DNA from: an uncultured virus (IMG/VR IMGVR_UViG_3300031132_000335) | Lineage: Duplodnaviria; Heunggongvirae; Uroviricota; Caudoviricetes | Virus record (IMG/VR): IMGVR_UViG_3300031132_000335 | Length of the DNA stretch: 64,000 bases | Strand: one strand, 5' to 3' | Part shown: positions 1 through 64,000 of the stretch, one piece after another | Layout: the number at the start of each line of letters is the position of its first letter | How positions within the stretch are numbered: the stretch's first letter is position 1 | Translations under genes and position numbers: made by a program | The notes under the pieces: generated by a model | Database searches by the model: none | The model's input: the letters and a program-made list of their open reading frames with translations, nothing else | What the model was told of the DNA's origin: nothing

Positions 1-21
1 GTGTCTCAGGAAGGGGAGGGA

Positions 22-297
22 CTACCGCTGTCGGGTAAGGGTGCGCTTCTTGGAGCTGGTTCCCTTACGGGGCTGCTGTCGCTGACCCTTCCGCTTGGCG
101 CTGGCACTGTGGCTCTTGCGCTTCTGGTCGCTGTCGGGTCGGGTGAGGTAGTAGCCGACGACAACGATGACGATGACGACTCCGAGGCCGATGAAGTTCC
201 CGAGAATGGTGCTGGCGCTGGGGTCGCCACCGTCCACGGGGTGACTGGGGATGTAGGGGGCGTACCGTACGGGCGGGAGTGCGAGGATGTGGTTCAT
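22..297 (-). CDS. small membrane protein with basic C-terminus
   Basis: One hydrophobic helix then K/R-rich tail. Confidence 0.6.
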   Translation of the reverse strand: MNHILALPPVRYAPYIPSHPVDGGDPSASTILGNFIGLGVVIVIVVVGYYLTRPDSDQKRKSHSASAKRKGQRQQPRKGTSSKKRTLTRQR

Positions 298-424
298 GGG
301 ACTTAGCCTACTCTCTTGTTGGCAGGTGTCAAGCCAGCTGGGACAGATTTTTGAGAGTGCGTGAAATGCAGGTATCCCCCTGAGGCGTGTTGCTGAGCCT
401 CAGGGGGATACCTGCAAGTAGGGG

Positions 425-670
425 TTAGTCCAGGTAGCTCTGCTGGCTGAGAACAATATCCTTGTTCTCGGAGGCGTGAGTTACCGTATCCAGAATCATT
501 GCGATGATAACAACGGGCATGCCGAGGATGGCGAGGATGCCGAAGGCGAAGCCAACGACAACCAGGTTCAGGAGGGCAGAGACAACCACCAGGCTGACGC
601 AAACCACGAGGATAACGAACGTGACGAGCATAACATTCAGGTACTTGGTGGAATTGTCCTGGGTGTTCAT
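425..670 (-). CDS. membrane protein
   Basis: Hairpin leader+AGGAG; start MNTQDN; hydrophobic. Confidence 0.75.
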   Translation of the reverse strand: MNTQDNSTKYLNVMLVTFVILVVCVSLVVVSALLNLVVVGFAFGILAILGMPVVIIAMILDTVTHASENKDIVLSQQSYLD

Positions 671-819
671 GATGTTCTCCTGTGTCTGTGTGGGAGGCCC
701 TTCCTCCCTGGCGATACCTACTCTACACATGGAGAACAGGCGAGGCAAGCTGTTTTCCAAAAAAGTTTTCTGAGAGCTTCTGGGTTGCGGACGAGTGAGG
801 TGTGTGCTACGGTGAAGGT

Positions 820-1140
820 ATGAGCAAATTCAGCGTGTTTGTCCCGTTCCACGGTCAGCGTGATGTGGTCGCGTCCCGCTTGGCGCACGGGACCCTGTTC
901 GTGACGGATGAGTCGGTCAGCCGTGAGGCGGATGAGTCGGACGTGTGTGCGATTGCGGAGTCCTTCGCAGATGCCTCCCGTCATTTTGAGCGGGGGCTGT
1001 TCGTCTCCGAGGTGGATGGTGCTTACCCGATGGAGGGAACTCCTACGGATGAGAACGAGAACCCTCAGATTGGCTGGGAGGTTGTCCTGTACCTGTCCGA
1101 GGATGAGGAGCCTTGGGCGGATGAGGACGACGAGGACTAA
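820..1140 (+). CDS. acidic hypothetical protein (leaderless)
   Basis: TACGGT-6nt-ATG; MSKFSVF..WADEDDED. Confidence 0.7.
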   Translation: MSKFSVFVPFHGQRDVVASRLAHGTLFVTDESVSREADESDVCAIAESFADASRHFERGLFVSEVDGAYPMEGTPTDENENPQIGWEVVLYLSEDEEPWADEDDED

Positions 1141-1249
1141 CCTGCTTCGCTCTCTCATTTTCTGAGGCTCTCCTAACTGTTCAGGTAGACTGGGCAGTTG
1201 GGAGAGCTTTTGCTTTTCTGTCTCAAAAAGACGAGATTGGTGATGAGCT

Positions 1250-1483
1250 ATGGGATATGAGGACGGACCGACGACAGCTGCGGTTGCTGCGCGGAGTGAA
1301 GCTCGGGCGGGTGTGCTGCTCTCAGTGTGCGCTCTCCTGATTGCAGGGCTGCTGTGGATGAGCTTGACGCTGTGGGATTCCTCCACCACTGTTGCCCTGT
1401 TCCTTGGCATCGGCATTGGGTGGTCCGCAGGGATGGCTATTGGGTGCTTCGTGCGGAGCGCTCGGCTGCGACGACGTAGTTAG
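1250..1483 (+). CDS. small membrane protein
   Basis: Two hydrophobic helices. Confidence 0.55.
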   Translation: MGYEDGPTTAAVAARSEARAGVLLSVCALLIAGLLWMSLTLWDSSTTVALFLGIGIGWSAGMAIGCFVRSARLRRRS

Positions 1484-1653
1484 CTCCTACGTCTCAAAAA
1501 GACGAGATTGACTATGCGTGCTGTGGGAGCAAGAGATGGTTGAGGTAGCTCGGGAAAATTTTTTCGGAGAGGGTTGCGCGGACGGCTGCGGAGTGTGGTA
1601 CTGTTGAGTTCATCAGGGAGGAACAGCCTCCCTCGCACTCTGAGGAGCACATC

Positions 1654-1845
1654 ATGACGCAGATGATTCGCCAGTTCGTTATCACCCTTTGTGGCAACGA
1701 GGATGATGTGAAGGCCGTCAGTGATTCGGAGTTGGAGAGCGTTCTTCAAAACGACCCCACGTTCGCTGGCTTTGACGGTGGTGTTACCGTCTCGCTCTCT
1801 GATGAGCATGTGCAGAAGGGCGAGACCTGGGTCTCTACCTTCTAA
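1654..1845 (+). CDS. acidic hypothetical protein, paralogue of 5778
   Basis: Cassette leader; IRQFVITLCGNEDD motif. Confidence 0.8.
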   Translation: MTQMIRQFVITLCGNEDDVKAVSDSELESVLQNDPTFAGFDGGVTVSLSDEHVQKGETWVSTF

Positions 1846-2057
1846 CACTTCCCGACGAAAGCCCCCAGGATTATCCTGGGGGCTTTCGTATTTCTACGTC
1901 TCAAAAAAGACGAGATTGGAGCAGGGTAGCTGCGAGAGGAAAGACGAGACCAGACTTGGGAAGTTTTTTCTCGGGAAGGGTTGCGCAAACGGCTGGTGCG
2001 TGTGGTAGGTTTGAGTCATCAGCAACCCGCTGAGCATCTGAGAGAGAAGAGACTCCC

Positions 2058-2423
2058 GTGAAGAAGACCCTCATCATTGTCGCGCTGGGCATCGCTGCTG
2101 TTGCGACTCTCACGGGCTGCTCGGCTCCTGCTCCTGCTGCTCCTGGTACGGTGGAGAAGGATGGTGCGGAGGTCTGGACGAATTCAGTGGACACGTCCGT
2201 TGGCGCTGTTGACTGTGTGTTCTACGATGGCACTGAGTCGGCTGCGGTTCAGTGCGACTGGGCAAACCTGGGAAAGGCAACGGCGACGGTTGCACTGAAC
2301 AACGGAGAGGGCAGGGTTGGGGTTGTTCAGCAGACAGTGAGCGGTCACCGCGTGGACTGCGTGACCTATGACTCCACGAAGAGCGGCGGTCTCTCCTGCA
2401 ACCTCCTGGGCGCTCAGAAGTAG
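2058..2423 (+). CDS. lipoprotein
   Basis: Signal peptide with lipobox LTGC; internal VDCVxYD repeat. Confidence 0.75.
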   Translation: MKKTLIIVALGIAAVATLTGCSAPAPAAPGTVEKDGAEVWTNSVDTSVGAVDCVFYDGTESAAVQCDWANLGKATATVALNNGEGRVGVVQQTVSGHRVDCVTYDSTKSGGLSCNLLGAQK

Positions 2424-2553
2424 TACAGCGCTTTCCCCTTTCGGCAACCTCCCAGGAAACTATTCCTCGGGAGGTTGCGTCATGTGTGGGGCGTGTGTAG
2501 GCTTGTCAGTAGGGAGCAATCAAGTTCCCAAAGGATTCTTTCAGGAGGCAATC

Positions 2554-2847
2554 ATGTTCACGACTCAGAAGACGGCGGTTCAGTCGGACTCCATGACAGA
2601 GGAAGAGAAGCTGGACGCTGCTGTGGTACTGTTGGATAAGGCGGCGAAGGCGATGCACCGTGGTGTCATTCTCGTGGTTCTGGGAATTGCTGCGCTGGTC
2701 GCATCTGTTGTTGCTGGGTTCACGGCGGCGGATGATGGGGTGGTCACGTTCCTGACGTGCGCGTACGCGCTTTGCTTCGGCTGTGGCTTGGGAGAGTTCT
2801 GGCGGTCGTCCCGCATGGCGCGCAAGGGGTCGCAGGTCCTCCTGTAA
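2554..2847 (+). CDS. membrane protein
   Basis: AGGAGG RBS; two TM helices. Confidence 0.7.
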   Translation: MFTTQKTAVQSDSMTEEEKLDAAVVLLDKAAKAMHRGVILVVLGIAALVASVVAGFTAADDGVVTFLTCAYALCFGCGLGEFWRSSRMARKGSQVLL

Positions 2848-3036
2848 TCTCAGACAGCCTACTCCCATCTTTCTCGTCTCAAAAAGACGAAAACGAGAGC
2901 AGGAGCTGTCAGGAGGAAAGACGAAAGATTTTTCAAGGATTTCTCCTGTCTGGGGTTGCATCACTCCCCTGATCGTGTAGAGTTGAGTTCATCAGGGAGG
3001 AACAGCCTCCCAGGAACGTCTTCCAAGGAGAACCTC

Positions 3037-3348
3037 ATGTCGCTCATCAGCCGCATCGCCCGTATCGTCTTCCCTCCGATGGAGGACGAGATGCTGGCTC
3101 AGGTTCGCCACGAGAACGACATTCACATGCGGAACAGTGCAGTGCGGCAGTGGATGCGTGAGAACGCTGACCTCCTGCCCCGTCCGACGAAGGATGACGA
3201 GGACCAGCACGAGTGGATGGACCGTTACGAGGATGAAGCACTGCGGCTCTACGTGAGCAAGCCTCTCCCTGGTGTGAGTGCAAGCTGGTTCTACGACTCC
3301 ATCACCCTGTACGCGAAGAATGAGATGTTTTTCTCGCTGATGAAGTAG
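3037..3348 (+). CDS. hypothetical protein
   Basis: Cassette leader; MSLISRIARIVFPP. Confidence 0.8.
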   Translation: MSLISRIARIVFPPMEDEMLAQVRHENDIHMRNSAVRQWMRENADLLPRPTKDDEDQHEWMDRYEDEALRLYVSKPLPGVSASWFYDSITLYAKNEMFFSLMK

Positions 3349-3468
3349 TAAGCTTCCATCAAACTTTCAGGAAGTTTCTGCCTGTCTGGGGTTGCATCGC
3401 TCCCCTGATCGTGTAGTGTTGAGTTCAGTAGGGAGGAATAGCCTCCCGACTGAATGAAGGATTCTCTC

Positions 3469-3675
3469 ATGTTCGCTTACATCATGAAGTTCCTGCCTGG
3501 CGACTACTACGTCCGCACGAGGATGCTGCTGCCGTTCTTTTTCACGGGGCTTGGCCTGGGTGTGGTCGGGTTGGCGGTTGTCCTGTTCGCAGGGTTCACG
3601 GCTCTCCCGTTCCTGGTGCTGCTGTTGGTCATCGGGCTGGTGACTGCGTTCCTGGGTGGAGTGCTGTTGCAGTAG
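3469..3675 (+). CDS. small membrane protein
   Basis: Cassette leader; two TM helices. Confidence 0.75.
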   Translation: MFAYIMKFLPGDYYVRTRMLLPFFFTGLGLGVVGLAVVLFAGFTALPFLVLLLVIGLVTAFLGGVLLQ

Positions 3676-3802
3676 CTTGTCTCAGAAAGACGAAATCTTT
3701 TCAGGAAGAAATTTCCTGTCTGGGGTTGCGGACCGCCCCTGATCGTGTAGTGTAGGTATCACCAAGGAGGAAGCACCTCCTTCCCAATCTTTCGGAGTCA
3801 TC

Positions 3803-4153
3803 ATGTTCACCGAGTACGCGAAGACCCAGTTCGCTCAGTTCCCCTTCTACCACCAGTACGAGGGCATGGAGGTCGGCGCTGAGAGCATGAAGACCGCTCA
3901 GGAAATCCTTGCCAAGGCATCGGGTGATGAGACGGTTCAGACTTTGCACCGAAAGCTCTACGACTTCAAGCTCCGTCAGAACTACGTCCCCGTGGAGTAC
4001 AGCTCGTTCGCTATCCGCAACGCGACGGACGCTGACCTGTTTGATGTGTACCTGATGGATGAGGACAGCCAGTACCTGAACAGCCGTGAGGGTGTGAACC
4101 ACGAGGATGTGGTTCTGGTGGCGGAAAGCCTGATGAGTGAGGTTTACGCCTGA
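3803..4153 (+). CDS. hypothetical protein
   Basis: Variant cassette leader. Confidence 0.8.
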   Translation: MFTEYAKTQFAQFPFYHQYEGMEVGAESMKTAQEILAKASGDETVQTLHRKLYDFKLRQNYVPVEYSSFAIRNATDADLFDVYLMDEDSQYLNSREGVNHEDVVLVAESLMSEVYA

Positions 4154-4262
4154 GGACGTTACCCGAGGTGCCATCCTCTCATCTCAGGGCGTAGGAGCTG
4201 ATTCGTCTCAAAAAGACGAGATTGAATCAGTTCGGGCAGTCGGAAAGACGACAGCTTTTTCT

Positions 4263-4362
4263 CAGGAAGAAACTTCCTGTCTGGGGTTGCGTACCGCCCG
4301 TGATCGTGTAGAGTTGGTATCACCAGGGAGGAACAGCCTCCCTCAAATCTTTCGGAGTCATC
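4263..4362 (+). promoter_or_regulatory. Representative class I cassette promoter/leader
   Basis: CAGGAA(4263)..TTCCTG(4274); -35 TTGCGT 4287; 16-nt spacer ending GATCGTG; -10 TAGAGT 4309; hairpin 4326-4342; GGAG RBS; ATG 4363. Confidence 0.85.
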
Positions 4363-4635
4363 ATGGCGAAGCTCGGCTACTCGGTCCACCACAACTTCAT
4401 GGACGTTCCGTTCACGTTCGCGGGTTGGGTGAAGTCCAAGAAGGACGTGGAGAAGCTCAAGGCTGAGGTGAAGAAGGGCGCTGGCCTGCACTCGTTCGTT
4501 GTCATCCAGGAGGAGAAGCCTGGCTACGTGGTCGGTGGCAACTCCTCGGGCTGGAACCAGAAGCCGCTGACCTACCCCGAACACCTGGTCCGTGAAGCTG
4601 AGGCCGAGCGAGTGCGGGCGTTCTTCGCCGCGTAA
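4363..4635 (+). CDS. hypothetical protein
   Basis: Cassette leader, downstream terminator. Confidence 0.8.
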   Translation: MAKLGYSVHHNFMDVPFTFAGWVKSKKDVEKLKAEVKKGAGLHSFVVIQEEKPGYVVGGNSSGWNQKPLTYPEHLVREAEAERVRAFFAA

Positions 4636-4891
4636 CACCTACCCACGTCAGGAGGGGAGAAGCTATCTTAGGGGGTAGCTTCTCCCCTCCTCTCATTCTT
4701 GCGGGTTCATGGGAAATGGGACAGTTTTTGAACGGTAAAAGCTGAGATGGGGAAGGGCTGTCAGCAGTGTGCAGCTGGTCACCTGAGGCTCAGAAAAATA
4801 GTTTGCTCCTGGTGTTGCGCCACATGCTCTACGTGTGTAGAGTTGAGTCATCAGGGAGGAACAGCCTCCCTCCAAAACTTTCGGAGTCATC

Positions 4892-5170
4892 ATGTTCAGC
4901 ATCTTCGGCAAGAAGCAGAAGCCCGTGTACAACGCTGCTGCTCGCATGGATGAGACGCAGATGGTGCTGAACTGGCTCGGAGACAACAAGTTCAACCTGC
5001 CGATGCCGCAGGACGGGGAGACGAACCAGACGTGGGCGTACATGCACCGCTATGGGAACGCGGCTCAGGCCCTGATGCTGGCTGAGGGTATCCGCCTGGT
5101 CCACACGACGTGGAGCGACCACCTGTACGTCAGCCAGGAGAACCCGACCACGTTGGACGTGCTGGCGTAA
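4892..5170 (+). CDS. hypothetical protein
   Basis: Cassette leader; N-term MFSIFGKKQ. Confidence 0.8.
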   Translation: MFSIFGKKQKPVYNAAARMDETQMVLNWLGDNKFNLPMPQDGETNQTWAYMHRYGNAAQALMLAEGIRLVHTTWSDHLYVSQENPTTLDVLA

Positions 5171-5365
5171 GGAGCCACCTCAGGTCCCACCTGAATGGGA
5201 CAGTTTTTGAACGGTAGAAGCTGGGGAGTCAATCCTCCTTCTCCTGCCGTTCACTCAATTCTCAGGAAGTTTCTTCCTGCCTCGGGTTGCATGTCGCCCG
5301 TGATCGTGTACAGTAAGTAGTATGTATACTGGCGGATTTTTTGACGAGATGGAAGAGTAAGAATC

Positions 5366-5602
5366 ATGGCAACTCCTTGGGTTCTCCCTGAACTGCCGAA
5401 CGGTCTTCGGTGGAAGACAGATGTGCACCGTAATGCGTTCGCTGGTGAAGTCGTCTCCCTCAAAATCATCAAGCGCCAGCGAGTCAACATCATGGGCGTG
5501 AAGCTCCCGTACAACCAGGAAGTTGCGCACGTTGTTACGTACGATGAGCCTGGCTGGGTGCAGGATGAGATTGACCGTATGAGCCAGAAGGTAAACTGGT
5601 AG
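5366..5602 (+). CDS. hypothetical protein
   Basis: Class I promoter upstream. Confidence 0.7.
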   Translation: MATPWVLPELPNGLRWKTDVHRNAFAGEVVSLKIIKRQRVNIMGVKLPYNQEVAHVVTYDEPGWVQDEIDRMSQKVNW

Positions 5603-5777
5603 CTGCTCAACAGCTCAAACTCAACATCGTCTCAAAAAGACGAAGAGTTGAATAGAGAGCTTCACAAAAAGACCACAGGAAGTTTCTTCCTGTCTGGGGT
5701 TGCGCAGCGCCCCTGATCGTGTAGAGTTGAGTTCAGTAGGGAGGAACAGCCTCCCGAATCACTTCAAGGAGAACCCC

Positions 5778-5981
5778 ATGGCTCGTATCCAGCGACAGTT
5801 CATCGTCATCATTGAGGGCGAGCAGGACGACCTCGAAGACCTGATGGATGGTGCGATTGAGGACGCAATCTCCGACTCTCCCGACTTCCCGATGTATGAT
5901 GCAACGGTTGAGGTTCGCTTCGCTGGTGAGCTTGTTCACCGTGACGACCAGGCCGACTACCGCGAGCGCGACGACGACTAA
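5778..5981 (+). CDS. acidic hypothetical protein, paralogue of 1654
   Basis: Cassette leader; IQRQFIVIIEGEQDD. Confidence 0.8.
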   Translation: MARIQRQFIVIIEGEQDDLEDLMDGAIEDAISDSPDFPMYDATVEVRFAGELVHRDDQADYRERDDD

Positions 5982-6143
5982 GCAGTTTCACGACCTTAGA
6001 AAGCCCCGTTAGGAGAACAAGCCTGACGGGGCTTTCGCTTGTTCCAAAAAAGTTTGAGCTGAGGGTTGCATCACTCCCATGATCGTGTAGAGTAGGTATC
6101 AACAGGGAGGAACAGCCTCCCGAAAGCTTCAAGGAGAACCCTC

Positions 6144-6473
6144 ATGACGCAGGTAACGACCACTCAGGCAACGCTCTGGCAGGGTTTCCTCACTGAGGTG
6201 GCGGAGACGCTGATGGATGTCATCGGCATCACGGACAGTGAAGCCGATGCGGTGCAGAGCCTCCCGCAGGATTTCAGCAACTATGCGGGTCACTCCCTGA
6301 TGCTCAACAACGGCAACTCCCGTGGGCCGCAGTACTCGGTTCGGGTGACTCCGTACGGGTACGTGACGCTGGGCAGCCGCTCGCGTCTCAGCGCGCAGCA
6401 GCTGCGGGACCTGACGGAGGCCACGATGTTGCTCACCGCTACGGAGAAGCGTTACCACCAGCACACCCGCTGA
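6144..6473 (+). CDS. hypothetical protein, divergent paralogue of 6670/7489
   Basis: LWQGFLTEVAETL vs LWADYMAEVADTL. Confidence 0.8.
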   Translation: MTQVTTTQATLWQGFLTEVAETLMDVIGITDSEADAVQSLPQDFSNYAGHSLMLNNGNSRGPQYSVRVTPYGYVTLGSRSRLSAQQLRDLTEATMLLTATEKRYHQHTR

Positions 6474-6669
6474 TGACAGTGACAGTTCCGTAGCTCGTGC
6501 GTTCTCTCCGAGCTACGGAACTGTCACTGCTGGTGAAAAAAGACATGAGTTGATAACTCAGATACATCTCAGGAAGAAAGTTCCTGTCTGGGGTTGCACG
6601 CCGCCCCTGATCGTGTAAAGTTGGTATCATCAGGGAGGAACAGCCTCCCTCACAGTCTCGGGAGTCACC

Positions 6670-7020
6670 ATGCAGCAGGTCATCCTCACCAAGGAAATGC
6701 TTTGGGCGGACTACATGGCGGAGGTCGCTGACACGCTGAATGACTTCCTCGGCCTGAGCAAGGAAGAGCACCGCCGCATCACGAAGCTTTCGCAGCCGAC
6801 TGAGTGGAACGTCCAAATCTGGTTGGATGGTGGGAAGGTTTTCACGCCAGCTCAGTACAAAGTCATCGTCCAGGGAAACGGCCTGGTGTTCCTGACAAAC
6901 CTCGTCTACCTCACGTCAGCACAGAAGCGGAACTTCCTTGCAGCCAGGGCGCAGGTGAGGGAGTTCCAGCAGGAATACATGGACAAGCTCCTGTTCATCG
7001 GTACCCGACTGGACGTGTAA
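6670..7020 (+). CDS. hypothetical protein (copy A1)
   Basis: Cassette leader; close paralogue of 7489. Confidence 0.85.
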   Translation: MQQVILTKEMLWADYMAEVADTLNDFLGLSKEEHRRITKLSQPTEWNVQIWLDGGKVFTPAQYKVIVQGNGLVFLTNLVYLTSAQKRNFLAARAQVREFQQEYMDKLLFIGTRLDV

Positions 7021-7210
7021 GTGGGGGCAGGTTCGCCGCCAGCCTCCAAACTACTCGGCACCCTGGACAAGGTAGGTAAACTCTACGGTCTGGGGCTGCC
7101 GGCGATCTTTCAGGAAAAAGTTTGGTTTTGGTGTTGCGCTCGGCACGGAGTCGTGTAGAGTTGAGCCATCAGGGAGGAACAGCCTCCCGAACCACTTCCA
7201 GGAGAACACC

Positions 7211-7378
7211 ATGGCTGCCACCAAGACCGTCAAGTTCCGCGCCACGGCCAACCCCGAGTACGCTGCCGCGATGCGTGGCCTCCGTTCCTCCTCCGCCGCT
7301 TCCCCGCAGGACAACCGTCCGAACCGCCAGCGGACCCGCTCCACCGCGAAGCGCCAGGCCATCAAGAACGGCTGGTAA
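7211..7378 (+). CDS. 55-aa Arg-rich basic peptide, copy 1
   Basis: Hand-translated MAATKTVKFRATANPEY..NRPNRQRTRSTAKRQAIKNGW; cassette leader; not in ORF track. Confidence 0.9.
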   Translation: MAATKTVKFRATANPEYAAAMRGLRSSSAASPQDNRPNRQRTRSTAKRQAIKNGW

Positions 7379-7488
7379 GCCGAACTCTCAGGAAGTTCTT
7401 CCTGTCTGGGGTTGCAGACCGCCCCTGATCGTGTAGTGTTAAGTTCAGCAGGGAGGAACAGCCTCCCGAACAGCTTCAAGGAGTCATC

Positions 7489-7836
7489 ATGCAGCGAGTC
7501 ATCCTCACCCACGAAATGCTTTGGGCGGACTACATGGCGGAGGTCGCTGACACGCTGAACGATTTCCTCGGTCTGAGCAAGGAAGAGCACCGCGCCATCG
7601 CAAAGCTCCCGCGGAACGACTTCAACACCACGGTCCGCATGAACGGCGGCAAGCTGTACAAGCCGTTTGAGTACAGCATCATCATCCAGGGCAACGGTCT
7701 GGTGTTCCTGACGAACCTCGTCTACCTCACGGCAGAGCAGAAGCGCAATTTCTTCGCTGCTGAGGCTCAGGTGAAGGAGTTCCAGCAGGAGTACCTGGGC
7801 AAGCTTCGGCTTGTCGGTAACTACCTGGACGCGTAA
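7489..7836 (+). CDS. hypothetical protein (copy A2)
   Basis: Paralogue of 6670. Confidence 0.85.
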   Translation: MQRVILTHEMLWADYMAEVADTLNDFLGLSKEEHRAIAKLPRNDFNTTVRMNGGKLYKPFEYSIIIQGNGLVFLTNLVYLTAEQKRNFFAAEAQVKEFQQEYLGKLRLVGNYLDA

Positions 7837-8024
7837 GCGGGGCAGATACTCCGCCAGCCTCCAAACTACTCGGCACCCTGGACAAGGTAGGTAAACCCTA
7901 CGGTCTGGGGCTGCTGGCGAGCTTTCAGGAAAAAGTTTGGTTTTGGTGTTGCGCCCTGCTCGGAGTCGTGTAGAGTTGAGTCATCAGGGAGGAACGGCCT
8001 CCCGAAGAACCTCAGGAGAATCTC

Positions 8025-8192
8025 ATGGCTGCCACCAAGACGACCAAGTTCCGCGCCACGGCTAACCCCGAGTACGCTGCCGCGATGCACGGTCTCCGTT
8101 CTTCCTCTGCTGCTTCCCCGCAGGACAACCGTCCGAACCGCCAGCGGACTCGCTCCACCGCGAAGCGCCAGGCCATCAAGAACGGCTGGTAA
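8025..8192 (+). CDS. 55-aa Arg-rich basic peptide, copy 2
   Basis: Near-identical to 7211. Confidence 0.9.
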   Translation: MAATKTTKFRATANPEYAAAMHGLRSSSAASPQDNRPNRQRTRSTAKRQAIKNGW

Positions 8193-8304
8193 GCCAAACT
8201 CTCAGGAAGAAATTCCTGTCTCGGGTTGCATCGCTCCCGTGATCGTGTACAGTAAGTATCACCAGGGAGGAACAGCCTCCCGAAACGGCTTCAAGGAGAA
8301 CATC

Positions 8305-8625
8305 ATGGGCTACTACATCGTTTCCCCCGACGTGCACGCCGAGCAGACGGCAAAGCTGTCCAAGAAGCGGACGGGTAAGCTGGTGTGGGCAGCCGTGTTC
8401 GCTGCTTTCGCGGCGTACGGGCTGGTGGCGGGGCTGGTGGGCCTGTTCACGGCTACGGGCTTGCCCATCGTTTCCCTCGGATTCGTGTTCCTCATCGGAC
8501 TGGCGAAGACTGTGGAACAGCTGCTGGCAGCAAAGGAGCTGACGGAGGCCAAGAAGGAGCTGCACGTGGTGTGGCAGGGCGATGAGGATGAGGTCCCTTC
8601 GGCGGGGCTGACGCTGGCGAAGTAG
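8305..8625 (+). CDS. membrane protein, paralogue of 11826
   Basis: MGYYIVS.. two TM helices ..VW. Confidence 0.8.
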   Translation: MGYYIVSPDVHAEQTAKLSKKRTGKLVWAAVFAAFAAYGLVAGLVGLFTATGLPIVSLGFVFLIGLAKTVEQLLAAKELTEAKKELHVVWQGDEDEVPSAGLTLAK

Positions 8626-8659
8626 CCAATCAAAGGGAGGTGATTCCTCCTCTGATCCA

Positions 8660-8769
8660 GTCAACTCCCAGGAGAAAGATCGCCTGTGGAGTTGACACGC
8701 ATGCCCATAATCGTGGTAGGTTGTACTCATCAGGGAGGAACGGCCTCCCGAAAAGCCTCAGGAGCTATC
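8660..8769 (+). promoter_or_regulatory. Representative class II cassette promoter/leader
   Basis: GTCAACTCC..GGAGTTGAC inverted repeat overlapping -35 TTGACA 8692; 19-nt spacer; TGG-TAGGTT extended -10 at 8717; hairpin 8733-8749. Confidence 0.8.
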
Positions 8770-9096
8770 ATGATGACGAAGAACATCAACGACACGCACG
8801 CGGACCTCACCATCCTCACCGCGCAGCAGAAGTTCGGGTTCCCTGAGGACCGTGCGCAGCGGCTCATCCAGTCGGCTCCGTTCCTGCGTGGTTCGGAGAT
8901 GATTCTCCTGGACAACAACGCGGCGCTGTTCTTCCAGTACGAGACGCGTACGTTCCAGGACGGCGCTGAGAAGCTGTACCTGTCGGTTTCGGTCCACCAC
9001 GGTGACGGAGACCAGCGGGTCGCGGTTGGTCACGTGAATGATGCTACGGAGCGTGCGCTCCGTGCGGACTGGGTTGAGGAGCTGAGCGCTTACTAA
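8770..9096 (+). CDS. hypothetical protein
   Basis: Class II cassette leader. Confidence 0.8.
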   Translation: MMTKNINDTHADLTILTAQQKFGFPEDRAQRLIQSAPFLRGSEMILLDNNAALFFQYETRTFQDGAEKLYLSVSVHHGDGDQRVAVGHVNDATERALRADWVEELSAY

Positions 9097-9110
9097 ACTC
9101 GGGTCAAAAA

Positions 9111-9148
9111 GGAGGGGAGCTACCTGAATCGGTAGCTCCCCTCCTTTT
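9111..9148 (+). terminator. Intrinsic terminator, GGAGCTACC..GGTAGCTCC family
   Basis: GC-rich stem flanked by A- and T-tracts; relatives at ~12161, 12674, 35126, 37196, 55172. Confidence 0.85.
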
Positions 9149-9301
9149 GTTTTGCGACCATGATGGGGTTGCATACCAGGGTGAACTGCCGGCGAGCTTT
9201 CAGGAAAAACTTTCTGCCTGGGGTTGTACAGCTCCCCTGATCGTGTAGAGTTAGTACCACCAGGGAGGAACAGCCTCCCGAACCACTTCAAGGAAAGCAT
9301 C

Positions 9302-9598
9302 ATGACGAACCTCATGCAGACCACGGTAGCGAACAACGACGTGGACCGTGCGACCATCCAGCAGGCCAGCCAGCTCGTCAACACCGCTACCCTCGTCGCG
9401 GTGATTGAACTCCTGGTCTTCCCCGAGTTTGACAACGCGTTCCTCGTGGAGAGCTACGAAATGGCGGGAGGAAAGGGTGCCCCGACTGTCAAGGAGCTGG
9501 ACGACATGAGCACTCTCCTCATCCTCAAAAATCGTGAGGTTGCCGCGCCGCTCATTCAGCAGCTTCCCGAGACGGTTCGCAGGCGCTACACGGACTAA
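9302..9598 (+). CDS. hypothetical protein
   Basis: Cassette leader. Confidence 0.8.
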   Translation: MTNLMQTTVANNDVDRATIQQASQLVNTATLVAVIELLVFPEFDNAFLVESYEMAGGKGAPTVKELDDMSTLLILKNREVAAPLIQQLPETVRRRYTD

Positions 9599-9654
9599 CC
9601 TCGCTCCCATGAGTGAAGCCCTCTCCCAGCATCGGAAGAGGGCTTCACTGTTTT

Positions 9655-9689
9655 CTCCTCCTCCTCCTCCTCCTCCTCCTCCTCCTCCT
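9655..9689. repeat. (CTC)n microsatellite, ~11-12 units
   Basis: Directly read after terminator T-tract. Confidence 0.95.
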
Positions 9690-9867
9690 GTCAAAGCTAA
9701 TGAAAAAAGACATGAGTTAGCCAGCTCTCAGTGGGTGAGATGCTGACGCAGGATGTCAGACAGCTCGTTCAAAAAGTTCCTGTTTGGGGTTGCACAGCTC
9801 CCGTGATCGTGTAGTGTTGAGTTCACCAGGGAGGAACAGCCTCCCGAACCACTTCAAGGAGAACATC

Positions 9868-10131
9868 ATGTCGGTCAAGACGCAGAACAAGTCGGCTCGC
9901 GGTAGCAAGCTGCGCGGTACGCCCATCGTCGTGGCCGAAGTGGAGCTGACGGTGAAGGCGTTTGAGCGCGTCATCAACGAGCCTGTTGAGGTCACGCTGA
10001 ACTCGGGTGAGGTCATGCGTGGTCAGCTCGCAGGGAACGGCTTCTACAAGGGTTGGAAGCTCTACACGGCGGACGGTGTGCGCCAGTTCTTCCGTGCGGA
10101 CACTCGTTCGGTCGGTCTGCTCTCGCACTGA
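9868..10131 (+). CDS. hypothetical protein
   Basis: Cassette leader. Confidence 0.8.
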   Translation: MSVKTQNKSARGSKLRGTPIVVAEVELTVKAFERVINEPVEVTLNSGEVMRGQLAGNGFYKGWKLYTADGVRQFFRADTRSVGLLSH

Positions 10132-10281
10132 CTATCCAAGCCCTTCGGGGCTGATCTGTTCCACTCAGGAACATCCCAGGAAGAAAGTTTTTCCTGTCTG
10201 GGGTTGCATACCGCCCGTGATCGTGTAGAGTTGGTATCATCAGGGAGGAACAGCCTCCCAAACATTTTCAAGGAGAACATC

Positions 10282-10722
10282 ATGAGCAAGCGAATCAGCC
10301 GTATCAACTCGGTCAAGAACCTCACGTTCATCCTCTCCGCCGTCCTCGGTCAGGTCGCTGCGAACACCGCTCTGAACGCGGAGGAGAAGCGCGACCAGAA
10401 GATGGAGGACCGTTTTGCTACGATTCCCGCTCACAGCCGCGGCTGGCTCAACACGTTCCGTTGGGCAGCCTTCAAGCTCGCCTTCCTCATCCCGTTCGCG
10501 TTCATCGGTCTGGTCACGGTCAACGCGAAGTCGGAGAAGGCCGCTCTTCGGAACTTCGTTTCCCAGCAGCGTGACCGCTTCCGTTACATGAACATGAGCA
10601 GCCCCTACACGCAGGGACGGTACGAGGCATGGCTCGGCTGGGACCGCGAGTTCCTGGCGGAGGTCGTCACCAACGCGAACAAGCGTTCCGCTGAGCGTCG
10701 TGCAGCCGCTGCGATGGTCTGA
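10282..10722 (+). CDS. hypothetical protein, paralogue of 16131
   Basis: RGWLNTFR..SEKAAL shared. Confidence 0.8.
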   Translation: MSKRISRINSVKNLTFILSAVLGQVAANTALNAEEKRDQKMEDRFATIPAHSRGWLNTFRWAAFKLAFLIPFAFIGLVTVNAKSEKAALRNFVSQQRDRFRYMNMSSPYTQGRYEAWLGWDREFLAEVVTNANKRSAERRAAAAMV

Positions 10723-10895
10723 GCTTCCAAGCCCTTCGGGGCTGATCCGTTAGACTCAATGAAAAAAGACATGAATTCTAACTCAGGTACGTCTCAGGAA
10801 AAACTTCCTGTCTCGGGTTGTGTAAGCCCCGTGATCGTGTAGAGTTGAGTCATCAGGGAGGAATAGCCTCCCGAAGAACTTCAAGGAGAATCGCC

Positions 10896-11129
10896 ATGAG
10901 CTTCCACGACGACTACTCAGACCCTGACATCATTGTTGCGGACCGTCACATCGCAGACGACGACTACTCAGACCCTGATGTCGTCGTGAACTCCACTGAG
11001 TGTGACCACTGCTACCAGGACGGCGCATGGATGCGCAAGGCTGACCCCGTACGTGAAGCCTTGCACGCCAGAAAGGTCATGAAGCGGTACCACGAGGACT
11101 GCTACTACGAAGCTGCGGCGTGCATCTGA
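10896..11129 (+). CDS. putative Zn-binding protein (CxxC..HxxC)
   Basis: CDHC..YHEDCY; internal DDYSDPD repeat; paralogue of 49145. Confidence 0.75.
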   Translation: MSFHDDYSDPDIIVADRHIADDDYSDPDVVVNSTECDHCYQDGAWMRKADPVREALHARKVMKRYHEDCYYEAAACI

Positions 11130-11277
11130 CCAACTCAAAGCCCTTCGGGGCTGATCTGTACCACTCAGCTACATCTCAGGAAGAAAGCTCCTATCTCGGG
11201 TTGCATCAGGCTCGTGATCGTGTAGAGTTGAGTTCATCAGGGAGGAACAGTCTCCCAAACAACCTCAGGAGAACATC

Positions 11278-11451
11278 ATGCGTATCGTTGCCGCTCACGA
11301 ACTGGCCACGGGTGACATCATCATGGAGAACGGGTGCGACTGGCCTGTGAACTTCTCTTGCGCAGCTCCTGCTCCTGGATACACCACGGTGCACCTGCTG
11401 GACGGGACCCGCACGGGTTACCGCAGCAATGCCTCGGTTGTCGTTCGGTAG
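11278..11451 (+). CDS. 57-aa hypothetical protein
   Basis: Hand-translated MRIVAAHELATGD..; cassette leader. Confidence 0.7.
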   Translation: MRIVAAHELATGDIIMENGCDWPVNFSCAAPAPGYTTVHLLDGTRTGYRSNASVVVR

Positions 11452-11570
11452 CGGAAGCTACTCATCAAACTTTCGGGAAGAAATTCCTGTCTCGGGTTGC
11501 ATGACTCCCGTGATCGTGTAGTGTTGAGTTCACCAGGGAGGAACAGCCTCCCAAGAAGTTGGAGAGCATC

Positions 11571-11654
11571 ATGTCAGACGAAGAGTACAAGCAGATGTGT
11601 CAGCGGATGGAAGAGCTGTGGGGACCGAACTGGTTGAACGGAGCTGACTGGTAG
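11571..11654 (+). CDS. 27-aa micropeptide
   Basis: MSDEEYKQMCQRMEELWGPNWLNGADW; full promoter, hairpin and RBS. Confidence 0.7.
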   Translation: MSDEEYKQMCQRMEELWGPNWLNGADW

Positions 11655-11825
11655 ACCTCATCAGCAGGGTTCAACTGGGACAGTTTTTGAACAGTGCTCC
11701 ATTTGTTGCGTATGCGCTTACAAATGGAGCACTGAAAAATTTTTGAGTAGGGTGTTGCACTCAGAGGTCTGGGGTTGTACACTGGTATCAACGGAGCAAC
11801 CAGCTCCTACCGAACGGAGGACATC

Positions 11826-12146
11826 ATGGGCTACTTCATCGTCACTCACGAAGAGGCAGAGAAGCGTCGGGCAGTTGCTGAGCGAAACCGCAAGATGAGC
11901 GTGTTCTTCGGTTCGCTCTACGCTGCGATGAGCTTCCTGGCCCTGGTCATGGCAATCGTGTCCGTTGTCGCTCCCGAGACGTTCATCCCCTACGCGGTGT
12001 TCATCCTCATCGGGGTCGCAGTGTTCGCCGCTGTGCGGGCTGTCATCAGCTTCCGTCAGGCGCGAGAGTTCGCAGATTCGCGGAAGGCCATCAAGGCTGT
12101 CTGGTCGGGTACCGTGGGCCGTCCGTCCAAGGAAACGGTTCGCTGA
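11826..12146 (+). CDS. membrane protein, paralogue of 8305
   Basis: MGYFIVT.. two TM helices. Confidence 0.8.
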   Translation: MGYFIVTHEEAEKRRAVAERNRKMSVFFGSLYAAMSFLALVMAIVSVVAPETFIPYAVFILIGVAVFAAVRAVISFRQAREFADSRKAIKAVWSGTVGRPSKETVR

Positions 12147-12385
12147 CACAAGCTTGCAGAGGAGGGAGGAGCTACCAATTCAGGTAGCTCCTCCCTCCTC
12201 TCTTTTTGAGTGGACTGAGCTGGGACAGGTTTTGAGCGGTAGAGCTGGTGCACCTGACTTGCGTCCCGTTCAGTCCGAGTAGGGCTGAAAAAATTGGACA
12301 GAAGTTGACATGAGCTGTCCGAACCATGGTACAGTTGAGTCATCAGGGAGGAACAGCCTCCCGAACCACTTCCAAGGAGAACCTC

Positions 12386-12664
12386 ATGGCTAACCACACG
12401 CAGGACTTCTACGGCACTCCCGACGAGGACGGTCTCACCGTTGAGGGCATCCAGGACGAGCGTTACCTCTCGGATGCCCTGGACGAGGCACACGCGCTGG
12501 ACGCTGAGAACTACTTCGCGCAGGACTCCAACTTTGACGGCATCGCCGAAGACGAGTTCGGGCTTCCCGCTTACGCTCGCATGGACGATGATGAGCAGGC
12601 TGAGTTTGACCAGGCAGCTGAGGACCTGCAAAACCACAACGCCTTCGGCCCTGACTTCCGCTGA
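12386..12664 (+). CDS. highly acidic protein
   Basis: D/E-rich, almost no K/R; class II promoter. Confidence 0.8.
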   Translation: MANHTQDFYGTPDEDGLTVEGIQDERYLSDALDEAHALDAENYFAQDSNFDGIAEDEFGLPAYARMDDDEQAEFDQAAEDLQNHNAFGPDFR

Positions 12665-12861
12665 GGTCAAAAAGGAGGGGAGCTACCAACTCAGGTAGCT
12701 CCCCTCCTTTTGTTTGAGCTGGTGAAAAAAGACATGAGTTGTGACGTTCATCGTTCCTCAGCTGGTGAAGCTCCAAAGCAGAGCTATGGATTGTGGCTGG
12801 AAGAATGGAATCATTCCTAAACCTGTTGCATTTGTCAGAGTGTAATGATAGGCTATGCTTT

Positions 12862-13197
12862 ATGTACAAGTGCGACATCATCATTCCCGCAACGGGTAAG
12901 CGTGAAGCTCTCCTGAACTACTTCGCCACGAACGGAGTTACCTACCTCTACCCTGTGGAGGAGGCCGTTCACGCCTTTGAGGCGGACCCTGAGACCGCTA
13001 CGGACAGCCTCCTGAACGCGACAGCTCTTGCGCTCGCGGTAGAGCTGTCTGAGGAGGAGGGCATGGGTGTTTACGACCAGGCTGAGTCCATTGAAACGAT
13101 GGACGCTGATGACGGTACCCGCCTCGGTTGGGTTGTCAACTTCCGCCAGTACGACTACTACCCTGAGGACTTTGAGCTGGACGGGTTCCTGGTCTGA
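12862..13197 (+). CDS. acidic hypothetical protein (leaderless)
   Basis: TAGGCT-7nt-ATG. Confidence 0.7.
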   Translation: MYKCDIIIPATGKREALLNYFATNGVTYLYPVEEAVHAFEADPETATDSLLNATALALAVELSEEEGMGVYDQAESIETMDADDGTRLGWVVNFRQYDYYPEDFELDGFLV

Positions 13198-13234
13198 CTT
13201 ACCACATCATCAATTTGTAAGCGAGGGAAAAATA

Positions 13235-13420
13235 ATGGGACGAGTAATCACACGAGAGCTGACCGCAGTTGAGAGTCTTGAAGAGGCTCTATACGACACT
13301 GGCGTAGAGGTAGGAGAAGTAGAGAAGGTGCTAACAGCTATTCACCCTTGTTTACAGGGTGAGCAGAACCAAGCTCTCATTGGAGCTGTCCTGGAAATCT
13401 TCGCAGGCTATCGCTCCTAA
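13235..13420 (+). CDS. hypothetical protein
   Basis: GAGG RBS; MGRVITREL. Confidence 0.6.
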   Translation: MGRVITRELTAVESLEEALYDTGVEVGEVEKVLTAIHPCLQGEQNQALIGAVLEIFAGYRS

Positions 13421-13516
13421 TGAACAAGGGGAAGGCCCCTCACCTGGATTCAGGTGAGGGGCCTTCCTTATTTCAAAAAGACGAGTAGTAATAGCTCTCA
13501 GGTGAGCTATCTGGAC

Positions 13517-13594
13517 TCAGCTGTTCTTACGGACCGAGCAGGAGAGCTTGTGCGTGCCAACGAGCCGGCAGCAGCTGCACTTGGTGTCGTTCAT
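13517..13594 (-). CDS. 25-aa Cys/His micropeptide
   Basis: MNDTKCSCCRLVGTHKLSCSVRKNS; own cassette leader. Confidence 0.65.
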   Translation of the reverse strand: MNDTKCSCCRLVGTHKLSCSVRKNS

Positions 13595-13802
13595 GATGTT
13601 CCTCATTCTGTTAGGTGGGAGGCTGTTCCTCCCTGATGGACTCAACACTACACGGCTGAGAGCTGGTGTGCAACACCCAGAGCAGTGGTTGATAGCTACG
13701 TCTCAAAAAGACGAAAAGTTGATGGAGAGTGGACAGCTGGAAGACGAAACAAGTAAGGCCCCTCACCACTTTCGGTGAGGGGCCTTACTTAGAGGACTGG
13801 AC

Positions 13803-13892
13803 TTAGATGCCCATTTCCTTCATGAGCTTCATGGTGTCGTCATCGAACTCGTCGGTGCGGATGAAGCCGAAGTCGTCGTCGTTGTCGTACAT
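13803..13892 (-). CDS. 29-aa acidic micropeptide, copy 1
   Basis: MYDNDDDFGFIRTDEFDDDTMKLMKEMGI; class II promoter. Confidence 0.85.
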   Translation of the reverse strand: MYDNDDDFGFIRTDEFDDDTMKLMKEMGI

Positions 13893-14034
13893 GAGGTTCT
13901 CCTTGGCTGTTCGGGAGGCTGTTCCTCCCTGATGTATTTAGCCTACCACAGTCCAGAGTGGCTGTGTCAAGCCAAATCAGAAAATTTTTCTGAGGGATCA
14001 GGGTGGGCTGTGATGGGCAGCCCGCCAGAGGGAG

Positions 14035-14292
14035 TTAGAAGCGCAGCCGCGCAGCACGAGCGGCCTGGTACTCCTTCTGCTGCTTCGCTTCCAGGATTCG
14101 CCCAGTGATGCCCGAGGTCAGCCACGAGAGGAAGAAGCTACCGAAACCCACGAGGCAGGAAGAGTAAACCATGGTGGCGGTCTCCGACCAGTCGCCCAGG
14201 TAGGGGTAAAGGAGGAAAACGGAGAGAAGCGTGAGACCAAGACCGACAGCGGGGATGCTGAGGTTGTCTGCGATGCGACCAAGCTTGTCCAT
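14035..14292 (-). CDS. membrane protein
   Basis: Cassette leader; two TM helices. Confidence 0.75.
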   Translation of the reverse strand: MDKLGRIADNLSIPAVGLGLTLLSVFLLYPYLGDWSETATMVYSSCLVGFGSFFLSWLTSGITGRILEAKQQKEYQAARAARLRF

Positions 14293-14470
14293 GGGATTCT
14301 CCTGAGACTGTGAGGGAGGCTGTTCCTCCCTGATGATTCAACTCTACACGACTCCGAGCAGAGCGCAACCCCGAGTTGCTCAACTCAGAGGTTTTCCAGG
14401 TTTCGTCTCAAAAAGACGAAAAGCTCTGTCCTCCTAACAGTTAGGAGGACAGAGCTTTTCGGATGATGCG

Positions 14471-14713
14471 CTACGCGGTGACCAGCTCGTAGTAGTTCGG
14501 GTCGTAGCTGCCACGCTGCAACGAGTCAGTGGCACGGTTGAGAGCGGAGGCCAGACCCTTGGCGGTCTTCGGCTCGGTGTTCACCTTGGAGTCGTAGGAG
14601 TGACCGCTTTCCAGGGTGTACTTGAAGTGGTTGATGAGGTTGGAGAGGGTGTCCGTGGTCTCAGTGGTGCGGCCACGACGGGTCTTGGCGATGGTGTAAG
14701 TCTTCTCAGCCAT
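14471..14713 (-). CDS. hypothetical phage protein
   Basis: Cassette leader; FKYTLESG..NTEPKT motif. Confidence 0.8.
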   Translation of the reverse strand: MAEKTYTIAKTRRGRTTETTDTLSNLINHFKYTLESGHSYDSKVNTEPKTAKGLASALNRATDSLQRGSYDPNYYELVTA

Positions 14714-14991
14714 GGGGTTCTCCTTGAAGTGGTTCGGGAGGCTGTTCCTCCCTGATGACTCAACTCTACATGCTTCGGTGTGACGATGCAACCTGATGAC
14801 CAAAAATCAGTGAACTTTCAGGTTTGGTCTCAAAAAGACGAAAACAGTACGCGGCTCTGGGAACGAGAAGACCAGCAGCTGAGGGTTTGGAGGCGCAGGG
14901 ATAACTCTACGAGGAGGTAAGCACAGATGTAAAAAGACATGGACTCGTCAAAATTTTGACGAGTCCATGTCTTAGGTAGCTGGGTATTAGG

Positions 14992-15402
14992 TCAGATGTA
15001 CTGCTTCTTCTTCGCACCGTGCGGCCAGATGGGGCTTCCTGTTGACGACATGATGGAGGTAATCGGGAACGTCTCGTCACGGCGGCTCTGAGCCATCTTG
15101 TCCAGCTGGAAGCTGACCACGATGGAGTCCTTGCCCGTCAGGCGTGCGATGCTCTCGTGGAGGGAGTGCATGTAACCGAGGTCACGGTCAACGCCCTTCT
15201 GGTCGTAGGGGTAACCTGCGTCACGCTTGTTCAGCTCCTCGTTCACGGACTGCGAGCGGTGAGCGTACTCGTGCTCCATGAGCTTGACCGTCTCATCCAG
15301 GCGGTTCAGCTTTGCCTGGTCTTCGGGAGACGTGCGGTAGACGACCTTGGTGATGACCTGCGGCTGAGCAGCGGGCTTGCGGGTGCGCTTGATACGGAGC
15401 AT
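14992..15402 (-). CDS. hypothetical protein
   Basis: Cassette leader. Confidence 0.8.
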   Translation of the reverse strand: MLRIKRTRKPAAQPQVITKVVYRTSPEDQAKLNRLDETVKLMEHEYAHRSQSVNEELNKRDAGYPYDQKGVDRDLGYMHSLHESIARLTGKDSIVVSFQLDKMAQSRRDETFPITSIMSSTGSPIWPHGAKKKQYI

Positions 15403-15554
15403 GAGCTTCTCCTTGGTTGTTCGGGAGGCTGTTCCTCCCTGGTGACACCTACATTACACGATCACGGGTGACATGCAACCCGAGACAGGAATTTTTTTCC
15501 TGAGAGCTTCATGAATGAAGCGGATCAGCTGGGGATGTTCACCCCCCAGCTCTC

Positions 15555-15707
15555 TCAGACGGAGAGAACGTCAGCAGTGAGGTTCCATTGCGAAGCGATG
15601 AAGTCAGCCTTCTCCTTGGCGCGGTCGCGGCTCTGCTGGGAGACAGCGGGGTCAGCAGCGATGGCGCGGAGGCTCTTGCAGGCGAAGGTTGCGCGGGTGA
15701 TGTTCAC
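15555..15707 (-). CDS. 50-aa hypothetical protein
   Basis: Cassette leader, AAGGAG, GTG start. Confidence 0.65.
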   Translation of the reverse strand: MNITRATFACKSLRAIAADPAVSQQSRDRAKEKADFIASQWNLTADVLSV

Positions 15708-16130
15708 GGTAACTCCTTGGCTTTTCGGGAGGCTGTTCCTCCCTGCTGAACTCAACACTACACGCACCAGCGTGGGGAGGCAACTCATTCCTGGAAAATC
15801 AGCGGACTTTCAGAATTGGTCTCAAAAAGACGAGATAGCTAAGGATGGCGACGGGGAGGAGGACGAACCGTGAGCTTCTCACCCAGCAAGAAGGTTCCAT
15901 GCTCACCGTTGAAGTACAGCGCAGTGACAGTTTCCTCCGAAGAGTCCATCTGCACCACCTTCCATTCCTTGTCGTCATTGGTGATGAGCATTGCCTGCCC
16001 CAGCCAGGAGCTGCTGGCTACGAATGAGGTGAAGTCCCAGGAGGGAGGTCCTTCAAAGTGTTGATACGAAGGTAAAGTTGGAGGCAATGAAAAAAGACAT
16101 GAGTTTGTAGCTCAGGCATAAGCTTGCTCG

Positions 16131-16568
16131 TCAGGCTGCCTGCTGCTCGTAGCGGGCAATTTCACCTGAGCGCTCTGCTGCAACAAATTCCGCATGCGAG
16201 TGGAACCATCGCGGCTCCATACGGATGGAGTAGAGCCACTTATCCCAAGCTGCGAATGCCCCTGCATTTTCCGCAGTCCGCTCTACCTGTCCGCGGAGGA
16301 ATCGCTGCTTCTTGATGTAGGAGGTAAGAGCGGCCTTCTCAGACCAGTGGTGCTGCTTGGCCAGTCCCAGATACGCGAAAACCAGCATGAGAGTCGTGTG
16401 AACGACGGCCACGCGGAACGTGTTCAGCCAGCCGCGCTTGTACGCTGAGGGCTTCACATTACCCGTGAAGTGAGCTTCATCAGCATGAGCATCCTTGGTG
16501 TCCAGGACGGCGAACTGCATTTCGGAGCGAAGGTGCTTCCAGTGTTGGATAGCGATACGGCGGCTCAT
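16131..16568 (-). CDS. hypothetical protein, paralogue of 10282
   Basis: RGWLNTFR motif. Confidence 0.8.
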   Translation of the reverse strand: MSRRIAIQHWKHLRSEMQFAVLDTKDAHADEAHFTGNVKPSAYKRGWLNTFRVAVVHTTLMLVFAYLGLAKQHHWSEKAALTSYIKKQRFLRGQVERTAENAGAFAAWDKWLYSIRMEPRWFHSHAEFVAAERSGEIARYEQQAA

Positions 16569-16671
16569 GGTCCAGTCCTTTTACAAGTTGGGTTCTGATT
16601 GAACTTCTATGATCGTAGCATGTTCTTGGGGGAGCATGCAACTGAGCATTTAGCAGGTAACCCGCTGGCCG

Positions 16672-16965
16672 TTACCGCTGGACCCGCGCTGCTCCTGCGG
16701 TGATGAGGGAGAACCCACGCTTGAACGTGATGACAGTGGCAGTGATTCCCAGAACGAACGCAGCGACTCCGACGAGGAAGAAACCCACACCCCAGCCAAC
16801 CCCGATGACGCTGAATGCGGCGAGGAGGAATGAGATGGCCATGACGACCCCGATGGGGAAGAGGCTGACGAACGAGAGGGAAGCGATGACGGTCGTCACG
16901 GAGTAGAACGGGTCCGTGATTTTGTAGGTGATGCCAGCCTGGTTGTCAGTGAACGTCGCAGCCAT
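16672..16965 (-). CDS. membrane protein
   Basis: Cassette leader; hydrophobic. Confidence 0.75.
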   Translation of the reverse strand: MAATFTDNQAGITYKITDPFYSVTTVIASLSFVSLFPIGVVMAISFLLAAFSVIGVGWGVGFFLVGVAAFVLGITATVITFKRGFSLITAGAARVQR

Positions 16966-17073
16966 GAGGTTCTCCTTGAAGTGGTTCGGGAGGCTGTTCC
17001 TCCCTGGTGATACCTACTCTACACGATCAGGGGAGGTGTGCAACCCCAGACAGAAACTTTTTCCTGAGAATTG

Positions 17074-17280
17074 CTACGCCTGTCGCATGTACTTCGGCAG
17101 GCGCTGCTTGTTGTGCTTGATGAAGTCCTCTCGCTTCCACTCCTGGTCAGCGGACGAGAGCGCACGGAAACGCTTGCGCTCAATGAAGTGGCACACCGTG
17201 AGGTACAAGGCGGCAAACAGAAGAATTCCGCCGATGGACGTGACGAGCTGGAACGTGATGAAGATTGCGAGGGGAGACAT
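17074..17280 (-). CDS. small membrane protein
   Basis: AGGAG RBS; one TM helix. Confidence 0.65.
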   Translation of the reverse strand: MSPLAIFITFQLVTSIGGILLFAALYLTVCHFIERKRFRALSSADQEWKREDFIKHNKQRLPKYMRQA

Positions 17281-17436
17281 TGCGCTACTCCTGGGTCATC
17301 TGACGGACAGGTTCCGCCTCTAAGGGCAAGTCTACTCAGTCTTGCTCGCCCTGTCAACAAGGTTCTTAGAACCAGTTGTTTTCAGAAGAGAACTATGATA
17401 GTATTTCACCGTATAAGGTTACGAAAGAGAAGGATT

Positions 17437-17967
17437 ATGGGCTACGTACCGAAGGAAGAGATGCTCCGACGAGGAGCAAGCGGTGGGGACGTATTCGGAA
17501 AGGTCCGGAAGGAGCTTCGTACTCGCTTCCGTGATACCGATTTCCAGGTCTCAGACAAGGGTCGCTGGCGTGGCGAACATCCTGACCGCTACACTCGCGG
17601 TGTGGTGACCGACCTCCTGGTGACCTATGACCCTGAGGATGCACGAGAGGCTGGCTTTGGGTCGGAGCTGCTGCGCGCTGCTGTACGACAGATTCTGGAA
17701 ACGGTAGAGCTGGACCATTCCATCCAGCGAGTGTTCTTGAAGGAAGTTGAACGAGAGCGCACTCCGAAGGAAGTGGGTCAGATGCGTGCAGGGCTTGCGA
17801 TTGAACGAATTGATGCTGTTCTGACGAATGACGATTATAGTCCTGAGATGAAGCTGAGCATTACGATGCGGATTCTCGGTGAGCAGTTCAAGGGCGAGAT
17901 GGAGCGAGCACTCGTATCAACCCTCGCATCAGAGTTCAAATCACGTGACTTAGAAAGGGCCATGTAA
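17437..17967 (+). CDS. hypothetical protein, distant member of MPY family
   Basis: AAGGA RBS; MGYVPK..RKELRTRFRDTDFQV. Confidence 0.7.
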   Translation: MGYVPKEEMLRRGASGGDVFGKVRKELRTRFRDTDFQVSDKGRWRGEHPDRYTRGVVTDLLVTYDPEDAREAGFGSELLRAAVRQILETVELDHSIQRVFLKEVERERTPKEVGQMRAGLAIERIDAVLTNDDYSPEMKLSITMRILGEQFKGEMERALVSTLASEFKSRDLERAM

Positions 17968-17973
17968 AAAGAC

Positions 17974-18288
17974 ATGGATAAGCAAACAGAAATTACCTTC
18001 CTTCGGGAACAACTGGGAGCAAAGCTGGTAGCGTACATTGGTTCTGCCACCAGCCCAAAAACTGTAAGCAACTGGATTGCAGGCCAAGAAACCCCTTCTA
18101 CGGATGTGGCTGCACGTCTCTCAGAAGCGTACAGCCTTGCATTGCGACTGTCCGCTTTGTATTCTCCTGTCACTATTCAGGCATGGATGACAGGAAGTGA
18201 AGACCCAAGCATTATTCCAGCTCCTGCTCGCGTTCTGAGAGAAGGCAGCAAGATTGAAAGAGACGAGCTTTCTTTTAGACCGTACTGA
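17974..18288 (+). CDS. Xre/MbcA/ParS-like antitoxin or XRE HTH protein
   Basis: LREQLGAKLVAYIG..VSNWIAG..IQAWM..PARVLREG resembles actinobacterial RES-toxin antitoxins. Confidence 0.65.
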   Translation: MDKQTEITFLREQLGAKLVAYIGSATSPKTVSNWIAGQETPSTDVAARLSEAYSLALRLSALYSPVTIQAWMTGSEDPSIIPAPARVLREGSKIERDELSFRPY

Positions 18289-18375
18289 GCAGTTGCATAA
18301 ATCGCAAAGAGATGATAGCGTAAACGAATCAAGGGGAAGGACTCACCTTCCTCCACTCGTTGAAGGATGACTCCC

Positions 18376-18624
18376 ATGAAGACAAAGCTTGTCGCTCAGC
18401 TGATGCAGACCGTGACAATGACTGATGAAGAGATGGTGAAGTTCCTGGCCACTGTCCCTCGTAACACGGCTGCTGAGCTGTACTCGGCTGCTGGCGAGGT
18501 TGATTACTGGATTCAGAAGAACCCTGAGGCGTACTCCGAGCAGGTGCGTCGTGGTATTTGGCTCATGGAGCTGAATGCGAAGGCCCGTTGGGACAATCAC
18601 ATCAAGGATGCTGTCACGGTGTAA
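18376..18624 (+). CDS. hypothetical protein
   Basis: ORF with downstream hairpin; start could be 18367. Confidence 0.65.
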   Translation: MKTKLVAQLMQTVTMTDEEMVKFLATVPRNTAAELYSAAGEVDYWIQKNPEAYSEQVRRGIWLMELNAKARWDNHIKDAVTV

Positions 18625-18708
18625 ATAGTTTCGCCCCAGTAGGGATAAACCTGAGAAAAGGTTTATCCCTACTGGTATTAACACTTTACGTGTGGTAGAA
18701 TCATCCTC

Positions 18709-19005
18709 ATGCCATATCTTGATCGTACATTGATGACCACCTCAGGTGAGCAAGTATTTGCAGAAGTAGAGGAAGCTCTGAACCTGGTTTACCCGCAAGG
18801 TGAATTCGTTGTCCATGGTGGATACGCTTGGCAGACTCCGTTCGTCTACGGCGGCATGACTGTTCGCTACAATCAGGGCCAGGCGAAAGCTGCTGGTTTC
18901 AGTCAGAAAAAAGTGCGCCAGATTGCTCGTGACGTTTTAGCTGATAGTCCTACTCCGCATTCCATTAGCACTGTGAGTTGCAAATACCCGAGAAGGGAAA
19001 ATTGA
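18709..19005 (+). CDS. MPY-family paralogue 1 (leaderless)
   Basis: TAGAAT-7nt-ATG; EEALNLVYPQGEF. Confidence 0.75.
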   Translation: MPYLDRTLMTTSGEQVFAEVEEALNLVYPQGEFVVHGGYAWQTPFVYGGMTVRYNQGQAKAAGFSQKKVRQIARDVLADSPTPHSISTVSCKYPRREN

Positions 19006-19625
19006 TGCCGTACGCTGAGCGCGATTATAATGCCATCAACACAGAAGCCAAACTTGCTGTGGTGGAGACCATGTTGAACATCCTCTGGGACGAAAACTAC
19101 CTCGTGAGCGCTTCCTGGCGCGTGAAACCATTGTCCGTTGTGAGTGGTGAAGATGACATTCCTTCTGGCATTACAGTGTTCTGTGACTACAACGCCATTA
19201 GTCAGGTTGGTCTGGCAACTTCGTATTCTTGGTTGATCGTCATGCATGCATTGGCAATTACGAAGCACCCCCATTTCTTGATGGATGTGAATATTCATCA
19301 TCTGGACAGCGAAGCAGAGATTCCTGCGGTAGTTCCAACAGTCCTGACCGAAGACGAGCTGGAAGAGCTGGATGACCAAATTCGGGTGAAGAATACTCTG
19401 GAAGAATCGTTGCGGGAGTTCTCAGCTGGTGGATGGTTCTCTATTGCCATCAAACAATCTCCCAATCCTACGCTCCTTGTTTGTTATGATGAAGAGCATG
19501 CAAAGCGTCAAGGGTACAACCAAAAACGCATGCGAGCGTTCCTTCGTGAAATGCTTGATGAGATTGACATTGTGCATGATTTTAGCGGGATAAACTTTTA
19601 CGCAACTTCACCCCACTTTTGCTGA
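19005..19625 (+). CDS. MPY-family paralogue 2 (two-domain)
   Basis: TGATG coupling; EESLREFSAGGWFS. Confidence 0.75.
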   Translation: MPYAERDYNAINTEAKLAVVETMLNILWDENYLVSASWRVKPLSVVSGEDDIPSGITVFCDYNAISQVGLATSYSWLIVMHALAITKHPHFLMDVNIHHLDSEAEIPAVVPTVLTEDELEELDDQIRVKNTLEESLREFSAGGWFSIAIKQSPNPTLLVCYDEEHAKRQGYNQKRMRAFLREMLDEIDIVHDFSGINFYATSPHFC

Positions 19626-19685
19626 GGTATCTGACATGATTATTGAGAAAGACCTCATTATCCAACTCCCGTTAGGAGGAAACTG

Positions 19686-19994
19686 ATGCCGTACGTTGAA
19701 GGCGTGGAGCTCCCAGCCGGCGATAGTCCAATGTTGGAGCTGCTGAAAAAAGACATTGAAGAAGCCCTGCGGGAAGCGTTTCCTACTGGTCGTTTCTCCA
19801 TGCTCCTCATGCGCTCAGCTCCTGATCCTGTCCCGTGGGTGCTGTACAGCATGGACGACTCCCGAAGAAACGGCTACAAGCAATGGCAGATGCGTCATGT
19901 CGTGCGCCAGGTGTTCGCTGAGACCGCTGCTATTCACCCGTACACCACTGTTTCTTTCATGGATGACTCTCACTTGCATGAAGGAGAAGACTGA
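19686..19994 (+). CDS. MPY-family paralogue 3
   Basis: EEALREAFPTGRFS. Confidence 0.75.
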   Translation: MPYVEGVELPAGDSPMLELLKKDIEEALREAFPTGRFSMLLMRSAPDPVPWVLYSMDDSRRNGYKQWQMRHVVRQVFAETAAIHPYTTVSFMDDSHLHEGED

Positions 19995-20347
19995 TGCCGT
20001 ACATAACTGATGAAGAATGGTTTAGGCTAAGCCCTTACGATCAAAAAGTGTTGAAGCTCACCTTGCATGATGTGGACAATCAGTTACGGTTACGAGCTGA
20101 CATGGAGCAAGCATTACAGGAGGAGTTTCCTGGTGGATGGTTCAGCACTGCGTTCTACACGTATGCACCAGTAGGCCCTCTCATTTTTTATGACGCAGAC
20201 CACGCGAAGAAGAACTACACCCAGGCGCAGATGAGGGAAGTAGTAAAGCAGGTGTATGAAACAACTGAGGTATTTCATCGTTATCGCTCAGTCAATTTCC
20301 ACAAGAGCAATGTTCCTCATGTGGATAATCCTATGATGCCTGGATAA
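19994..20347 (+). CDS. MPY-family paralogue 4
   Basis: EQALQEEFPGGWFS. Confidence 0.75.
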   Translation: MPYITDEEWFRLSPYDQKVLKLTLHDVDNQLRLRADMEQALQEEFPGGWFSTAFYTYAPVGPLIFYDADHAKKNYTQAQMREVVKQVYETTEVFHRYRSVNFHKSNVPHVDNPMMPG

Positions 20348-20366
20348 AAAGATGAGTGGGGAGGGG

Positions 20367-20798
20367 TTAGAGCTTCCAGCCTGCCTGTACGGCGAGCGCC
20401 TTTGCTTCCTCGGCTGCGGCTGCCCAATCAGGAGTGACATCAGCAGGAATGTTGAACAGGAAAGCAGTGGTGGACTGCGGGTAGATGCTGCGGGTGAACG
20501 TCAGGTCCTGGACGACTGCGTCAATGTTGTCCACGACCGCCTGGTTCTCCTTGACTCGCTTCTCAGTGATTTCTTTGAGAAGGTCAGCGGGTCCTCCCAT
20601 GCGAGCGAAGGACTCACGTTCGTTCTTCGCAGTCCACGGCTGCTCGTCCTCAGGGTACGAGTGCACGAGTTCACCCTTGTGCCAGGTGTAGCCGTTTCCG
20701 ATGACGCAGAAGAGGTGGTGCAGCACGTCTGCACGGGTCTTGAACAGCGTGGGGAAGCAGATGATTGCGGTGCGGATGGTTTCGTTAGCGGATGCCAT
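20367..20798 (-). CDS. hypothetical protein
   Basis: AAGGA RBS; good codon bias. Confidence 0.75.
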   Translation of the reverse strand: MASANETIRTAIICFPTLFKTRADVLHHLFCVIGNGYTWHKGELVHSYPEDEQPWTAKNERESFARMGGPADLLKEITEKRVKENQAVVDNIDAVVQDLTFTRSIYPQSTTAFLFNIPADVTPDWAAAAEEAKALAVQAGWKL

Positions 20799-20895
20799 GA
20801 TGTGGTTCCTTTACAGTCGGGAAAGCTTCTGTGTGCAGTGTAGTACAGATCAAAGCAGTAAGGCCCTCCCGTTTTTGAAAGGGCCTTACTGGGGC

Positions 20896-21063
20896 TTACC
20901 AGCCGTTCTTGATGGCCTGACGCTTGGCGGTGGAGCGAGTCCGCTGACGGTTCGGGCGGTTATCCTGCGGGGAAGCAGCAGAGGAAGAACGGAGACCGTG
21001 CATCGCGGCAGCGTACTCGGGGTTGGCCGTGGCGCGGAACTTGGTCGTCTTGGTGGCAGCCAT
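20896..21063 (-). CDS. 55-aa Arg-rich basic peptide, copy 3
   Basis: Near-identical to 8025. Confidence 0.9.
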   Translation of the reverse strand: MAATKTTKFRATANPEYAAAMHGLRSSSAASPQDNRPNRQRTRSTAKRQAIKNGW

Positions 21064-21239
21064 GAGATTCTCCTGAGGTTCTTCGGGAGGCCGTTCCTCC
21101 CTGATGACTCAACTGTACCACAGTTCCAGGCGCGCGTGTCAACTCCACAAGGAAACTTTTTCCTGGGAGTTGACTGGGATCAGACGGAGGAGAAGCATCT
21201 GCGTTGAAACCTCTCCTCTGAGTCAGTGGCTGTTGTGGG

Positions 21240-21368
21240 TCACCACTTCTCTTCCTGCATGTTGACGTTACGGTGTCCGTCCTGCTCGTCGTGGTTGTAC
21301 GAAGAGGTGCAGAGAACGCCAGCGTACTTCGGGTGCGGGGCGAGGCAAACTGCGATGTTGGTGACCAT
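21240..21368 (-). CDS. 42-aa Cys/His peptide
   Basis: MVTNIAVCLAPHPKYAGVLC..; class II leader. Confidence 0.65.
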   Translation of the reverse strand: MVTNIAVCLAPHPKYAGVLCTSSYNHDEQDGHRNVNMQEEKW

Positions 21369-21561
21369 GATGTTCTCCTACGGCTCTTCGGGAGGCTGTT
21401 CCTCCCTGATGAGTACAGCCTATCACGCTCGGAAGTGAGTGTGTCAACTCTACGGATGAATTTTCCTGAGAACTTGGCTGATGTGTTCACGTCTAAAAAA
21501 GACGAAACGTGCTGCGTCCTTTGGAGTAGATAAGACTCAACACGTGGAGGACTAGGAAGGA

Positions 21562-21771
21562 CTACTTCTCCTCAGCGAGGGCGAAGATGTCAGCGATGCC
21601 CTTGTAGAGCGCGTAGAACATCACACCCAGGGTGAGCGCTCCACCTACGATGAGGCGGAAGGTGTCCAGGCTGTCCTTACTCACGGCGAGGAAGATGTAA
21701 CCAAGGAGACCAAGAGCGAAGAGCGCGACGTACATGGAAGCGATGATTGCGATGCTCGTTGCCTTGGTCAT
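21562..21771 (-). CDS. small membrane protein
   Basis: Class II leader; two TM helices. Confidence 0.75.
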   Translation of the reverse strand: MTKATSIAIIASMYVALFALGLLGYIFLAVSKDSLDTFRLIVGGALTLGVMFYALYKGIADIFALAEEK

Positions 21772-21910
21772 GAGATTCTCCATCTGTTCCTGGGAGGCTG
21801 TTCCTCCTTGATGACTCAACTCTACCACTCCAACGGGCGTGCGTGTCAACTCCACAGGAGAACTTTTTCCTGGGAGTTGACTGGATCAGCCCGGAAGGGC
21901 CTGGGAGCGC

Positions 21911-22225
21911 TTACGCCTTGATAAGCGCGTTCACACGAGCCTTGGCATCTGCGACCTGCCCAGCGGTGAAGTCAGAGTGTCCAGGGACGATTTCGTACAG
22001 GTCAACTTCGGTGAGGTTGCCGTTTCCGTCCGTGTAGAAGAAGTACTTCATGTTCTGGAAGCGCTCTGCGAACTGGAAGCAGTTGACTCCACGACCACCG
22101 TAGCTTGCACGGTTGGTGAGGCTGCGACGGAAGTCGTACTTCTCCGAGTGGACGAGACCGACCATGCTGAGGATGTCAACCAGCTCGGTGACCGTCTCTT
22201 CGGTGAGGTTCATGTTCTTCGCCAT
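21911..22225 (-). CDS. hypothetical protein
   Basis: Cassette leader. Confidence 0.8.
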   Translation of the reverse strand: MAKNMNLTEETVTELVDILSMVGLVHSEKYDFRRSLTNRASYGGRGVNCFQFAERFQNMKYFFYTDGNGNLTEVDLYEIVPGHSDFTAGQVADAKARVNALIKA

Positions 22226-22351
22226 GGTGACTCCTGAGATTTTGCGGGAGGCTGTTCCTCCCTGATGAACTCAACACTACACGATCACGGGAGCCATGCA
22301 ACCCGAGACAGGAACTTTTTCCTGAGATATTCCTGAGATACGCTGCCTGCG

Positions 22352-22477
22352 TTACTTGCTGAACCCGCGGCAGGGGCAGTGGAGGCATCCATCACCCTCG
22401 CTGTGACCATGGTCGTATTCCTGGTGTCCACACTCGCAGACGGAGAGGATTACGGAACTCCCTGTGGTGTCATCCAT
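22352..22477 (-). CDS. 41-aa putative Zn-finger peptide
   Basis: CECGH..H..CLHCPC; AAGGAG RBS. Confidence 0.65.
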   Translation of the reverse strand: MDDTTGSSVILSVCECGHQEYDHGHSEGDGCLHCPCRGFSK

Positions 22478-22699
22478 GCTATTTTCTCCTTGCCTGTTTT
22501 TCTCTGATGGTCTGATGGGTTCAACGCTACCACAATTCAGAGCTGACATGTCAAGCTACTGCTGCTATTTTTGATGGGCTTTCTTCTGTCATGAGCTGGG
22601 TGAGGTTCTCGGTAAGCCCAGTGGACCTGGATGTGAGAGTGCGCGAAAAAAGACATGGCCCCGAACCTGATGTGGTTCGGGGCCATGTCTGAGCTGAGG

Positions 22700-22960
22700 T
22701 CAGTCAATCACTCGCATGATAACAACGTAGTTCTCGCCTGCTTCATCCAGCTCGGAGGAAACGATGTCGGTGACGACTGAGAACTGGTGGTGAAGAGCAA
22801 GCTCCTTGTCCTCCGCGACCCTTGCGATTGCAGCAGCCTTCTCAGGAGTGTCCACCTGCGCAATCTTGACCACAGAAGCGAGGCGACCCGCAGCGGCCTT
22901 GATGGCAGTGATGTCAGCAGCGGTGACACGAGGGATGATTGCGGTGGTGTTGTACGACAT
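22700..22960 (-). CDS. hypothetical protein
   Basis: AAGGAG RBS. Confidence 0.7.
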   Translation of the reverse strand: MSYNTTAIIPRVTAADITAIKAAAGRLASVVKIAQVDTPEKAAAIARVAEDKELALHHQFSVVTDIVSSELDEAGENYVVIMRVID

Positions 22961-23092
22961 GAGCTTGCTCCTTAGTTCGGATGTTGGTCTGTCTTGATCT
23001 ATGACGTTACACCATGTTGTTGGAAAACGCAAGTCCTGTAAGAAAAAGAAAACGGGAGCTAATGAATCAGTAGCTCCCGTTCCCCGAAGGGC

Positions 23093-23257
23093 TTACCAGC
23101 CGTTCTTGATGGCCTGGCGCTTCGCGGTGGAGCGGGTGCGCTGGCGGTTCGGGCGGTTGTCCTGCGGGGAAGCGGCAGAGGAGGAACGGAGGCCGTGCAT
23201 CGCAGCGGCGTACTCGGGGTTGGCCGTGGCGCGGAACTTGGTGGTCTTGGCAGCCAT
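23093..23257 (-). CDS. 54-aa Arg-rich basic peptide, copy 4
   Basis: MAAKTTKFRATANPEY..KNGW. Confidence 0.9.
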   Translation of the reverse strand: MAAKTTKFRATANPEYAAAMHGLRSSSAASPQDNRPNRQRTRSTAKRQAIKNGW

Positions 23258-23437
23258 GATGTTCTCCTGGAAGTCTGTGGGGCGAGTCCTTCTCGCTCCG
23301 TTGATACCAGCATAGCACGCTTCTGGGCGCACGTGTCAACTCCCAGGGAAACTTTTCCTGGGAGTTGACTGGATCAGGAGTGGGACCCCGTTGGAGCTGG
23401 GGTCCCATCGTCCTCAGATGATGCCGAACAGGCTGCA

Positions 23438-23755
23438 CTACGACTGGGACGGGACCTTGTTCTTGGCCTGGTGACGAGCCTCAGCAGCGGCGCGGTCCAC
23501 GGTGAAGCCACCGAACGTGGAGCGGAAGAAGTCAGCAAGGTCAGCCTCCGAACGAAGGGCACGGGAACGGCGGGGGCGGGAGGAGTTGATGATGGGCGCG
23601 CCAGCGGCGAAACCGAGGGTGAAGACCTCCTCGCTGGTGCGAGTACGGCTGTTCTTCCATGCGACACCCTCAGCGAGAGTCTGACCGTCCACGGTCATCG
23701 TACGCAGCGGTGCAGCAGGAGTGGGACGAACGCTGTTGGAGGGGATGAGAATCAT
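23438..23755 (-). CDS. basic hypothetical protein
   Basis: Variant cassette leader. Confidence 0.75.
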   Translation of the reverse strand: MILIPSNSVRPTPAAPLRTMTVDGQTLAEGVAWKNSRTRTSEEVFTLGFAAGAPIINSSRPRRSRALRSEADLADFFRSTFGGFTVDRAAAEARHQAKNKVPSQS

Positions 23756-23894
23756 GAGGGTTTCTCCTACGATGTGGAAGGAGGCTGTTCCTCCTTGTTG
23801 AGGACAGCCTACCATGAGGATGAGTGTGTGCGTCAACCCATTTCCAGAATCTTTGCCTGGGAGTTGACTGGATCAGCCCCGAAGGGCTTGGGAC

Positions 23895-24104
23895 TTACGC
23901 CTCAATCTCGTTGAGAGCGAGACCCTTCCAGAGACCAGCGATGGCTTCCACCTGGTTGGCCCCGAGACCCATGTTGTTCTCACGGGCAATCTTGCGGACA
24001 GCCTCAACCGAATCCAGGCTGTACAGCAGGGAGAGGAGAGCGGAGTACTCAGCGGTGTTGAAGACGACGGTCTGAGTGGCGTGGGGGCGAACGACAACGG
24101 CCAT
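23895..24104 (-). CDS. hypothetical protein
   Basis: Cassette leader. Confidence 0.75.
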   Translation of the reverse strand: MAVVVRPHATQTVVFNTAEYSALLSLLYSLDSVEAVRKIARENNMGLGANQVEAIAGLWKGLALNEIEA

Positions 24105-24298
24105 GAGATTCTCCTGAGGTTCTTGGGGAGGTTGTTCCTCCCTGGTGATACCTACACTACACGATCACGGGAGCTGTGCAACCCGAGACAGGAACTTTCT
24201 TCCTGAGATGTTTCTGAAATTAGCGCTACATGTCTTGGTACAAACAAAAAGACATGTAGCTGGTAAGGGTTCAGATCAGCCCCGTAGGGCTTGGGGCC

Positions 24299-24544
24299 TT
24301 ACAGGTCGTCAGCGGTTCGGAAGTACCCGAGCGCCTTCTCTCGCTTCATTTCCAGGCGAAGCATCTTCTTCGTGTGCTTGATGTCAGCTTTGAGTGCCTT
24401 ACGCTCAGCCTTCTGCTGGTTGCGCAGCACCTCGTCAGCGGTGGGGATACCAGAGCAGCGCTCGTACGTGTTGTAACGCATGTTGCCCACGTTCACGTCA
24501 TGCTTCTTGTGCGGGGCAGTGATGTTGCAGTTCTTGTGGACCAC
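24299..24544 (-). CDS. basic hypothetical protein
   Basis: Cassette leader; GTG start. Confidence 0.75.
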   Translation of the reverse strand: MVHKNCNITAPHKKHDVNVGNMRYNTYERCSGIPTADEVLRNQQKAERKALKADIKHTKKMLRLEMKREKALGYFRTADDL

Positions 24545-24707
24545 GGTGTTCTCCTTGGAGTAGTTCTACGTGGGAGGCCCTTCCTCCCTGGCAGGACCAA
24601 CACTACACACATCTTTGTGTAAGTGCAACCATTCCCCGAAAAGTTACTGGTAAAAAGACGAAAACCGATCAGCCTGCGGGGCTGATACACTCCCGCAGGC
24701 TCCTTGC

Positions 24708-25313
24708 TCACTCGGCTTCTGACTCCTGGACGTAAGCATGCTTGTTCCAGAACGCGTACGCCTCATCCCACTGCTCCTGCGTGTACTCGCGGTACGTTCC
24801 ACCCTTGTCGTGGTTGGAGTTGCGGAGCATGGTGGTCGGGTGCATCGGGGTGGACTTGTGCAGCTGCGCGTTCACCGCGATGATTTCCCACTCAGCGTTC
24901 GTGGTGCGCTCATCATCCTGTGCCAGAACATCCGCGCGGTAGCAGACAACCTGAACGAACTTTGCGGGAGGCTTTACGCCGTCCATGACGCGTGTGGTGA
25001 CATCTTTCTCACCTTCCTGGCGAGCGTGCGTGTTCTCACGAATCAGGTGCGAGTTCTCGGGCGTGATTTCCGCGATGCAAGTGAAGAACCCTTCTGCGGG
25101 AACATTCACCAGAATCACGTCATTGTCAACGCTGCCCGTACCAGGCTCAAAATCGTCACGGTGCTTTGTGACAAGAGCTTCCAACTGCTTCCAGGTGCCT
25201 GCGTAGTACGAGTTGGAGCCGTATCGCTTGTTGAACCCACGGACAAACTCACCTGCCTGGAACTTGTCCTTCACGACCATCTGGCCGTGGGAGAGGGTGA
25301 GGGTTTCAGTCAT
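24708..25313 (-). CDS. DUF3228-like protein
   Basis: PAKFVQVVCY..AEWEIIAVNAQ..PMHPTTMLRN..GG pattern. Confidence 0.65.
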   Translation of the reverse strand: MTETLTLSHGQMVVKDKFQAGEFVRGFNKRYGSNSYYAGTWKQLEALVTKHRDDFEPGTGSVDNDVILVNVPAEGFFTCIAEITPENSHLIRENTHARQEGEKDVTTRVMDGVKPPAKFVQVVCYRADVLAQDDERTTNAEWEIIAVNAQLHKSTPMHPTTMLRNSNHDKGGTYREYTQEQWDEAYAFWNKHAYVQESEAE

Positions 25314-25459
25314 TGCTTGGGTCTCTTTCTTTTTGAACAGGGAATTAGTCTGACAGCATTAGTGTACCAGTACAGCTGTTATTCAGCAAGAGGTCAAGGG
25401 AGAAGAAAGAGCTGCAAGCCTGTCCGTAAAAAGACATGACTTGCAGCTCTTGAAGAGGG

Positions 25460-25789
25460 TTAGACCTCTGCTGTGGCGTACAGGGAGTGGAAGTAATCGT
25501 TGTATGCCTTGATGAGCTGAATGATGGAAGCGTTGACCTTCTCCACCTTCTCCTTGTTCTGCGCCATCTGGTGCTGGTCGTAGACGTACGGGACGCTCTG
25601 CGCGTTCAGGTACACCTTGTAGGAGCCGTGCGGTCGGCCTGGAAACCAGAACTCGTAGAAGTTCGTGGTGTACAGCGCGTTGAACAGGTTGCTCGTCTCG
25701 TAGTCACGGAGACCAAACTCCTTGCTGATGGTGACAGCGATGTCCTCAATGAGCTTGTTCTTCATCTGAGTGATTTCACTGGGGTGCAT
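25460..25789 (-). CDS. hypothetical protein
   Basis: AGGAG RBS. Confidence 0.75.
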   Translation of the reverse strand: MHPSEITQMKNKLIEDIAVTISKEFGLRDYETSNLFNALYTTNFYEFWFPGRPHGSYKVYLNAQSVPYVYDQHQMAQNKEKVEKVNASIIQLIKAYNDYFHSLYATAEV

Positions 25790-25900
25790 GATGTTCTCCT
25801 GATGAGATGTTTTTGCGGGCTTGTTCGTACTCACTGTATCACGGATCAGGTGCAGTAGCTGCTGTTCCTTCCTGAGAAAAAGCCGGCTACTGGCTGAGGT

Positions 25901-26119
25901 TTACGCCTGGTGGAGCGTCTGAGCTGCCTGGAAAGCCTCCTGTATCGGGAGAATGTACGGGTGACGTTCTCCGCCCTTCACAACGATACGACCTTCATCA
26001 TGGCCGTCTTCCACTGTGATGATGACTTCATAGCTGCGGTACGCGGGGAGGATGTTGCCGACAGGAACAACCTTGCGGACCTGCTCGGGAGTGACCTTGC
26101 TGAACGTTGCTGCGAACAT
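25901..26119 (-). CDS. hypothetical protein
   Basis: Variant cassette leader. Confidence 0.7.
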   Translation of the reverse strand: MFAATFSKVTPEQVRKVVPVGNILPAYRSYEVIITVEDGHDEGRIVVKGGERHPYILPIQEAFQAAQTLHQA

Positions 26120-26255
26120 GTTGTCTCCTTGGTGCTGTTGGAGGCACTTCCTCCTATGGATCTAACCCTATCACGGATCAAGTGGGAATGGGGGAGTCAA
26201 AAAAAGAAGAGAGCTGGGAACCTGTTACGAATTCCCAGCTCTCTTCTTAGAAGGT

Positions 26256-26693
26256 TCAGCGCTTGCGAAGCTCAGCTTCCGTCATACCCTTCTTGACCGT
26301 GCGCGGGGAGAAGGTGACCGTGCGGGTGTAAGAACGGATGTTGCCCGTAGCGTAGCGACCGATGGCCTTCCAGCTGGCGCTACGCTCGTCGTCCTCTTCA
26401 ATCCAAATGGTGGTCGGCTCACCCTCGTCAAGCTCAGCGTCAGGCTCCGAAGCAAGCACGTCGTATTCGTACTCCCAGACCTCTTCGGTCTTGTTCTGGA
26501 ACTTGTAGTAGTCAGCCAGGGGGGTGAGTTCCCAGCTGTTGACACCAATCTTCGCTCCGACAGGGTTCAAGCCGTTGATGACTGCCGTGATGGTGATTGC
26601 GGCGATTTGAGCTTCGGTGTCCTCGTGACGGATGACGCACTCGTACTCGTTACCACCGATGGTGCGGACGTGGTGGGTGCCGTACTCAGCCAT
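26256..26693 (-). CDS. hypothetical protein
   Basis: Class II leader. Confidence 0.8.
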   Translation of the reverse strand: MAEYGTHHVRTIGGNEYECVIRHEDTEAQIAAITITAVINGLNPVGAKIGVNSWELTPLADYYKFQNKTEEVWEYEYDVLASEPDAELDEGEPTTIWIEEDDERSASWKAIGRYATGNIRSYTRTVTFSPRTVKKGMTEAELRKR

Positions 26694-26890
26694 GAGGACT
26701 CCTTGGGAAGTGGTTCGGGAGGCTGTTCCTCCCTGATGAGTACAGCCTACCACGATTCAGATCAGTGGTGTCAAGCCCCTCGTGTGAAAAAGTTTGAGGA
26801 GGTTGACACCAGCTGGGGTTGTTCAAATCTTGTCCGAAAAAGACGAAATCCCTCACCGTAAAAGACGATGAGGGATTTCGGAGAGAAGAC

Positions 26891-27184
26891 TCAGATGGTG
26901 ACGTACATGCCATGCCAGAGCTGACCGTTCTCGGGCAGGGTGCGCAGGAAGTGGTGGATGCGGTCCACCTGGTAGTACGCCTCCTGCTCCAACTCGGACA
27001 TGCTCAGGTCAGCAACTTCGTTGTGCGCCTGACGGGCAGTGTTCTGCTCTGCCCCGTCATCCCCGACGATAGACATGATGCCGTAAGAGTAGTTGAGTGC
27101 AACCAGGAGGGCAGTACGGTCCTTGATGTGAGCTGCATCCAGGATTTCAGAAACCGAGTTGGTGAGGCGGGTGGGGACGTTCAT
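26891..27184 (-). CDS. hypothetical protein
   Basis: AAGGA RBS. Confidence 0.7.
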   Translation of the reverse strand: MNVPTRLTNSVSEILDAAHIKDRTALLVALNYSYGIMSIVGDDGAEQNTARQAHNEVADLSMSELEQEAYYQVDRIHHFLRTLPENGQLWHGMYVTI

Positions 27185-27306
27185 TGTCTGATTCCTTCAC
27201 GGTGTTTGATGTAGATAATGGGTTTGAGCGTACCACATCTTTCGCAGCTTCGCTCAGGGTTTACAGATCATGCTCATGTCTTCGTGAAAAGACATGAGCA
27301 GTTGCC

Positions 27307-27555
27307 TTAGCGGCGGAACTTCTGAATGATGCTGTGAGCGAAGGCAGAGCCTGCCAGGAGAGAGGCGGATGATGCCGCGATGAAAACAGTTGCGAGGATG
27401 AGGGTCAGGAAGACCATCAGGAAGCCGTCCGTGTTGGAAGCCACTGCGCGGAGAAGTCCGACACCAATCCAGAGGATGATGGAAGCGATGGTGAGAGCCG
27501 CACCGAGCCGAGCCATCTTGACGACGTTGGTGGTGGGGAGCGTGAGGTTGGTCAT
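27307..27555 (-). CDS. membrane protein
   Basis: Two TM helices; AAGGAG. Confidence 0.7.
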   Translation of the reverse strand: MTNLTLPTTNVVKMARLGAALTIASIILWIGVGLLRAVASNTDGFLMVFLTLILATVFIAASSASLLAGSAFAHSIIQKFRR

Positions 27556-27745
27556 GGTTTCTCTCCTTCTGTGTGTTCGGTTGAACAAGTATCAGCCTAC
27601 ACACCTTCAACCTCAGGTGCAACCCGAAACAGAAAGTTTTTCCTGGGAGCATGCTGAGCATCCCGTTCAGTCCGAGCAGGGCTGACAGGTAAGGATCAGA
27701 GAGGGGCTGGAACAGTAGCTTGTGCTGTTCCAGCCCCTCTCTTGA

Positions 27746-28036
27746 CTACTCCGTGTAGTTTTTGACAGCCCACTCTTGCAGCTCATCGGCGAACTTCCGA
27801 GCTGAGTCTGTGTCAAAGCTGGACCAGAAGATGAAGCGACCGAGGTCGTCATTGTACGTGTTGAGGCCAACCTCACCATTGATGAGGCGAAGCAGGTCAC
27901 CCTTGGTTGCCTGCTCAGTGTAGGTATCCTCGTTCACGTACTCGCCCGTGGCGCACTCCGTGCAACCGCAGCCCTTCGGGTCCACAGCGAGGATGTCAGG
28001 GAATGCAGGGGTGTCATCGGTCTCACCGTAGTACAT
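27746..28036 (-). CDS. hypothetical protein with GCGCTEC motif
   Basis: AAGGAG RBS. Confidence 0.75.
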   Translation of the reverse strand: MYYGETDDTPAFPDILAVDPKGCGCTECATGEYVNEDTYTEQATKGDLLRLINGEVGLNTYNDDLGRFIFWSSFDTDSARKFADELQEWAVKNYTE

Positions 28037-28142
28037 GGTGATTCTCCTTGGTTTGAGTCAGGGAAGCTCCCTGTTGTTTTCAATGCTACCTGATCGGTTC
28101 AGGATGTGTCAACCCTGAACGCTGTGTATCAAAAAGTCTGAG

Positions 28143-28322
28143 TCAGCTTCGGGAGGTGCTGACGTTTCCGCGAAGCTCGTCCATGCTCATACTGAACGGC
28201 TCAGCACGAAGCTCCGCCATCGTGATGCTGAACGGTCGCTCCTCCTGGCCCTGACGAAGAGCGGCCATGCTGATGGAGTACTGGCGACGGGGAGGAAGCA
28301 GGAAGTTGAGGAAGCGGCGCAT
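28143..28322 (-). CDS. 59-aa peptide with three (F/Y)SxxMxxLR repeats
   Basis: AAGGAG RBS. Confidence 0.65.
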   Translation of the reverse strand: MRRFLNFLLPPRRQYSISMAALRQGQEERPFSITMAELRAEPFSMSMDELRGNVSTSRS

Positions 28323-28554
28323 GGTTGTTCTCCTTGTAGTGAGGTGAGTTAGCTCCACGCTACTCTATGATGAGGTAGAAAGAAAGCTCAATCAGTCAGT
28401 TCTCAGCAATTCTTTCGTCTTTCTTAGACGAGGTGTTCAAGTAGGTTCGTAAACCCGAGTTTACTTTTTCTGTCTTTCCAGCTCAGATGTCAGAGGTGAC
28501 GAGAAAAGACATGAGCTGCGACCTTCTCTGGTCGCAGCTCATGTCTTGGAAGAG

Positions 28555-29094
28555 CTACTTGCTGTTGTCCACCTTGAAGTCGTTTTGGTCCGAAATGGTT
28601 CCCTTCGGCACGTAGAACTTGTACTTGCTCTGGAAGTCAAAGTTCGTTCCAGGCCACAGTAGCGGGTGGTCTGCGGTGAACTTGATGATTTCCACGTGTG
28701 CTGTCTCAGTGGTGGCGGTTTCGTAGATGCGAGCCTGCTTAGCATTCACCTGACGCAGCTCGTAGGAGCCGTCCTTGTTGTGCTTCACGAAGTAGATGTA
28801 CCGCTCATTGCCCACGTAGCCGTAGTAACCGTACAGTCCGCCACGTGTATGGCCCTCAGCGCCGCTGGCGTTGCTCATCGCGCTGATGTTCATGTTCTTC
28901 GTATAAGAACCGTTCGGGGTGTTCATCACAGCAGTCTGGACGATTCCCACGCTGGCAAGCAGCACAAAAAATGCCACGATTGCAGTCCACAGCCAGCTGA
29001 GGAAGCCGTAACCGAAGCCCTCTTGAACCCATTGATATATTCCATACACGACTGGCACAATAGCCAGGATGAAGAAAATGATGGTGAGCAGCAT
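28555..29094 (-). CDS. membrane protein
   Basis: Two N-terminal TM helices plus soluble domain. Confidence 0.75.
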   Translation of the reverse strand: MLLTIIFFILAIVPVVYGIYQWVQEGFGYGFLSWLWTAIVAFFVLLASVGIVQTAVMNTPNGSYTKNMNISAMSNASGAEGHTRGGLYGYYGYVGNERYIYFVKHNKDGSYELRQVNAKQARIYETATTETAHVEIIKFTADHPLLWPGTNFDFQSKYKFYVPKGTISDQNDFKVDNSK

Positions 29095-29175
29095 TGCATT
29101 CCTCTTTCTGCTTACGTTTGTTCTTTGTTTGAAAGATCAGCATAGCAGAAAACGTCTCTGCTACGCAAGTGTTAC

Positions 29176-29541
29176 TTAGAACTTGCCGTACTCCACCGCA
29201 CCAACGTTCCAGCGGTACTGGCGAACCCGTGCCACGAATTCCACGATGTCATCCTTGTGGATGGTGTAGGCGTGGTAGTTGCCACCCATCGCGCTGGTGT
29301 CCGTGCGAAGTCCCTCGGAAAGGTTCGGGGTGTTGCCCAGGCCCGTGAGGTAACGGGAAGCGTACTGGGTCTGCTGGTTCAGGAAGTCGTGGGAGACCTC
29401 GCCGAGCATGACCATTCCGTTCTCATCCTGCTCCATCTGGTCCAGGAGCTTCTTCTGCTCGTCCGTGAGCTGGTATGCCGCGTCAGTGGGGACAACCGTG
29501 GTCATCTCGTCCTGCTCGTCCTGCTGGCCAAAACCGAGCAT
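29176..29541 (-). CDS. hypothetical protein
   Basis: Cassette leader nearly identical to that of 7211. Confidence 0.8.
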   Translation of the reverse strand: MLGFGQQDEQDEMTTVVPTDAAYQLTDEQKKLLDQMEQDENGMVMLGEVSHDFLNQQTQYASRYLTGLGNTPNLSEGLRTDTSAMGGNYHAYTIHKDDIVEFVARVRQYRWNVGAVEYGKF

Positions 29542-29728
29542 GATGTTCTCCTTGAAGGGGTTCGGGAGGCTGTTCCTCCCTGATGACTCAACTCTACACG
29601 ACTCCGAGCCGAGCGCAACACCAAAACCAAACTTTTTTCCTGAAAGATCGCCGGCAGTAGGGGTCCCATCTGAGAGCTGATGGTGTACACTGAAAACATC
29701 CCGCTCGTATGAGACTAAGGAAAAAGAC

Positions 29729-29833
29729 ATGTTCAAGGACGTTTGCTCTGGTTGTGGTTCTGAGAACCCTGAGGTAGATGAAGACTTCTACACCTACTGC
29801 TGCAATGAAGGCACGCTCACCCAGAAGGTCTGA
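29729..29833 (+). CDS. 34-aa Cys-rich peptide
   Basis: MFKDVCSGCGSENPEVDEDFYTYCCNEGTLTQKV; AAGGA RBS. Confidence 0.55.
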   Translation: MFKDVCSGCGSENPEVDEDFYTYCCNEGTLTQKV

Positions 29834-29906
29834 CCTGTCAGAACGAGACAAGGGTGACCAGCTCCCAATTCTGAGGAGATGGTCACCCTTTTGCTATTCT
29901 TGGATC

Positions 29907-30095
29907 ATGATGACAGCCCCTATTGTGACCTATATCCTGTTTGGATTCTTCGGCATTGTTTTTGTGATCCTGCTCACCTTGATTGGCTCAGCATTAGGAA
30001 TCTCGTTTTTCCTCTCCCTCGTTGGAGCCATTGCACTTACAGGCATAGGCATTTGGCTTGCACTTGTCTTCTATACAGAACCACCCGTTGAATGA
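29907..30095 (+). CDS. small membrane protein (leaderless)
   Basis: TATTCT-6nt-ATG; two TM helices. Confidence 0.6.
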   Translation: MMTAPIVTYILFGFFGIVFVILLTLIGSALGISFFLSLVGAIALTGIGIWLALVFYTEPPVE

Positions 30096-30151
30096 GTTCA
30101 GCCCTCCCAGAATGTTCTGGGAGGGCTGAACTTTTTAGTTGAGGGGAGTGC

Positions 30152-30445
30152 TTACCACTCGCGGTTGAGGTCATCCTCGGTGAGGTTGAAGCTCAGGGCC
30201 TCGTGGGTGATGCCACGGACGACAGCGATGCTCTCACCCTGACGGTACCCACGAACACGGTGGTAGTAGTCAGCGAACTTGTTGAACTTCTCCGAGTCCG
30301 TGAGGGTGTCATCCGTAAGGATTGCGTACACCTTGCTGTGAACGCTTTCCTGGGTGAAGTTCGTCTGCTCGTAGTGCCAGATGAGGACGTTGATAAGTCC
30401 CTGGGTGAGCGGGACCATCGTCTTGGATGCGGTTGCGGTCGCCAT
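30152..30445 (-). CDS. hypothetical protein
   Basis: Cassette leader. Confidence 0.8.
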   Translation of the reverse strand: MATATASKTMVPLTQGLINVLIWHYEQTNFTQESVHSKVYAILTDDTLTDSEKFNKFADYYHRVRGYRQGESIAVVRGITHEALSFNLTEDDLNREW

Positions 30446-30549
30446 GATGTTCTCCTTGGTTGTTCGGGAGGCTGTTCCTCCCTGATGATACCTACTCTAC
30501 ATGATCAGGGGTGGCATACAACCCCAGACAGGAACTTTTTTCCTGAGAG

Positions 30550-30837
30550 TTAGCGTACAGGCCAGGCCAGAAGCACCTGCATCTGACGGGAAGCCTGCTC
30601 GCGCTCCGCACGGTTCTTCTGAGCGATACGACCCTCAACAAAAACAGTAACCATGAAGACCAGCGCAAGGACCGTAGCCATGAAGCCTGAGACCAGACCA
30701 ACCACCATCATGACTGTGGGGATTGCGAATGCCGTGTCAAACCCCGTGATGATGCGAAGGAGTGCGCCGACAGCTCCAACACTGGCGAGGGAAAGGCCAA
30801 TGAGGAGGAGGGTGAGGTTGAACTTCTTGTCCGTCAT
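30550..30837 (-). CDS. membrane protein
   Basis: Two TM helices. Confidence 0.7.
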   Translation of the reverse strand: MTDKKFNLTLLLIGLSLASVGAVGALLRIITGFDTAFAIPTVMMVVGLVSGFMATVLALVFMVTVFVEGRIAQKNRAEREQASRQMQVLLAWPVR

Positions 30838-30918
30838 GATGAGGAGTCTACTCTCCTCTTCTGGCAAAGCGCAAGGGGCGAACCATATTTTTTGGTTCGC
30901 CCCTTGCGTAGCTCAACG

Positions 30919-31128
30919 TCAGCTGTTTGCCTTCGCCTCAGCCGCCTTGCACTTCGCGCACAGTTCGGCAGTGTTCGGGTTGCCTGCGTACATCAGCTCT
31001 CGGAGACGGAGGATGTAGCGGCGGCAGCCAGACGGCTCACGGTCCTGCGGGAACCAGTGCATCGTGCGAGCGGTTGAGGTCGGGTAGAGCCAGACGCTCG
31101 TGAGGGTGTCATCCAGTTCGGTCGGCAT
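30919..31128 (-). CDS. putative Zn-binding protein
   Basis: H..C..CAKC; AGGAG RBS. Confidence 0.7.
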   Translation of the reverse strand: MPTELDDTLTSVWLYPTSTARTMHWFPQDREPSGCRRYILRLRELMYAGNPNTAELCAKCKAAEAKANS

Positions 31129-31263
31129 GTGCTTCTCCTGTTGTTCGGTGAGTCAGTGGGATCAGGCTATCACAGTAGTGCAGAGGATGTCGTCAGTTCA
31201 ACCAACAGTTCTGTTCCAGCTACGACATCCAGAGTTGTTGAGGCTTATGAAAAAAGACATGAG

Positions 31264-31761
31264 TTAGAGCTGGAAGGTAGCGATGTTGCGGGTGTCAGCG
31301 AATAGCTCACCCCGATGCTCACTTACCACCAGGTTATCCACCAACAGCTTCTGACCTGCGGGAAGTCGTTCATTTTTTGACGGCAGGCTCAGATGAGGTC
31401 GGAAGTTTGCCATTGTGTACTGCGGTTCACCCAAAGCCAACTCATGTTCGGAAGCCAGACGGATGAGAGCTTCATGGAGGTGTTGAGCTGCCTCATGCTC
31501 ATCTACAAGAGTCACGACAGGGATGCTACCATCAGCTCCGAAGAACTCCACCTCGTCGGTCGTCAAAAAGAATGGAATTGTCGTAGCAGCCAGCTCTTCC
31601 AGCTCATGGAGAAACTCATCCAGCTGAGCATCCTGTGGGACTCGGACATAAGCAAGAAAGGTGACATGTGGCGAGTCTTCAACTCGGGTCACGGGATACA
31701 GGTCCGAGAAAAACGCCATGATGAACAAGGTTCTCATGAGCGTCCCTTTCTGGCCTGTCAT
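31264..31761 (-). CDS. 2H phosphoesterase (2'-5' RNA ligase superfamily)
   Basis: Two catalytic motifs PHVTF and FRPHLSL with typical spacing. Confidence 0.8.
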   Translation of the reverse strand: MTGQKGTLMRTLFIMAFFSDLYPVTRVEDSPHVTFLAYVRVPQDAQLDEFLHELEELAATTIPFFLTTDEVEFFGADGSIPVVTLVDEHEAAQHLHEALIRLASEHELALGEPQYTMANFRPHLSLPSKNERLPAGQKLLVDNLVVSEHRGELFADTRNIATFQL

Positions 31762-31764
31762 TGG

Positions 31765-32004
31765 CTACTTGTTGTTGGTGAGGAGCGAGCAGCTGTTCTT
31801 CGCAGCAGGTCCATGCGCCCAGTACACGCCCTGGTGAGCGAACACCTGAACCAGGTACCCGTCGCAGCGGTCGCAGTCCTTCGTTTCAGCACGGTGCGTC
31901 TTCGTGTACTCCGTGTAGTTCTCACGGAACCGCTGCACCATGCCAAGGAGCGCGTCCGACTGGTTTGCAGCTGCGTTCAGGAGCTTCGTGATGTGACTCG
32001 TCAT
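31765..32004 (-). CDS. hypothetical Cys/His protein (leaderless)
   Basis: TAAGCT-7nt-ATG; CDRC..H..C. Confidence 0.65.
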   Translation of the reverse strand: MTSHITKLLNAAANQSDALLGMVQRFRENYTEYTKTHRAETKDCDRCDGYLVQVFAHQGVYWAHGPAAKNSCSLLTNNK

Positions 32005-32102
32005 GCTCATCAGCTTACCCGCTCCGATCAGCTATGTCAACCAAAAAGAACCAGGCTGCAAGTTTTGAGGCTTGCAGCCTGGTTCTTTCTCTTCCTGGTT
32101 TC

Positions 32103-32354
32103 TTACGCGAGGACGGCGAGGGCCTCCTCAGGCGAGGTCGGCAGCTCAGGGAACTGCTCCTGGACCAGGAGGGAGATGGCCGTGGCGATGTTGATGTCTC
32201 CCAGGACGGCCCAGACATGACCACCGATGGTCTGCCCGTCCAGGCTTCCGTGGTCCAAGTTCTGACGCAGCTTGGCAAGCTCGGTCTGCATGGCGTTCGG
32301 GTACATGACGTACGCGGACTGCATGACGTACTCCACAACAGCGTTCTTCTGCAT
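32103..32354 (-). CDS. hypothetical protein
   Basis: AGGAG RBS. Confidence 0.7.
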   Translation of the reverse strand: MQKNAVVEYVMQSAYVMYPNAMQTELAKLRQNLDHGSLDGQTIGGHVWAVLGDINIATAISLLVQEQFPELPTSPEEALAVLA

Positions 32355-32472
32355 GGCAACTCCTGATTTTCTGTGTCTGTGGGGAAGCTTTTGCTTCCGT
32401 AGCACCAAGTGTACTGGTTTAGATCAGCTGGCGCAACCCTCATTTTTTCAGAGGTCACACCAGATGCAAAGC

Positions 32473-32718
32473 TTAGGAAAGGACTGCTTCTCGCTTCTCC
32501 CACTCCTTCTGCTCAGCCTTCTGCTCGGTCACCTTGTGCCAGTACTGCGCGGAGAAGATGACAGAAACGACGAAGAGGGTGCACGGAGGGGCAAGGAACG
32601 TACTTCCCTTCGCAATGAGGATGAGGAACAGGGCAACTGCCAGCAGTGCGAGACCTGCATGGACGAAGATGAGGGTTGTGTTCTTACGAAGCTCCTGCGA
32701 TGCAGAGTTCATGGTCAT
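32473..32718 (-). CDS. membrane protein
   Basis: Two TM helices. Confidence 0.7.
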   Translation of the reverse strand: MTMNSASQELRKNTTLIFVHAGLALLAVALFLILIAKGSTFLAPPCTLFVVSVIFSAQYWHKVTEQKAEQKEWEKREAVLS

Positions 32719-32802
32719 GCTTCCTTTTGAATAAAAGTGGGAGGGGCAGTAAAAAGACAGCGTATCAGAGACTTGTTATCTCGTCAACGCTGTCTGAGTA
32801 TG

Positions 32803-33093
32803 TTAGGACCGAACCAGCGGACGACCCGAGAGCGTAACACCCTCTCGGGCAAGAAGCTCCATGGTCTCCTGCTTGTCAATGAATCCGTGAGTCGCACCAT
32901 ACGTGAGGGCTGCGATACGACCCTCACGAGTGTTCGCATTGTCAACCAGGTACTCCATGGTTTCCACCTTGATAGCGGCCTCCGCTTGGACCTTGCCTGC
33001 CTTCTCCGCTTCACGAGAACCGAAGAAGAGAATCAGGCCAATGCTGAGGAAAAAGACTCCACCGAGGATTGCCACGAAAATGTCTGCGCTCAT
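32803..33093 (-). CDS. membrane-anchored protein
   Basis: Variant leader; N-terminal TM helix. Confidence 0.7.
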   Translation of the reverse strand: MSADIFVAILGGVFFLSIGLILFFGSREAEKAGKVQAEAAIKVETMEYLVDNANTREGRIAALTYGATHGFIDKQETMELLAREGVTLSGRPLVRS

Positions 33094-33316
33094 TGTACTG
33101 TCCTCCAAGTTTATCAGGAGGCTGTTCCTCGCTGATAACTCAACTCTACACGATCAGGGGAGTGATGCAACCCCACACAGGAAGTTTTTCTTGAGAGCTT
33201 GCTGGATCAACCCCCTGATGGAGTGAGTTTGGTGCGCTGGTGGCGTGTCGTAGTTGTCTCACAAGCTGATATGTGATAGGATCACTTGGACCATCATATA
33301 TCAGGAGGTCAATCTC

Positions 33317-33691
33317 ATGGGTATCAACTTCACCGATGCCGTCGCTCTTCTCCGTCTGCTGTCTGTCAACAGTCAGGAGACCTTGCTTCGGCGGGCAGAG
33401 TATGTTCATGAGCGTGCGAAGGAAGGCAAGCTCAGCGCTGGCACCATCACTATCCTTGCGAACTCGCTCACTTGGAAGCAGATTGCCGATGAGACTCTGG
33501 CGCTTCTGGACACCTATGAGGCTACTCACGAAGCTGATGAGCAGGCAGCTCAGGCAACGCTACTGGCTGCGTTCCGCTACAAGGCCACAGAGGCAGCTTT
33601 CCAGAACGATGCAGTTCGTGCAGAGCGATGGCTGAACAACATGAATCTCTTCCACGGCGACAAGACCCCGTACGAAGCAGACTGGATTTGA
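33317..33691 (+). CDS. hypothetical protein
   Basis: AGGAGG RBS. Confidence 0.75.
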   Translation: MGINFTDAVALLRLLSVNSQETLLRRAEYVHERAKEGKLSAGTITILANSLTWKQIADETLALLDTYEATHEADEQAAQATLLAAFRYKATEAAFQNDAVRAERWLNNMNLFHGDKTPYEADWI

Positions 33692-33841
33692 GCGGAGGAG
33701 GGAGCTGCTAACCGCTGGTTCCCTCCTCCTTCTCTGCGAACCTGGCAAAAAGCTGGTAGCTGTTGCACACAGGTGCCTGAGGTGTGCTACGCTGATGTCA
33801 ACAGAGCGGAACAGCCGCTCGAACGCCAGAAGGAGAACATC

Positions 33842-34150
33842 ATGAGCGACATCAGCTTCGCATCGGACAAGCAGCTGGACCTCCGTGCCATCGCCAAGGA
33901 TAAGGCCACGGACGCGGACACCCTCATGCAGCTCTCCAAGAGCAAGGACACCATCCTCATCTACGGCCTGGCTACCAACCCTTCCCTCCCTGAGAAGCTC
34001 ATGGAGAAGTTCGCCAAGCACCGCATCTCCACGGTCCGTGGTTCGGTGGCGAAGAACCCGAACCTCCCGCAGCACCTGTTTGACCTCCTTGCTGCGGACG
34101 ATGACTTCTTCGTGCAGATGAGCGTGAAGGAAGCTCGCGCACGTCGCTGA
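33842..34150 (+). CDS. LRV/HEAT-like repeat protein
   Basis: LATNPSLP, VAKNPNLP repeats. Confidence 0.7.
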   Translation: MSDISFASDKQLDLRAIAKDKATDADTLMQLSKSKDTILIYGLATNPSLPEKLMEKFAKHRISTVRGSVAKNPNLPQHLFDLLAADDDFFVQMSVKEARARR

Positions 34151-34278
34151 GTTCTCTCCGCTCCACTGAGTTCAGCCCTTCACCAAGTGTCACAGGTGGA
34201 GGGCTGAACTGCGTCTCAAAAAGACGAGAATTGAACAGGAGCTGCTATTGTAAAGACGAGACTAAGAAGGAATGTGTG

Positions 34279-34692
34279 ATGAGACGAGACAAGACGCTGC
34301 TGAGTGTGTTGGGAGTGAGTGCCATAGCTCTCATGGGCTTGACTGGTTGTTCCAGCTCCGCGCATGTTCCTCCTGCGTCAGCATCCGTAGCTGAGGTAGC
34401 GAGAGTGTACTTGGATGCTGCGAAGTCAGGTGATTGCACGACGACCAAAGCGTTGACACAGGACAGGACGTTTGCTTGGTGTGATAATCCGAAGCTGCTC
34501 AGCTATAAGATTCTGGGAAAGCCTGTCAAGTACCCTGCAACAAATGGGACTCCTGCAACGGTGGCCGTGAACACTTCTCTTACGAGCAAGGGTACGGACG
34601 AGCAGGAGAACTTCAATGGTATCAAACCTTGGACGTTCTACTTTGTCAAAGGCGCAGCTGGATGGCGTTTGTACGACCAAGGTCAAGGATGA
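34279..34692 (+). CDS. lipoprotein
   Basis: Lipobox LTGC after hydrophobic signal. Confidence 0.75.
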   Translation: MRRDKTLLSVLGVSAIALMGLTGCSSSAHVPPASASVAEVARVYLDAAKSGDCTTTKALTQDRTFAWCDNPKLLSYKILGKPVKYPATNGTPATVAVNTSLTSKGTDEQENFNGIKPWTFYFVKGAAGWRLYDQGQG

Positions 34693-34795
34693 AAACTTAC
34701 CCGTAAAGGGTTGCGTAAAAAGACATCTAATGGTACGCTCAGACCATTAGATGAGTGATAACAGCTCAACCATTATTGCAGAGAAGGAATTCATT

Positions 34796-35113
34796 ATGGC
34801 TACCACGATTGTCACGAAGAACATGCAGGCTCGCATTGACCTTGCCGGCGAGAGCGAGACTCCTGTCATTGTTCTTTCCGCGTTGGCTCAGGACCCCGAG
34901 AAGAGCGTTCGGCGCGCTGCTGCTGGGAACATCAAGCTGACTCCTGTGTCGCTGCACCTGCTGGGTCAGGATGACGAGCCGACGATTCGCGTTCAGGTTG
35001 CGAAGAACATCAGCACTTCTGCGGAGACCATCAATCTGCTCATGCAGGATGAGAGCGCGCTGGTTCGTCAGGCCATCATCTCGGACGAGAACAACCCGTA
35101 CCTGGGCAACTAA
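34796..35113 (+). CDS. LRV/HEAT-like repeat protein
   Basis: LAQDPEKSVRRAAAGN, LGQDDEPTIRVQVAKN repeats. Confidence 0.7.
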   Translation: MATTIVTKNMQARIDLAGESETPVIVLSALAQDPEKSVRRAAAGNIKLTPVSLHLLGQDDEPTIRVQVAKNISTSAETINLLMQDESALVRQAIISDENNPYLGN

Positions 35114-35239
35114 GCAGGTCGCAAGAGAGGGGAGCTACCAGTCTTGGTAGCTCCCCTCTCTTTGGCATTGCTTCTTCTACCTGCTCAAAAAAATGCGCAC
35201 CATCTGAGTCTATCCAGGTGGTGCGCATTTTCATTGAAG

Positions 35240-35488
35240 TCAGTCGCTGGTCATGGCGTACATGATGTGAAGCAAACGACGAGCGTACTCCACGAGTGCT
35301 GGACGTTCCACCGTGTCTACCGTTTCGCGGATGTCAAAGCAGAAGTCAATTTCACTCATCGGACCGAAGATAGCAACCTCTTCCGCTGCTGAAAGGACGA
35401 GAGGGCGAAGTTCGTCGTCAGAAAGACGAGGGGCGTTGTTCAGCTCATTCATCTGCAAGAGCAGGGAGCGCTTCTGGGTGAATTCCAT
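35240..35488 (-). CDS. hypothetical protein (leaderless)
   Basis: TAGACT-6nt-ATG. Confidence 0.65.
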   Translation of the reverse strand: MEFTQKRSLLLQMNELNNAPRLSDDELRPLVLSAAEEVAIFGPMSEIDFCFDIRETVDTVERPALVEYARRLLHIMYAMTSD

Positions 35489-35604
35489 GATCGCAGTCTA
35501 CGCCTCAATCCGCTGAGTGTCAACACCTGTGATAAGAAGTTCTGGAAAAAGACATGGAGGACAACCTGATACATCAGGTTGTCCTCCATAGAAGATGTTG
35601 GTGT

Positions 35605-35862
35605 TCAGGCGGACCGAGCAACCATCCCGCGAACGGTGCTGAGCTTATCCAGCGTGTGCTTGATGTTGCGGTCCAGCATGTCGGGAGCGGTCGCAACGGG
35701 CGAGATGACGAGGTTACGGTTTACGTGGTACAGGTGCTCCTCGTCGTCGGTGGCGGTCATGAGAACGCCAGCAGCGAAAGCGAGAGCGGAGCGCTTTTCC
35801 TGGACCGTCTCAGCACGGACCAGGGTGTTCTCAGCGAAGTCAAAAATTGAGGGAGAAAGCAT
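35605..35862 (-). CDS. hypothetical protein
   Basis: AAGGA RBS. Confidence 0.65.
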   Translation of the reverse strand: MLSPSIFDFAENTLVRAETVQEKRSALAFAAGVLMTATDDEEHLYHVNRNLVISPVATAPDMLDRNIKHTLDKLSTVRGMVARSA

Positions 35863-35973
35863 CAGTATGGTTCCTTACTTCTCGGAGTTGTTGTTCGGGA
35901 GCTTGTTGAGTTCAGCCTACATGGTTGAGACTCTGATCGCAACTACCCCTGTTGAAGTAGTTGGAAGGTGGGA

Positions 35974-36207
35974 TTAGTCCCAGCGGCTAACCCCACGGCT
36001 GCGGAGGTAGGCTTCCCTGTCGCTCAGCGGCGGAAGGCCCTGGGTGGCGCGGGCGCGGTTCGTGTAGTACGTGGCTTCATTCAGCTGTCCCAGGTCAGGA
36101 GCGGGGATGTCCCAGAGCGCGTCCTGGACAACCTCACTTGACGTGCGCGGGTCCTGGAAGTGCAGTTCTGAGTAGTCGGGGGTGGAACGCTTCTTGGTGC
36201 CAAGCAT
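35974..36207 (-). CDS. hypothetical protein
   Basis: Variant cassette leader. Confidence 0.7.
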   Translation of the reverse strand: MLGTKKRSTPDYSELHFQDPRTSSEVVQDALWDIPAPDLGQLNEATYYTNRARATQGLPPLSDREAYLRSRGVSRWD

Positions 36208-36332
36208 GTGAGGCTCCTTCTGAGGTTCAAGGAGGCTGTTCCTCCTTGCTGAACTCAACGTTACCACACCGTGTGCAGATGTGTGCGAACTCCTAGAACT
36301 TTTTCCTGAGAGTTCGTTGGCAAGGTCGGTAC

Positions 36333-36485
36333 TCAGCTTCTGAGGACTACGCCAGTGCTGGCGAAAACACTGTGGCAGTCTCCGCAGATGTGGACACTCA
36401 GGTGTCCTGGTTCCCGTTCACAGGTGCAGGCATCATCTTCAAGCTCATCATCATGGATCAGCCATCGTTCATCGCAGTGTGTCAT
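36333..36485 (-). CDS. 50-aa Cys/His peptide
   Basis: Hand-translated MTHCDERW..CTC..H..HICGDC. Confidence 0.5.
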   Translation of the reverse strand: MTHCDERWLIHDDELEDDACTCEREPGHLSVHICGDCHSVFASTGVVLRS

Positions 36486-36768
36486 TAGGATTCTTTCCAA
36501 GTTGTTGTCCATACAGTATATCAGCCTGGAACCAGCTGCACAAGGGTAGAGTTACACGCAAAGACCACTCTCAGAGCCGCTGTGCGCCGTTTTGAGAGGT
36601 TTTGATGGCTGGCACGCCCTGGCAGACGTTCAGGAGGTCTCAAAGGCTTAGAGAAGCGTACAGCAGGCATAGAGATAATATGCAGACTCTTCTCAGCAAA
36701 AAAGATGTGTACGGATGGCCGAAGCACGTGATACGATGTAGGCAGAACCTAACCGAAGGGATAGAGCA

Positions 36769-36915
36769 ATGCGTGAATACTGGGTCGTCACGGACGACGG
36801 AGTGGAAGTCTCGGGGCCGTACGAGTCCGAGCAGGCAGCGCAGAGCGAGGCAGACTCGCGGCAGGACGAGTGGGACCGCCCGCTCATCGTAACCAACTCA
36901 GACGACGCTTACTGA
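36769..36915 (+). CDS. 48-aa acidic peptide
   Basis: MREYWVVTDDGVEVSGPYESEQAA.. Confidence 0.55.
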   Translation: MREYWVVTDDGVEVSGPYESEQAAQSEADSRQDEWDRPLIVTNSDDAY

Positions 36916-36928
36916 GGAGCGCGGACCT

Positions 36929-37192
36929 ATGAAGAACCTCCTGGCTTTTTTGAAGCCCCGTAGTACCGCGCAGGAGCCTTCCTTTGTTCGCGGTCGTGGG
37001 CTTTCGGGTTTCGCTTTTCACCTGGGACCTGCTGAGACTGGCAAGTGGACCGCACTGTGTGGTGCTGAGATGGTGGAGAAGAAGCCGTACGAGGAAACTC
37101 AGGCAACTGTCCAGGAAGCTCTGAACCGCGGAGTGAAGGACTACTGCCCGAAGTGCTTGGGCAAGTTCCTACCAACGAACTCTGCCGAGTAA
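36929..37192 (+). CDS. putative Zn-binding protein
   Basis: H..ALCG..CPKC; GAGGAG RBS. Confidence 0.7.
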   Translation: MKNLLAFLKPRSTAQEPSFVRGRGLSGFAFHLGPAETGKWTALCGAEMVEKKPYEETQATVQEALNRGVKDYCPKCLGKFLPTNSAE

Positions 37193-37300
37193 TCAAGGGA
37201 GCTACCGAACCTGGTAGCTCCCTCCCTCTTTTTTAAGCCTCATGTAAAAAGACATCCCTTTCCAGAGCTTACTGGGAAGGGATGTCTTTCGTTGGGTGTG

Positions 37301-37714
37301 TCAGTCTTCCTTCTCAGTGGCCTTCTCTGCCTTGTATTCCTCATAGTCTCGCGCTGCTGCTCGTTCTTTGCGACGAATGATAGGCCAAAGGATAGGAAAG
37401 AGGATGACCATGATGACCATAAAGATGGCGTTGAGGACAGGCTGAATCACGGTGTCCAGGAATGTCGGGAAGAGCTTCGGGTCTTCCGCTACTACCAAGC
37501 GGTGATGCTGATGTCTGTACGCACCGCTCAATGCACCCTCAGCAAGGTTCATGTAATGATGCCAGTCTTTTCCTGAAACCTGGCTACGGAGAAACGAGCC
37601 AGTTCCAAACTCAGCTTCGTAGATACCAACAGCAATGCGTTCACGGAGCTGAGCGTATGCATTGGAGTCAACAGGTGGAATGTTTGTCTTCAATGCTTTA
37701 TCGTAGAACTTCAT
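37301..37714 (-). CDS. membrane protein
   Basis: C-terminal TM helix; AAGGA RBS. Confidence 0.65.
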   Translation of the reverse strand: MKFYDKALKTNIPPVDSNAYAQLRERIAVGIYEAEFGTGSFLRSQVSGKDWHHYMNLAEGALSGAYRHQHHRLVVAEDPKLFPTFLDTVIQPVLNAIFMVIMVILFPILWPIIRRKERAAARDYEEYKAEKATEKED

Positions 37715-37791
37715 GCAAATTTTCCTTTTGTAGAATGCAACAGTAAAGGGTAGCACGTCTTTGCTGTACGTGCTACCCTTTACTGTTGAGT

Positions 37792-38217
37792 TCAGCTGAA
37801 CTCGGAGAAAATGTGCTGCTGGATGAGCTTCCACGCCTTCTGCGCGTTCACGTTCGGATGCTGCTCGCAGTCATCAGACCCGTAGTTCTCGCACTCCCAG
37901 TCAGGACAGTTCAGGCTGAACCCGTTGTCATCCGAGATGGTGTACATGAACCCGTTATAGGTGTTCAGCAGATGTGGGGGAGATGGACGAGTTGACGCAA
38001 TCAGGATGCCGTAACCCGCCAAGTAGCTGAGGCTACCGTCTTCGTTACGAGTGATGAAGTAGCACAGGTCCGACTCGCTGTTGACTGCGAACTCCACCCA
38101 GGAGGTCACACCGTCCACGGGATGCTCATCCTTCGTGATGATGACAGCTCCATTCAGCAGCTCGTAGATGGTGTCAAATGCGGCCTGCTGCTCGGTGAGG
38201 GGATGCGTCTTAGTCAT
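37792..38217 (-). CDS. hypothetical protein (leaderless)
   Basis: TACGCT-6nt-ATG; CPDWEC..CEQH. Confidence 0.7.
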   Translation of the reverse strand: MTKTHPLTEQQAAFDTIYELLNGAVIITKDEHPVDGVTSWVEFAVNSESDLCYFITRNEDGSLSYLAGYGILIASTRPSPPHLLNTYNGFMYTISDDNGFSLNCPDWECENYGSDDCEQHPNVNAQKAWKLIQQHIFSEFS

Positions 38218-38388
38218 AGTGTGAGCGTATCACGCCGAGGGAAAGGACAGCAACCTCTTCACAGGAACATGCCAGGCAGCCTCCCAGGGAATCCTCAGAA
38301 GAAAATTTGAGGAAGGGGTTGCACCTGTCAGGGGTGGTGTGTACACTGGACATGTACGCAAAACCCACCTGATGAAAAGGACCACATC

Positions 38389-38901
38389 ATGCTGATGAAG
38401 ACGCTGGCAACCGCCGCTATCCAGAGCGGTATCAAGGCTGCTGCTGCGAACAAGGAAGCACTTGCTCCTGTCGCCATGACGGGCAAGGCTGTTGTCGCAG
38501 TCATCTGGGGAACCATCTGGAAGTCCACCCTGGTTGGGCTGGCAGTGTTCACGCTGTGGGTCGCTTCGTTCTTCTTCACGTACCTCAACACGGGTGATGC
38601 TGTTCTGATGACCCCTGCTGTGTCGTTCCTGATGGGGTTTGCGCTGTTCATGGTAGTTCCGATTGTGACGGCATTTGTTGAGGTTGCTCGGGTGCGGCGG
38701 AAGCTGACCCGTCAGCGTGACAAGGCTCTCGCGGCGCAGACTGCTGCGGTTGAGGCAGCGTTGCAGGATGCGGCTGACTGGGCGCTGGTGCCGTCGCCGC
38801 GTGGTGAGCCGTTCATCGTTCCTGCTGCGGCTGAGGCTGACACGGAGGTTCTGGAACCGCAGGCCACCCGTGAGGATGAGAACGAGGTCGTGTACGGCTG
38901 A
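38389..38901 (+). CDS. membrane protein
   Basis: Two TM helices; AAGGA RBS. Confidence 0.75.
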   Translation: MLMKTLATAAIQSGIKAAAANKEALAPVAMTGKAVVAVIWGTIWKSTLVGLAVFTLWVASFFFTYLNTGDAVLMTPAVSFLMGFALFMVVPIVTAFVEVARVRRKLTRQRDKALAAQTAAVEAALQDAADWALVPSPRGEPFIVPAAAEADTEVLEPQATREDENEVVYG

Positions 38902-39061
38902 GCCGTAACAAGGAGGGGCCAGAGCTGGAAACGGTTCTGGCCCCTCCTTTTGTCTCCGAAAGACGAAAAGATTTGGGCTGCAAGGGGTTGTGCAGCGCTC
39001 GCATTCGTGTAGACTGATGACACCAGAGAGGAACAGCCTCTCAGAATCTCAGGAGAAACCA

Positions 39062-39334
39062 ATGGCTACGAAGTCCCCGATGGCTCCCGTCATCAAGTAC
39101 ATGTCTTTCGTTCTCATCCCGCTGGCGAACATCGCTCTCGCTGCGTTCGCTGTTGCATGCGCTGCACTCGTGTTCACCGCGTTTGGTGGTCACGGCCTGA
39201 ACGTTGCAGCAGTGTTCGGAGCTGTCTGCCTCGTGGCGTTCGTGAGCATGCTCCTGGCGATGCGGTTCGCGTTCCCGCACTCTCGTCGTCAGGGTGTCGC
39301 TGCGGGTCGCGTCAGCCCCATCCGCTTCTTCTAA
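39062..39334 (+). CDS. membrane protein
   Basis: Covariant leader GAGAGG-AACAG-CCTCTC. Confidence 0.75.
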   Translation: MATKSPMAPVIKYMSFVLIPLANIALAAFAVACAALVFTAFGGHGLNVAAVFGAVCLVAFVSMLLAMRFAFPHSRRQGVAAGRVSPIRFF

Positions 39335-39477
39335 CCACAGGGGAGGGCATGGGTTCTGATGCCCTTGTCCTCCCTTTCAAATTTTTTCGCCAGAGTTGTT
39401 GCGCTGACCTTTGGGTTAGTGTAGCGTTGAGTTCATCAGGGAGGAACAGCCTCCCGAACCACTTCAAGGAGAACATC

Positions 39478-39702
39478 ATGCGCATCTTCGGTTTCGGCAA
39501 GAAGCAGACGGTCAAGACGGAGCAGGTCACGATTGCTGACCTTCGTGATGGTGACACGGTTCGTGAGGGTCGCATCATCTCCCAGGTGGTCGCCATCCTC
39601 CCCGCGAACCTGGACACGAACCACGTGACGGTGAACCTCTCAGGCAACCGCCGTTTCCTCGCTCGTGAGGACGAGACGGTCTACCGAGTCCTCGCCGCCT
39701 AA
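39478..39702 (+). CDS. hypothetical protein
   Basis: Cassette leader; MRIFGFGKKQ. Confidence 0.8.
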   Translation: MRIFGFGKKQTVKTEQVTIADLRDGDTVREGRIISQVVAILPANLDTNHVTVNLSGNRRFLAREDETVYRVLAA

Positions 39703-39730
39703 GCATCTGTACGAGAAGAAGGAAAAAGAC

Positions 39731-39889
39731 ATGGGTCCCATCGTCGTCTCCAAGAACCGTCGCAAGAAGCAGTACAAGACAGGCAAAGCTGTGAACGGTG
39801 TCACTGACGGGCAGCAGCGGGTGTTTGAGTCCTACGGGAACAAGAGTCGTCGTGAGATTGCAGCGCTGCGCGAGAAGCTGGGCAAGTAA
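39731..39889 (+). CDS. 52-aa basic peptide
   Basis: AAGGA RBS; MGPIVVSKNRRKKQ. Confidence 0.65.
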   Translation: MGPIVVSKNRRKKQYKTGKAVNGVTDGQQRVFESYGNKSRREIAALREKLGK

Positions 39890-40004
39890 TCGCACATGAG
39901 TGAAGCTGACAGAATCCTGAGTTCTGTCAGCTTCACTCATTTTAGGGTGGCGAATGTCAGAGCAGTATGCTACGATCAATTGACAGCTCCCAAGAAGAGA
40001 GACA

Positions 40005-40583
40005 ATGATGAGCATTTACCAGATTGCACGCGACAATCGTGACGTTGCGGGGTTCTGGCTTGCGTTCCGTAAGGGCGCACCGCACGGTGTAGACGACAAC
40101 GATTTTTACGCGAACGACTTGACCGCATTCCCGACCTACGATGAGGCGTACCTGCACGCTGACCGTGCGCGTATGTCGGTGAAGTACCAGCCGTTCGGCT
40201 TGCAGCTTCGTGAGGCATGGTATGCCAACGAGCGAACCATGCTTCGCTACCGCGCGCCGAACACATACAACACCGAGCTTCGCCGTGGTACGTACCCACG
40301 GGTGAACAAGGTCTCTGGTGTGTGGATTCTGTTCCGCAAGGGCGCACAGTACGGCCCGCACACGCAGTACACGGACGTGATGTTCTTCCCGAGCCGTGCG
40401 CTGATGGAAGAGTACGAGAAGATGCGTCGCCGTGAGGTTGGTTGGAAGCAGGTTGACTGGGACACTCAGTTCCTGCCGTTCGGCATCAGCATGCGGGACG
40501 AGTACTCGCTGAACGACATGCGGGACACGGCAATCGTATCCCCTGACTACAAGTGGGACGTGTTGAAGCACTACACCTGGTAG
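40005..40583 (+). CDS. hypothetical protein
   Basis: Long ORF with phage codon bias. Confidence 0.75.
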   Translation: MMSIYQIARDNRDVAGFWLAFRKGAPHGVDDNDFYANDLTAFPTYDEAYLHADRARMSVKYQPFGLQLREAWYANERTMLRYRAPNTYNTELRRGTYPRVNKVSGVWILFRKGAQYGPHTQYTDVMFFPSRALMEEYEKMRRREVGWKQVDWDTQFLPFGISMRDEYSLNDMRDTAIVSPDYKWDVLKHYTW

Positions 40584-40667
40584 CTCACAGAGAAGGCTCT
40601 CACTCATTACGGGTGAGAGCCTTCCGCATTTCCTCATACATTTTTTGAACACTGGTATCATTGTGGA

Positions 40668-41258
40668 ATGACGAAACTTGTAGAGCCTTGGGAATACACG
40701 CATCCGCAAAAAGAGTGGTTCAAGCAGACTGATCTGAATGGTTGGCAGCAGCTCATGAAGTCGTTTTTTGACGATGAGCTACAAAGCACTCCTTGGCATG
40801 GTGCGCCTCTTGCAGATGAAAGTCAGGATTTGATCCCTCATCTGCATGCTCTTGTAGATACTGGATTCATCACCACGAATAGCCAACCAGGTGTGGATGA
40901 ACTATGGAAGTTGCAGCGTTACCGGCAACGTGCTTGGGTAGAAGGTTTCTGTGACTTGCAGACCGCATTCAAGCTCCTTCCGTTGAATACGATCCCCGAC
41001 ATTCAGGTGAATGTAGTGCTGAACGGTGGAGCTTCTTCACTGTCCCGACGATACGAGTTACCTGTCACACGCCACGGACTCCGCACCCTGACGTGGCATG
41101 GTGAAGACTTCGTATTCCCTGTCACTGATGGTCTCCGACGAGAAGATTTCGCCATGGGTGCTTGGCAGGAGATGTCCAAATGGTGCACCGTTTCAGTTGT
41201 TGACTTGCGCTGGGGTGAGAATCGTTTGTGGGAGCTGCTACGCAACGCGTTGAGCTGA
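40668..41258 (+). CDS. DUF6919-like protein (leaderless)
   Basis: GFITTNSQPG..RQRAWVEGF motif; TATCAT-6nt-ATG. Confidence 0.5.
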   Translation: MTKLVEPWEYTHPQKEWFKQTDLNGWQQLMKSFFDDELQSTPWHGAPLADESQDLIPHLHALVDTGFITTNSQPGVDELWKLQRYRQRAWVEGFCDLQTAFKLLPLNTIPDIQVNVVLNGGASSLSRRYELPVTRHGLRTLTWHGEDFVFPVTDGLRREDFAMGAWQEMSKWCTVSVVDLRWGENRLWELLRNALS

Positions 41259-41360
41259 GGCTATTGTTAAGCCTTGTGAAAAAAGACATGAGTTCCTAGG
41301 AGCAGGAGGAGCTGAGACCAAAGTCAAGGTCTCAGCTCCTCCTGCTCCTAGTGTGCTGGC

Positions 41361-41588
41361 TTACTGGTAAATCAGCATGTCATTGTCAATCCGACGCTGC
41401 CGAGCCTCTGCACGAGCTGCCTCCCAGGTAGCTTCATCGCTGGGGACACCGCATGCATGGGCAATGATGGTGTCGGTCTCCGCATCCAGCTCCCGAGCGG
41501 CGAAGTCCTCAAAGTTCACCATGTAGCCATCCTTCGTGGTGGCGATGTACTCCTGGTACGCCTGCTCAATAGGGTCAATCTTGTTCAT
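41361..41588 (-). CDS. hypothetical protein
   Basis: AGGAG RBS. Confidence 0.7.
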   Translation of the reverse strand: MNKIDPIEQAYQEYIATTKDGYMVNFEDFAARELDAETDTIIAHACGVPSDEATWEAARAEARQRRIDNDMLIYQ

Positions 41589-41767
41589 TGGGTCTCCTGT
41601 TCGTCTTGCATTCGTTGTTGACACTCTACGGCATGCCACTGACATTGGCCGCGCCGGCAAACCTCAACACTCTCTCAGTGAAAACCAGATGCGAAAGCTG
41701 GCGAGAAGGAGTAGTATGGTCATCATCAGGGAGGAACAGCCTCCACAATCCGAACAAGGAGTCAACA

Positions 41768-41935
41768 ATGGGTTTCATCCTCAACCGCCGCAAGAAGCTC
41801 AACAAGTACGTCACGCTCACCGCAAGCAACACGGGTCTCGGTGCGGTCTTGAAGCTCGGTCCTGTCAGCGTCAGCAGCCGTGGTCGTGTCACGGTTCACC
41901 TGGGTAAGGGCATGTCGTACCGCCTTTTCGGCTGA
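41768..41935 (+). CDS. stand-alone DUF4236-like small basic protein
   Basis: MGFILNRRKKL..GPVSVSSRGRVTVHLGKGMSYR. Confidence 0.7.
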   Translation: MGFILNRRKKLNKYVTLTASNTGLGAVLKLGPVSVSSRGRVTVHLGKGMSYRLFG

Positions 41936-42513
41936 GCGATACGCAAGGAGGAGGGTCAGAATCCAAGAGGGGTTCTGACCCTCCTCCTTTTTCATGCCCG
42001 AAAGCAGGTTCTCGTGGTGAAAGTGCCGAGGAGGCGAATGACGCTGGTCCTAGCGTTTGCTCGGGAGCTGGAAGGTCTCAAAAAGACGAAGAGCTACAAG
42101 GGTTGGGGGTTCGTGCCCCTAAGGCGTACAGAACACCCAACCCTTCACTAGAAGCTCTGGTTCAGCTCGCCGGTGAGGTCATAGAGCTTCGGCGAGAAAG
42201 AAGAAGACGTTAACGAGGAGATGCGGGTGATCGGCGAGTGATGTTCGCCGGTTGAGGAGGTCCTCCGGATGGCTGATCTGTTCAAAAAAGTGAAGAGGTG
42301 ACGACATCAGCGGCTAGTAATGGGAGTCTTTGGGGTCATTTGGGTGGCATTTGGAGGTGATGAGGCGATCGTGCGAGCTGCGAGAGGGGTCAAGCACGGC
42401 CATACAAAGGGCACCCTTTTCATCACCTCTTCCTCTACCTCCTTGATTTCATGGGGATCGGAGAGGTATTAGGTTAACAAAAGACGGATATTTTTGATTA
42501 GAGGAGGGCTCAG

Positions 42514-42561
42514 GAGCGCCGGCCAGCTCCAGCAACTGGAGCCTGGAGCTGGCCGGCGCTC
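42514..42561. repeat. perfect 19-bp inverted repeat in a non-coding island
   Basis: GAGCGCCGGCCAGCTCCAG-N10-CTGGAGCTGGCCGGCGCTC. Confidence 0.9.
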
Positions 42562-42822
42562 GAGGAACTCTCCGCCGGCGACGGAATGAATGAGGGGCTC
42601 TTCACGTTACAGATGTCGGGAGTAATGAAAAAAGACATGAGCTATCTGCGTGAAGAAGCTGGTAGGAATACTTCTTGGGCTCATTAGCCCTTCGCTTCGT
42701 TTTTAGGGCCGCTACGATTTTATAGGGTAGACTAATTGGGTTTCCTCCTCATGGTCATCCCGAGCCTTACGGAGAAAGCGTGCAAGACATTACGTACGAA
42801 CGCTGGATTGAAGGAGATAAAC

Positions 42823-43116
42823 ATGAATATTGATATGCAATTACCAACACCATTACTTCTGGTCAATCTGACAGGAACAGCTGAGGAGGATGTGGAAGCA
42901 AAACTCTTACCATCCACATCCATCGGAATGAAGCACCAGTGGTGTTCTAACGGGCAAGAACGTGACGTGGCAGTGCAAGTCGTCTCTGATGATGCAGCAC
43001 GGTTACAGGAGCAGGCAGAAGTGTTCTGGGATGCAGGAATCCCAGCGCGAGTCTGCACCACTCCACGCGATGAATTGGGTATGGTGACAGGCATCCTGAA
43101 CCTGGTCACTCACTAA
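42823..43116 (+). CDS. hypothetical protein
   Basis: AAGGAG RBS. Confidence 0.65.
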   Translation: MNIDMQLPTPLLLVNLTGTAEEDVEAKLLPSTSIGMKHQWCSNGQERDVAVQVVSDDAARLQEQAEVFWDAGIPARVCTTPRDELGMVTGILNLVTH

Positions 43117-43365
43117 CCCGAAAAGCAGGAAACAAAAAGAGGAGGAGCTGAGACCAATCAAGGTCTCAGCTCCTCCTCTTTTTCAATACGGGCAAACCAT
43201 TTCGTGAGCTGCTCCGAATAAGAGATGGAAGGAAACTTCCGCAGCTGGGGTAGCTAATAGGGTCGTAGGGTGTGAATAATCCTCTTTCACTCACATCCTC
43301 CCCAACATGAGAACACGAAAGGCCAGGAAACCCGATTCCTGGCCTTTCGTGTATCTGGGAGCTTG

Positions 43366-43737
43366 TTAGCTGAGGTAGCTGATGACATCCATGTAGACCC
43401 CAGCAGAGTGAAGGTTCCCGCTGACTCGGGTGAGACGGATGAGTTCGGCGTTGAAGTAACGAGCCACGCTCTCCGCTTCCTGCTTGCGTCCTGCGTCAGT
43501 GAACTCAGGGTTCTGGATGACCTGCTCCATGTAGAGCAGCTTTTCCTGGATGTCGTAGGCAGCAGCGGCGCGACCGTTGCTGACAGCGAAGTCTCGCAGG
43601 AACGTCTCAGACAGAGCAGCCCCAGTGGTGAGAACGATGCGGGCAGCCAGCTCAGCATCGTTCTTGTTCTGCTGGATGCAACGAGCGACATGGGCCTTCA
43701 CGGTCGGAAGGGTGTTCTCAGAGAAGTTCAGGTTCAT
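43366..43737 (-). CDS. hypothetical protein (leaderless)
   Basis: TACGAT-6nt-ATG. Confidence 0.7.
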   Translation of the reverse strand: MNLNFSENTLPTVKAHVARCIQQNKNDAELAARIVLTTGAALSETFLRDFAVSNGRAAAAYDIQEKLLYMEQVIQNPEFTDAGRKQEAESVARYFNAELIRLTRVSGNLHSAGVYMDVISYLS

Positions 43738-43868
43738 GATCTGATCGTACCATGATGGAGGTGCGCCTGCAAGAGCTTCCAATTCTTTTCTTCTGGCATG
43801 TCTGAGCTGATGAAGAAAGACATGATATGATACGAGAATCGTAACCAGATGAAGGAAAGGTGTCAGTC

Positions 43869-44228
43869 ATGCGCCCCGTTGAACGAGTCATTGAAGAAGC
43901 CCTGAGGGACTGGACTAAACGAACTGAATTAGGTGAACCTGGGTTTTCCTTATCGTTCTTCATCGCTACTGCTCTACGTAGAGCAGGTCTGATTGATGTA
44001 CGAGCTGAGCTGGAAGGAACCATCATTCCTGAGGAATACTTCAAGCCAGGTGGATTGACATTGGTGGCGGACCAGGATGTTGTGGGCAAGCCTGCTCCAA
44101 AGCCTGGCCCTCCTGGAAAGCAGAACCAGACAAAGCCTACTCTGTCCGCTGTTCCTACTCCGAAGCCTCGTCCGAAGCCAGGCCCGACTCCTGCCCCTCG
44201 TCCGAAGCCTCAGCCTCCCAAGAAATAG
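43869..44228 (+). CDS. protein with Pro/Lys-rich C-terminus
   Basis: PKPRPKP repeats. Confidence 0.65.
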   Translation: MRPVERVIEEALRDWTKRTELGEPGFSLSFFIATALRRAGLIDVRAELEGTIIPEEYFKPGGLTLVADQDVVGKPAPKPGPPGKQNQTKPTLSAVPTPKPRPKPGPTPAPRPKPQPPKK

Positions 44229-44300
44229 CTCATGAAAAAGAGACGGACCCTACACCAGCTCAGGTGTTGGGTCCGTCTCTTTTTGACTTAGTAAGCAGGT

Positions 44301-44579
44301 TCAGGCGTGAGCGAAGACGGGACGGTCGTAGACAACGCCGTCCAGGATGCAGTAGCCACCCTCCCAGTGGAAGAAGGACTTGTGACCGTTGACTCCGTAG
44401 TCGTTGAAGTCTCCGATGTTCAGCTCCACGTCCTCCGTGACGGGAACGAGACCCTCCACCATGTAGTCGTCCTCGGTTGCATCCTGCGGACGGATGTTCC
44501 AGAGGGTCTTCACCTGGTCGCCGTCACGGTAGATGTTGTAGAAGCCGCTGCCGTCTTGGTTCTGACCGATGAGTTCCAT
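44301..44579 (-). CDS. hypothetical protein
   Basis: Class II promoter; AAGGAG. Confidence 0.75.
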   Translation of the reverse strand: MELIGQNQDGSGFYNIYRDGDQVKTLWNIRPQDATEDDYMVEGLVPVTEDVELNIGDFNDYGVNGHKSFFHWEGGYCILDGVVYDRPVFAHA

Positions 44580-44676
44580 GAGATGTTCTCCTTGAAGAAT
44601 GGAAGGTTTTTCTTGTTGGTATCACTGTACCACGATCAAGCTGGAAGGTGTCAAGCCCTGCCAGCTTTTTGTCAGC

Positions 44677-45003
44677 TTAGGCGAACAGCCGAGCGAACTT
44701 CTGGTTCGCCTCGTTCAGCTGCTCCTGCGTGACGCTGGTCCAGCCGTGCTTAGTGACGTGCGCCTCGTAGACCTCGCCCGTGAACAGGCTCCTGTTCGCC
44801 CAGAAGCGCACGCCACGGTCGGTCCACTCAAAAGAGCCACCGCTGTACGAATCCTCGTTCGTGAGGTGGTGCTTGAACCCGTAGTCGTCCGTGAGGCCAA
44901 CCGTCTCCACGATGCTCAGCACCTGCTCTGCCAGCTCATCAGTGAGCGGCGGCTGAGGAGCGGGAGCGGTGGTCTGCTGCTTCTTGGCGAAAAGGCTGAG
45001 CAT
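44677..45003 (-). CDS. hypothetical protein
   Basis: Cassette leader; MLSLFAKKQ. Confidence 0.8.
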   Translation of the reverse strand: MLSLFAKKQQTTAPAPQPPLTDELAEQVLSIVETVGLTDDYGFKHHLTNEDSYSGGSFEWTDRGVRFWANRSLFTGEVYEAHVTKHGWTSVTQEQLNEANQKFARLFA

Positions 45004-45162
45004 GATGTTCTCCTTGAAACTTTCGGGAGGCTGTTCCTCCCTGATGACTCAACTCTACACGATCTGAGCTGCGGCGCAACCTCAGGTTGGGAACTCTCAG
45101 AAAACAGGACTGGCCTGCATACTTAGAGCAAGCATGCAGGCCAGGGGAAAGGACGTGGGAAG

Positions 45163-45390
45163 TTAGGAGCGAACCTTCTTGGTCGGCTGCTCACCCCAAA
45201 CAAGGACCTCACCGCGGATTTCCTTGTCAAAGCATGCGCCTTCCCAACCAGTTGCGATGAACCACCCTCCATCATGCTTCTGCACCACAACACGGCGCGG
45301 CTCAGCGGTGTTTCCGTTCGTGAAGAGGAAGACGACAGTCCCCACGGGAGCCTTCTGAGCTTCCTTGTCGGAGTTGATGGTGCGAGCCAT
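45163..45390 (-). CDS. hypothetical protein
   Basis: AAGGA RBS. Confidence 0.7.
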   Translation of the reverse strand: MARTINSDKEAQKAPVGTVVFLFTNGNTAEPRRVVVQKHDGGWFIATGWEGACFDKEIRGEVLVWGEQPTKKVRS

Positions 45391-45480
45391 GATGCAGTCC
45401 TTTGTGTTGGAGTGTCCAAGAGCGCTTGTGCGCCTGATCTGACCCTACCGTAGCTGATAGAGTCACGCAACCCGTGCGGG

Positions 45481-45735
45481 TTAGCGTGCGTCCGAACCGT
45501 AGTCGTAGGTGCGGGAGTACCCGTTGGGGCCGTAGGACTCCTCGTAGTGGTAGCTGACGTTCGGGTGGATGACACCCGCGAACGTGAGGATGATGAAGAC
45601 GGCCACGGCAAGGATGAATGCAGCGACGAAGCAGAACATGACCCTGAACATGAGCGGTGCAGAAGTGAAGGCGTTCGGACGGGTGAGGTTGCCACGACGA
45701 ACAGTGCCGTACTGGTTGCGAGTGGGGAAGTTCAT
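45481..45735 (-). CDS. membrane protein
   Basis: One TM helix. Confidence 0.7.
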   Translation of the reverse strand: MNFPTRNQYGTVRRGNLTRPNAFTSAPLMFRVMFCFVAAFILAVAVFIILTFAGVIHPNVSYHYEESYGPNGYSRTYDYGSDAR

Positions 45736-45935
45736 GGTCTCTCCTTCATCTGTCAGGGCTTCCGTGCTGCCCTGTTGTGTACAGCGTAGCACCTTCCAGT
45801 CGCACCGTGTCAACTGATCCGCAAGATTTTTCCTGAGAGTTTTCGTCTTTCTGAGACGAAGGTGTCAGAGCTTCTAACTCAGTCTGAGGTTCCCTGACCC
45901 TACATGTCTGGAAGTAGGGTCAGGGAAAAGACATC

Positions 45936-46121
45936 TTACTGCGCTTCCTTGCGGTCCAATCCGATGCGAATGAGGACCATCCCAGCAATGCCAATGACCA
46001 GACCTGCAATCGTGCTGGTCCAGCTCAGGGAATGCGGGAGGAAAGCAGTTGACCAGAAACCTGCGACGAAGACCAGTGCGCCGAGAATCATCCCGAACAC
46101 ACCCAGTGGAATCAAACGCAT
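45936..46121 (-). CDS. small membrane protein
   Basis: Two TM helices. Confidence 0.7.
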   Translation of the reverse strand: MRLIPLGVFGMILGALVFVAGFWSTAFLPHSLSWTSTIAGLVIGIAGMVLIRIGLDRKEAQ

Positions 46122-46234
46122 GAGACTCTCCTTTTCTGCTCATCAACGATGATGGTGGTTCAATCGTACCACACGTTCACCTGGCGTTTACTGAAAAATG
46201 ATCGGCTTCCCATTTTGCTTGGGAAGCTCTGAGG

Positions 46235-46495
46235 TCAGATGAGGCGACCGAGTTCCAGCGCTGCACTCATCAGTTCCTCCGCGTCCAGCATGTGCACCTG
46301 CACACCGTACCGCTCCCATACCTGGGTCACGGAGTCAGCGTTGACGATGCCAGCGACGGTGGCGAGCGTGGCAACCTGGGTACGGAGGAAGTCCAGCGCT
46401 TCGCCCTCGGGGACAGTACCTGCCAGGGAGATGACGTGGATGTTCCGAGAAGCGCTCTCAGCGAGGTAGTTCAGAGCCTCAGCAGTGGGGTTCAT
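46235..46495 (-). CDS. hypothetical protein
   Basis: AGGAG RBS. Confidence 0.7.
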   Translation of the reverse strand: MNPTAEALNYLAESASRNIHVISLAGTVPEGEALDFLRTQVATLATVAGIVNADSVTQVWERYGVQVHMLDAEELMSAALELGRLI

Positions 46496-46638
46496 CAGGT
46501 TGCTCCTGTTCGGGTAATTGGTGCGTACAGGTTCAGTCTACACAGTTGTCTTGCTGTATGCAACCAGTTCAGGCAAAAAAATAGGCCCGCAGCTGCTCTC
46601 AGCTGCGGGCCTTGCAAAAATTGAGGTCAGGGAGTGGG

Positions 46639-46728
46639 TTAGATGCCCAGTTCCTTCATGAGGTTCATGGTGTCGTCGCTGAACTCGTCAGTGCGGATGA
46701 AGCCGAAGTCGTCATCGTCATCGAACAT
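46639..46728 (-). CDS. 29-aa acidic micropeptide, copy 2
   Basis: MFDDDDDFGFIRTDEFSDDTMNLMKELGI. Confidence 0.85.
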   Translation of the reverse strand: MFDDDDDFGFIRTDEFSDDTMNLMKELGI

Positions 46729-46975
46729 GAGGTTCTCCTTGGTAGTGAAGTTGGTCTCTTGCTTGCTGTTGAGTACAGCCTACCACGAGTCGGACAGGCC
46801 ATGTCAAGCAGTTCCAGGAAGTTTTTCCTGAGGATCAGGTGACCACTCCCTGAGTAGCCGCCGGTGGTATCTGGCTACCTCAACGGGTACAGCTGTTGGG
46901 AAAAGACAGGGAAGCTGTAACCGCAGGGGATGAAGAAACCTCAGGTGAAATACTATCCCATGGTACGCTTGAACC

Positions 46976-48286
46976 ATGAGTAATGATCTGACTATTGTTG
47001 GCTGTGCAGGCTTTCTTGGTGGTACCGAAAAAGAGTTCAGGTTTTTTGAACCGTTAGTCCGTAACAGCAATGATGAGCTATTTGTCATAGGAACGCCGAA
47101 TCCTGCAAGTCTCAGTCATTTGATTCCTGCCCGAAAAGACGGCCCTCTCCTTCTTGACATCCCTGAGTCCATTCAAGTTCCGTACAAGGTCTCCTCTCGT
47201 GATGAAGCTCAAAAAGTCATTATTGCCGGTCCCCGAATTGTGGAGCTCCTCCTCAAATACTTGTCAGATGCACCACTCACTCAAAAAGTTCAAGACTGGC
47301 CCGTGGCTACTGATGCAGGTCATCGGGCTATGGTTGGCACTATTGAAGACATCCAGATAGAACGAGGACTTGCTGTGCAGCCTGCGTTCATCCAGGCGTT
47401 GCAAGAGCTGAAATCAGGCACTATTCGTGGCGAGGCTTACGATCTGTTCTACTCCATCTACCCTAATGAGAACTTAGAGGTTGTCGGCTACCTTGGCATC
47501 TATGCGACAGCAATCAACGATAAAGAGCTATTAGAAAAGCAGCTTGTTCTCAGAGCTGAACGCTTAGGGCTGTCAAAAGAGCATTACCGCACTCTCATTT
47601 CACAGATGTCTGTGGCTTTTGACCTAAGAGGGTTGGAGCCGAGCTTCACTGTTGTCGGTTTCGTCGGAGACATAAATGACCCGTATGCAAGCATGAAGCA
47701 GAACATGCCTGTGCTGGAAGATGCATACGGCAAGAAGTTCGTTATGGGTACCCCTGACCCTGCAAGTCCGAATCACCTTCTTCCAGCTGTTCCGTACCAG
47801 CATCTTCATCTGTTTGCAGATGAGAAGTTACGTCGCCCTTTCATTCCTTCCACAGCTCCTTTATTTGAAGAAGAGCAAACAGTCGCTACGGTCAGCTACG
47901 ATTGCTATTCTCGCTTGACTGCTGACTTTTTGAATGACCCGTTGACGCAGCAGCTCATCACATGGAGCTACTTAGATGCCACCATGCGAAAAGTTGCGGT
48001 AGTGAACCGTAAGCAGTTCGTTGCTGACCGTCAAGCATTCCTGCGCCGTTTGTTCCCTGTCATGATGGCTAATTTGGATGGCGGAGAGGGTGACCTGATT
48101 CGTCTGTTCAAATCATTTGTTCCTGTTGAGACTTTGGAGTACCTCAGCTTCCTCAGCTTGTATTACCAGTCAGCAGGGTATGACTCAGAGCGCAAAGAGC
48201 GTGTTGTTACTCGTGCAAAAAGACATGGAGTAACTGAGGAGGAATTCCAAGAGCTGGTGAAGCAGACAGCTCAGGAGTACCTCTGA
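46976..48286 (+). CDS. 436-aa protein with internal domain duplication (leaderless)
   Basis: GTPNPASLSHLIPA / GTPDPASPNHLLPA; RAERLGLSKE / RAKRHGVTEE. Confidence 0.8.
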   Translation: MSNDLTIVGCAGFLGGTEKEFRFFEPLVRNSNDELFVIGTPNPASLSHLIPARKDGPLLLDIPESIQVPYKVSSRDEAQKVIIAGPRIVELLLKYLSDAPLTQKVQDWPVATDAGHRAMVGTIEDIQIERGLAVQPAFIQALQELKSGTIRGEAYDLFYSIYPNENLEVVGYLGIYATAINDKELLEKQLVLRAERLGLSKEHYRTLISQMSVAFDLRGLEPSFTVVGFVGDINDPYASMKQNMPVLEDAYGKKFVMGTPDPASPNHLLPAVPYQHLHLFADEKLRRPFIPSTAPLFEEEQTVATVSYDCYSRLTADFLNDPLTQQLITWSYLDATMRKVAVVNRKQFVADRQAFLRRLFPVMMANLDGGEGDLIRLFKSFVPVETLEYLSFLSLYYQSAGYDSERKERVVTRAKRHGVTEEEFQELVKQTAQEYL

Positions 48287-48341
48287 CGCAAAAAAGTAAG
48301 GCCCCTCACCGAAAGTGGTGAGGGGCCTTACTGATGTAGTG

Positions 48342-48653
48342 CTACTGGGCGAGGAGTGCGACATGCACGCCAGCGACATCCGTCAGACCATGCGCTACCT
48401 TGTGCTGCGCCAGTTCGTAGATGTAGCCCAGGGTGCCGTAGGTGAGAGCGTAGTCATCGCACTCAGTGCAGCGGGTGAGGAAGATACCTTCACCGATGTG
48501 AGCGGAAGCTCCGCGAGGGATGATGTCTTCGGAGAACACGGGGGTCTCCTGGTACTTCGCCTCGTTCTTCTGGAAGAACTCATCAAGGTCTCGGACGTAC
48601 TTCGCGCCGAGGATATCAGTGCCTGCGATGTTGTTACCGATGAGGTTCGTCAT
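48342..48653 (-). CDS. hypothetical protein (leaderless), CxxC..H motif
   Basis: TACACT-6nt-ATG. Confidence 0.7.
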   Translation of the reverse strand: MTNLIGNNIAGTDILGAKYVRDLDEFFQKNEAKYQETPVFSEDIIPRGASAHIGEGIFLTRCTECDDYALTYGTLGYIYELAQHKVAHGLTDVAGVHVALLAQ

Positions 48654-48691
48654 GGTTTGAGTGTAACAGCTTCTACTGACAATGGGAAGGG

Positions 48692-48838
48692 TCAGTCCTG
48701 AGGCGCGATGTACTCATAGCTGCGAGCAGGGTGAGCTTCCTGCATCAAGCGCATCTGACGCTTCGCTTCACCCTCGTTGGGGAACCTGTGCGTCCACTTG
48801 CCACCATCGCGGTAGGTCTCAATAACGGTGAACTTCAT
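48692..48838 (-). CDS. 48-aa peptide
   Basis: MKFTVIETYRDGGKW..; AGGA RBS. Confidence 0.55.
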   Translation of the reverse strand: MKFTVIETYRDGGKWTHRFPNEGEAKRQMRLMQEAHPARSYEYIAPQD

Positions 48839-48871
48839 GATGTTTCAGTCCTGTCTTATCAGAGTCGGAGG

Positions 48872-49099
48872 TTAGAGCGTTGCCAGAGCCAGCGCAAGTG
48901 CAAGGCGAAGACGGAGGGTTTCTACCGAAGGCTCCCACTTTGCCTCATCGTAGCAAAGCATGTGGTAGATGCCACCCTCCATGTGCGCACGCACGATGGG
49001 GTAGCCCTCTTCCAGACCAGGCTCAATCCAGGCTTCTGGATTGCCGCAGTGCGAGCAGTATCCCTTTACGGTCGGGGTATTGGTCTCGGTAAGGCTCAT
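48872..49099 (-). CDS. putative Zn-binding protein (leaderless)
   Basis: CSHC..HMLC. Confidence 0.65.
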   Translation of the reverse strand: MSLTETNTPTVKGYCSHCGNPEAWIEPGLEEGYPIVRAHMEGGIYHMLCYDEAKWEPSVETLRLRLALALALATL

Positions 49100-49144
49100 A
49101 GTCTCATCGTAGCACGGTTACGCCGTATCCGCCAGGGCTTCTAC

Positions 49145-49318
49145 TCAGATTTCCATCCAAGCTTCCGTGTAACAGTTCTCATGGTACCACTTGCGAACGA
49201 AAGTATCCCAGACTTGATCCAAAACGGGGTCGTATTCCCTGTGAAGCTCCCTGCCATCATCTATCTCACACCAACTGCATACCTTTTTCTTGACAGCTGG
49301 TTTGCCCAACTTGAACAT
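49145..49318 (-). CDS. 57-aa Zn-binding paralogue of 10896
   Basis: CSWC..DPV..WYHENCY. Confidence 0.7.
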   Translation of the reverse strand: MFKLGKPAVKKKVCSWCEIDDGRELHREYDPVLDQVWDTFVRKWYHENCYTEAWMEI

Positions 49319-49439
49319 GCTGGTTCTCCTATCTTAGACAACCAGCATAGCAGTCAACGAAAAGAGGCTTACCTTCTCGCAATTTGAGCGAGAAGGTAAG
49401 CCTCTGGTGAGTCTCAGTTGGAACGGTTTGCTTTCCTGC

Positions 49440-49637
49440 TTACACGGTCGCAGTAATGCGACGCTTGACGATGAGCTTCTCAATGTGCAGAGCTGCCACC
49501 ACGAGAACCGCAGTAGTGATGATGAGGATGGTCGCAGTCTTCACCAGCGACTCATACGGGATGTAGATGGAACCGATGGCGAAAGCGAAAAAGACGAACC
49601 CCATGAGGGTCAAAATGATGTTGCTGAGGTACTTCAT
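49440..49637 (-). CDS. small membrane protein
   Basis: Two TM helices. Confidence 0.7.
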   Translation of the reverse strand: MKYLSNIILTLMGFVFFAFAIGSIYIPYESLVKTATILIITTAVLVVAALHIEKLIVKRRITATV

Positions 49638-49787
49638 GAGTGTGTCTCCTTCGTGGTTGTGATGATGTTGAGTGTAGCTGAATCTGGAACCAAGAGCAAC
49701 TGTACTCAGCCATGTCACAGCTTCTGGAAAAAGACAAGGGTTGCAACCTGTTGAGGTTACAACCCTTGTGGAGCTGGAAGTTCGTAC

Positions 49788-50078
49788 TTACTGCTTCGGC
49801 GGGAGCGTTGCCAGAATCTCTGCAATCTGGACGTACGCTGCCGTGGAGAACGTGACCTCATGACCATCCGAGGACATGGCGAGGATGCGCTGCGCGCCGA
49901 ACACAGGACGGTGCTGGTGGAAGATTTCAGCATCAGGGTCAGCCTGCTTGCTGCGGTCAGGAGTGTACTCAGCCACCACATCACGAGCGGCCTGCGCCCA
50001 GATTTCCTTCTTGATGGGGTCGGTCTCACGGTTCGCCTTGCTGTTGAAGGTCTGAATGAGGTTCATCGCTGCGTCCAT
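49788..50078 (-). CDS. hypothetical protein (leaderless)
   Basis: TACTCT-6nt-ATG. Confidence 0.7.
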   Translation of the reverse strand: MDAAMNLIQTFNSKANRETDPIKKEIWAQAARDVVAEYTPDRSKQADPDAEIFHQHRPVFGAQRILAMSSDGHEVTFSTAAYVQIAEILATLPPKQ

Positions 50079-50190
50079 AGTTCAAGAGTACACCTCTCAG
50101 GCCACCAGTGCAACTCCTCTGTCAAAAGCCTTGCTTCCATTGCGAGGATGCGATATACTACGAGCTAAACATTAGAAGGAGAGACCGACC

Positions 50191-50490
50191 ATGTTGAACG
50201 CCCAGCAGGTAGCTACCGCCCAGAACCGCTTACGCATGCCAAGCCGTAAGGATGAGGCGGAGTACGCCGCAACCATACAGAAGTCCAATGAGCTGGAAGA
50301 GCAGTTCATCCAGTACCTCCACCACACGCACGGACGCGGCCTTCCAGAGAGCGTGCAGAAGGAAATCTACGAGCGCGCTCAGTGGTACGGGGATGGGTAT
50401 ACCTACGAGGAGTTGGAGTCCTACTACAAACGGGACGCTGACTGGCTCCGTGAAGCTATCGCTGCTGTCCAGAGCGAGACCAAAGCCTGA
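50191..50490 (+). CDS. helical paralogue family member 1
   Basis: MLNA..QFIQYL..HG..A..G.GY. Confidence 0.8.
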   Translation: MLNAQQVATAQNRLRMPSRKDEAEYAATIQKSNELEEQFIQYLHHTHGRGLPESVQKEIYERAQWYGDGYTYEELESYYKRDADWLREAIAAVQSETKA

Positions 50491-50605
50491 GCGTTCCCTG
50501 AATTTTTAGTTTTGGGTTGCATCCGAGTTGGCAGGTGTGTACTGTGGGTATCACCGCAGCGGCGAACGGATCGCTTCGGAAAAGACGAACAGGAAGAAGA
50601 ACCTC

Positions 50606-50890
50606 ATGCTGAACGCCAATGAACTCAACGAGGCCATCAAGAACCTCAACTACCCTTACGGCAAGAAAGGGTTCGAAGTACACAACGAGTACGCTCGTCA
50701 GGAGCGTGAGCTGGTTGCCCAGTTCCACGCCTACCTGGACGAGGAGCACGGCTACGACCTGAACGGGCAGCAGCAGAAGACCGCCCACCAGTTCGCCTAC
50801 AACGCGAGCAACGGTAGCGGCTACCACGACTACGAGGCTCAGTACATTGAGGCGACTGAGTTCGCGCGGGAGATTCTCGCCACCGCGTAA
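50606..50890 (+). CDS. helical paralogue family member 2
   Basis: QFHAYLDEEHG..NGSGYHDYE. Confidence 0.8.
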   Translation: MLNANELNEAIKNLNYPYGKKGFEVHNEYARQERELVAQFHAYLDEEHGYDLNGQQQKTAHQFAYNASNGSGYHDYEAQYIEATEFAREILATA

Positions 50891-51016
50891 CACAAGCGAC
50901 AAACCAGGAAAGTCCAAGTCTGGAATATGGCTTGGACTTTCCTGGTTACACGATCAGTACTGAACAGGTACCATGAGCAGTACATTTTTGATAAGAACAA
51001 CCAGAGGAGAATCATT

Positions 51017-51292
51017 ATGATGATTGGCATTGAAGCGGACCAGGCTTCCCGTAGTCTGAGCGACCTGTACTACTCTGACCGTGATGAGTACCGTCGCCAG
51101 CAGGCAGACATCAAGGCGCAGTTTACTGAGGCCATGCATTGCCAGACGGAAGACCTTCCTGAGGCAGTTCGGACGCTCATGTTCCAGAAGGCATGGGATG
51201 ACGGCCACGCTGGTGGTTACCATGAGGTTCAGAACCACTTTGAAGAGCTGGAAGATTTCGTTCGCAAGGTTGTTGACGAGGTATCCAAGTAG
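51017..51292 (+). CDS. helical paralogue family member 3
   Basis: KAWDDGHAGGYHEV. Confidence 0.8.
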   Translation: MMIGIEADQASRSLSDLYYSDRDEYRRQQADIKAQFTEAMHCQTEDLPEAVRTLMFQKAWDDGHAGGYHEVQNHFEELEDFVRKVVDEVSK

Positions 51293-51421
51293 CGCATGCA
51301 ACCCTTCATGTCAGTCATTTCTCTGCTGACATGAAGGGTTGCACAATCACCATTAGTCGTGTAGATTTGATATCGCAGCGAACAACAATTCACTGAACAA
51401 TGAAACCGAAAGAAGAGCATC

Positions 51422-51706
51422 ATGCTTGATTCCGCCGCAGTTGATGAGGCCATTCGCAATCTTCCCTTCCCTGGGTATGGTGTCTCAGACGAACTCACTG
51501 CGTACCTGTGGAAGGAGAAGGAACTCACAGACCAGTTCCATGAGTACCTGAACTTCCAGTACGGCGATGGGTTGAATGAATTCCAGCAGCGACGAGTGCA
51601 TGCTTTCACGCTCAACGCATGGAATGGCACTGACTACTCTGACTACGAGGCTCACTACGCGGCAGCAGCACAGCTTGTCCGTGAAGCTCTGTCTGAGGTT
51701 CAGTAA
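51422..51706 (+). CDS. helical paralogue family member 4
   Basis: Close to 50606 (DEAIRNLPFP..QFHEYL). Confidence 0.8.
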   Translation: MLDSAAVDEAIRNLPFPGYGVSDELTAYLWKEKELTDQFHEYLNFQYGDGLNEFQQRRVHAFTLNAWNGTDYSDYEAHYAAAAQLVREALSEVQ

Positions 51707-51841
51707 CACTCAGGAAGAAGTGCATTCTTCCTCCCAGCCTGATGAAGGTCTGTAAAAAGACATGAAGGCTGTGATCTTGTTGGTACGGTGGAAAGAAGCT
51801 TTGGGTAAGCAATCCACCACCCAAACAAGAAGGAGAGCATC

Positions 51842-52123
51842 ATGCTCAACACACATGAATACCACGTAACTTTCAACGCAGCTCTTCGTGAGCGTTACCG
51901 CAGGGAAACGACAAGCGAAGAGCTGGCAGAGAAGATAGAAGCAATCAAGGTTCAGTACCGCGATTACCTGGACTTTACGTTCGGAGCGGAGCTGAACACA
52001 GCACAGCTTGACTTGGCGTACCATTTCGCAGAGAACAACTACTGCGGTGAAGATGGCATGACATTGGAGGACCGTTTCTCCGAAGTCTGCGACTTGATGC
52101 GAGCTGCATTCGCTGCACAGTGA
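51842..52123 (+). CDS. helical paralogue family member 5
   Basis: QYRDYLDFTFG.ELN..Q..AY.FA. Confidence 0.75.
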   Translation: MLNTHEYHVTFNAALRERYRRETTSEELAEKIEAIKVQYRDYLDFTFGAELNTAQLDLAYHFAENNYCGEDGMTLEDRFSEVCDLMRAAFAAQ

Positions 52124-52200
52124 GAACAAGAGGGAGACAAGGCCAATAAAGGTCTCGTCTCCCTCTTGTGTTTCCAGGAGTCACATGTTACGATCAACCT

Positions 52201-52824
52201 ATGACTGCACAGAATGACACGCTGCGGAAGCAGCTCGGTATCATCATCGCTGAGGGTGACCAGAACGACCATGCGTTCATCCTCACCGCACTTCAAGCTG
52301 CCTCTGATGCTTTGCGTGGAGCTGACCTGACGATTGACTGGCTCCGCAAGGACTGGGCAAAGCACAAGAACGAGCTGGATGAGTGGACTCCGAACGAGGT
52401 GTCCTACGGCATCCTGAACAGCTCTGATGCGCCGCGTGACCTGGTTGCGTTCCATCAGCCTGAGCCTGTCCGCTACCGTGTTCCTGAGGACGCAGCGACG
52501 GACCTGGCTGGTGGGTTCATCCGCAAGGTTGGAAAGTACGTCTCTGTGCACAAGCCGCTTGCCTTCGCACTGTCGGAGGAGGATGCAGCAGAGCGCTGGG
52601 AGCTGGGCCGCTTCTCCTACGACGAGACCGCTGTCGGCGTGGACGCATCTGATGTTCTCGCAGCTCGGGTGGATGACGCTCGTCGTGAACCGAGCGGGAT
52701 GCTGATTCCTCTGGACCTGGCGGATGGTGTCACGTGCCCGAACAAGCACGTCCTCGCTTCGGCACAGCTACTTCGGAAGCAGGCAGAGCAATTGGTGCTG
52801 ACGCTTACTCCCGAAGAGGACTAA
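52201..52824 (+). CDS. hypothetical protein (leaderless)
   Basis: TACGAT-6nt-ATG. Confidence 0.75.
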   Translation: MTAQNDTLRKQLGIIIAEGDQNDHAFILTALQAASDALRGADLTIDWLRKDWAKHKNELDEWTPNEVSYGILNSSDAPRDLVAFHQPEPVRYRVPEDAATDLAGGFIRKVGKYVSVHKPLAFALSEEDAAERWELGRFSYDETAVGVDASDVLAARVDDARREPSGMLIPLDLADGVTCPNKHVLASAQLLRKQAEQLVLTLTPEED

Positions 52825-52980
52825 GCCCTTCTATTCAAGGAGGAGGTAGCCAGAAATGGTTACCTCCTCCTTTTGTTTACCCTTTCGTAAAAAGACATGA
52901 GTAACGCCCTATGAAAATGGGATGAGAAAAATCCATTTGGTAGAATAGGTCTTATCCCCAATTCTTCCCAGGAGTTTCCA

Positions 52981-54081
52981 TTGTCCCAACCTGTCTACGG
53001 CATCGTAAATAGTAACCGCGATTTGACAAAGGAATCATCCTGGGGCAAGAACCAGTTCAATAACTTCATGCCTGTCGCCTTACTGAGTTGGATGAACGAT
53101 AACGATTACACCATTGGTGAAATCAGTCTGACTGACGAGCTAACCCCGAAGAACACTTCACGCATTCCGTCAGAAGTCTTCCCGTATCTGAGCCAGGAGC
53201 ACAAGAACCTCCGCTACGACTTTGAAGCGGAAGCTGACACCTCACTAGTTGACCCGAGCTATCATCTGCGCCATGACTGCGTGGTCAAAAACTTTACGAC
53301 CCAAGAGTCTTTGGCAGCTCTGGAAGTCAAGCTCACAACCTTCCCTGACTTCTCTACCCAGAACCTCCCTAGAGAGCAGATGGGGTCTGAGCTGGTTGTG
53401 CGCCCTGACACTATCGTCGGCATTGCTGACAGTGTAGCCGCACGGAATACGCTAGCTGATAAAGCGCTTGAAGCTGTTCAAAAAGTAGCAGCGTCTGTTC
53501 GTGAAGCAGGTAATGATGCAGCAGCTCAAACAAACCTCCTCCCTTCGGTCCATACTGCGGTGTCAGCTATCTTACGGAACGCTCATAAGCAGCAGAAGCC
53601 CACCCTTCTCCAAGCCATTTGGAACACAATGGGCGAGCAAAACGAGACAGACGGGGTGAAGAACTTCACTGACATCTTCGTATGGACAGACAGCGCTCTC
53701 CTGCACCTCTGCCTAGACGCGAAGCTCACCTCTCTCACGAGGTCCCAGAGGTCACTAGTGTGGTTCCTCCTGATGTGGGATGACGCAGTGCAGAACAAGC
53801 TCATCACTCCTGACTCAGTAATCAACACATTCACCTTCTCCACGAAGAACGACAAAGCGTTCTCTGTTGGTGGGAAGACGACGAACCGCTACTTGCGCAG
53901 TGAAAGGCTTGTAGCTCCGTCCGTGCCAGAGCGAGTCCTCTACAATGACATCACTGATGTGGAGCACATCCGCTATTTGAAGCCTGAGCGCCGGTTAGAT
54001 GCTTGGCTGGACTCCCGAGCTGACTTGTTCGTTCTCCTAGACGACGATGAAGAGGATGAGGTCCTCGGCGAGTTGGAGTGA
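52981..54081 (+). CDS. HindVP-family type II restriction endonuclease (family recognises GRCGYC)
   Basis: NSNRD..SWGKNQFN N-terminus; HD..LEVKLT PD-(D/E)XK core; GSELVVRPDTI; KNDKAF; PERRLDA C-terminus; AGGAG RBS with TTG start. Confidence 0.85.
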   Translation: MSQPVYGIVNSNRDLTKESSWGKNQFNNFMPVALLSWMNDNDYTIGEISLTDELTPKNTSRIPSEVFPYLSQEHKNLRYDFEAEADTSLVDPSYHLRHDCVVKNFTTQESLAALEVKLTTFPDFSTQNLPREQMGSELVVRPDTIVGIADSVAARNTLADKALEAVQKVAASVREAGNDAAAQTNLLPSVHTAVSAILRNAHKQQKPTLLQAIWNTMGEQNETDGVKNFTDIFVWTDSALLHLCLDAKLTSLTRSQRSLVWFLLMWDDAVQNKLITPDSVINTFTFSTKNDKAFSVGGKTTNRYLRSERLVAPSVPERVLYNDITDVEHIRYLKPERRLDAWLDSRADLFVLLDDDEEDEVLGELE

Positions 54082-54570
54082 GCGGAAACTCTTCTTCTTT
54101 TTGACGACATCGCCGGTTGGTTCAGCTCTGACCGGTGATGTCGTTCTTTGCTATAGCTCGCCAGCTACAGGTCCGACACCACCGGTCAGCTCCGTCACTA
54201 TATAAAAGGGGGTCTAATGGTTTGGTTACCCTCTCACTTCCGCATGAAATCAACGAAGTAGGCGGTTGTAATAGTAGCAAAAGACGGAAATTTTTTGACT
54301 TGCTACCAGGTCGGAGTATGGTCTCAGCTCCGCTTCCGGTGGATGGAGCTGGCCCCGCAAATAGATCAGGAACAGCTCGGACCGGGCCATATAAAGAGGG
54401 GTCTAATGAGAGGCCCTGCCCGTACTTCGTTGATTTCATGCGGATCGGGGAAGCACATGGCTGACAAAAGACGGCAAAATGAGAGCTTCCGCGTGGTTGC
54501 ATGTGGGCTCTGCCGGGCCGGCATTCGTTGTGAGGAGCTCGCTAGAAGGAACTCGTGGGGAGCTCTTAGA

Positions 54571-54620
54571 CGCTAGACAGCCGGTGAGCTCCTCACATGG
54601 AACTCACCGGCTGTCTAGCG
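54571..54620 (-). terminator. 18-bp perfect hairpin downstream of rpmJ
   Basis: CGCTAGACAGCCGGTGAG-N14-CTCACCGGCTGTCTAGCG. Confidence 0.6.
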
Positions 54621-54634
54621 CAGGGGGCTTCTGG

Positions 54635-54751
54635 TTAGCCCTGACGCTGCTTGTGACGAGGGTTGGCAGCGCAGATGACCTGGACAACACCATTACGCCT
54701 GATGGTGCGGCACTGGTCGCACTGAGGCTTCACGCTTGGACTGACTTTCAT
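54635..54751 (-). CDS. rpmJ: 50S ribosomal protein bL36 (Zn-ribbon type)
   Basis: Hand translation [38 protein letters not shown] (38 aa); intact CxxC..CxxxxxH; AAGGAG RBS. Confidence 0.95.
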
Positions 54752-54874
54752 GAGCTTCTCCTTTCCTCCTGCTTCAACGCAGGAGAGAGGTCTTTCATTC
54801 CTCCTATGTTAGAGGGCATGAAAAAAGACACGAGTAGCAAGGTACGCTACTCGTGTCTTTCAGTAGAGGGGGTA

Positions 54875-55090
54875 TTAGCTGAACGTCGGAGGGGAAGGAA
54901 CCAGCTCCTTGCTCACCAGACGGCTCATGATGGTGAGAACGTGCTTCTCCGCCTCATCCTTGTCCAGACCGAGAGTGCCGTATGCAATCATCTCCGCCTG
55001 TCCGCGCACGTAGTTCCAGTGCGAGGTCTTCTGCATGTTGGCCTGCTCACACAGCGAACGACCGAGCAGCAGCATCTGGTAGTAGTCCAT
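54875..55090 (-). CDS. hypothetical protein
   Basis: ORF with downstream hairpin. Confidence 0.6.
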   Translation of the reverse strand: MDYYQMLLLGRSLCEQANMQKTSHWNYVRGQAEMIAYGTLGLDKDEAEKHVLTIMSRLVSKELVPSPPTFS

Positions 55091-55216
55091 GATTTTTTCT
55101 CTTCTCTCTCAATATGAGCTGCGGTATCAGCTCATGTCTCCACACTACCAGGCACCTCTGACAAACACAAATGAGGGGAGCTACCAGTCTTGGTAGCTCC
55201 CCTCATTCAGGGTGAC

Positions 55217-55471
55217 TCAGGCGGTTGCTCGCTTCATGAGGACTCCGCAGTACACGATGAAACTCATGCCAAGCAGCACAGCGGTCAAAAGCGGAAGCAG
55301 CACCATAGCCCACAGCAGCGGGCTGATGACGGTAGCGGACGGAGCAGCCAACCAGATGAACAGGGCGAGACCGAACGGAACCAGCAGGATTGAGCGGACA
55401 GCACGGTTGAATGCGTCACGGTGCTTGCTACGGACCGTGACCAGACGGGTAAGAAGATTCTTCACGAGCAT
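55217..55471 (-). CDS. membrane protein
   Basis: Two TM helices. Confidence 0.7.
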   Translation of the reverse strand: MLVKNLLTRLVTVRSKHRDAFNRAVRSILLVPFGLALFIWLAAPSATVISPLLWAMVLLPLLTAVLLGMSFIVYCGVLMKRATA

Positions 55472-55617
55472 GAGTAGGGGGTTCCTTTCTGTGGGACTTG
55501 ACCAGTCTAACCGTTTGAAGCTTCAACCTCAACTTGAAGGGGAAACAGTTACCGCTCTGTGACAAATAAAAACACGCCCTACCAGTTTGCAGTAGGGCGT
55601 GTTTTTATGAAGCTGAG

Positions 55618-55938
55618 TCAGCGGATGTAGCCAAGCATGTAGTCCACGACGAGCTGGGTTCCCTGCTCCGAGGGACCATCCTCACCCTTCGCCTTCACAA
55701 GGGCTGCCAGCATCACGATGTCATCCTGGGTCTCCACGTGGAGCATCCGCTCGCCATCCTCATCCAGCGCCTTACGGACAGCGGCTGCCTTGCCGTCCAG
55801 ACGAACGTAGTTGGTCATGTCCAGCGACTCGTTGTTACGCAGGGTCAGCAGGTTCTCTTCGGCCGAAGCGAGACGGTTGATGATGTCTTCTCGGAAGAGC
55901 GTGACCTTCGGGTCCTTGGTGTTGATGATGTTTTCCAT
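55618..55938 (-). CDS. hypothetical protein, related to 56041
   Basis: DPKVTLFREDII..RLDGKAAAV. Confidence 0.75.
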   Translation of the reverse strand: MENIINTKDPKVTLFREDIINRLASAEENLLTLRNNESLDMTNYVRLDGKAAAVRKALDEDGERMLHVETQDDIVMLAALVKAKGEDGPSEQGTQLVVDYMLGYIR

Positions 55939-56040
55939 GAGAGTAACTCCTTCTTGGTTTGAGGGAGTCTGTTCTACCCTCTATCTACGATCAGTGTAGC
56001 AGGGTAGAAGCTGGGATGTCCAGCCCTGCTACAACCGTTT

Positions 56041-56382
56041 TTAGTGGCGGTACTCGGAGATGATGTAGTTCGCTTCACTGATACCGCTCATCTTCGCTTT
56101 GTACTCATCGGTGAACCGCTCAGCAAGCGAAAATCCGAAGAATGACATGCGTCCCAGGAGAAGGCTCAGTGGGGCAGACTCGTTGTAACGGTTCAGGTTC
56201 TCCTGGACCTTCTCCTTGACAGCCTCCACACCTGCGACCTTACCGAGGAAGCGTGCACGAGCCTCTACCCCATTGCAACGGTCACGCATCTCAGTCAAAA
56301 GAGCGATGCGCTCATCCAACTTGCCGATGATTTCAGCGCGGAACTTCGTGGCCTTCGGGTCAGCCGTGAGGGTGTCAGTCAT
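56041..56382 (-). CDS. hypothetical protein, related to 55618
   Basis: DPKATKFRAEII..RFLGKVAGV. Confidence 0.75.
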   Translation of the reverse strand: MTDTLTADPKATKFRAEIIGKLDERIALLTEMRDRCNGVEARARFLGKVAGVEAVKEKVQENLNRYNESAPLSLLLGRMSFFGFSLAERFTDEYKAKMSGISEANYIISEYRH

Positions 56383-56442
56383 GAGGATTCCTGTCCGTTA
56401 TAAAGATGAGGAAGCGAGTGCTTCTTACTCAGTGTAACACGG

Positions 56443-56829
56443 TCAACCTGTGGTGGCAACTACTTGGATGGAAATCAGCTTCTTGTCCTCGTTGAAGGTT
56501 AGGTAGTCGCCTTTTCGGGTACGATCCCATTCGGTCTTGCTGAGCTGGTAGGTCTTGTGCTTATCCCCTGCGGTGATGACGACGAACCAACGGTCGGGGT
56601 AGCTGACTTCTTTACAAGCAGAGACTTTGACTGGCCCTCCAATGAGATGACATTCTTTCCCCAGATGAGCTGGGTCGTACCGCTTCTGGGAAAGGACACC
56701 TTCATGGATAGGCTTTGAGGAAACGAAAATGGCGCAGATGATCCCAATGAGAGCTATCAAAGCCAATACCATGACAATGCGGAACTTCCAGTCAACGTCA
56801 GGATCGTAGATTGATTGTTTCTCAGTCAT
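56443..56829 (-). CDS. membrane-anchored Cys-pair protein, paralogue 1
   Basis: TM + G.L..K..PA..C..C..PDRW..GDYLTF. Confidence 0.75.
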   Translation of the reverse strand: MTEKQSIYDPDVDWKFRIVMVLALIALIGIICAIFVSSKPIHEGVLSQKRYDPAHLGKECHLIGGPVKVSACKEVSYPDRWFVVITAGDKHKTYQLSKTEWDRTRKGDYLTFNEDKKLISIQVVATTG

Positions 56830-57217
56830 TGGATGTTCCGATGTTTTTGACAGCTTGCCCGTTGATGCTCGTGAGATGATGGTGCTTGAAGACCAGGTGA
56901 TCGCCTTTGCTTACCTGGTTCCATTCTTGTTGGCTGAGGTCAAAGTTGTTTCCCTTGTCTCCCTTGTTGATGATGACGTACCACTTGTCAGGAGAGTATT
57001 GTGTGCAAGACGTGGGTACTTTACCTGCCATGCAGGTGCCTTTATATTCATGAGCTGCGGAGAAGTTCTTCTCTGTCACTATCCCGTCCTGAGGTCCAGC
57101 CCACAATAAACGCAGTAAGAAGAACAAGCCGATGAGGGCGAACAGCACTGCAAGCAACCTGAGGTTTACTTTCCAGGCAGGGGTAGCGGCTTTTGGAGTT
57201 GAAGTTGTCTGACTCAT
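56822..57217 (-). CDS. membrane-anchored Cys-pair protein, paralogue 2
   Basis: PDKWYVII..GDHLVF. Confidence 0.75.
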   Translation of the reverse strand: MSQTTSTPKAATPAWKVNLRLLAVLFALIGLFFLLRLLWAGPQDGIVTEKNFSAAHEYKGTCMAGKVPTSCTQYSPDKWYVIINKGDKGNNFDLSQQEWNQVSKGDHLVFKHHHLTSINGQAVKNIGTSND

Positions 57218-57461
57218 GGGTTCTTTCGGTGAGACTGGCGAAGGTGTTCAGTCTACCGCAAAAGAAGAAGCTCTCTCATTTTGCAGCAACTAATTATGAA
57301 GGGAGGTAGATGGTGACCAGTCTGAAATGAGACGGAAAATGCATGCAAATGTTGCATTTGTCAGTGGATAGGTGTAAGCTCGCTCATGCAAGACAAAATC
57401 CAACAATTCAAAACGGGGTTACTTGAACGCCCGTCAACAACAACAAGGAAGAAGTAAGACC

Positions 57462-57776
57462 ATGAACAAGGCAACCTATCTTGAAAAGTTCGCTGCTACC
57501 AAGGTTACGGACGACATGACCGTTGGTGCAGCAAAGGTGGCAGAGAAGAACCGAAAGGCGCTGGTGCGCTTTTGGGAGAAGACTGCACGGGCATACATTG
57601 AGAAGACCGAAGGCGTTGACTTTGATGCCATTGAGGTGAACTGGCGTAGAGTCGCCACGAAGGCAAATGCGAACCCTACGGGGGCAGTCACCATTCAGGT
57701 GTTCGCCTGTGACCAGTATCAGGCAGACAAGCTGGAAAAGACGTACCGTGTGAACAAGAACGACCTTTACACCTAA
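57462..57776 (+). CDS. basic hypothetical protein
   Basis: Promoter and AAGGA RBS. Confidence 0.7.
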   Translation: MNKATYLEKFAATKVTDDMTVGAAKVAEKNRKALVRFWEKTARAYIEKTEGVDFDAIEVNWRRVATKANANPTGAVTIQVFACDQYQADKLEKTYRVNKNDLYT

Positions 57777-57918
57777 GAACTGCGAAGAGCGTGACAACCA
57801 GGCATTTCTGGTTGTCACGCTCTTTACTTTTCCTCACCGATCTTGTTGGCTGTGCAACCTGAGGTAAAAAGACAGAGACCTCAGCGAATACAAGCTGAGG
57901 TCTCTGTCTTTGAAAGAA

Positions 57919-58335
57919 CTACTGGGCGTTGACCGAGGTCAGGCTCTCTCCGTCAAAGGTGAGGTAATCACCTTCGTTGATGGTGTCCCACTTGTCCTGC
58001 GAAACCGAGAAGGAGTTCTTGTCGTCATCCTTGGCAATCGTCACGTTCCAGCTCTCAGGGTACGTGACAGGGGTGCAGATGGTGGTCTTACCGTCGTAGG
58101 AGTTGCACTGCATAGAAGTCGTTTCGGGCGTGTGGTCCTTCCCAACAACGCTTCCCTCGTGAATACCGCCCACATGAGCGGAGATAGCAACGATGTAGCC
58201 GACGATAAGGAGTACCGTACTGACCGCAAAAAAAGCCACGAAGCCTCCGATAACGAAGTTGACCTTGTCTTCCTTCCAGGACTCAGCCAGACGAGTGGTG
58301 AGGGGCGGCTTCGGCTTGGTCTGAGTGGCGTACAT
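57919..58335 (-). CDS. membrane-anchored Cys-pair protein, paralogue 3
   Basis: PESWNVTI..GDYLTF; cassette leader. Confidence 0.8.
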   Translation of the reverse strand: MYATQTKPKPPLTTRLAESWKEDKVNFVIGGFVAFFAVSTVLLIVGYIVAISAHVGGIHEGSVVGKDHTPETTSMQCNSYDGKTTICTPVTYPESWNVTIAKDDDKNSFSVSQDKWDTINEGDYLTFDGESLTSVNAQ

Positions 58336-58515
58336 GGTGTTCTCCTTGGAGTAGTTCTACGTGGGAGGCCCTTCCTCCCTGGCGATACCTACTCTACATA
58401 GATGGTTGTCCCTGTGCAACTGTTTTCACGAAAACTTTTCTGAGATTTCCCTGAGAGCGGACGCTGCCTCACCAATTCAGGGCCAGTTGACCACCAGGAG
58501 GGTCTTGCCTACTGC

Positions 58516-58794
58516 TCAGTTCACAGTGTGAGCTACCAACAGCCCACCAGCGGAGACAAGACCAATCAGGAAGAACGATGCAGAGACCCACATGATGCTC
58601 CGCAACGCTCCACCCAACGTGGTATCAATCCAAGCTTCGTACTCTTCAACAGCTTTGTCATCGTCATGCTCAATGATGCCTGTAACAAACCCGAGCCGAA
58701 TCATGAAGCTCACGTACAGCGTCACGCTGACCAGAGCTGTCACCAACGAAATGCCAGTAACCCAGCAGGCAAGCATCAGAAGCTGGATAATCAT
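58516..58794 (-). CDS. membrane protein
   Basis: Two TM helices. Confidence 0.65.
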   Translation of the reverse strand: MIIQLLMLACWVTGISLVTALVSVTLYVSFMIRLGFVTGIIEHDDDKAVEEYEAWIDTTLGGALRSIMWVSASFFLIGLVSAGGLLVAHTVN

Positions 58795-58870
58795 GAGGGC
58801 CTTTCGGGGTGTTTGGAGGAGGGGTAAAAGATCAACGTTCCACAGAGGTGATTCTGTGGAACGTCAGGGT

Positions 58871-59191
58871 TCAGATGTTCAGCGACTCGTTCGGGTCCGC
58901 GAAGAAGTTGCGGAAGCGGGTGCCGTCAAACCACTGCACCTTGGAGCGGTCGTGCGCGTCACCCGTGATGTACGGGAACACGCGGTCCAGGCTCTTCTCG
59001 GCAGCGCCGTGGATGATGATTGCAGGCTGCGCAATCTGCGCGCGGGTCGGCTTCGGGAACTTGAAGCGACGAACCTCAGTGCCGTCCTCCTTGCGAAGAA
59101 CAGCGGCCTTACCGTTCAGGAGTGCATCAACGACCTGCTCAGTGGTGAGCGAGTCGGCGTTCTTCGTGGTGGTGAAGTGCAAAGCAGTCAT
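58871..59191 (-). CDS. hypothetical protein
   Basis: AGGAG RBS. Confidence 0.75.
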   Translation of the reverse strand: MTALHFTTTKNADSLTTEQVVDALLNGKAAVLRKEDGTEVRRFKFPKPTRAQIAQPAIIIHGAAEKSLDRVFPYITGDAHDRSKVQWFDGTRFRNFFADPNESLNI

Positions 59192-59286
59192 GATGTTCTC
59201 CTGAGTGATGAGGCTGGCGGGTTGCCTACCGATGATCCTCAGCGTACACGCCTTTGGGAAAGGACGCAACCACTGTCAGGATGTTT

Positions 59287-59526
59287 TCAGCTGAGCTTGC
59301 TGAGACGGTAGATGAGGAGGGAGAGAGCAGTGATGTTGTCGTCCAGACCGAGGAGAGCCGTACCCTTATCACGACGTGCGACGAGGTTGGCGAGTCCCAG
59401 CTCCATCTCCCAGATGACCCAGTTCACATCCCCGTCGTGAGCGGACTCAATCGTGAACTGCTGCTGCAAGTAGGCAGGAGCGGTTGCCATGATGGTGGTG
59501 AAGTCGGCCTGCGTCTGAATGTTCAT
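59287..59526 (-). CDS. hypothetical protein
   Basis: ORF with upstream promoter. Confidence 0.65.
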   Translation of the reverse strand: MNIQTQADFTTIMATAPAYLQQQFTIESAHDGDVNWVIWEMELGLANLVARRDKGTALLGLDDNITALSLLIYRLSKLS

Positions 59527-59763
59527 GGGAGAGCCTTTCGGTTGGACTGGCTTGATGTCTTTGACTGTACACCTCAGGTCCTGAACTCGGTCCGCTTCTC
59601 CCAGGTTTCTGCCAGGTTACCCCTCTGATATTCGTAAACTGAGGTTTACTCCTTCCAGTCAGCCAGAAACCCCTCTGAGAAGCTCTGTGCGCCTCCCTGA
59701 GGGGTTTTGTCATGCTTGACGACTCGTTGTGTAGCTCAGCGAACAAACCAGCGAGAAAGGCTT

Positions 59764-60054
59764 CTATGCCTTACTGGCGTTCCGTAACCTCATCTGATCC
59801 ACCCAAGAGTTCTCACCATTGTACGGAGCGAGGAGGACCTCCCGCACGATGAACGGGTCGTCCATGTGAATAGTGGCAAGATGCTGTTCAAAAACTTCAA
59901 GAGTTTCCTGGTGAGCTCCTACGATTTCTTCGCCGGCAAGCCATGCATGAAGCTGTGGTTCTTCTACCCCGAAGACGTAGCTGAGCGTCAACCATGTCAA
60001 CCCTGACTTTTGCTGTGCCAGGTGAAGTCGCTCATTTGTGATACTCACACTCAT
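59764..60054 (-). CDS. XRE-like HTH protein
   Basis: SGLTWLTLSYVFGV...LHAWLAG. Confidence 0.55.
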   Translation of the reverse strand: MSVSITNERLHLAQQKSGLTWLTLSYVFGVEEPQLHAWLAGEEIVGAHQETLEVFEQHLATIHMDDPFIVREVLLAPYNGENSWVDQMRLRNASKA

Positions 60055-60299
60055 CGGGTGAGCGTGTCCACAATGCTGGCTCTGATAGCCACTGGAACGA
60101 AGAAGGTAGTGGAAAGCTTGTATCCCTGTTTCAGGTACTTCTCAATGTCATCGTTACGCTCAGTCAATGCACGAGCATGGTCAGCTTCATCATGGACCAG
60201 GTAATCATGGCTCAGGGTAACAACACGCTTGGCAGGAGCAAGGTCGTGACCAAGAAGCTCTGCTTCTTCTGTAAAGGATTGGGAGTTTAGGTCGGTCAT
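60051..60299 (-). CDS. hypothetical protein
   Basis: ATGA overlap with next gene. Confidence 0.6.
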   Translation of the reverse strand: MTDLNSQSFTEEAELLGHDLAPAKRVVTLSHDYLVHDEADHARALTERNDDIEKYLKQGYKLSTTFFVPVAIRASIVDTLTR

Positions 60300-60438
60300 A
60301 GGTTCAGGCTTTCATCAAAGGGACAACGGAGAACTATCAGCTTACATCAGCTCTTCAAAAAGACGAGAAATTAGCGATTAGGCAGGTCCTCGCGGCAATG
60401 TGCAAGAGATATGGTAAGCGCTACTTACTGTTCAAAGT

Positions 60439-60657
60439 CTAAGCTGTTTGTAAAAAGACATGAGTGGGGTCATCTTCCAGCACTGACCAAGTTTGGTCTC
60501 CCACCACATGCAATTGTGCAGCTCCGAGAAGACGAAGAACGGTGCTGGGGTAAATCTCAAACTCCTTCGCGCGGAAATAGTTCAGAATCTCCTGAGTAGT
60601 CATACTTCCATGCTCGCGCACGACTTCTCTGAGTAGCTCGGCAGTGACAATGCTCAT
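60439..60657 (-). CDS. small possible winged-helix protein
   Basis: VVREHGSMTTQEIL..STVLRLL. Confidence 0.5.
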   Translation of the reverse strand: MSIVTAELLREVVREHGSMTTQEILNYFRAKEFEIYPSTVLRLLGAAQLHVVGDQTWSVLEDDPTHVFLQTA

Positions 60658-60765
60658 GGCTTTTCCTTCCTCTTAGGACTCCACCCGTCTTGGTCTCATT
60701 ATCCGCACTTGGGAATCAAAAAAGCCAGAAGAGGTCTCCCTACTTCTGGCTTTCTGTCTTGTTGC

Positions 60766-61185
60766 TCAAACCGTGAGGTCTGTCAACTCCTGCACCTGAA
60801 TCATCATCTGGTTCATGTAATCGGTTGTGTGCGCGGCTTCGTTGAACTGAGGAGCCATCGCAGCAAGGCGAATCATGGCTTCCCAGTGTTCCTGGTCCCA
60901 GGTTCGCATCCATGACTCTCCGTACACTTCGCGGACGAGCTTCGTCTGTTCTGTAACAGTTGCATGCCAACGAGCCAGCCAGTCTTGCTGTTCCCAGATA
61001 CCTTCAATGTCCAGGATGCGACCGTCAGGAAGAAGATTCGCTGCGTGAAGCCAGAAGGACTCGTTTCCACTGACAGTCACAATGGGAAGGTCGTACATGT
61101 TTGCTCCCTCCCATGCAAGCACCCAGCAGTCACCGTCAGTGAACGCTTCACGTACCTGTGGAGGGAAATGGAACTTGATGGTCAT
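60766..61185 (-). CDS. hypothetical protein, paralogue of 63433 (leaderless)
   Basis: AFTDGDCWVLA..H..LDIEGI. Confidence 0.75.
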   Translation of the reverse strand: MTIKFHFPPQVREAFTDGDCWVLAWEGANMYDLPIVTVSGNESFWLHAANLLPDGRILDIEGIWEQQDWLARWHATVTEQTKLVREVYGESWMRTWDQEHWEAMIRLAAMAPQFNEAAHTTDYMNQMMIQVQELTDLTV

Positions 61186-61298
61186 GGGGTTCATTCTACA
61201 CCTCAGCAGCAGAAAATAGCAATCCCTCCAACCTACCCATTCAGTTGGAGGGATTGGAAAAAGACGAGCTACTCAGGTGCAGTTCTTTTTCTGGGAGT

Positions 61299-61925
61299 TC
61301 ACCGAACGTGCTTGGTGGTCTTCATAACCTGGACCTTGGTTCCCTTGACGAGGATGCTGATGCTGCCAGGAGCTTCCCAGATGTTGACGTAGCGCGCTGC
61401 ATCATAGCAGTGGATTTCCTCGTCCCACTCCTCAGAGTGGCGGGAGTCATACATAGGCCAGTTGTTCTCATCGTAGAGGATGTGCGGAGCAAGCTCAGCG
61501 TCAGCGTTCAGGGTGAGTTCGTGCACGTAGTACGTGGTTCCCTTGGTGCGGATGCCGTCCTTCGCTCGCTCCATTGCAGCCTCACGGGTGCCAGCGTGGA
61601 GAATGAAAGTTCCCTTTTCCCCGATGGTGGCGATTTCCTCAGCCCAGTTCTCCCGAGTCGTCGCGTGGAACCAACGAGCGGTCTTCGCCACATCATCGTT
61701 CAGGAGCTTTTCGGAGCGGCTGTCCACATCCACCCAGCAGTCTTCCATGCCGAACGTTGTCTTCGTCTGCTTCCCGCAGTACTGGCAGGAAAGCATCCAG
61801 TAGCTGGCCTTGCTTCGCTGCTGACCCCAGGAACGTCGGGTGATACGCTTGCCGCAGTTGTCGTTCGGGCAGACAACGCCCGTCTCGTTCGGGGAAGCAA
61901 CCAGCAGGTCTGTTCGGATGGCCAT
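61299..61925 (-). CDS. Zn-ribbon plus possible ADP-ribosyltransferase-like domain, paralogue of 62013
   Basis: CPNDNC..CQYC; WFHATT; LHAGTREAA; RYVNIWEAPGS; fold call tentative. Confidence 0.45.
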   Translation of the reverse strand: MAIRTDLLVASPNETGVVCPNDNCGKRITRRSWGQQRSKASYWMLSCQYCGKQTKTTFGMEDCWVDVDSRSEKLLNDDVAKTARWFHATTRENWAEEIATIGEKGTFILHAGTREAAMERAKDGIRTKGTTYYVHELTLNADAELAPHILYDENNWPMYDSRHSEEWDEEIHCYDAARYVNIWEAPGSISILVKGTKVQVMKTTKHVR

Positions 61926-62012
61926 AAGTCCAGCATACACGTTTGGGAGATGCATGCAACCCCTTCAACCTGAGAATTTTCAGGTTGAAGGGGTTGGGGA
62001 AAGACATGGCGT

Positions 62013-62678
62013 TCAGATGAACGTCTGCGTGACTCCGACGACCTGAATCTTGCTGGCACGGGCAAGCATGCTGACGCTGCCAGGAGTCTCCCAACGGTTC
62101 AGGTACCGAACTGCATCGTACACCTGAATCTCGTTCTTCCAGTCCACAGGCTCCCAGGAGTCAGCGTATCGCTCATCCGAGTTGGTGTGAGTCGGCCAAA
62201 CGTTGTCGTCAGAAAGGATGTGGGAGGCCAGGTTTGTGTCCTCCATGAGCGTCACTTCGTACAGGTAGAACTCGCCGCCCTTGTGGTCCAGGGAGTCGTG
62301 GATTCGCTCAATCGCTGCGCTCTTCGTTCCCAGGTGCACGTAGAGGTCACCTTCACGTGGGTTGCGGACAAGGATGTTCTTGTCCCAGTTCTCCCGCGTC
62401 GTTGCGTGGTACCAGACGGTGGTACGCGCAGCGCTGTCCTCAATCAGTTCAGCGGAACGGCTCTCCACGTCAACCTTGCAGTTGTCAGGGGTGAACTCAC
62501 GGAAGGTGTTGTCTGCATCGTTCTCGCAGTGCTGGCAGGTGATGAGGTCGCCGTAGGCTGCCAGGTCCCGCTTGGTTCCCCACTCACGGCGGGTCATGTG
62601 CTTACCGCAGTTCTCGTTCGGGCAGATGAGGCCGACAGTGTTCGGTTCAGCGACTGCGTAGTCCGTGAGGATGGTCAT
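62013..62678 (-). CDS. Zn-ribbon plus possible ADP-ribosyltransferase-like domain
   Basis: CPNENC..CQHC; WYHATT; VHLGTKSAA; RYLNRWETPGS; fold call tentative. Confidence 0.45.
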   Translation of the reverse strand: MTILTDYAVAEPNTVGLICPNENCGKHMTRREWGTKRDLAAYGDLITCQHCENDADNTFREFTPDNCKVDVESRSAELIEDSAARTTVWYHATTRENWDKNILVRNPREGDLYVHLGTKSAAIERIHDSLDHKGGEFYLYEVTLMEDTNLASHILSDDNVWPTHTNSDERYADSWEPVDWKNEIQVYDAVRYLNRWETPGSVSMLARASKIQVVGVTQTFI

Positions 62679-62792
62679 GAATTCAGCATACACGTTTCCT
62701 GACGGGTTGCAACCCGCCAGCTCAGATTCGTTCCAACGAAAATGAGGCTACAACCCTGAGTTGGGTTGTAGCCTCATTTTTTGACTGAGCAG

Positions 62793-63287
62793 TTAGCGGA
62801 CCAGCGTCAACTTTTCCTGCTTCTCCGTCTCCTGAGCCAAGAGGAGGTTTGCCTCAGCCAGAGCCGTCTCCGCCTCAAACTGCTCCTCAGGGGTCTTTGC
62901 GCGCTTCACGGCAGTGGTGTTGAAGATGACAGCCATCTTCGCCTGCTCCATGTTGAAGGAGACGTACGGAGCGTACTGGTCGTCCAGGGTCTGAGTGGTG
63001 CCCGTCTCGGTAAACCACGCGATGCTGTCAAACTCCTCCGAAAGCTCGGTGGGGGTGTACTGCTTGCCGCTCAGGAGCGAAGTGAACGCCTTGATGTCCG
63101 TGAACTCGGGGAACTCGGAATCACCACTGTCCAGCGCGTCACCTGCCATCGGAAGACGAGCGATGATGTCACCGCCACGACCGCCGCTGCGGTACATCTC
63201 AAAGGTGGCACAGGTGCGGTTGACAGCGGGGATGACGTGGCCGTTGTCCAGGATGGTCGGGTGGAAGATTGCAGTTGCGGTAGCCAT
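62793..63287 (-). CDS. hypothetical protein
   Basis: AAGGAG RBS; start MATATAIF. Confidence 0.75.
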   Translation of the reverse strand: MATATAIFHPTILDNGHVIPAVNRTCATFEMYRSGGRGGDIIARLPMAGDALDSGDSEFPEFTDIKAFTSLLSGKQYTPTELSEEFDSIAWFTETGTTQTLDDQYAPYVSFNMEQAKMAVIFNTTAVKRAKTPEEQFEAETALAEANLLLAQETEKQEKLTLVR

Positions 63288-63432
63288 GATGTTGGCTCTC
63301 CTTCTTGTTGTTATTTTGACCCGAGCGTTCAAGCAACCTCGGTTGATGTCTTCAACACTACACCCGTTCTGATGCGTGCGCAACTCCAAACGAAAACTTT
63401 TTTGGGATGACTTGCTCGTTCCCCTCTGAGTG

Positions 63433-63831
63433 TTACAGCGCCAGGAGAAGGACGATTTCTTGGGCGTACTGCTCAGCCTGCTCGCCTTCCTTCGTGTGCG
63501 GTGTGCGCTCGTACTTCGCGCGGAACGCTTCCTCGTTCTCCTCGCCAGCCCACTCCCAACCATCAATGTCACCCATCTCAATGAGGTCGTCGGTGGTGGC
63601 GTACTCAGCCCAGCGGTCAACCCATTCGCCTGCATCGTGGATGCCTTCAATGTCTACAACCAGGTCCTCAGTGAGGAGCAGACCACAGTGGAGGTAGCCG
63701 CCGTTCTCACCTGCAACAGCCATCAAAGGAAGGCCAGTCTGCTTCGCCAGTGCAAGAGCGAGGGCATCGCAGTCAGCATCGGTGAAGGCGGTGACAACGT
63801 TCTCGGGAAAGGTGAACTCCGTGGTTTCCAT
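63433..63831 (-). CDS. hypothetical protein, paralogue of 60766 (leaderless)
   Basis: AFTDADCDALA..H..VDIEGI. Confidence 0.75.
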   Translation of the reverse strand: METTEFTFPENVVTAFTDADCDALALALAKQTGLPLMAVAGENGGYLHCGLLLTEDLVVDIEGIHDAGEWVDRWAEYATTDDLIEMGDIDGWEWAGEENEEAFRAKYERTPHTKEGEQAEQYAQEIVLLLAL

Positions 63832-64000
63832 GTGTTCAGTCTACGGAGGACTACTGACATTCGGGCAGAGGAGGAAGAACTCAGGACACCCACGACATCA
63901 GGTGAAGCCACTGATGTCGTGGGTGTTGAAAAAAGACATGTGAGCTGATGCGGTAACCTCAGCGGACTGAGGTCTTAGCCCTTGACGACGATGCGCTTCT

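Follow-up and report, generated by a model that had tools for sequence, protein, structure and literature searches.

The window, that is, the whole 64,000-nucleotide stretch of DNA that was analysed, carries a repeated promoter-like element and hairpin leader ahead of small open reading frames (ORFs). The exact 17-mer GGGAGGAACAGCCTCCC, at no more than two mismatches, occurs 45 times in the window, where 100 shuffles give an expectation of 0.04. When the segment from the -10 box to the hairpin is used as a covariance model and searched with filters off, it finds 47 matches in the window with E values of 3.7e-14 to 7.3e-8; the next match has an E of 0.011. These copies are divided between the + strand (25) and the - strand (22), and an ORF lies downstream of each. 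The original observation of about 50 small ORFs sharing a -10 box and hairpin is borne out by 47 model copies (E about 7e-8 or less). Its span of 692-58380 is correct as an extent, but 46 of the 47 copies sit in 692-45041. A degenerate copy at 55963 with three of six pairs, missed by the covariance model, is placed last in the list.

425..768, -, cassette: promoter-like module, hairpin GGGAGG-AAGGG-CCTCCC 692-708, SD, ORF 425-670 (81 aa)
1556..1845, +, cassette: hairpin GGGAGG-AACAG-CCTCCC 1616-1632, ORF 1654-1845 (63 aa), then GC-rich terminator-like hairpin
2935..3348, +, cassette: hairpin 2995-3011, ORF 3037-3348 (103 aa)
3371..3675, +, cassette: hairpin GGGAGG-AATAG-CCTCCC 3431-3447, ORF 3469-3675 (68 aa)
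3705..4153, +, cassette: compensated variant AGGAGG-AAGCA-CCTCCT 3765-3781, ORF 3803-4153 (116 aa)
4266..4635, +, cassette: hairpin 4326-4342, ORF 4363-4635 (90 aa)
4794..5170, +, cassette: hairpin 4854-4870, ORF 4892-5170 (92 aa)
5679..5981, +, cassette: hairpin 5739-5755, ORF 5778-5981 (67 aa)
6045..6473, +, cassette: hairpin 6105-6121, ORF 6144-6473 (109 aa)
6573..7020, +, cassette: hairpin 6633-6649, ORF 6670-7020 (116 aa)
7112..7378, +, cassette: hairpin 7172-7188, ORF 7211-7378 (55 aa; one of three near-identical copies)
7391..7836, +, cassette: hairpin 7451-7467, ORF 7489-7836 (115 aa)
7927..8192, +, cassette: hairpin GGGAGG-AACGG-CCTCCC 7987-8003, ORF 8025-8192 (55 aa)
8205..8625, +, cassette: hairpin 8265-8281, ORF 8305-8625 (106 aa)
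8673..9096, +, cassette with TTGACA-type promoter: hairpin 8733-8749, ORF 8770-9096 (108 aa)
9203..9598, +, cassette: hairpin 9263-9279, ORF 9302-9598 (98 aa)
9769..10131, +, cassette: hairpin 9829-9845, ORF 9868-10131 (87 aa)
10183..10722, +, cassette: hairpin 10243-10259, ORF 10282-10722 (146 aa)
10796..11129, +, cassette: hairpin GGGAGG-AATAG-CCTCCC 10856-10872, ORF 10896-11129 (77 aa)
11180..11451, +, cassette: hairpin with G:U closing pair GGGAGG-AACAG-TCTCCC 11240-11256, ORF 11278-11451 (57 aa)
11476..11654, +, cassette: hairpin 11536-11552, first ORF 11571-11654 (27 aa; uncertain ORF call)
12286..12664, +, cassette, TTGACA-type: hairpin 12346-12362, ORF 12386-12664 (92 aa)
13517..13693, -, cassette: hairpin 13617-13633, first ORF 13517-13594 (25 aa; uncertain)
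13803..13989, -, cassette, TTGACA-type: hairpin 13913-13929, first ORF 13803-13892 (29 aa; uncertain)
14035..14390, -, cassette: hairpin 14314-14330, ORF 14035-14292 (85 aa)
14471..14812, -, cassette: hairpin 14736-14752, ORF 14471-14713 (80 aa)
14992..15499, -, cassette: hairpin 15423-15439, ORF 14992-15402 (136 aa)
15555..15803, -, cassette: hairpin 15727-15743, ORF 15555-15707 (50 aa, GTG start)
16672..17064, -, cassette: hairpin 16988-17004, ORF 16672-16965 (97 aa)
20896..21161, -, cassette, TTGACA-type: hairpin GGGAGG-AACGG-CCTCCC 21085-21101, ORF 20896-21063 (55 aa; third near-identical copy)
21240..21466, -, cassette, TTGACA-type: hairpin 21390-21406, ORF 21240-21368 (42 aa)
21562..21868, -, cassette: hairpin AGGAGG-AACAG-CCTCCC (terminal A.C mismatch) 21792-21808, ORF 21562-21771 or -21783 (ambiguous start)
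21911..22322, -, cassette: hairpin 22246-22262, ORF 21911-22225 (104 aa)
23438..23855, -, cassette: compensated variant AGGAGG-AACAG-CCTCCT 23779-23795, ORF 23438-23755 (105 aa)
23895..24202, -, cassette: hairpin GGGAGG-AACAA-CCTCCC 24126-24142, ORF 23895-24104 (69 aa)
24299..24648, -, cassette: hairpin GGGAGG-AAGGG-CCTCCC 24572-24588, ORF 24299-24544 (81 aa, GTG start)
26256..26793, -, cassette, TTGACA-type: hairpin 26717-26733, ORF 26256-26693 (145 aa)
29176..29640, -, cassette: hairpin 29564-29580, ORF 29176-29541 (121 aa)
30152..30542, -, cassette: hairpin 30466-30482, ORF 30152-30445 (97 aa)
32803..33192, -, cassette: imperfect hairpin GCGAGG-AACAG-CCTCCT (5/6 pairs) 33116-33132, ORF 32803-33093 (96 aa)
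33744..34150, +, cassette: doubly compensated GAGCGG-AACAG-CCGCTC 33804-33820, ORF 33842-34150 (102 aa, LRV repeat)
35974..36306, -, cassette: compensated AGGAGG-AACAG-CCTCCT (8 bp with flanks) 36230-36246, ORF 35974-36207 (77 aa)
38966..39334, +, cassette: compensated GAGAGG-AACAG-CCTCTC 39026-39042, ORF 39062-39334 (90 aa)
39379..39702, +, cassette: hairpin 39439-39455, ORF 39478-39702 (74 aa)
41669..41935, +, cassette: hairpin GGGAGG-AACAG-CCTCCA (terminal mismatch) 41729-41745, ORF 41768-41935 (55 aa)
44677..45101, -, cassette: hairpin 45025-45041, ORF 44677-45003 (108 aa)
57919..58439, -, outlying cassette: hairpin GGGAGG-AAGGG-CCTCCC 58363-58379, ORF 57919-58335 (138 aa)
55618..56040, -, degenerate relative: GGGTAG-AACAG-ACTCCC 55963-55979 (3/6 pairs), ORF 55618-55938 (106 aa); missed by the model

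The repeat unit is larger than first described, at about 110 nt, and consists of an A/T-rich stretch with an inverted repeat of the CAGGAA-N4-TTCCTG type, TTG-N16-19-TAnnnT, the hairpin, SD and ATG. Its promoter part (TTGnnn, 16-19 nt, an invariant TG, TAnnnT) resembles those of the sigma-70 family and is followed by 10-11 nt that end in a conserved CA-n-CA before the stem; 3' of the hairpin, a leader of about 10 nt precedes AGGAG and ATG. The columns that are invariant or at least 90% conserved in an alignment of 48 modules are GTTGC, the TG just ahead of the -10, the CA just ahead of the stem, and both parts of the hairpin, stem and loop. In 47 of the 48 copies scanned, TAnnnT ends 10 or 11 nt upstream of the hairpin, and in 46 of 47 the hairpin lies 18-27 nt upstream of the start codon, with an ambiguous start in the single outlier. 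The spacer from TTG to the -10 is 16 nt in 27 of 48 copies, 17 in 8 and 19 in 10, and is absent in 3. A promoter-only HMM finds 32 sites in the window, 30 of them followed by the hairpin. A scan with the E. coli consensus misses the putative module promoters, calling 5 in 1-17500 versus 5.4 expected; the -35 boxes are mostly TTGCAT or TTGCGC (3/6 matches), and ten copies have the 19-nt spacer. The window sequence was also sought in RNA runs, and no run contains it. The modules would act as promoters, and their geometry suggests a transcription start at the conserved CA, such that the hairpin should begin about 4 nt from the mRNA 5' end.

The cassette proteins have a median length of 90 aa (range 25-146). 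The description of the ORFs as unrelated is largely true, given that 38 of 48 proteins are singletons, but there are four small paralogue groups, one of which is the 55-aa gene in three copies (96-100% identity). The cassettes are mostly single-gene, and their genes are probably early.

The consensus hairpin has 6 bp, GGGAGG-AACAG-CCTCCC. In the window, 98.9% of 282 cells are paired, with both-sided changes at three pairs; none of 500 shuffles reaches the observed pairing score, and slid registers are 44-68% paired. All four stem variants first quoted are present, at 3765, 39026, 33804 and 36230, within one nucleotide of the coordinates given for them; that at 3765 (AGGAGG-AAGCA-CCTCCT) reaches 7 bp with a flanking A:T, and that at 36230 (AGGAGG/CCTCCT) reaches 8 bp with its flanks. 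A scan blind to stem sequence, run over the window and related contigs, finds 142 unique copies versus none in reversed-sequence controls. Fourteen of these have compensated stems (AGGAGG/CCTCCT 7, GAGCGG/CCGCTC 2, GAGAGG/CCTCTC 2, GGAAGC/GCTTCT 2, GGAAGG/CCTTCC 1), and four further copies have a G:U pair. The compensated stems touch pairs 1, 2, 3, 4 and 6, so that, related contigs included, the claim that variants preserve pairing holds with both-sided changes at five of six pairs. Because the related loci were retrieved via an exact 19-mer, apparent conservation outside the window is inflated; across 67 orthologous module pairs anchored on coding sequence, stems change less than the promoter, differing at 7/804 positions versus 85/3484 for -52 to -1 (Fisher p 0.004). 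Selection on the base-paired hairpin is supported. One-sided transitions retain pairing in about 7 contexts and break it in about 10, with no clear sense-strand G:U bias, and covariation by itself therefore does not distinguish folding of the RNA from folding of the DNA. In 7/7 predicted leaders, variant stems among them, the structure of minimum free energy is the hairpin, with the SD open. The stability of the leader stem-loop is estimated at about -12 kcal/mol.

Comparison of the window with contigs of 95-98% identity supports the modules as sites of gene gain, loss and swap among related strains. Modules make up 13.7% of the aligned window and contain 31 of 54 distinct synteny breakpoints (p 6.6e-14), which supports the proposal of a recombination handle. 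The events include insertion of single cassettes between two modules and loss of a two-cassette tandem unit.

By its sequence plan, the module is a PeSL-like expression cassette. In a PeSL, a strong promoter of sigma-70-like type has an AT-rich region upstream of it and is combined with a G/C-tract stem-loop, SD and start codon; 51-52 of these units per genome lie ahead of ORFans in RB49 and phi1, where they mediate indels (PMC2839356). The resemblance first noted is thus upheld on this shared plan, and the two are closely alike as promoter/stem-loop shuffling cassettes, although PeSLs occur in T4-type phages and the window cassettes in an uncultivated, very large element. On these published counts the scale is equal, with about 50 modules per genome here, and is not unprecedented as had been suggested. 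The assignment to an actinophage is likewise not supported: there is no nucleotide match among 50,697 phage records, and the sole actinophage match is a weak tblastn hit antisense to an annotated gene. Matches to the window come instead from plant-surface metagenomes, in the form of uncultivated contigs 0.79-0.88 Mb long that have hardly any known genes. Of the original interpretation, then, the paired stem, PeSL likeness and recombination sites are supported, RNase protection, antitermination and a standby site are candidate roles of a hairpin that would lie in the RNA, and the actinophage host and the unprecedented scale are not supported.

The window may be read as a hyperplastic array in which about 47 expression cassettes, most of them with a single gene, are each headed by a module of about 110 nt. 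If transcription starts at the conserved CA, some 4 nt ahead of the hairpin, every message would open with the same stable stem-loop. In E. coli, 5'-terminal stem-loops stabilise mRNAs, and RppH requires unpaired 5' nucleotides (PMC3997798). Most likely, the hairpin would shield the 5' end from pyrophosphate removal and from 5'-end-dependent RNase E/J attack, thereby giving the cassette genes higher and more even expression. The modules would also serve as homology for deleting, inserting, duplicating or swapping single genes, as in T4-type PeSL cassettes, given that the unit recurs every few hundred bases. A hairpin role as a 5'-end protective or expression element is favoured, with stabilisation presumed; the full reading, a PeSL-like array with a protective 5'-terminal mRNA hairpin and modules doubling as recombination homology, has about an even chance of being right.

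A serious rival to protection is that a trans factor recognises the hairpin by its sequence, since stem and loop are conserved beyond the needs of pairing. Of the 47 window copies, 38 share one and the same stem and 37 have the loop AACAG (the other loops are AAGGG 3, AACGG 3, AATAG 2, AAGCA 1 and AACAA 1), and a purely structural stabiliser needs far less uniformity. The same hairpin also stands at the head of modules in diverged contigs, with a -10 consensus of TATAGT and different genes, which also points to sequence-specific recognition. As first claimed, the loop begins with AA, in 47 of 47 window copies; the exceptions, AGCAG and GAACG, are found in 4 of the 142 unique copies, in related contigs. 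The loop is sense-oriented in 47/47, and the flanks of the hairpin are asymmetric, with CA on the 5' side and GAA on the 3' side.

The leader hairpin, GGGAGG-AACAG-CCTCCC, is part of a repeated module of about 110 nt, and each module together with the small ORF behind it makes up a cassette; copies are named here by the start coordinate of the hairpin. The sequence GGGAGGAACAGCCTCCC occurs 45 times in the window with two or fewer mismatches, compared to 0.04 occurrences expected. A covariance model was built on a 47-copy alignment of the hairpin with 22 nt of upstream and 6 nt of downstream flank. Applied to the window without filters, it finds 47 matches, with E-values from 3.7e-14 to 7.3e-8, and the next match has an E-value of 0.011. 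The motif is therefore far above chance, and the four stem variants that the original prediction named were all found, with coordinates that agree to within one base. The array has a density of 47 copies in about 45 kb, with 46 of the 47 in 692-45041. The copies are divided between the strands, 25 on the plus and 22 on the minus, and all face an ORF. A 48th copy, 55963, is degenerate, with three of the six pairs, and was missed by the covariance model.

The anatomy of the module was read from an alignment of 142 nt around the 48 copies. The parts of the leader that had been reported (a -10 box, the hairpin, a Shine-Dalgarno (SD) sequence and a start codon) are all present, but the conserved unit in this alignment is longer than that leader. 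The 5′ part of the module is an A/T-rich stretch, often with the inverted repeat CAGGAA-N4-TTCCTG, and is followed by a nearly invariant GTTGC, a spacer, an invariant TG and a TAnnnT box, which is TAGAGT in 21 copies, TAGTGT in 10 and other sequences in 17. Between this box and the hairpin are 10-11 nt with a terminal CA-n-CA, and the distance from the end of the box to the stem is 10 or 11 nt in 47 of 48 copies. Downstream of the hairpin are about 10 nt, AGGAG and a start codon, which is ATG in 45 copies and GTG in two and is 18-27 nt from the stem in 46 of 47. The consensus 3′ of the hairpin is GAACCACUUCAAGGAG, with no U-tract. The promoter-like boxes are of two types, TTGC with a spacer of 16 or 17 nt (35 copies) and TTGACA with a spacer of 19 nt (10 copies), and TTG is absent in three copies. 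The same hairpin is found at the same distance behind both types.

Many cassettes are terminated by long GC-rich hairpins with T-runs, and others run directly into the next module without a terminator of their own, for example at 3037-3348, 7211-7378 and 8025-8192. Hairpins of -15 kcal/mol or lower are found within 90 nt after the stop codon in 39 of 47 cassettes, a count that was discounted because the span includes the next module's own hairpins. Two further short motifs recur in the window. A conserved 3′ motif, a GCCC-TTCG-GGGC hairpin with TGATC, follows several stop codons and often leads into the next module, and a short intergenic hairpin of the CGTCTC-AAAAA-GACGAG type recurs in either orientation.

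Short motifs that recur at gene ends and between genes, by position in the window
10135-10160, 10726-10750, 11133-11160, 21880-21910, 23870-23895 and 24270-24298: GCCC-TTCG-GGGC hairpin and TGATC
about 1900-1925, 4215-4240 and 34215-34240: CGTCTC-AAAAA-GACGAG hairpin
about 13495-13515, 14395-14415 and 21470-21495: the same hairpin, reversed
about 6530, 10775 and 12720: the related motif AAAAAAGACATGAGTTG

Polymerases of the sigma-70 family usually initiate 6-8 nt past the -10 hexamer. By this geometry, the transcript would start at the conserved CA that lies 4-5 nt before the stem. Because the distance from the -10 box to the hairpin is fixed at 10-11 nt, the hairpin is predicted to fall within the first 21 nt or so of the transcript. 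Judged from the sequence, it is likely that the hairpin is present in the RNA; of the 24 sequencing runs that carry the sequence, none is on record as RNA. Three points weaken this placement. A scan for the E. coli consensus promoter called five sites in 1-17500, compared to 5.4 expected, and did not call the module boxes. Most of the -35 boxes agree with that consensus at TTG only, and 10 copies have a spacer of 19 nt. The TTGnnn box, a spacer of 16-19 nt, TAnnnT, the invariant TG and the A/T-rich stretch are kept across the 48 modules.

In the 47 window copies, standard pairs are found in 98.9% of the 282 cells and three of the six pairs are changed on both sides, in six cells; given that the copies of a repeat family are related to each other, such cell counts overstate the independent events, and the five pair positions changed in the window and related contigs taken together are the safer figure. 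Neither the covariation score nor the paired percentage is reached by any of 500 shuffles, and sliding the register by 1-3 columns lowers pairing to 44-68%. A stem-blind scan of the window and related contigs, which required a fully paired 6-bp stem, a 5-nt loop, TG/TAnnnT and TTG upstream, and an SD and start codon downstream, found 142 unique copies compared to none in reversed sequences. The canonical stem is found in 124 of these. Two-sided changes are found in 14 (AGGAGG/CCTCCT in seven, GAGCGG/CCGCTC, GAGAGG/CCTCTC and GGAAGC/GCTTCT in two each, and GGAAGG/CCTTCC in one) and involve pairs 1, 2, 3, 4 and 6, and four copies have a G:U pair. The claim that the variants preserve pairing is thus upheld by the shuffles, the slid registers and the two-sided changes. 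Copies with broken pairs also appear under looser criteria (up to five stem mismatches). Among one-sided transitions, about seven contexts retain pairing as G:U and about 10 break it, and with no clear bias these changes cannot separate sense from antisense, nor RNA from DNA.

The hairpin is the predicted fold in seven of seven leaders, with the SD unpaired. An anti-SD switch was also considered, given that CCUCC without its 5′ arm pairs with the SD at -7.9 kcal/mol, and was dropped because the SD is unchanged in copies 33804 and 39026, in which the 3′ arm is changed.

Two contigs, of 883,042 and 878,612 bp, match the window in part at 95-98% identity, as do many short contigs, and the strain alignments are broken cassette by cassette. 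Other strains have an extra cassette at modules 4326 and 5739, such that the single module of the window aligns to both of the modules that flank the insertion. A two-cassette tandem unit between modules 6633 and 7451 is missing in one strain, and a contig of 13.7 kb switches partner at nearly every module. With the module span taken as -85 to +40 around the hairpin, 31 of 54 distinct internal alignment ends fall within modules, which make up 13.7% of the aligned window (binomial p 6.6e-14), in keeping with the suggestion that the module serves as a recombination handle. This pattern is the prediction of shuffling mediated by the promoter/stem-loop (PeSL) cassettes of T4-type phages, and also fits any process that exchanges a module plus its gene. 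The architecture and the shuffling, taken jointly as described, can be held with high confidence. Junctions in four DNA runs were considered as proof of recombination or of mini-circles and rejected, since the Logan contigs end at almost every module, with joints that link different modules, and the run data are therefore uninformative on recombination. A (CTC)n microsatellite at about 9640-9696, after the terminator of cassette 9263, is the site of strain breakpoints at 9655 and 9689.

As had been proposed, the array resembles PeSL cassettes; nearly every architectural feature, the scale and the evolutionary behavior that the excerpted source describes are shared (PMC2839356). Both are composite repeats of about 100 bp with an A/T-rich upstream part, sigma-70-like boxes, a G-tract/C-tract stem-loop (here GGGAGG/CCTCCC), an SD and a start codon, and both are found at about 50 copies per genome, clustered before small ORFans (PMC2839356). 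In both, the repeats contain the end points of the indels and replacements that distinguish close relatives (PMC2839356). Phages RB49 and phi1 have 51-52 PeSLs per genome, which matches the scale seen here and leaves the claim that it is unprecedented unsupported (PMC2839356), and such cassettes are also described in the PST/T4 and nt-1/KVP40 pairs (PMC2839356; PMC4122927). There are differences as well. The stem-loops of PeSLs vary in sequence, occupy five positions with respect to the promoter, mostly between the boxes or overlapping them, and were shown to terminate upstream transcription (PMC2839356), whereas the array has one nearly fixed hairpin and loop at one place after the -10 box. 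With its 6-bp stem, lack of a U-tract and fixed distance to the -10 box, the sequence of this hairpin does not by itself suggest a terminator or attenuator of the PeSL type. Unlike PeSLs, the module matches no phage record, and its carrier is not a recognizable T4-type phage.

A second short stem brackets the -35 region of TTGC-type modules (GGGG...CCCC or CGGG...CCCG, for example at 7405-7425 and 8220-8240). Of 76 unique copies, 57 have a complementary outer pair, compared to about 35 expected from allele frequencies, and this stem is nearer to the classical PeSL stem-loop than the leader hairpin is.

The PeSL-like design is therefore known, and what stands out is its regular form, a hairpin conserved across diverged genomes and the very large carrier. 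Among the ways in which large lytic phages acquire and shed accessory genes, promoter/stem-loop cassettes are the best documented, and the array carries the cassette design far beyond the T4 group, into uncultivated elements with almost no recognizable genes.

The reading that we favor is that of a PeSL-like promoter-leader cassette in which the hairpin would cap the 5′ end of each message and protect it from decay that depends on the 5′ end, and in which the repeated module would provide homology for gene shuffling. As a whole, this reading is evenly balanced between right and wrong; that stabilization is the main role of the hairpin is put forward tentatively, with some doubt. Work by Emory, Bouvet and Belasco in 1992 and by Bricker and Belasco in 1999 is said to describe stem-loops that stabilize bacterial mRNAs, such as ompA and papA, at their 5′ termini. 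Like these, the leader hairpin has a separate, unpaired SD downstream. Unlike these, which belong to single genes and share no sequence, the array has one hairpin with a conserved loop before about 50 genes, at a 5′ end that is predicted.

The main rival is that the hairpin serves as a sequence-specific RNA tag for a trans-acting factor of the element or the host, such that some 50 early messages would form a post-transcriptional regulon. The reader could be a translational repressor, a nuclease or nuclease-protecting protein, or an antiterminator, and stabilization of the 5′ end would then be secondary. We consider such a reader possible and on the unlikely side. The hairpin is probably conserved beyond the needs of pairing, given that the window copies have identical stems in 38 of 47 cases and identical loops (AACAG) in 37, with AA invariant. 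In diverged contigs, the -10 consensus has moved from TAGAGT to TATAGT, the sequence before the stem is CAGCA and the genes are different, yet the hairpin is the same. Information content in two diverged clades is about 1.8 bits per position in the hairpin and 0.6-1.1 in the promoter and leader. Both of these comparisons are biased because the loci were fetched by an exact hairpin-containing 19-mer. An unbiased check was made by comparing window modules to their orthologues in the contigs of 95-98% identity, with 150 nt of coding sequence as the anchor; 67 gap-free pairs could be used, and another 68 were excluded because their upstream 135 nt could not be aligned without gaps. Differences are found at 7 of 804 stem positions, 7 of 335 loop positions and 85 of 3484 positions from -52 to -1 (stems compared to promoter, Fisher p 0.004), which makes the stems the slowest-changing part and favors a reader.

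Other evidence argues against such a factor. Compensated stems such as GAGCGG/CCGCTC and GGAAGC/GCTTCT are tolerated, and therefore most stem bases are not individually read. Gene conversion within the repeat family could homogenize the copies unaided, and no candidate for the binding protein can be named, as the proteins of the window are almost all without a family. The boxB of the lambda nut site has a 5-bp stem and a GNRA-like pentaloop (GAAAA or GAAGA), with boxA nearby and long operons downstream. The loop of the leader hairpin is unlike that pentaloop. A lambda-type nut/boxB site was itself rejected on the basis of the loops, which in the window include AACAG, AACGG, AATAG and AAGGG, and of the cassettes, which are mostly single-gene units, many with terminator-like hairpins. 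The fullest form of the reader model, in which a phage-like replicon of about 0.8-0.9 Mb would carry the hairpin as a dedicated tag on about 50 of its early messages and a single factor would time, protect or silence the set, is unlikely. The same hairpin is common to at least three diverged uncultivated genomes, and in this form of the model the hairpin and array would belong to at least three diverged lineages of plant-surface elements.

It is improbable that the 17-bp dyad (6-5-6) is instead a DNA operator that a dimeric repressor or activator would occupy, from about +5 to +21, to control all of the cassette promoters. The dyad has the size and symmetry of a typical operator, a site just downstream of the -10 box would suit a roadblock, and the one-sided changes are without sense-strand bias. 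Repeated inverted repeats of 17-18 bp before start codons are also known from actinophages: Cluster O mycobacteriophages have 34 copies of TGTTCGGNNNCCGAACA, a 17-bp palindrome (PMC4351075), and Cluster EG Microbacterium phages have an 18-bp inverted repeat, with SAS-ESAS motifs in Cluster EF/K (PMC7302621). Like the leader hairpin, these repeats are motifs of 13-18 bp in tens of copies, 14-30 bp before start codons in short intergenic gaps (PMC4351075; PMC7302621), and the ESAS core 5′-GTAGAG resembles the GTAGAGT of the -10 region (PMC7302621). They share no sequence similarity with the module. Unlike the hairpin, the Cluster O repeats are invariant and unoriented with respect to transcription, with one third inside genes (PMC4351075), and the SAS motifs overlap the ribosome site itself (PMC7302621). 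Within the excerpts of these sources, no such repeat is reported in a promoter module of about 110 nt or with compensatory stem changes (PMC4351075; PMC7302621). Double changes that keep complementarity, in 14 of the 142 unique copies and at five pair positions, are expected of a fold, not of identical protein half-sites, and the flanks and the 5-nt center are asymmetric and oriented with transcription in 47 of 47 copies. A Cluster O-type dimeric operator was rejected by the same two-sided changes and asymmetric flanks, and by orientation and spacing that are strict in 47 of 47.

Quite improbable is an action of the stem-loop on upstream transcripts, as an attenuator, terminator or processing site that would insulate cassettes from read-through, as proposed for PeSLs. 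A PeSL stem-loop reduced downstream lacZ about as well as a strong terminator (PMC2839356), several cassettes enter the next module without a terminator of their own, and folding predictions for read-through RNA give three hairpins over the module. However, the stem has only 6 bp and is not followed by a U-tract, long GC-rich hairpins with T-runs already close many of the cassettes, and a fixed distance of 10-11 nt from the -10 box would have no rationale.

The least likely rival, very improbable even with its two versions taken together, is that the hairpin hitch-hikes in a spreading promoter-leader repeat, or is a hairpin promoter for an RNA polymerase encoded by the element, with the start downstream, for which phage N4 is a precedent: the copies are paralogous and recombining, such that their uniformity could be concerted evolution, and the E. 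coli-type scan makes no calls at the upstream boxes, but the compensatory changes and the lowest substitution rate in the stems point to selection on the fold, the TTGC-N16/17 and TTGACA-N19 promoters share the hairpin at equal distance, and TTG and TAnnnT are conserved at sigma-70-type spacing.

The PeSL-like cassette with a 5′-capping hairpin remains the favored reading, and the array offers material with which to study it. Of the 32 window sites that a promoter-only profile finds, 30 have the hairpin. The other two may be decayed or hairpin-less cassettes and could be natural controls.

Promoter matches without a hairpin
5287-5325, plus strand: promoter match
51339-51375, plus strand: promoter match that retains an AACAA remnant

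Given that natural compensated and broken variants already exist, the array is a clean system for the contribution of a leader hairpin, with the regularity of one hairpin at one position on about 50 messages.

The ORFs that follow the 48 hairpins encode 25-146 aa, with a median of 90 aa, and three very short calls among them are uncertain. Thirty-eight are singletons, and there are four small paralogue groups besides. The same 55-aa basic protein is found three times, with 96-100% identity and each copy behind its own module, and two of the three gene copies are part of a tandem two-cassette duplication that is missing from one related strain. PHROG matches were found for six of 100 window proteins, all weak except two, and among the subset of ORFs scanned against Pfam, matches above the cut-off are limited to those listed below.

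Coding features of the window
7211-7378, plus strand: 55-aa basic protein
8025-8192, plus strand: 55-aa basic protein
20896-21063, minus strand: 55-aa basic protein
40668-41258: DUF6919, Pfam match above cut-off
52981-54081, plus strand: full-length HindVP restriction endonuclease, Pfam E 8.7e-65, profile 1-332 of 332
two small proteins: LRV/HEAT repeats, Pfam match above cut-off

Integron attC cassettes are promoterless and co-oriented, separated by imperfect palindromes of 57-141 nt, and served by an integrase. They were rejected as a model, since the cassettes here are equipped with promoter-like boxes and occur on both strands, and no recombinase family was found among the proteins scanned. 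No tRNAs were found in the window, and Rfam gave no matches to the whole window at the gathering score and a chance-level match only (E 0.16) to a 2-kb stretch with five modules. The sole matches of a 436-aa ORF, among 5.8 billion proteins, are its own strain variants, with nothing in phages. Two small proteins have weak matches in jumbo phages, with 24.6% identity in Eldridge and 32-34% in SCTP-2 and XacN1.

The 19-mer has no matches in IMG/VR, and the module sequence is absent from 50,697 phage records. INPHARED gave no match in a near-mode search over 20 kb and a chance-level match only (E 0.09) in a distant-mode search with one module. In GTDB (185,579 species genomes) there are 14 single-copy matches in unrelated bacteria, which are taken as chance or unrelated. 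Multiple copies or related modules are found in metagenome contigs.

Contigs with multiple copies of the 19-mer or with related modules
Ga0308161_1000006 (883 kb): multiple copies at about 71-137 kb
Ga0308164_10000004 (879 kb): multiple copies at about 279-392 kb
Ga0308164_10000007 (789 kb): multiple copies at both contig ends
contigs of 70, 62 and 13.7 kb: multiple copies
Ga0265797_10000002 (791 kb) and Ga0265780_10000410: related modules

The array positions in the two contigs of about 880 kb differ by about 210 kb, with the same orientation, an offset that would be compatible with a circular or permuted genome. The contigs of 789 and 791 kb are more distantly related to the window. The large contigs are absent from IMG/VR and from the GTDB species genomes, and a literature search on giant phages of the phyllosphere yielded nothing on them. 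In about 110 kb of visible DNA, the sole recognizable functions are the restriction enzyme and a ParA-like ATPase, and no hallmark phage gene was found. Candidates for the carrier are a giant phage, a plasmid-like element and an island within a small bacterial genome. The largest phage genome on record is 735 kb, according to an excerpted 2026 review (PMC13282480), a record that would be exceeded if the contigs of 0.79-0.88 Mb are phage genomes. The run labels are of phyllosphere, leaf litter, plant and straw metagenomes, and the 19-mer and the covariance model are a ready marker for gene flux in such elements across metagenomes.

The array had been assigned to an actinophage, and nothing found points to an actinobacterial host. 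Matches of the 55-aa protein to Microbacterium phages of about 190 kb (E 5e-4 to 1e-2) were discounted, as the match in A3Wally is antisense to an annotated gene. The left end of Microbacterium phage A3Wally (about 195 kb) likewise has a run of small unknown genes, at 409-18549. Its intergenic repeats, one of 27 nt in six copies and one of 35 nt in five, are unrelated in sequence to the module.

Follow-up and report, generated by a model that had tools for sequence, protein, structure and literature searches.

A lone HindVP-family restriction nuclease in an element apparently purged of its target, GRCGYC

A restriction enzyme is conventionally regarded as half of a pair, its nuclease being lethal without the methylase that goes with it. 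The locus described here, in a window of 64,000 bases (the whole stretch of DNA analysed), raises the question of how a nuclease gene can be carried alone: a restriction endonuclease gene of the BsaHI/HgiDI/HindVP family is followed by a spacer in the slot of its partner (Table 1). An earlier note on this DNA had proposed a methylase-free restriction weapon, which cuts host or competitor DNA while the phage that carries it is protected by avoidance of the site.

Table 1. Features at and around the nuclease gene, in window coordinates
Feature	Position	Strand	Remarks
GRCGYC-free DNA	1..64000	.	no site where 74.6 are expected; sites avoided through the choice among synonymous codons
Terminator-like hairpin	52837..52872	+	16-pair stem, then T run; closes upstream gene 52168-52824 (hairpin scan and sequence)
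Copy of the element-specific motif AAAAAGACATGAG	52889..52901	+	80 nt upstream of nuclease start codon
TGGTAGAAT, possible extended -10 element	52938..52946	+	tentative reading of the sequence; scanner gave no call there
AGGAG Shine-Dalgarno	52970..52974	+	6 nt before TTG start (sequence)
Restriction endonuclease ORF	52981..54081	+	366 aa, TTG start; PF09519 (BsaHI/HgiDI/HindVP-family), PD-(D/E)XK
Spacer in C5 methylase slot	54082..54640	.	without methylase remnant; hairpins and repeats
Terminator-like hairpin	54103..54145	+	18-pair stem; 22 nt past nuclease stop codon

The protein belongs to this family over its full length. Residues 21-350 align with the whole of the Pfam model PF09519 (RE_HindVP; profile positions 1-332 of 332) at E 8.7e-65 and 219.3 bits, where the cut-off is 25, and the protein passes no model of NCBIfam. 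All invariant columns of a 24-sequence family alignment are present, including the catalytic D...ExK residues of the classic PD-(D/E)XK constellation, D99 in 'RHDCVV' and E115-V-K117 in 'LEVKLT'. The motif WGKNQF is exact at residues 21-26, NDKAFS at 290-295 (KNDKAFS, 289-295) corresponds to the family motif (Q/K)(T/N)DKAF(A/S), and PERRLD at 335-340 (KPERRLD, 334-340) departs from the family's SPERRFD by S to K and F to L, with both arginines kept. In an AlphaFold model (pLDDT 85.5), D99 and the ExK lie on adjacent strands; Foldseek returned no match to this model at E<=0.001 (the best was MspI, E 0.2), VIA-align ranked D212 (2w8m; Z 5.8, rmsd 4.4 over 139 residues) first among nucleases, and a convincingly matching solved structure was found by neither. 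In the published characterization of the family, the active enzymes BsaHI, HgiDI and HgiGI all cleave GR/CGYC, the ExK of BsaHI is E130-V-K132 and the SPERRFD region is essential, while HindVP and a Crocosphaera homologue, which lack the ExK, were both inactive when tested (PMC2413257). By these standards, the window protein looks like an active family member rather than HindVP itself, and the wording of the earlier note, that the HindVP family recognizes GRCGYC, was loose: the specificity is that of BsaHI, HgiDI and HgiGI, and the protein that names the family is an inactive one.

The enzyme stands far from its cellular homologues. Identity between its clade and cellular members is 31-37%, against a mean of 48% within the cellular set (HgiDI, P0056, is 34% identical to the window nuclease), and the clade differs at 11 positions that do not vary in 21 cellular sequences, P96L and K215N among them. 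In a quick tree, ~7.6 changes per column part this clade from the 57 other rows, with full support. An exhaustive search of 1.84 billion representatives yielded 264 relatives, among the best 150 of which no intermediate was found, identities reaching at most 42% for a short fragment and 38% for full-length proteins. A donor or host was not read from the tree, the branch being too long for placement and bare of intermediates. These three features, long branch, replaced invariant positions and missing intermediates, mean that activity or specificity may have changed. Set against them, the catalytic residues and motifs are unchanged in all 15 cluster members listed, all of them full length and together spanning ~10% divergence; a catalytic triad and three signature motifs that are invariant, with no truncated form among those listed, argue for purifying selection on a nuclease, and the clade as a whole fits a long separate history under such selection. 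The gene also recurs, at ~97-98% identity, in two independent DNA runs of other studies, with a word depth of 321 over the gene in one contig.

By its sequence signals the gene is a self-contained expression unit of bacterial type, with terminators on both sides, an AGGAG and a weak TTG start. Since the upstream hairpin ends the preceding gene, the nuclease gene begins its own unit. The window holds 17 copies of the 13-mer AAAAAGACATGAG at <=1 mismatch, where 0.09 would be expected; all are on the + strand, often 40-130 nt ahead of an ORF on that strand, and the copy before the nuclease gene may serve as a promoter or regulatory signal. Contigs from X22, the one confirmed RNA run, cover several neighbours and leave out 52981-54081, a contig gap that is uninformative on expression. 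In the spacer downstream of the gene lie a perfect inverted repeat of 22 nt (54239-54260 / 54423-54444), a direct repeat of 20 nt (at 54200 and 54389) and sequence blocks that recur at 42.3-42.7 kb; its 559 nt are also crowded with motifs lost from other parts of the window, 18 sites in all. A decayed methylase in this spacer was rejected, a methylase profile having given zero matches there; the upstream neighbour, considered as a hidden methylase or inhibitor, had zero Pfam matches and, in an uninformative Atlas search with a poor model, scores all below 0.9.

Among cellular relatives the partner gene is a fixture. From 600 candidate stretches 568 loci were confirmed, and in all of the best 80, which were kept, a PF00145 C5 methylase lies directly downstream of the nuclease gene: 78 by Pfam, one (L024) by profile at E 8e-161, and one (L008) by the first 47 profile positions before its contig ends. 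The window departs from this rule. No methyltransferase domain was found among its 124 ORFs with Pfam, and a profile of 78 partner methylases, run unfiltered over all six frames, gave no match up to E 10 (tblastn came no closer than E 0.036), so that a C5 methylase was found neither within 53 kb upstream nor within 10 kb downstream of the nuclease. Profile searches of 21 more loci, drawn from the lineage and from related elements, likewise found no C5 methylase, nor did these loci yield a PF09519 gene, and Pfam found no methylase among 88 further ORFs of the lineage and relatives. The methylase search thus covered ~88 kb (the window and ~24 kb more) of an ~880-kb record, or ~10% of it, which leaves room for a separate methylase elsewhere. 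The absence of a methyltransferase alongside the full-length nuclease or anywhere in the window, as the earlier note had it, is borne out by the 124 ORFs and the six-frame search; its term methylase-free holds for the ~88 kb read and goes too far for the record as a whole.

The second peculiarity of the window is the lack of the family's target. Over both strands GRCGYC is found 0 times, against a mean of 74.64 (sd 8.21) in 100 dinucleotide-preserving shuffles; GACGCC, GGCGTC, GACGTC and GGCGCC are each absent, and for the non-palindromic pair GACGCC/GGCGTC the expectation is 37 from dinucleotides and 20 from a maximal-order Markov model. The loss is genuine and does not extend to words that differ from GRCGYC in the flanking base: GRCGYT, GRCGYA and GRCGYG occur 135, 137 and 111 times (133.0, 104.9 and 145.5 expected). 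The + strand carries 210 GRCGY 5-mers (53+58+48+51), not one of them followed by C, and the nearby words AACGCC (15), TACGTC (10) and AGCGCC (12) are common, in agreement with the earlier note, which had read well over 100 such 5-mers, none followed by C, amid plentiful nearby words. Among 67 Asp/Gly-Ala/Val dipeptides in 23 ORFs, an in-frame GRC-GYC is used 0 times where codon usage predicts 7.0, which shows that avoidance was brought about through synonymous codon choice. As had also been noticed, other palindromes are depleted: CTNNAG (9 observed, 331 expected), TCGA (6/297), TTAA (6/92), CTAG (16/171), CCGG (30/227), GRGCYC (10/94), AGGCCT (0/18) and TCGCGA (0/18), among others, bring the purged motifs of the window to about a dozen, of which GRCGYC is one.

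Relatives of the element separate these purges in time. A scan of a metagenome collection with a 19-nt form of AAAAAGACATGAG gave 67 stretches, including 23 loci of the window's own lineage, in all of which GRCGYC is zero. Two other strains, merged non-redundantly, have 0 sites against 80.5 expected in 75,009 nt and 0 against 84.5 in 75,883 nt, and 20-kb stretches outside the overlap with the window are still site-free (0/17.3 in L107, 0/18.4 in L091). Related contigs of 788,683, 70,405 and 61,745 bases, with the same motif, the same GC and proteins 37-57% identical, are unpurged of four motifs (GRCGYC 44/56.6, TCGA 242/237.5, CTNNAG 175/290 and TTAA 66/96, in the 55 kb seen). Avoidance of GRCGYC thus tracks the nuclease-carrying lineage. 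Lineage and related contigs share the purges of GRGCYC, AGGCCT, TCGCGA, CGGCCG, TGATCA, CGATCG, CTAG, CCGG and GATC, and those of GRCGYC, TCGA, CTNNAG and TTAA are specific to the lineage; hence an older purge was followed by a younger one, limited to the nuclease-bearing lineage, and GRCGYC belongs to the younger.

The nuclease gene itself records the same sequence of events. Under synonymous shuffling, the lineage-specific motif set occurs once in the gene where 12.6 are expected (P<0.0005) and 0 times in nine resident genes where 65.4 are expected, whereas CTAG occurs 6 times in the nuclease gene (3.3 expected) and 0 times in the resident genes (8.3 expected); correspondingly, CTA codons are followed by G in 5 of 6 cases in the nuclease gene and in 0 of 15 in 22 other ORFs. 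A gene unpurged of CTAG and scrubbed of the lineage set came in once the old CTAG purge was over and was already in place while the lineage-specific one ran its course. A very recent arrival, which the 6 CTAG sites might suggest, was rejected, CTAG alone being unpurged in the gene.

Selection against the site is not a thing of the past. In three strain comparisons at 2.2-3.2% divergence, which share strains and are not independent, substitution rates would have created 7.7, 5.8 and 6.9 GRCGYC sites, and 0 were found in each; eight control motifs match expectation (e.g., 15 against 13.4 and 23 against 23.6), and TCGA, CTNNAG and TTAA are strongly suppressed but leaky, with 1-5 gains per comparison. 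GRCGYC is kept out of this lineage by present-day selection, and its confinement to one lineage, its writing in codon choice and its enforcement between strains only 2-3% apart speak for selection, not chance. The complete lack of GRCGYC is more in keeping with a lethal self-cut than with a host restriction that leaks, on small numbers.

Cellular genomes that carry this family show how far such avoidance can go beside a methylase. Pooled over the 80 cellular loci, GRCGYC occurs 82 times against 504 expected (0.16 of expectation). In four whole genomes with the restriction-modification (R-M) pair, a biased sample chosen because their loci had zero sites, GACGCC/GGCGTC occurs 28, 10, 76 and 74 times against 3552, 5239, 7908 and 2415 for a reversed-word control, a 30-500-fold purge to 0.2-3% of the control word with GACGCT at normal levels; a fifth genome with the pair (G005) is unpurged (774/409). 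Genomes that bear the methylase are thus purged as strongly, and a site-free stretch is no proof that the methylase is absent. In G002 and its 25 relatives, all four genomes with the gene are purged of the GRCGYC word; of the 22 without a detected nuclease gene, 15 are unpurged and seven purged, so that a purge can exist or persist in the absence of the gene. The purges in carrier genomes support GRCGYC as the specificity across the family, and that of the window enzyme is most likely still GRCGYC, judging indirectly by the absence of this site from the element and its purge from carrier genomes across phyla.

What carries the gene is less plain than the gene itself. The name phage, given in the earlier note, is not borne out by gene content: a PHROGs scan of 127 ORFs (47 + 80) from the window, ~7% of the record, found no hallmark genes (major capsid, portal, terminase, tail), and its matches were the unknown-function phrog_10980, phrog_3641 and phrog_8077 and one weak tail match (E 8e-4). 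A phrog_10980 tandem paralog family adjoins the nuclease gene; relatives of it occur in Cr30 and in two jumbo phages, SCTP-2 and XacN1. With Pfam, the window ORFs matched only DUF3228, DUF6919, an HTH and HEAT repeats, and neither a tRNA scan nor Rfam found anything in the window, whose coding content is nonetheless real (32 open frames reach >=200 codons, where simulations give 3.4). The neighbouring proteins examined (a 436-aa protein, DUF6919) have relatives only within the window's lineage and so yield no taxonomy. No DNA match of the window was found in phage records and no match of the nuclease protein in 50,697 phage records; a peptide scan of a viral-contig collection found zero relatives of the lineage, and three matches there to the 19-nt motif are chance hits in unpurged DNA of 30-31% GC. 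In the metagenome collection, a nuclease-peptide scan had no match; the lineage is present there, with the nuclease just outside the retrieved stretches.

The same lineage recurs as very long contigs. The 90%-identity cluster of the nuclease (n=18) lies on contigs of 828,331 to 881,636 bases (JGI, ENA, Logan), and the motif scan also reached lineage records of 878,612 and 883,042 bases; the stretch is found in phyllosphere, plant and leaf-litter metagenomes (24 rows, 18 studies, with 3 of the rows marked as a possible source). Contigs of 828-883 kb that recur in independent assemblies and consist almost wholly of orphan genes are an observation in their own right, and the carrier element merits attention in itself. 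A eukaryotic giant virus is disfavoured: AGGAG before several starts, intrinsic-terminator hairpins and the PHROG matches favour a prokaryotic host, although the window-wide Shine-Dalgarno count is weak (19/117 against a background of 0.14). The carrier, ~880 kb long and rich in orphan genes, is probably a phage of very large size whose host is a bacterium living on plant surfaces; for comparison, the largest phage genomes on record reach 735 kb according to a 2026 review (PMC13282480).

The explanation that we favour, at about even chances of being right, is that of a lone active GRCGYC nuclease whose carrier is immune through the absence of target sites. The gene would encode an active Type IIP endonuclease of the BsaHI/HgiDI family, most likely cutting GRCGYC and parted from its C5 methylase, in a self-contained expression unit on an orphan-rich replicon of ~880 kb. 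The DNA of the element would give the enzyme zero targets, every GRCGYC having been reworded and new ones being removed by selection, and because no target is offered no methylase would be needed; in the infected cell, the enzyme would cut unmethylated GRCGYC DNA, be it host chromosome, plasmids or rival phages. As the gene was resident during the lineage-specific purge, two orders of events may be envisaged: an original R-M pair would have driven the purge and later lost its methylase, or host pressure would have cleared the sites first and a lone nuclease would thereby have been harmless. The restriction weapon of the earlier note finds partial support, with a nuclease that is intact and alone and a GRCGYC purge that tracks the lineage and is selected; avoidance does not, however, prove that a methylase is missing.

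The strongest rival is a split R-M system, which we consider rather unlikely though a serious contender. A C5 or multispecific methylase, or another DNA modification, would be encoded in the remaining 90% of the element, and the purge would be ordinary self-avoidance. Whole cellular genomes with the pair are purged so deeply that zero sites in 64 kb would be expected here too; separated R-M pairs exist (Ershova et al. 2012, PMC3488263) and, in Table 1 of that source, 19 of the 74 solitary Type II enzymes are predicted to belong to one, and the 2026 review has jumbo phages often carrying methylases (PMC13282480). Such a split would nevertheless break an adjacency that holds in 80 of 80 family loci (the best 80 of 568), and no methylase of any Pfam class appears in the 124 + 88 ORFs, with the C5 profile silent on the window and 21 loci. 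Moreover, methylation as a safeguard would leave an element with less reason to rid itself of some dozen different sites, and the absence of GRCGYC is absolute where the other purged motifs leak.

Host restriction could instead have driven the purge, as the earlier note had allowed, with the nuclease gene a harmless passenger that is inactive, barely expressed or shifted in function or specificity; this we regard as unlikely. GRCGYC is only one of four motifs purged in the lineage and of about a dozen in total, and the others have no recognized nuclease in the element, so that something besides this enzyme can drive purges. The very long branch with its 11 replaced family-invariant positions, the TTG start codon, the inactivity reported for HindVP itself (PMC2413257) and the seven of 22 genomes purged without a detected gene all agree with a passenger. 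Against it, the triad and the three signature motifs are invariant in the 15 listed members without a truncated form, the gene has its own Shine-Dalgarno, terminators and element-type upstream motif, it is scrubbed of the lineage's purged motifs as resident genes are, and it is kept in strains from other studies.

A bolder extension of the lone-nuclease reading, speculative and in our judgement improbable, would have each lineage-erased motif (GRCGYC, TCGA, CTNNAG and TTAA) answer to its own methylase-less nuclease among the orphan genes, with the HindVP-family one alone recognizable and immunity achieved wholly by site erasure, in what may be a phage larger than any on record; CTNNAG would then be a specificity that no enzyme is known to have.

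If the enzyme is active, the locus illustrates how a virus-like element can put a defence enzyme to offensive use on the DNA of host or rivals, at the price of thousands of synonymous changes in place of a methylase. The purged element and its unpurged relatives form a natural experiment that makes the reading of a lone nuclease testable.

Several known systems resemble parts of this locus. The R-M systems of BsaHI, HgiDI and HgiGI (Type IIP, GR/CGYC; PF09519 and PF00145) share with it the protein family over its full length, the ExK and the motifs WGKNQF, NDKAF and PERR(F/L)D, but the window nuclease has no adjacent methylase, belongs to the most divergent clade of the family and sits in a giant orphan-rich element, whereas theirs are carried by bacterial chromosomes or small plasmids. 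In phages and bacteria, the avoidance of restriction sites (palindromes) has reportedly been described by Sharp in 1986, Gelfand and Koonin in 1997 and Rusinov et al. in 2018. The wholesale loss of TCGA, TTAA, CTAG, CCGG, CTNNAG and several 6-mers is of that kind; it differs in that one avoided site matches the nuclease that the element itself encodes, and in that two sets of purges can be told apart, the older common to the relatives as well and the younger limited to the lineage.

The PacI site is an 8-bp, AT-only word and is rare anyway in a GC-rich genome. PacI of Pseudomonas alcaligenes is an enzyme without a methylase in a host genome without the PacI site, as cited in PMC3488263, and provides the closest likeness, self-protection through missing sites and not through methylation. 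The target here is, in contrast, a degenerate 6-mer of which ~75 are expected per 64 kb and, by extrapolation, ~1,000 in 880 kb, so that its sites had to be actively erased, unlike those of PacI, and the carrier is a mobile element where that of PacI is a bacterium. Solitary restriction endonuclease genes, nuclease genes without a linked methylase as here, are also on record in phages and mobile elements, 12 of them in 831 phages (Oliveira, Touchon and Rocha 2014, PMC4176335; see also PMC3488263); in the portions consulted, these sources count solitary genes and draw no link to a matching purge of sites in the phage, whereas here the site is absent, and its absence is lineage-specific and selected. 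The concept of site-free protection is thus already known from PacI, and what differs here is a matching purge that is lineage-specific and still selected on a mobile element.

CTNNAG, a degenerate palindrome not known to be the recognition site of any restriction enzyme, has been nearly erased from the window, with 9 sites against about 331 expected across positions 1-64000 and only 0-3 sites in each of the 10 strand-merged word classes into which the motif resolves. Its loss is confined to the window's own lineage (metagenome loci L086-L144), as the unpurged relatives (L105, L116, L123 and L142) hold 175 sites versus 290 expected. Depletion of GRGCYC, AGGCCT, TCGCGA, CGGCCG, TGATCA, CGATCG, CTAG, CCGG and GATC is, by contrast, common to the purged lineage and these relatives, and represents an older purge; runs of C6 or G6 are scarce in the window as well (2 versus 28). 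In the cellular genomes G001-G004 (the sources of loci L009, L018, L074 and L048), which carry a complete BsaHI-type restriction-modification pair, 97-99.8% of GACGCC/GGCGTC has been lost genome-wide, and the few residual sites are clustered (for example, at 243-284 kb on contig 25 of G003) in what may be recently acquired DNA.

Erasure of the purged motifs within the window is interrupted by two islands (see table) in which their density is near the unpurged level, as compared to 0.49 per kb elsewhere. Both islands contain many hairpins and inverted repeats and have sequence blocks in common. One possibility is that each is a copy of a repeat, non-coding or mobile; another is that they are structured RNA genes.

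Locations of islands, a 13-mer copy and recognisable genes of the element
Feature	Location	Strand	Remarks
Island 1, rich in purged motifs	window 41200-42700		24 sites, 16 per kb
Island 2, rich in purged motifs	window 54082-54640		18 sites, ~32 per kb
13-mer AAAAAGACATGAG, example copy	window 52889-52901	+
ParA/MinD-like ATPase and TPM-domain protein	L107:16451-17551 and L107:2024-3592	+ and +	~28 kb beyond the window, same element

A strand-biased 13-mer, AAAAAGACATGAG, occurs 17 times between positions 6537 and 63930, with 0.09 copies expected and all 17 on the + strand. Its consensus approximates TGT-N9-11-TGAAAAAAGACATGAGTT, it often lies 40-130 nt upstream of + strand ORFs, and three of the copies form one arm of a hairpin. 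In the two large records (878,612 and 883,042 bases) its 19-nt form was detected solely in stretches of about 115 kb. The 13-mer might serve as a promoter, as a polar signal or as a binding site.

Immediately upstream of the nuclease gene is a tandem array of five small paralogous genes of phrog_10980 (50191-52123, + strand; 93-121 aa, 21-32% identical), relatives of which are carried by two jumbo phages (SCTP-2 and XacN1) and by Cr30. Two more pairs of neighbouring small genes (55618-56382 and 56443-57217, both on the - strand) appear paralog-like when their translations are compared by eye, with a common pattern such as 'W.V.I..GDK......S..EW.....KGD.L.F'.

The element that carries these features was seen repeatedly in independent assemblies, as contigs of 828-883 kb, has a relative in a contig of 788,683 bases, and reached a word depth of more than 300 in one plant-surface run. 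Nearly all its genes are orphans, the ParA/MinD-like ATPase and the TPM-domain protein being among the few recognisable ones, and the former could be relevant to element maintenance. The largest known phage genome, according to a 2026 review, is 735 kb (PMC13282480), a maximum that the element, if it is a phage, exceeds.

Follow-up and report, generated by a model that had tools for sequence, protein, structure and literature searches.

The stretch of DNA analysed here, hereafter the window, comprises 64,000 nucleotides (64 kb) and carries on its minus strand, at 54635..54751, a bL36 (rpmJ-type) gene of 38 codons followed by a TAA stop, the product of which has the zinc ligands C11, C14, C27, and H33. 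The 38-residue protein reported in an initial annotation of this DNA is the exact translation of this TAA-terminated ORF. On the same strand, a Shine-Dalgarno sequence AAGGAG (54758..54763) lies ahead of the start codon and a small leader hairpin with CTCCTGC / GCAGGAG arms (54765..54786) directly 5' of it, the 3' arm overlapping the first AGGAGG. Further upstream are an intrinsic terminator with a 17-bp stem and a T-run (54821..54861, minus strand) and a gene for a 71-residue protein of unassigned function (54875..55090, minus strand). A 23-bp hairpin (54570..54621, minus strand) begins 14 nt past the L36 stop codon. On the plus strand, a gene for a type II restriction endonuclease (REase) of the HindVP family (52981..54081; Pfam E 8.7e-65) runs convergently with the L36 gene at a distance of 553 nt.

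The assignment to L36 made in the initial annotation was borne out by HMMER searches, in which the Pfam family PF00444 Ribosomal_L36 matched positions 1-38 of 38 (E 1.9e-18, 66.7 bits, cutoff 26.1) and the NCBIfam model TIGR01022 rpmJ_bact matched the 38-residue protein with E 5.9e-18 (64.7 bits, cutoff 22.7). Using phmmer against the Protein Data Bank, 48 distinct L36 chains from solved ribosomes align end to end with a best E of 4e-15; in the best three alignments about 71-74% of the positions are identical, and C11, C14, C27, and H33 stand in register. These residues form the type A ligand pattern C-x2-C-x12-C-x5-H, the ligand columns of which are 98-100% conserved among the L36 stretches described next. 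For a wider comparison, the 150 best of 2,413 matches in 1.84 billion cluster representatives were used, which gave 154 aligned stretches. All positions that are at least 95% conserved in these 154 stretches are kept in the window protein, and the near-invariant residues retained comprise K2, V3, S6, V7, K8, R19, G21, I26, K34, Q35, Q37, and G38. The residues S4, Q10, Q13, T16, and Q24 are unusual, as each occurs in 1-3% of the aligned stretches, and the top identity among the 150 best of the 2,413 library matches is 78%. The hallmark of the zinc-free type B paralogues (NF002021) is that they form a second L36 gene away from the ribosomal operon. The window gene keeps all zinc ligands, and NF002021 gives it 42.4 bits, below the model's cutoff of 70; the type B assignment was therefore rejected. 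Judged from its sequence, the gene is securely assigned to bL36, and the predicted protein is an intact one of the zinc type (type A).

The signals around the gene agree with those described in the initial annotation. The ribosome-binding site (RBS) at 54763-54758 is followed by a 6-nt spacer and ATG, and its sequence and spacing are those of the element's repeated cassette (AAGGAGAACATC-ATG). The downstream hairpin at 54570-54621 has a stem of 23 bp and a folding energy of -52.8 kcal/mol, with 200 shuffled sequences averaging -21.95 +/- 3.16 kcal/mol (z -9.8); it is without a T-run, and its loop is inverted between strains. The leader hairpin is weakly supported, with a 71-nt fold of -23.4 kcal/mol (z -2.6) that is equalled by 2 of 200 shuffles. 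The terminator between the 71-codon gene and L36 (-26.7 kcal/mol, z -8.7) is one of 10 copies of a conserved terminator family (D15/D19) in the window. The 71-codon gene itself has a cassette-like promoter and typical codon use. Since no sigma70-like promoter or cassette is recognisable in the approximately 55 nt from the T-run of the terminator (which ends at 54821) to the L36 RBS, L36 is probably expressed by read-through or antitermination that starts at the cassette-like promoter of the 71-codon gene, and by this route it would be a delayed or low-level product. An upstream ORF of 16 codons (54748-54798) ends in ATGA across the L36 start; it is given little weight, because its AGGAGG is altered in both other contigs that cover the locus. 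A 212-codon ORF antisense to L36 (54479-55117, plus strand) has a negative coding score and is absent from the protein collection, and was discarded as spurious. No Zur box was found near L36 with two consensus motifs at up to 3 mismatches, and in the whole window these motifs gave 0 and 1 matches (the latter at 26641), which is chance level. Furthermore, the region 52000-57000 was compared with contigs from one metatranscriptome run (X20), from a probable-DNA run (X19), and from two DNA runs (X8, X14). Contigs at 95-100% identity from both DNA runs cover the region around L36. The metatranscriptome contigs lie on 54869-55064, 55620-55974, 56046-56347, and 52002-122, with none over 54635-54751; RNA libraries can contain DNA, and holes in such contig data prove nothing.

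As the initial annotation had stated, the gene lies outside any ribosomal operon: among 106 greedily called ORFs and 132 codon-model genes of the 64 kb, Pfam searches detected neither IF-1, S13, S11, nor SecY, and infA, rpsM, and secY are absent from the window. The window also contains no tRNA (ARAGORN), 0 Rfam families at gathering score, and no methyltransferase family. The proximity of the REase had led to the suggestion that L36 could replace the host's supply of this protein after host DNA is cut. This functional link found no support, as the two genes are convergent, are separated by 553 nt with terminators, and differ in codon use, which is atypical for the REase but not for L36. The ORFs in the gap between them have negative coding scores. 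The REase is a neighbour of L36, and nothing ties the functions of the two together.

The L36 gene is not a recent fragment of host DNA. This follows from the absence of flanking host genes (among the 106 and 132 ORFs, none next to L36 is ribosomal or otherwise recognisable as a host gene), from an identity of at most 78% to the other L36 proteins examined, from the rare residues, and from the element-like RBS and codons. By synonymous codon use, L36 ranks at the 19th percentile among the genes of the element, and 19% of random 37-codon samples are at or below its value; the REase gene, the DUF6919 gene, and a gene of 436 codons do not rise above the 1st percentile. By an exact 57-mer, the L36 region maps to L002, which lies at 332,833-338,889 of a metagenome contig of 878,612 bp (Ga0308164_10000004), so that the gene sits about 335 kb inside this contig, between element-type genes and not at a contig or prophage edge. 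The 117-nt gene shows 0 differences between the window, L001, and L002, the latter two being metagenome contigs, whereas its flanks vary among the three by substitutions, indels, and inverted hairpin loops, and about 3 differences would be expected in 117 nt given the divergence of the flanks. This identity is weak evidence for selection, because the gene is very short and the three strains are closely related.

The initial annotation had moreover taken a resemblance to actinobacterial L36 as a hint at the host. In a sample consisting of Actinomycetota alone, 384 of 401 genomes match L36, with a top identity of 78% (G278) and most at 68-76%. The tally takes in 14 unpublished genomes (G395, G322, G092, G124, G272, G052, G340, G005, G178, G230, G243, G022, G152, G347), and G278 is not one of them. 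The top value equals that of the library representatives and is near the 71-74% of the solved chains, which leaves the hint unsupported as it was put. The actinobacterial resemblance is real, yet no closer than that to other L36 proteins, and is therefore no pointer to the host.

The element that carries the gene is large. Proteins encoded in the neighbourhood, among them the REase, the 436-residue protein, the DUF6919 protein, and the L36-adjacent 71-, 106-, and 113-residue proteins, are exactly matched on contigs of 828,331, 858,429, 878,479, 878,612, 880,975, 881,636, and 883,042 bp from three sources; the REase occurs on contigs up to 880,975 bp and the upstream 71-residue protein on contigs up to 883,042 bp. 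These contigs of 828-883 kb suggest that the replicon measures about 0.88 Mb. Approximately 130 tiny genes fill the window, and a 19-nt leader hairpin motif occurs in it in 45 copies, with 0.04 expected. The motif is part of a cassette of about 115 nt with a sigma70-like promoter. In this cassette, a short hairpin is followed by TTGCNT, roughly 17 nt ahead of GTGTAGAGT; then come the leader hairpin and AAGGAGAACATC-ATG. At 42 of the 45 copies an ATG within 60 nt opens an ORF of 27-146 codons, in most cases with an AAGGAG-like RBS. Genes were called via this cassette and a codon model, the greedy longest-ORF calls having the wrong strand across much of 1.6-36 kb. The model, trained on the cassette genes, yielded 134 genes, out of which 106 are high-scoring with a median of 96 residues. 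An alternative genetic code, which had come into question because the longest ORF has 436 codons and TGA is frequent, was rejected: all three stops are used in the 106 high-scoring genes (TAA 52, TGA 38, TAG 16), so that the genes are simply tiny and the standard code applies.

Few of these genes belong to known families. Pfam searches of the 106 and 132 ORFs found the HindVP REase, DUF6919, DUF3228, HTH_3, and HEAT/LRV repeats, as well as a weak match to 2'-5' RNA ligase. The PHROG matches, phrog_3641, 8077, 10980 (two paralogues), 4392, 14279, and 21405, are all to phage families of unassigned function; the phrog_3641 ORF also gives a weaker match to the HNH endonuclease family phrog_10696. 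The 436-residue protein has no match in the ESM Atlas. For a 221-residue protein (62013-62678), sub-threshold ESM Atlas leads point to ADP-ribosyltransferase-like folds, the nearest clusters being mostly from Actinomycetota. With tblastn, homologues were found only in phages, namely Salicola phage SCTP-2 (440 kb), Xanthomonas phage XacN1 (385 kb), Microcystis phage MaAM05 (274 kb), and Bacillus phage Eldridge (166 kb), three of which are jumbo phages; the proteins concerned have no assigned function. In XacN1, tiny ORFs are arrayed in a similar way around the homologue, close to the end of the genome, with 24 annotated CDS in 8.2 kb.

The sequence or close relatives of it are present in public runs from 16 studies, labelled as phyllosphere, leaf litter, plant, or surface metagenomes; three entries belonging to two of the studies are flagged as a possible source. 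No relative was found by megablast in GenBank phages, and the search of IMG/VR revealed no relative of the element or its cassette. Neither a protein-alignment scan nor a 19-mer scan of the 185,579 GTDB species genomes found a relative; the 14 matches of the 19-mer scan are single, scattered in unrelated MAGs, and never clustered, and were set aside as chance or unrelated. In the literature on huge phages of the phyllosphere, as far as it was accessible, no such element is described.

The initial annotation had called the gene phage-encoded. In favour of this are the cassette architecture and the homologues of jumbo-phage type. Neither Pfam nor PHROG searches found a terminase, portal, capsid, or tail family in the 64 kb, the sole match to a tail protein being marginal (PHROG, E 8e-4). 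We consider phage-encoded, in the sense of a virus of some kind, to be the best reading and a fairly probable one, with architecture and a few homologues as its basis. It is unlikely that the replicon of approximately 880 kb is instead a non-viral megaplasmid or giant element, on which L36 would be an extra rpmJ copy topping up or varying the host's L36. In favour of such a replicon are the absence of virion and packaging genes from the window and that of the element from IMG/VR. Its size is above that of any described phage (735 kb is the largest phage genome in the accessible part of a June 2026 review, PMC13282480, and ~880 kb exceeds that), and the consistent contig sizes across assemblies would suit any stable replicon. 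However, a megaplasmid would have to account for 45 copies of one promoter/leader cassette before tiny ORFan genes and for homologues in phages only, three out of four of them jumbo, and the 64 kb gave no match to a family for replication, partition, or conjugation. Such cassette arrays are a pattern of phage early regions, and we know of no plasmid that has them.

Among the ribosomal-protein genes of virus type, L36 is a new member; a single precedent, itself unannotated, lies in the published sequence of a huge phage. The accessible part of the main text of Mizuno et al. (2019; PMC6375957) names viral bS21, bL12, bL9, bL31, bL33, bS6, uS9, and uS15; L36 or bL36 has 0 occurrences in it, and bL36 is not among the exchangeable proteins that are called typical for viruses there. 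The PhiMa05 preprint (10.1101/2025.09.23.678156) names bS1, bL21, bL27, bL33, uL11, and uL1, again with 0 occurrences of L36 or bL36 in the main text, and the part of Al-Shayeb et al. (2020; PMC7162821) that was available names S4, S1, S21, and L7/L12 and no L36. The accessible literature on L36 in phage genomes yielded no relevant paper. With tblastn, the L36 protein matched 15 of 50,697 phage records, six of which were examined. Four of the six (H1, H4, H6, H9) are host DNA of the secY/adk/map-infA-rpmJ-rpsM-rpsK operon filed as phage. The other two, LR756501 and LR756503, represent one uncultured huge phage of 735 kb, the locus of which was read in LR756501. There, an unannotated, stand-alone L36 gene for 38 residues is located at record positions 343502-343615 (Pfam E 1.2e-21). 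It resembles the window gene in that it codes for an L36 of 38 residues and stands alone, distant from ribosomal genes, on a phage genome of very large size. However, its product is 50% identical and is zinc-free-like, without the first Cys and the His ligand, and, unlike the window gene, it adjoins genes for RtcB and adenylosuccinate synthetase. The identity of 50% and the two absent ligands indicate that the two genes were probably acquired independently. Among 2.9 million IMG/VR contigs, a search with a motif of the 38-residue form (V-I-C-x3-P-x-H-K-Q-R-Q-G, which misses 37-residue and variant forms) returned two, both of which are prophage ends with holin and lysin genes that run into host infA-rpmJ, and both were rejected. 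Stand-alone viral L36 is rare, and the copy in LR756501 is the one other example found.

Compared with cellular type A bL36 (e.g., 5myj_B8, 6o8w_6, 5o60_f), the window protein has the same 38 residues in length, the same ligand pattern, and the same KQRQG C-terminus, and differs by its five rare residues and by its carrier, an ORFan-rich giant element. The gene stands outside the secY-(adk-map)-infA-rpmJ-rpsM-rpsK context in which the four cellular bL36 genes checked in the databases are found, and the infA-rpmJ-rpsM neighbourhood is typical of bL36, not defining. The ribosomal proteins encoded by viruses are likewise single, small, and stand alone among viral-type genes, and are presumed to substitute for host proteins. 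A difference from those described is that here the viral nature of the carrier rests on architecture and few homologues.

Within the phage reading, L36 might be inactive in the ribosome, either as a selectively neutral passenger or as a small zinc- or RNA-binding protein acting away from it, such as a zinc buffer or a decoy for a host factor that senses L36; we regard this as quite improbable. S4 and Q24 are uncharged at positions that are usually basic, and three Gln residues are unusual; that said, all near-invariant L36 positions are kept, well beyond the zinc ligands, and the Pfam score is far above the family cutoff. A role in zinc handling has some precedent, since loss of rpmJ has been linked to zinc resistance in E. 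coli in the portion of the literature at hand, so that L36 affects zinc handling. The strong terminator ahead of L36 and the lack of an evident promoter also speak for this reading. From a passenger, however, decay or foreign codon use and flanks would be expected, and neither is seen. Least probable is that the carrier is the chromosome of an unknown bacterium with a small genome, whose own, possibly sole, rpmJ has moved into a hypervariable island: although ~0.88 Mb is normal for reduced bacterial genomes, the L36 gene is intact, and promoters and RBS of bacterial type are in use, this is at odds with some 130 mini-genes in 64 kb with hardly any known families and no tRNA, with homologues that are phage proteins, and with two GTDB scans without a relative despite the presence of the sequence in runs of 16 studies.

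The reading we prefer is that the gene encodes a functional type A (C-C-C-H) bL36 and is a stand-alone auxiliary gene of a non-cellular replicon of ~0.88 Mb, most likely a very large virulent phage; we put the probability of this reading at roughly one half. bL36, located close to the GTPase-associated centre, belongs to the zinc-ribbon proteins and joins the 50S subunit as one of its last components. Cells can do without it, but full ribosome activity requires it, and many bacteria also possess a zinc-free paralogue controlled by Zur. The presumed host of the phage would be a bacterium of leaves and leaf litter, and the window would represent an early or accessory gene field of the replicon. 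The phage would supply bL36 when the host source fails or is unsuitable, as might happen upon host shut-off or through zinc-dependent paralogue switching. The phage protein would then enter the normal bL36 site of host 50S subunits that lack L36, or displace the host form, and as an outcome large subunits could be completed or repaired and translation sustained through a long infection. The protein may also remodel host ribosomes during takeover, as the initial annotation suggested. It is conceivable, although doubtful, that the carrier is in fact a complete tailed phage of ~0.88 Mb that is common on leaves and leaf litter and that builds its zinc-type bL36 into the host 50S subunit.

If this reading as a complete tailed phage is true, it would be the first case of a virus that encodes a buried large-subunit protein added late in assembly, and the phage would intervene in ribosome assembly or repair, beyond swapping loosely bound surface proteins. 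The gene is easily tested, since laboratory strains survive the deletion of rpmJ. Among phage genomes seen to date, that of the carrier could be the largest, and the regularity of its promoter cassette offers a direct way into its early gene expression. The viral ribosomal proteins described so far are mostly loosely bound and exchangeable, whereas bL36 joins the large subunit late. If the phage bL36 is used, the phage would act on the completion or repair of the subunit, or on the way in which the host chooses between L36 forms according to zinc, which would be another point at which phages attack translation.

The L36 gene, a 38-codon bL36 (rpmJ-type) gene at 54635-54751 on the minus strand, is convergent with the HindVP-family restriction enzyme gene (52981-54081, plus strand), and the approximately 550 nt between them (54082-54634) contain three hairpins. 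There is no credible gene in this interval: both of its long ORFs score negative (-0.8 and -0.77 per codon), the one on the minus strand was looked up in the protein collection and is absent from it, and an Rfam search gave no match there. On the other side of L36, a 16-codon upstream ORF (54748-54798, minus strand) spans a small leader hairpin and ends with a TGA stop that overlaps the ATG of L36 (ATGA). Translational coupling of this ORF to L36 is doubtful, because its AGGAGG is altered in L001 and L002, two metagenome contigs with the same L36 DNA. Immediately upstream of L36 lies one copy of a conserved terminator family (…TGAAAAAAGACATGAGT…; repeat families D15/D19), of which the window holds about ten copies (6506-6551, 9673-9718, 12695-12740, 28472-28517, 31220-31265, 41249-41294, 42603-42642, 49697-49742, 52863-52902, and 54796-54835). 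The opposite strand often carries a GGAGG-stem terminator next to such a copy, and the two form a back-to-back pair. When the window is compared with L001 and L002, two long terminator hairpins have the same stems across the strains and loops that are exact reverse complements (54591-54600 and approximately 55186-55191); the loop differences represent small inversions of the flip-flop type at the inverted repeats.

A second repeated structure is a 19-nt leader hairpin, CAGGGAGGAACAGCCTCCC, which is present in the window in 45 copies with up to three mismatches, compared with 0.04 expected. The copies span 692-58381 and occur on both strands, for example 20 on the plus strand at 1614-12362 and 19 on the minus strand at 13617-36248. 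The leader hairpin is enclosed in a cassette of about 115 nt, which consists in this order of a short hairpin, TTGCNT, GTGTAGAGT about 17 nt further downstream, the leader hairpin with a GGAGG buried within it, and AAGGAGAACATC-ATG. In 42 of the 45 copies an ATG within 60 nt after the leader hairpin starts an ORF of 27-146 codons, and the cassette looks like a uniform early-promoter/leader system. Furthermore, some of the tiny genes are paralogous. A 55-residue basic protein is encoded by three near-identical copies (7211-7378, 8025-8192, and 20896-21063; two on the plus strand and one on the minus strand), and a family of about 115 residues has two to three copies (6670-7020, 7489-7836, and also 6144-6473). 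A direct repeat of 272 nt (7199-7470 and 8013-8284, 89% identical) takes in part of these paralogues.

In synonymous codon use, three genes rank at the 1st percentile or lower among the genes of the element, namely those of the HindVP restriction enzyme (52981-54081), a DUF6919 protein (40668-41258), and a 436-residue protein (46976-48286). Recent acquisition may explain this, or these genes may form part of a different expression class. The Pfam scans of the window ORFs gave no methyltransferase family. The neighbors of a 221-residue protein (62013-62678, minus strand) in the ESM Atlas are hypothetical proteins, mostly of Actinomycetota, and it is also placed near ADP-ribosyltransferase-like folds (Arr, ART-PolyVal, RES). 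Since all of these scores are below the naming bar of the tool, these placements serve only as a lead.

An unannotated stand-alone L36 gene is also present in the published 735-kb uncultured huge phage LR756501.1 (record 343502-343615; 6001-6117 of the extracted locus L003; Pfam E 1.2e-21). It is of the zinc-free-like type, an RtcB gene is located directly downstream, and genes for adenylosuccinate synthetase and DUF2828/DUF7788 are close by. Four other phage-labeled records, OR846589.1, CAKLQF020000004.1, MT835508.1, and MT836419.1, contain bacterial secY/adk/map-infA-rpmJ-rpsM-rpsK(-rpsD-rpoA) operon DNA. Viral ribosomal protein genes are overstated when phage collections are counted without a check of the context. 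Among database entries as deposited, L36 is also found internally duplicated (library representatives P0046, P0048, and P0050), either as a 79-residue tandem double L36 or as a 51-52-residue form with the central segment repeated.

No relatives of the element were found in GTDB, IMG/VR, or the GenBank phages. The contigs on which proteins of the window occur come from three sources and measure 828-883 kb; L002 belongs to contig Ga0308164_10000004 with 878,612 bp. A 2026 review (PMC13282480) cites 735 kb as the maximum for phage genomes, which the element would exceed if it is a phage.
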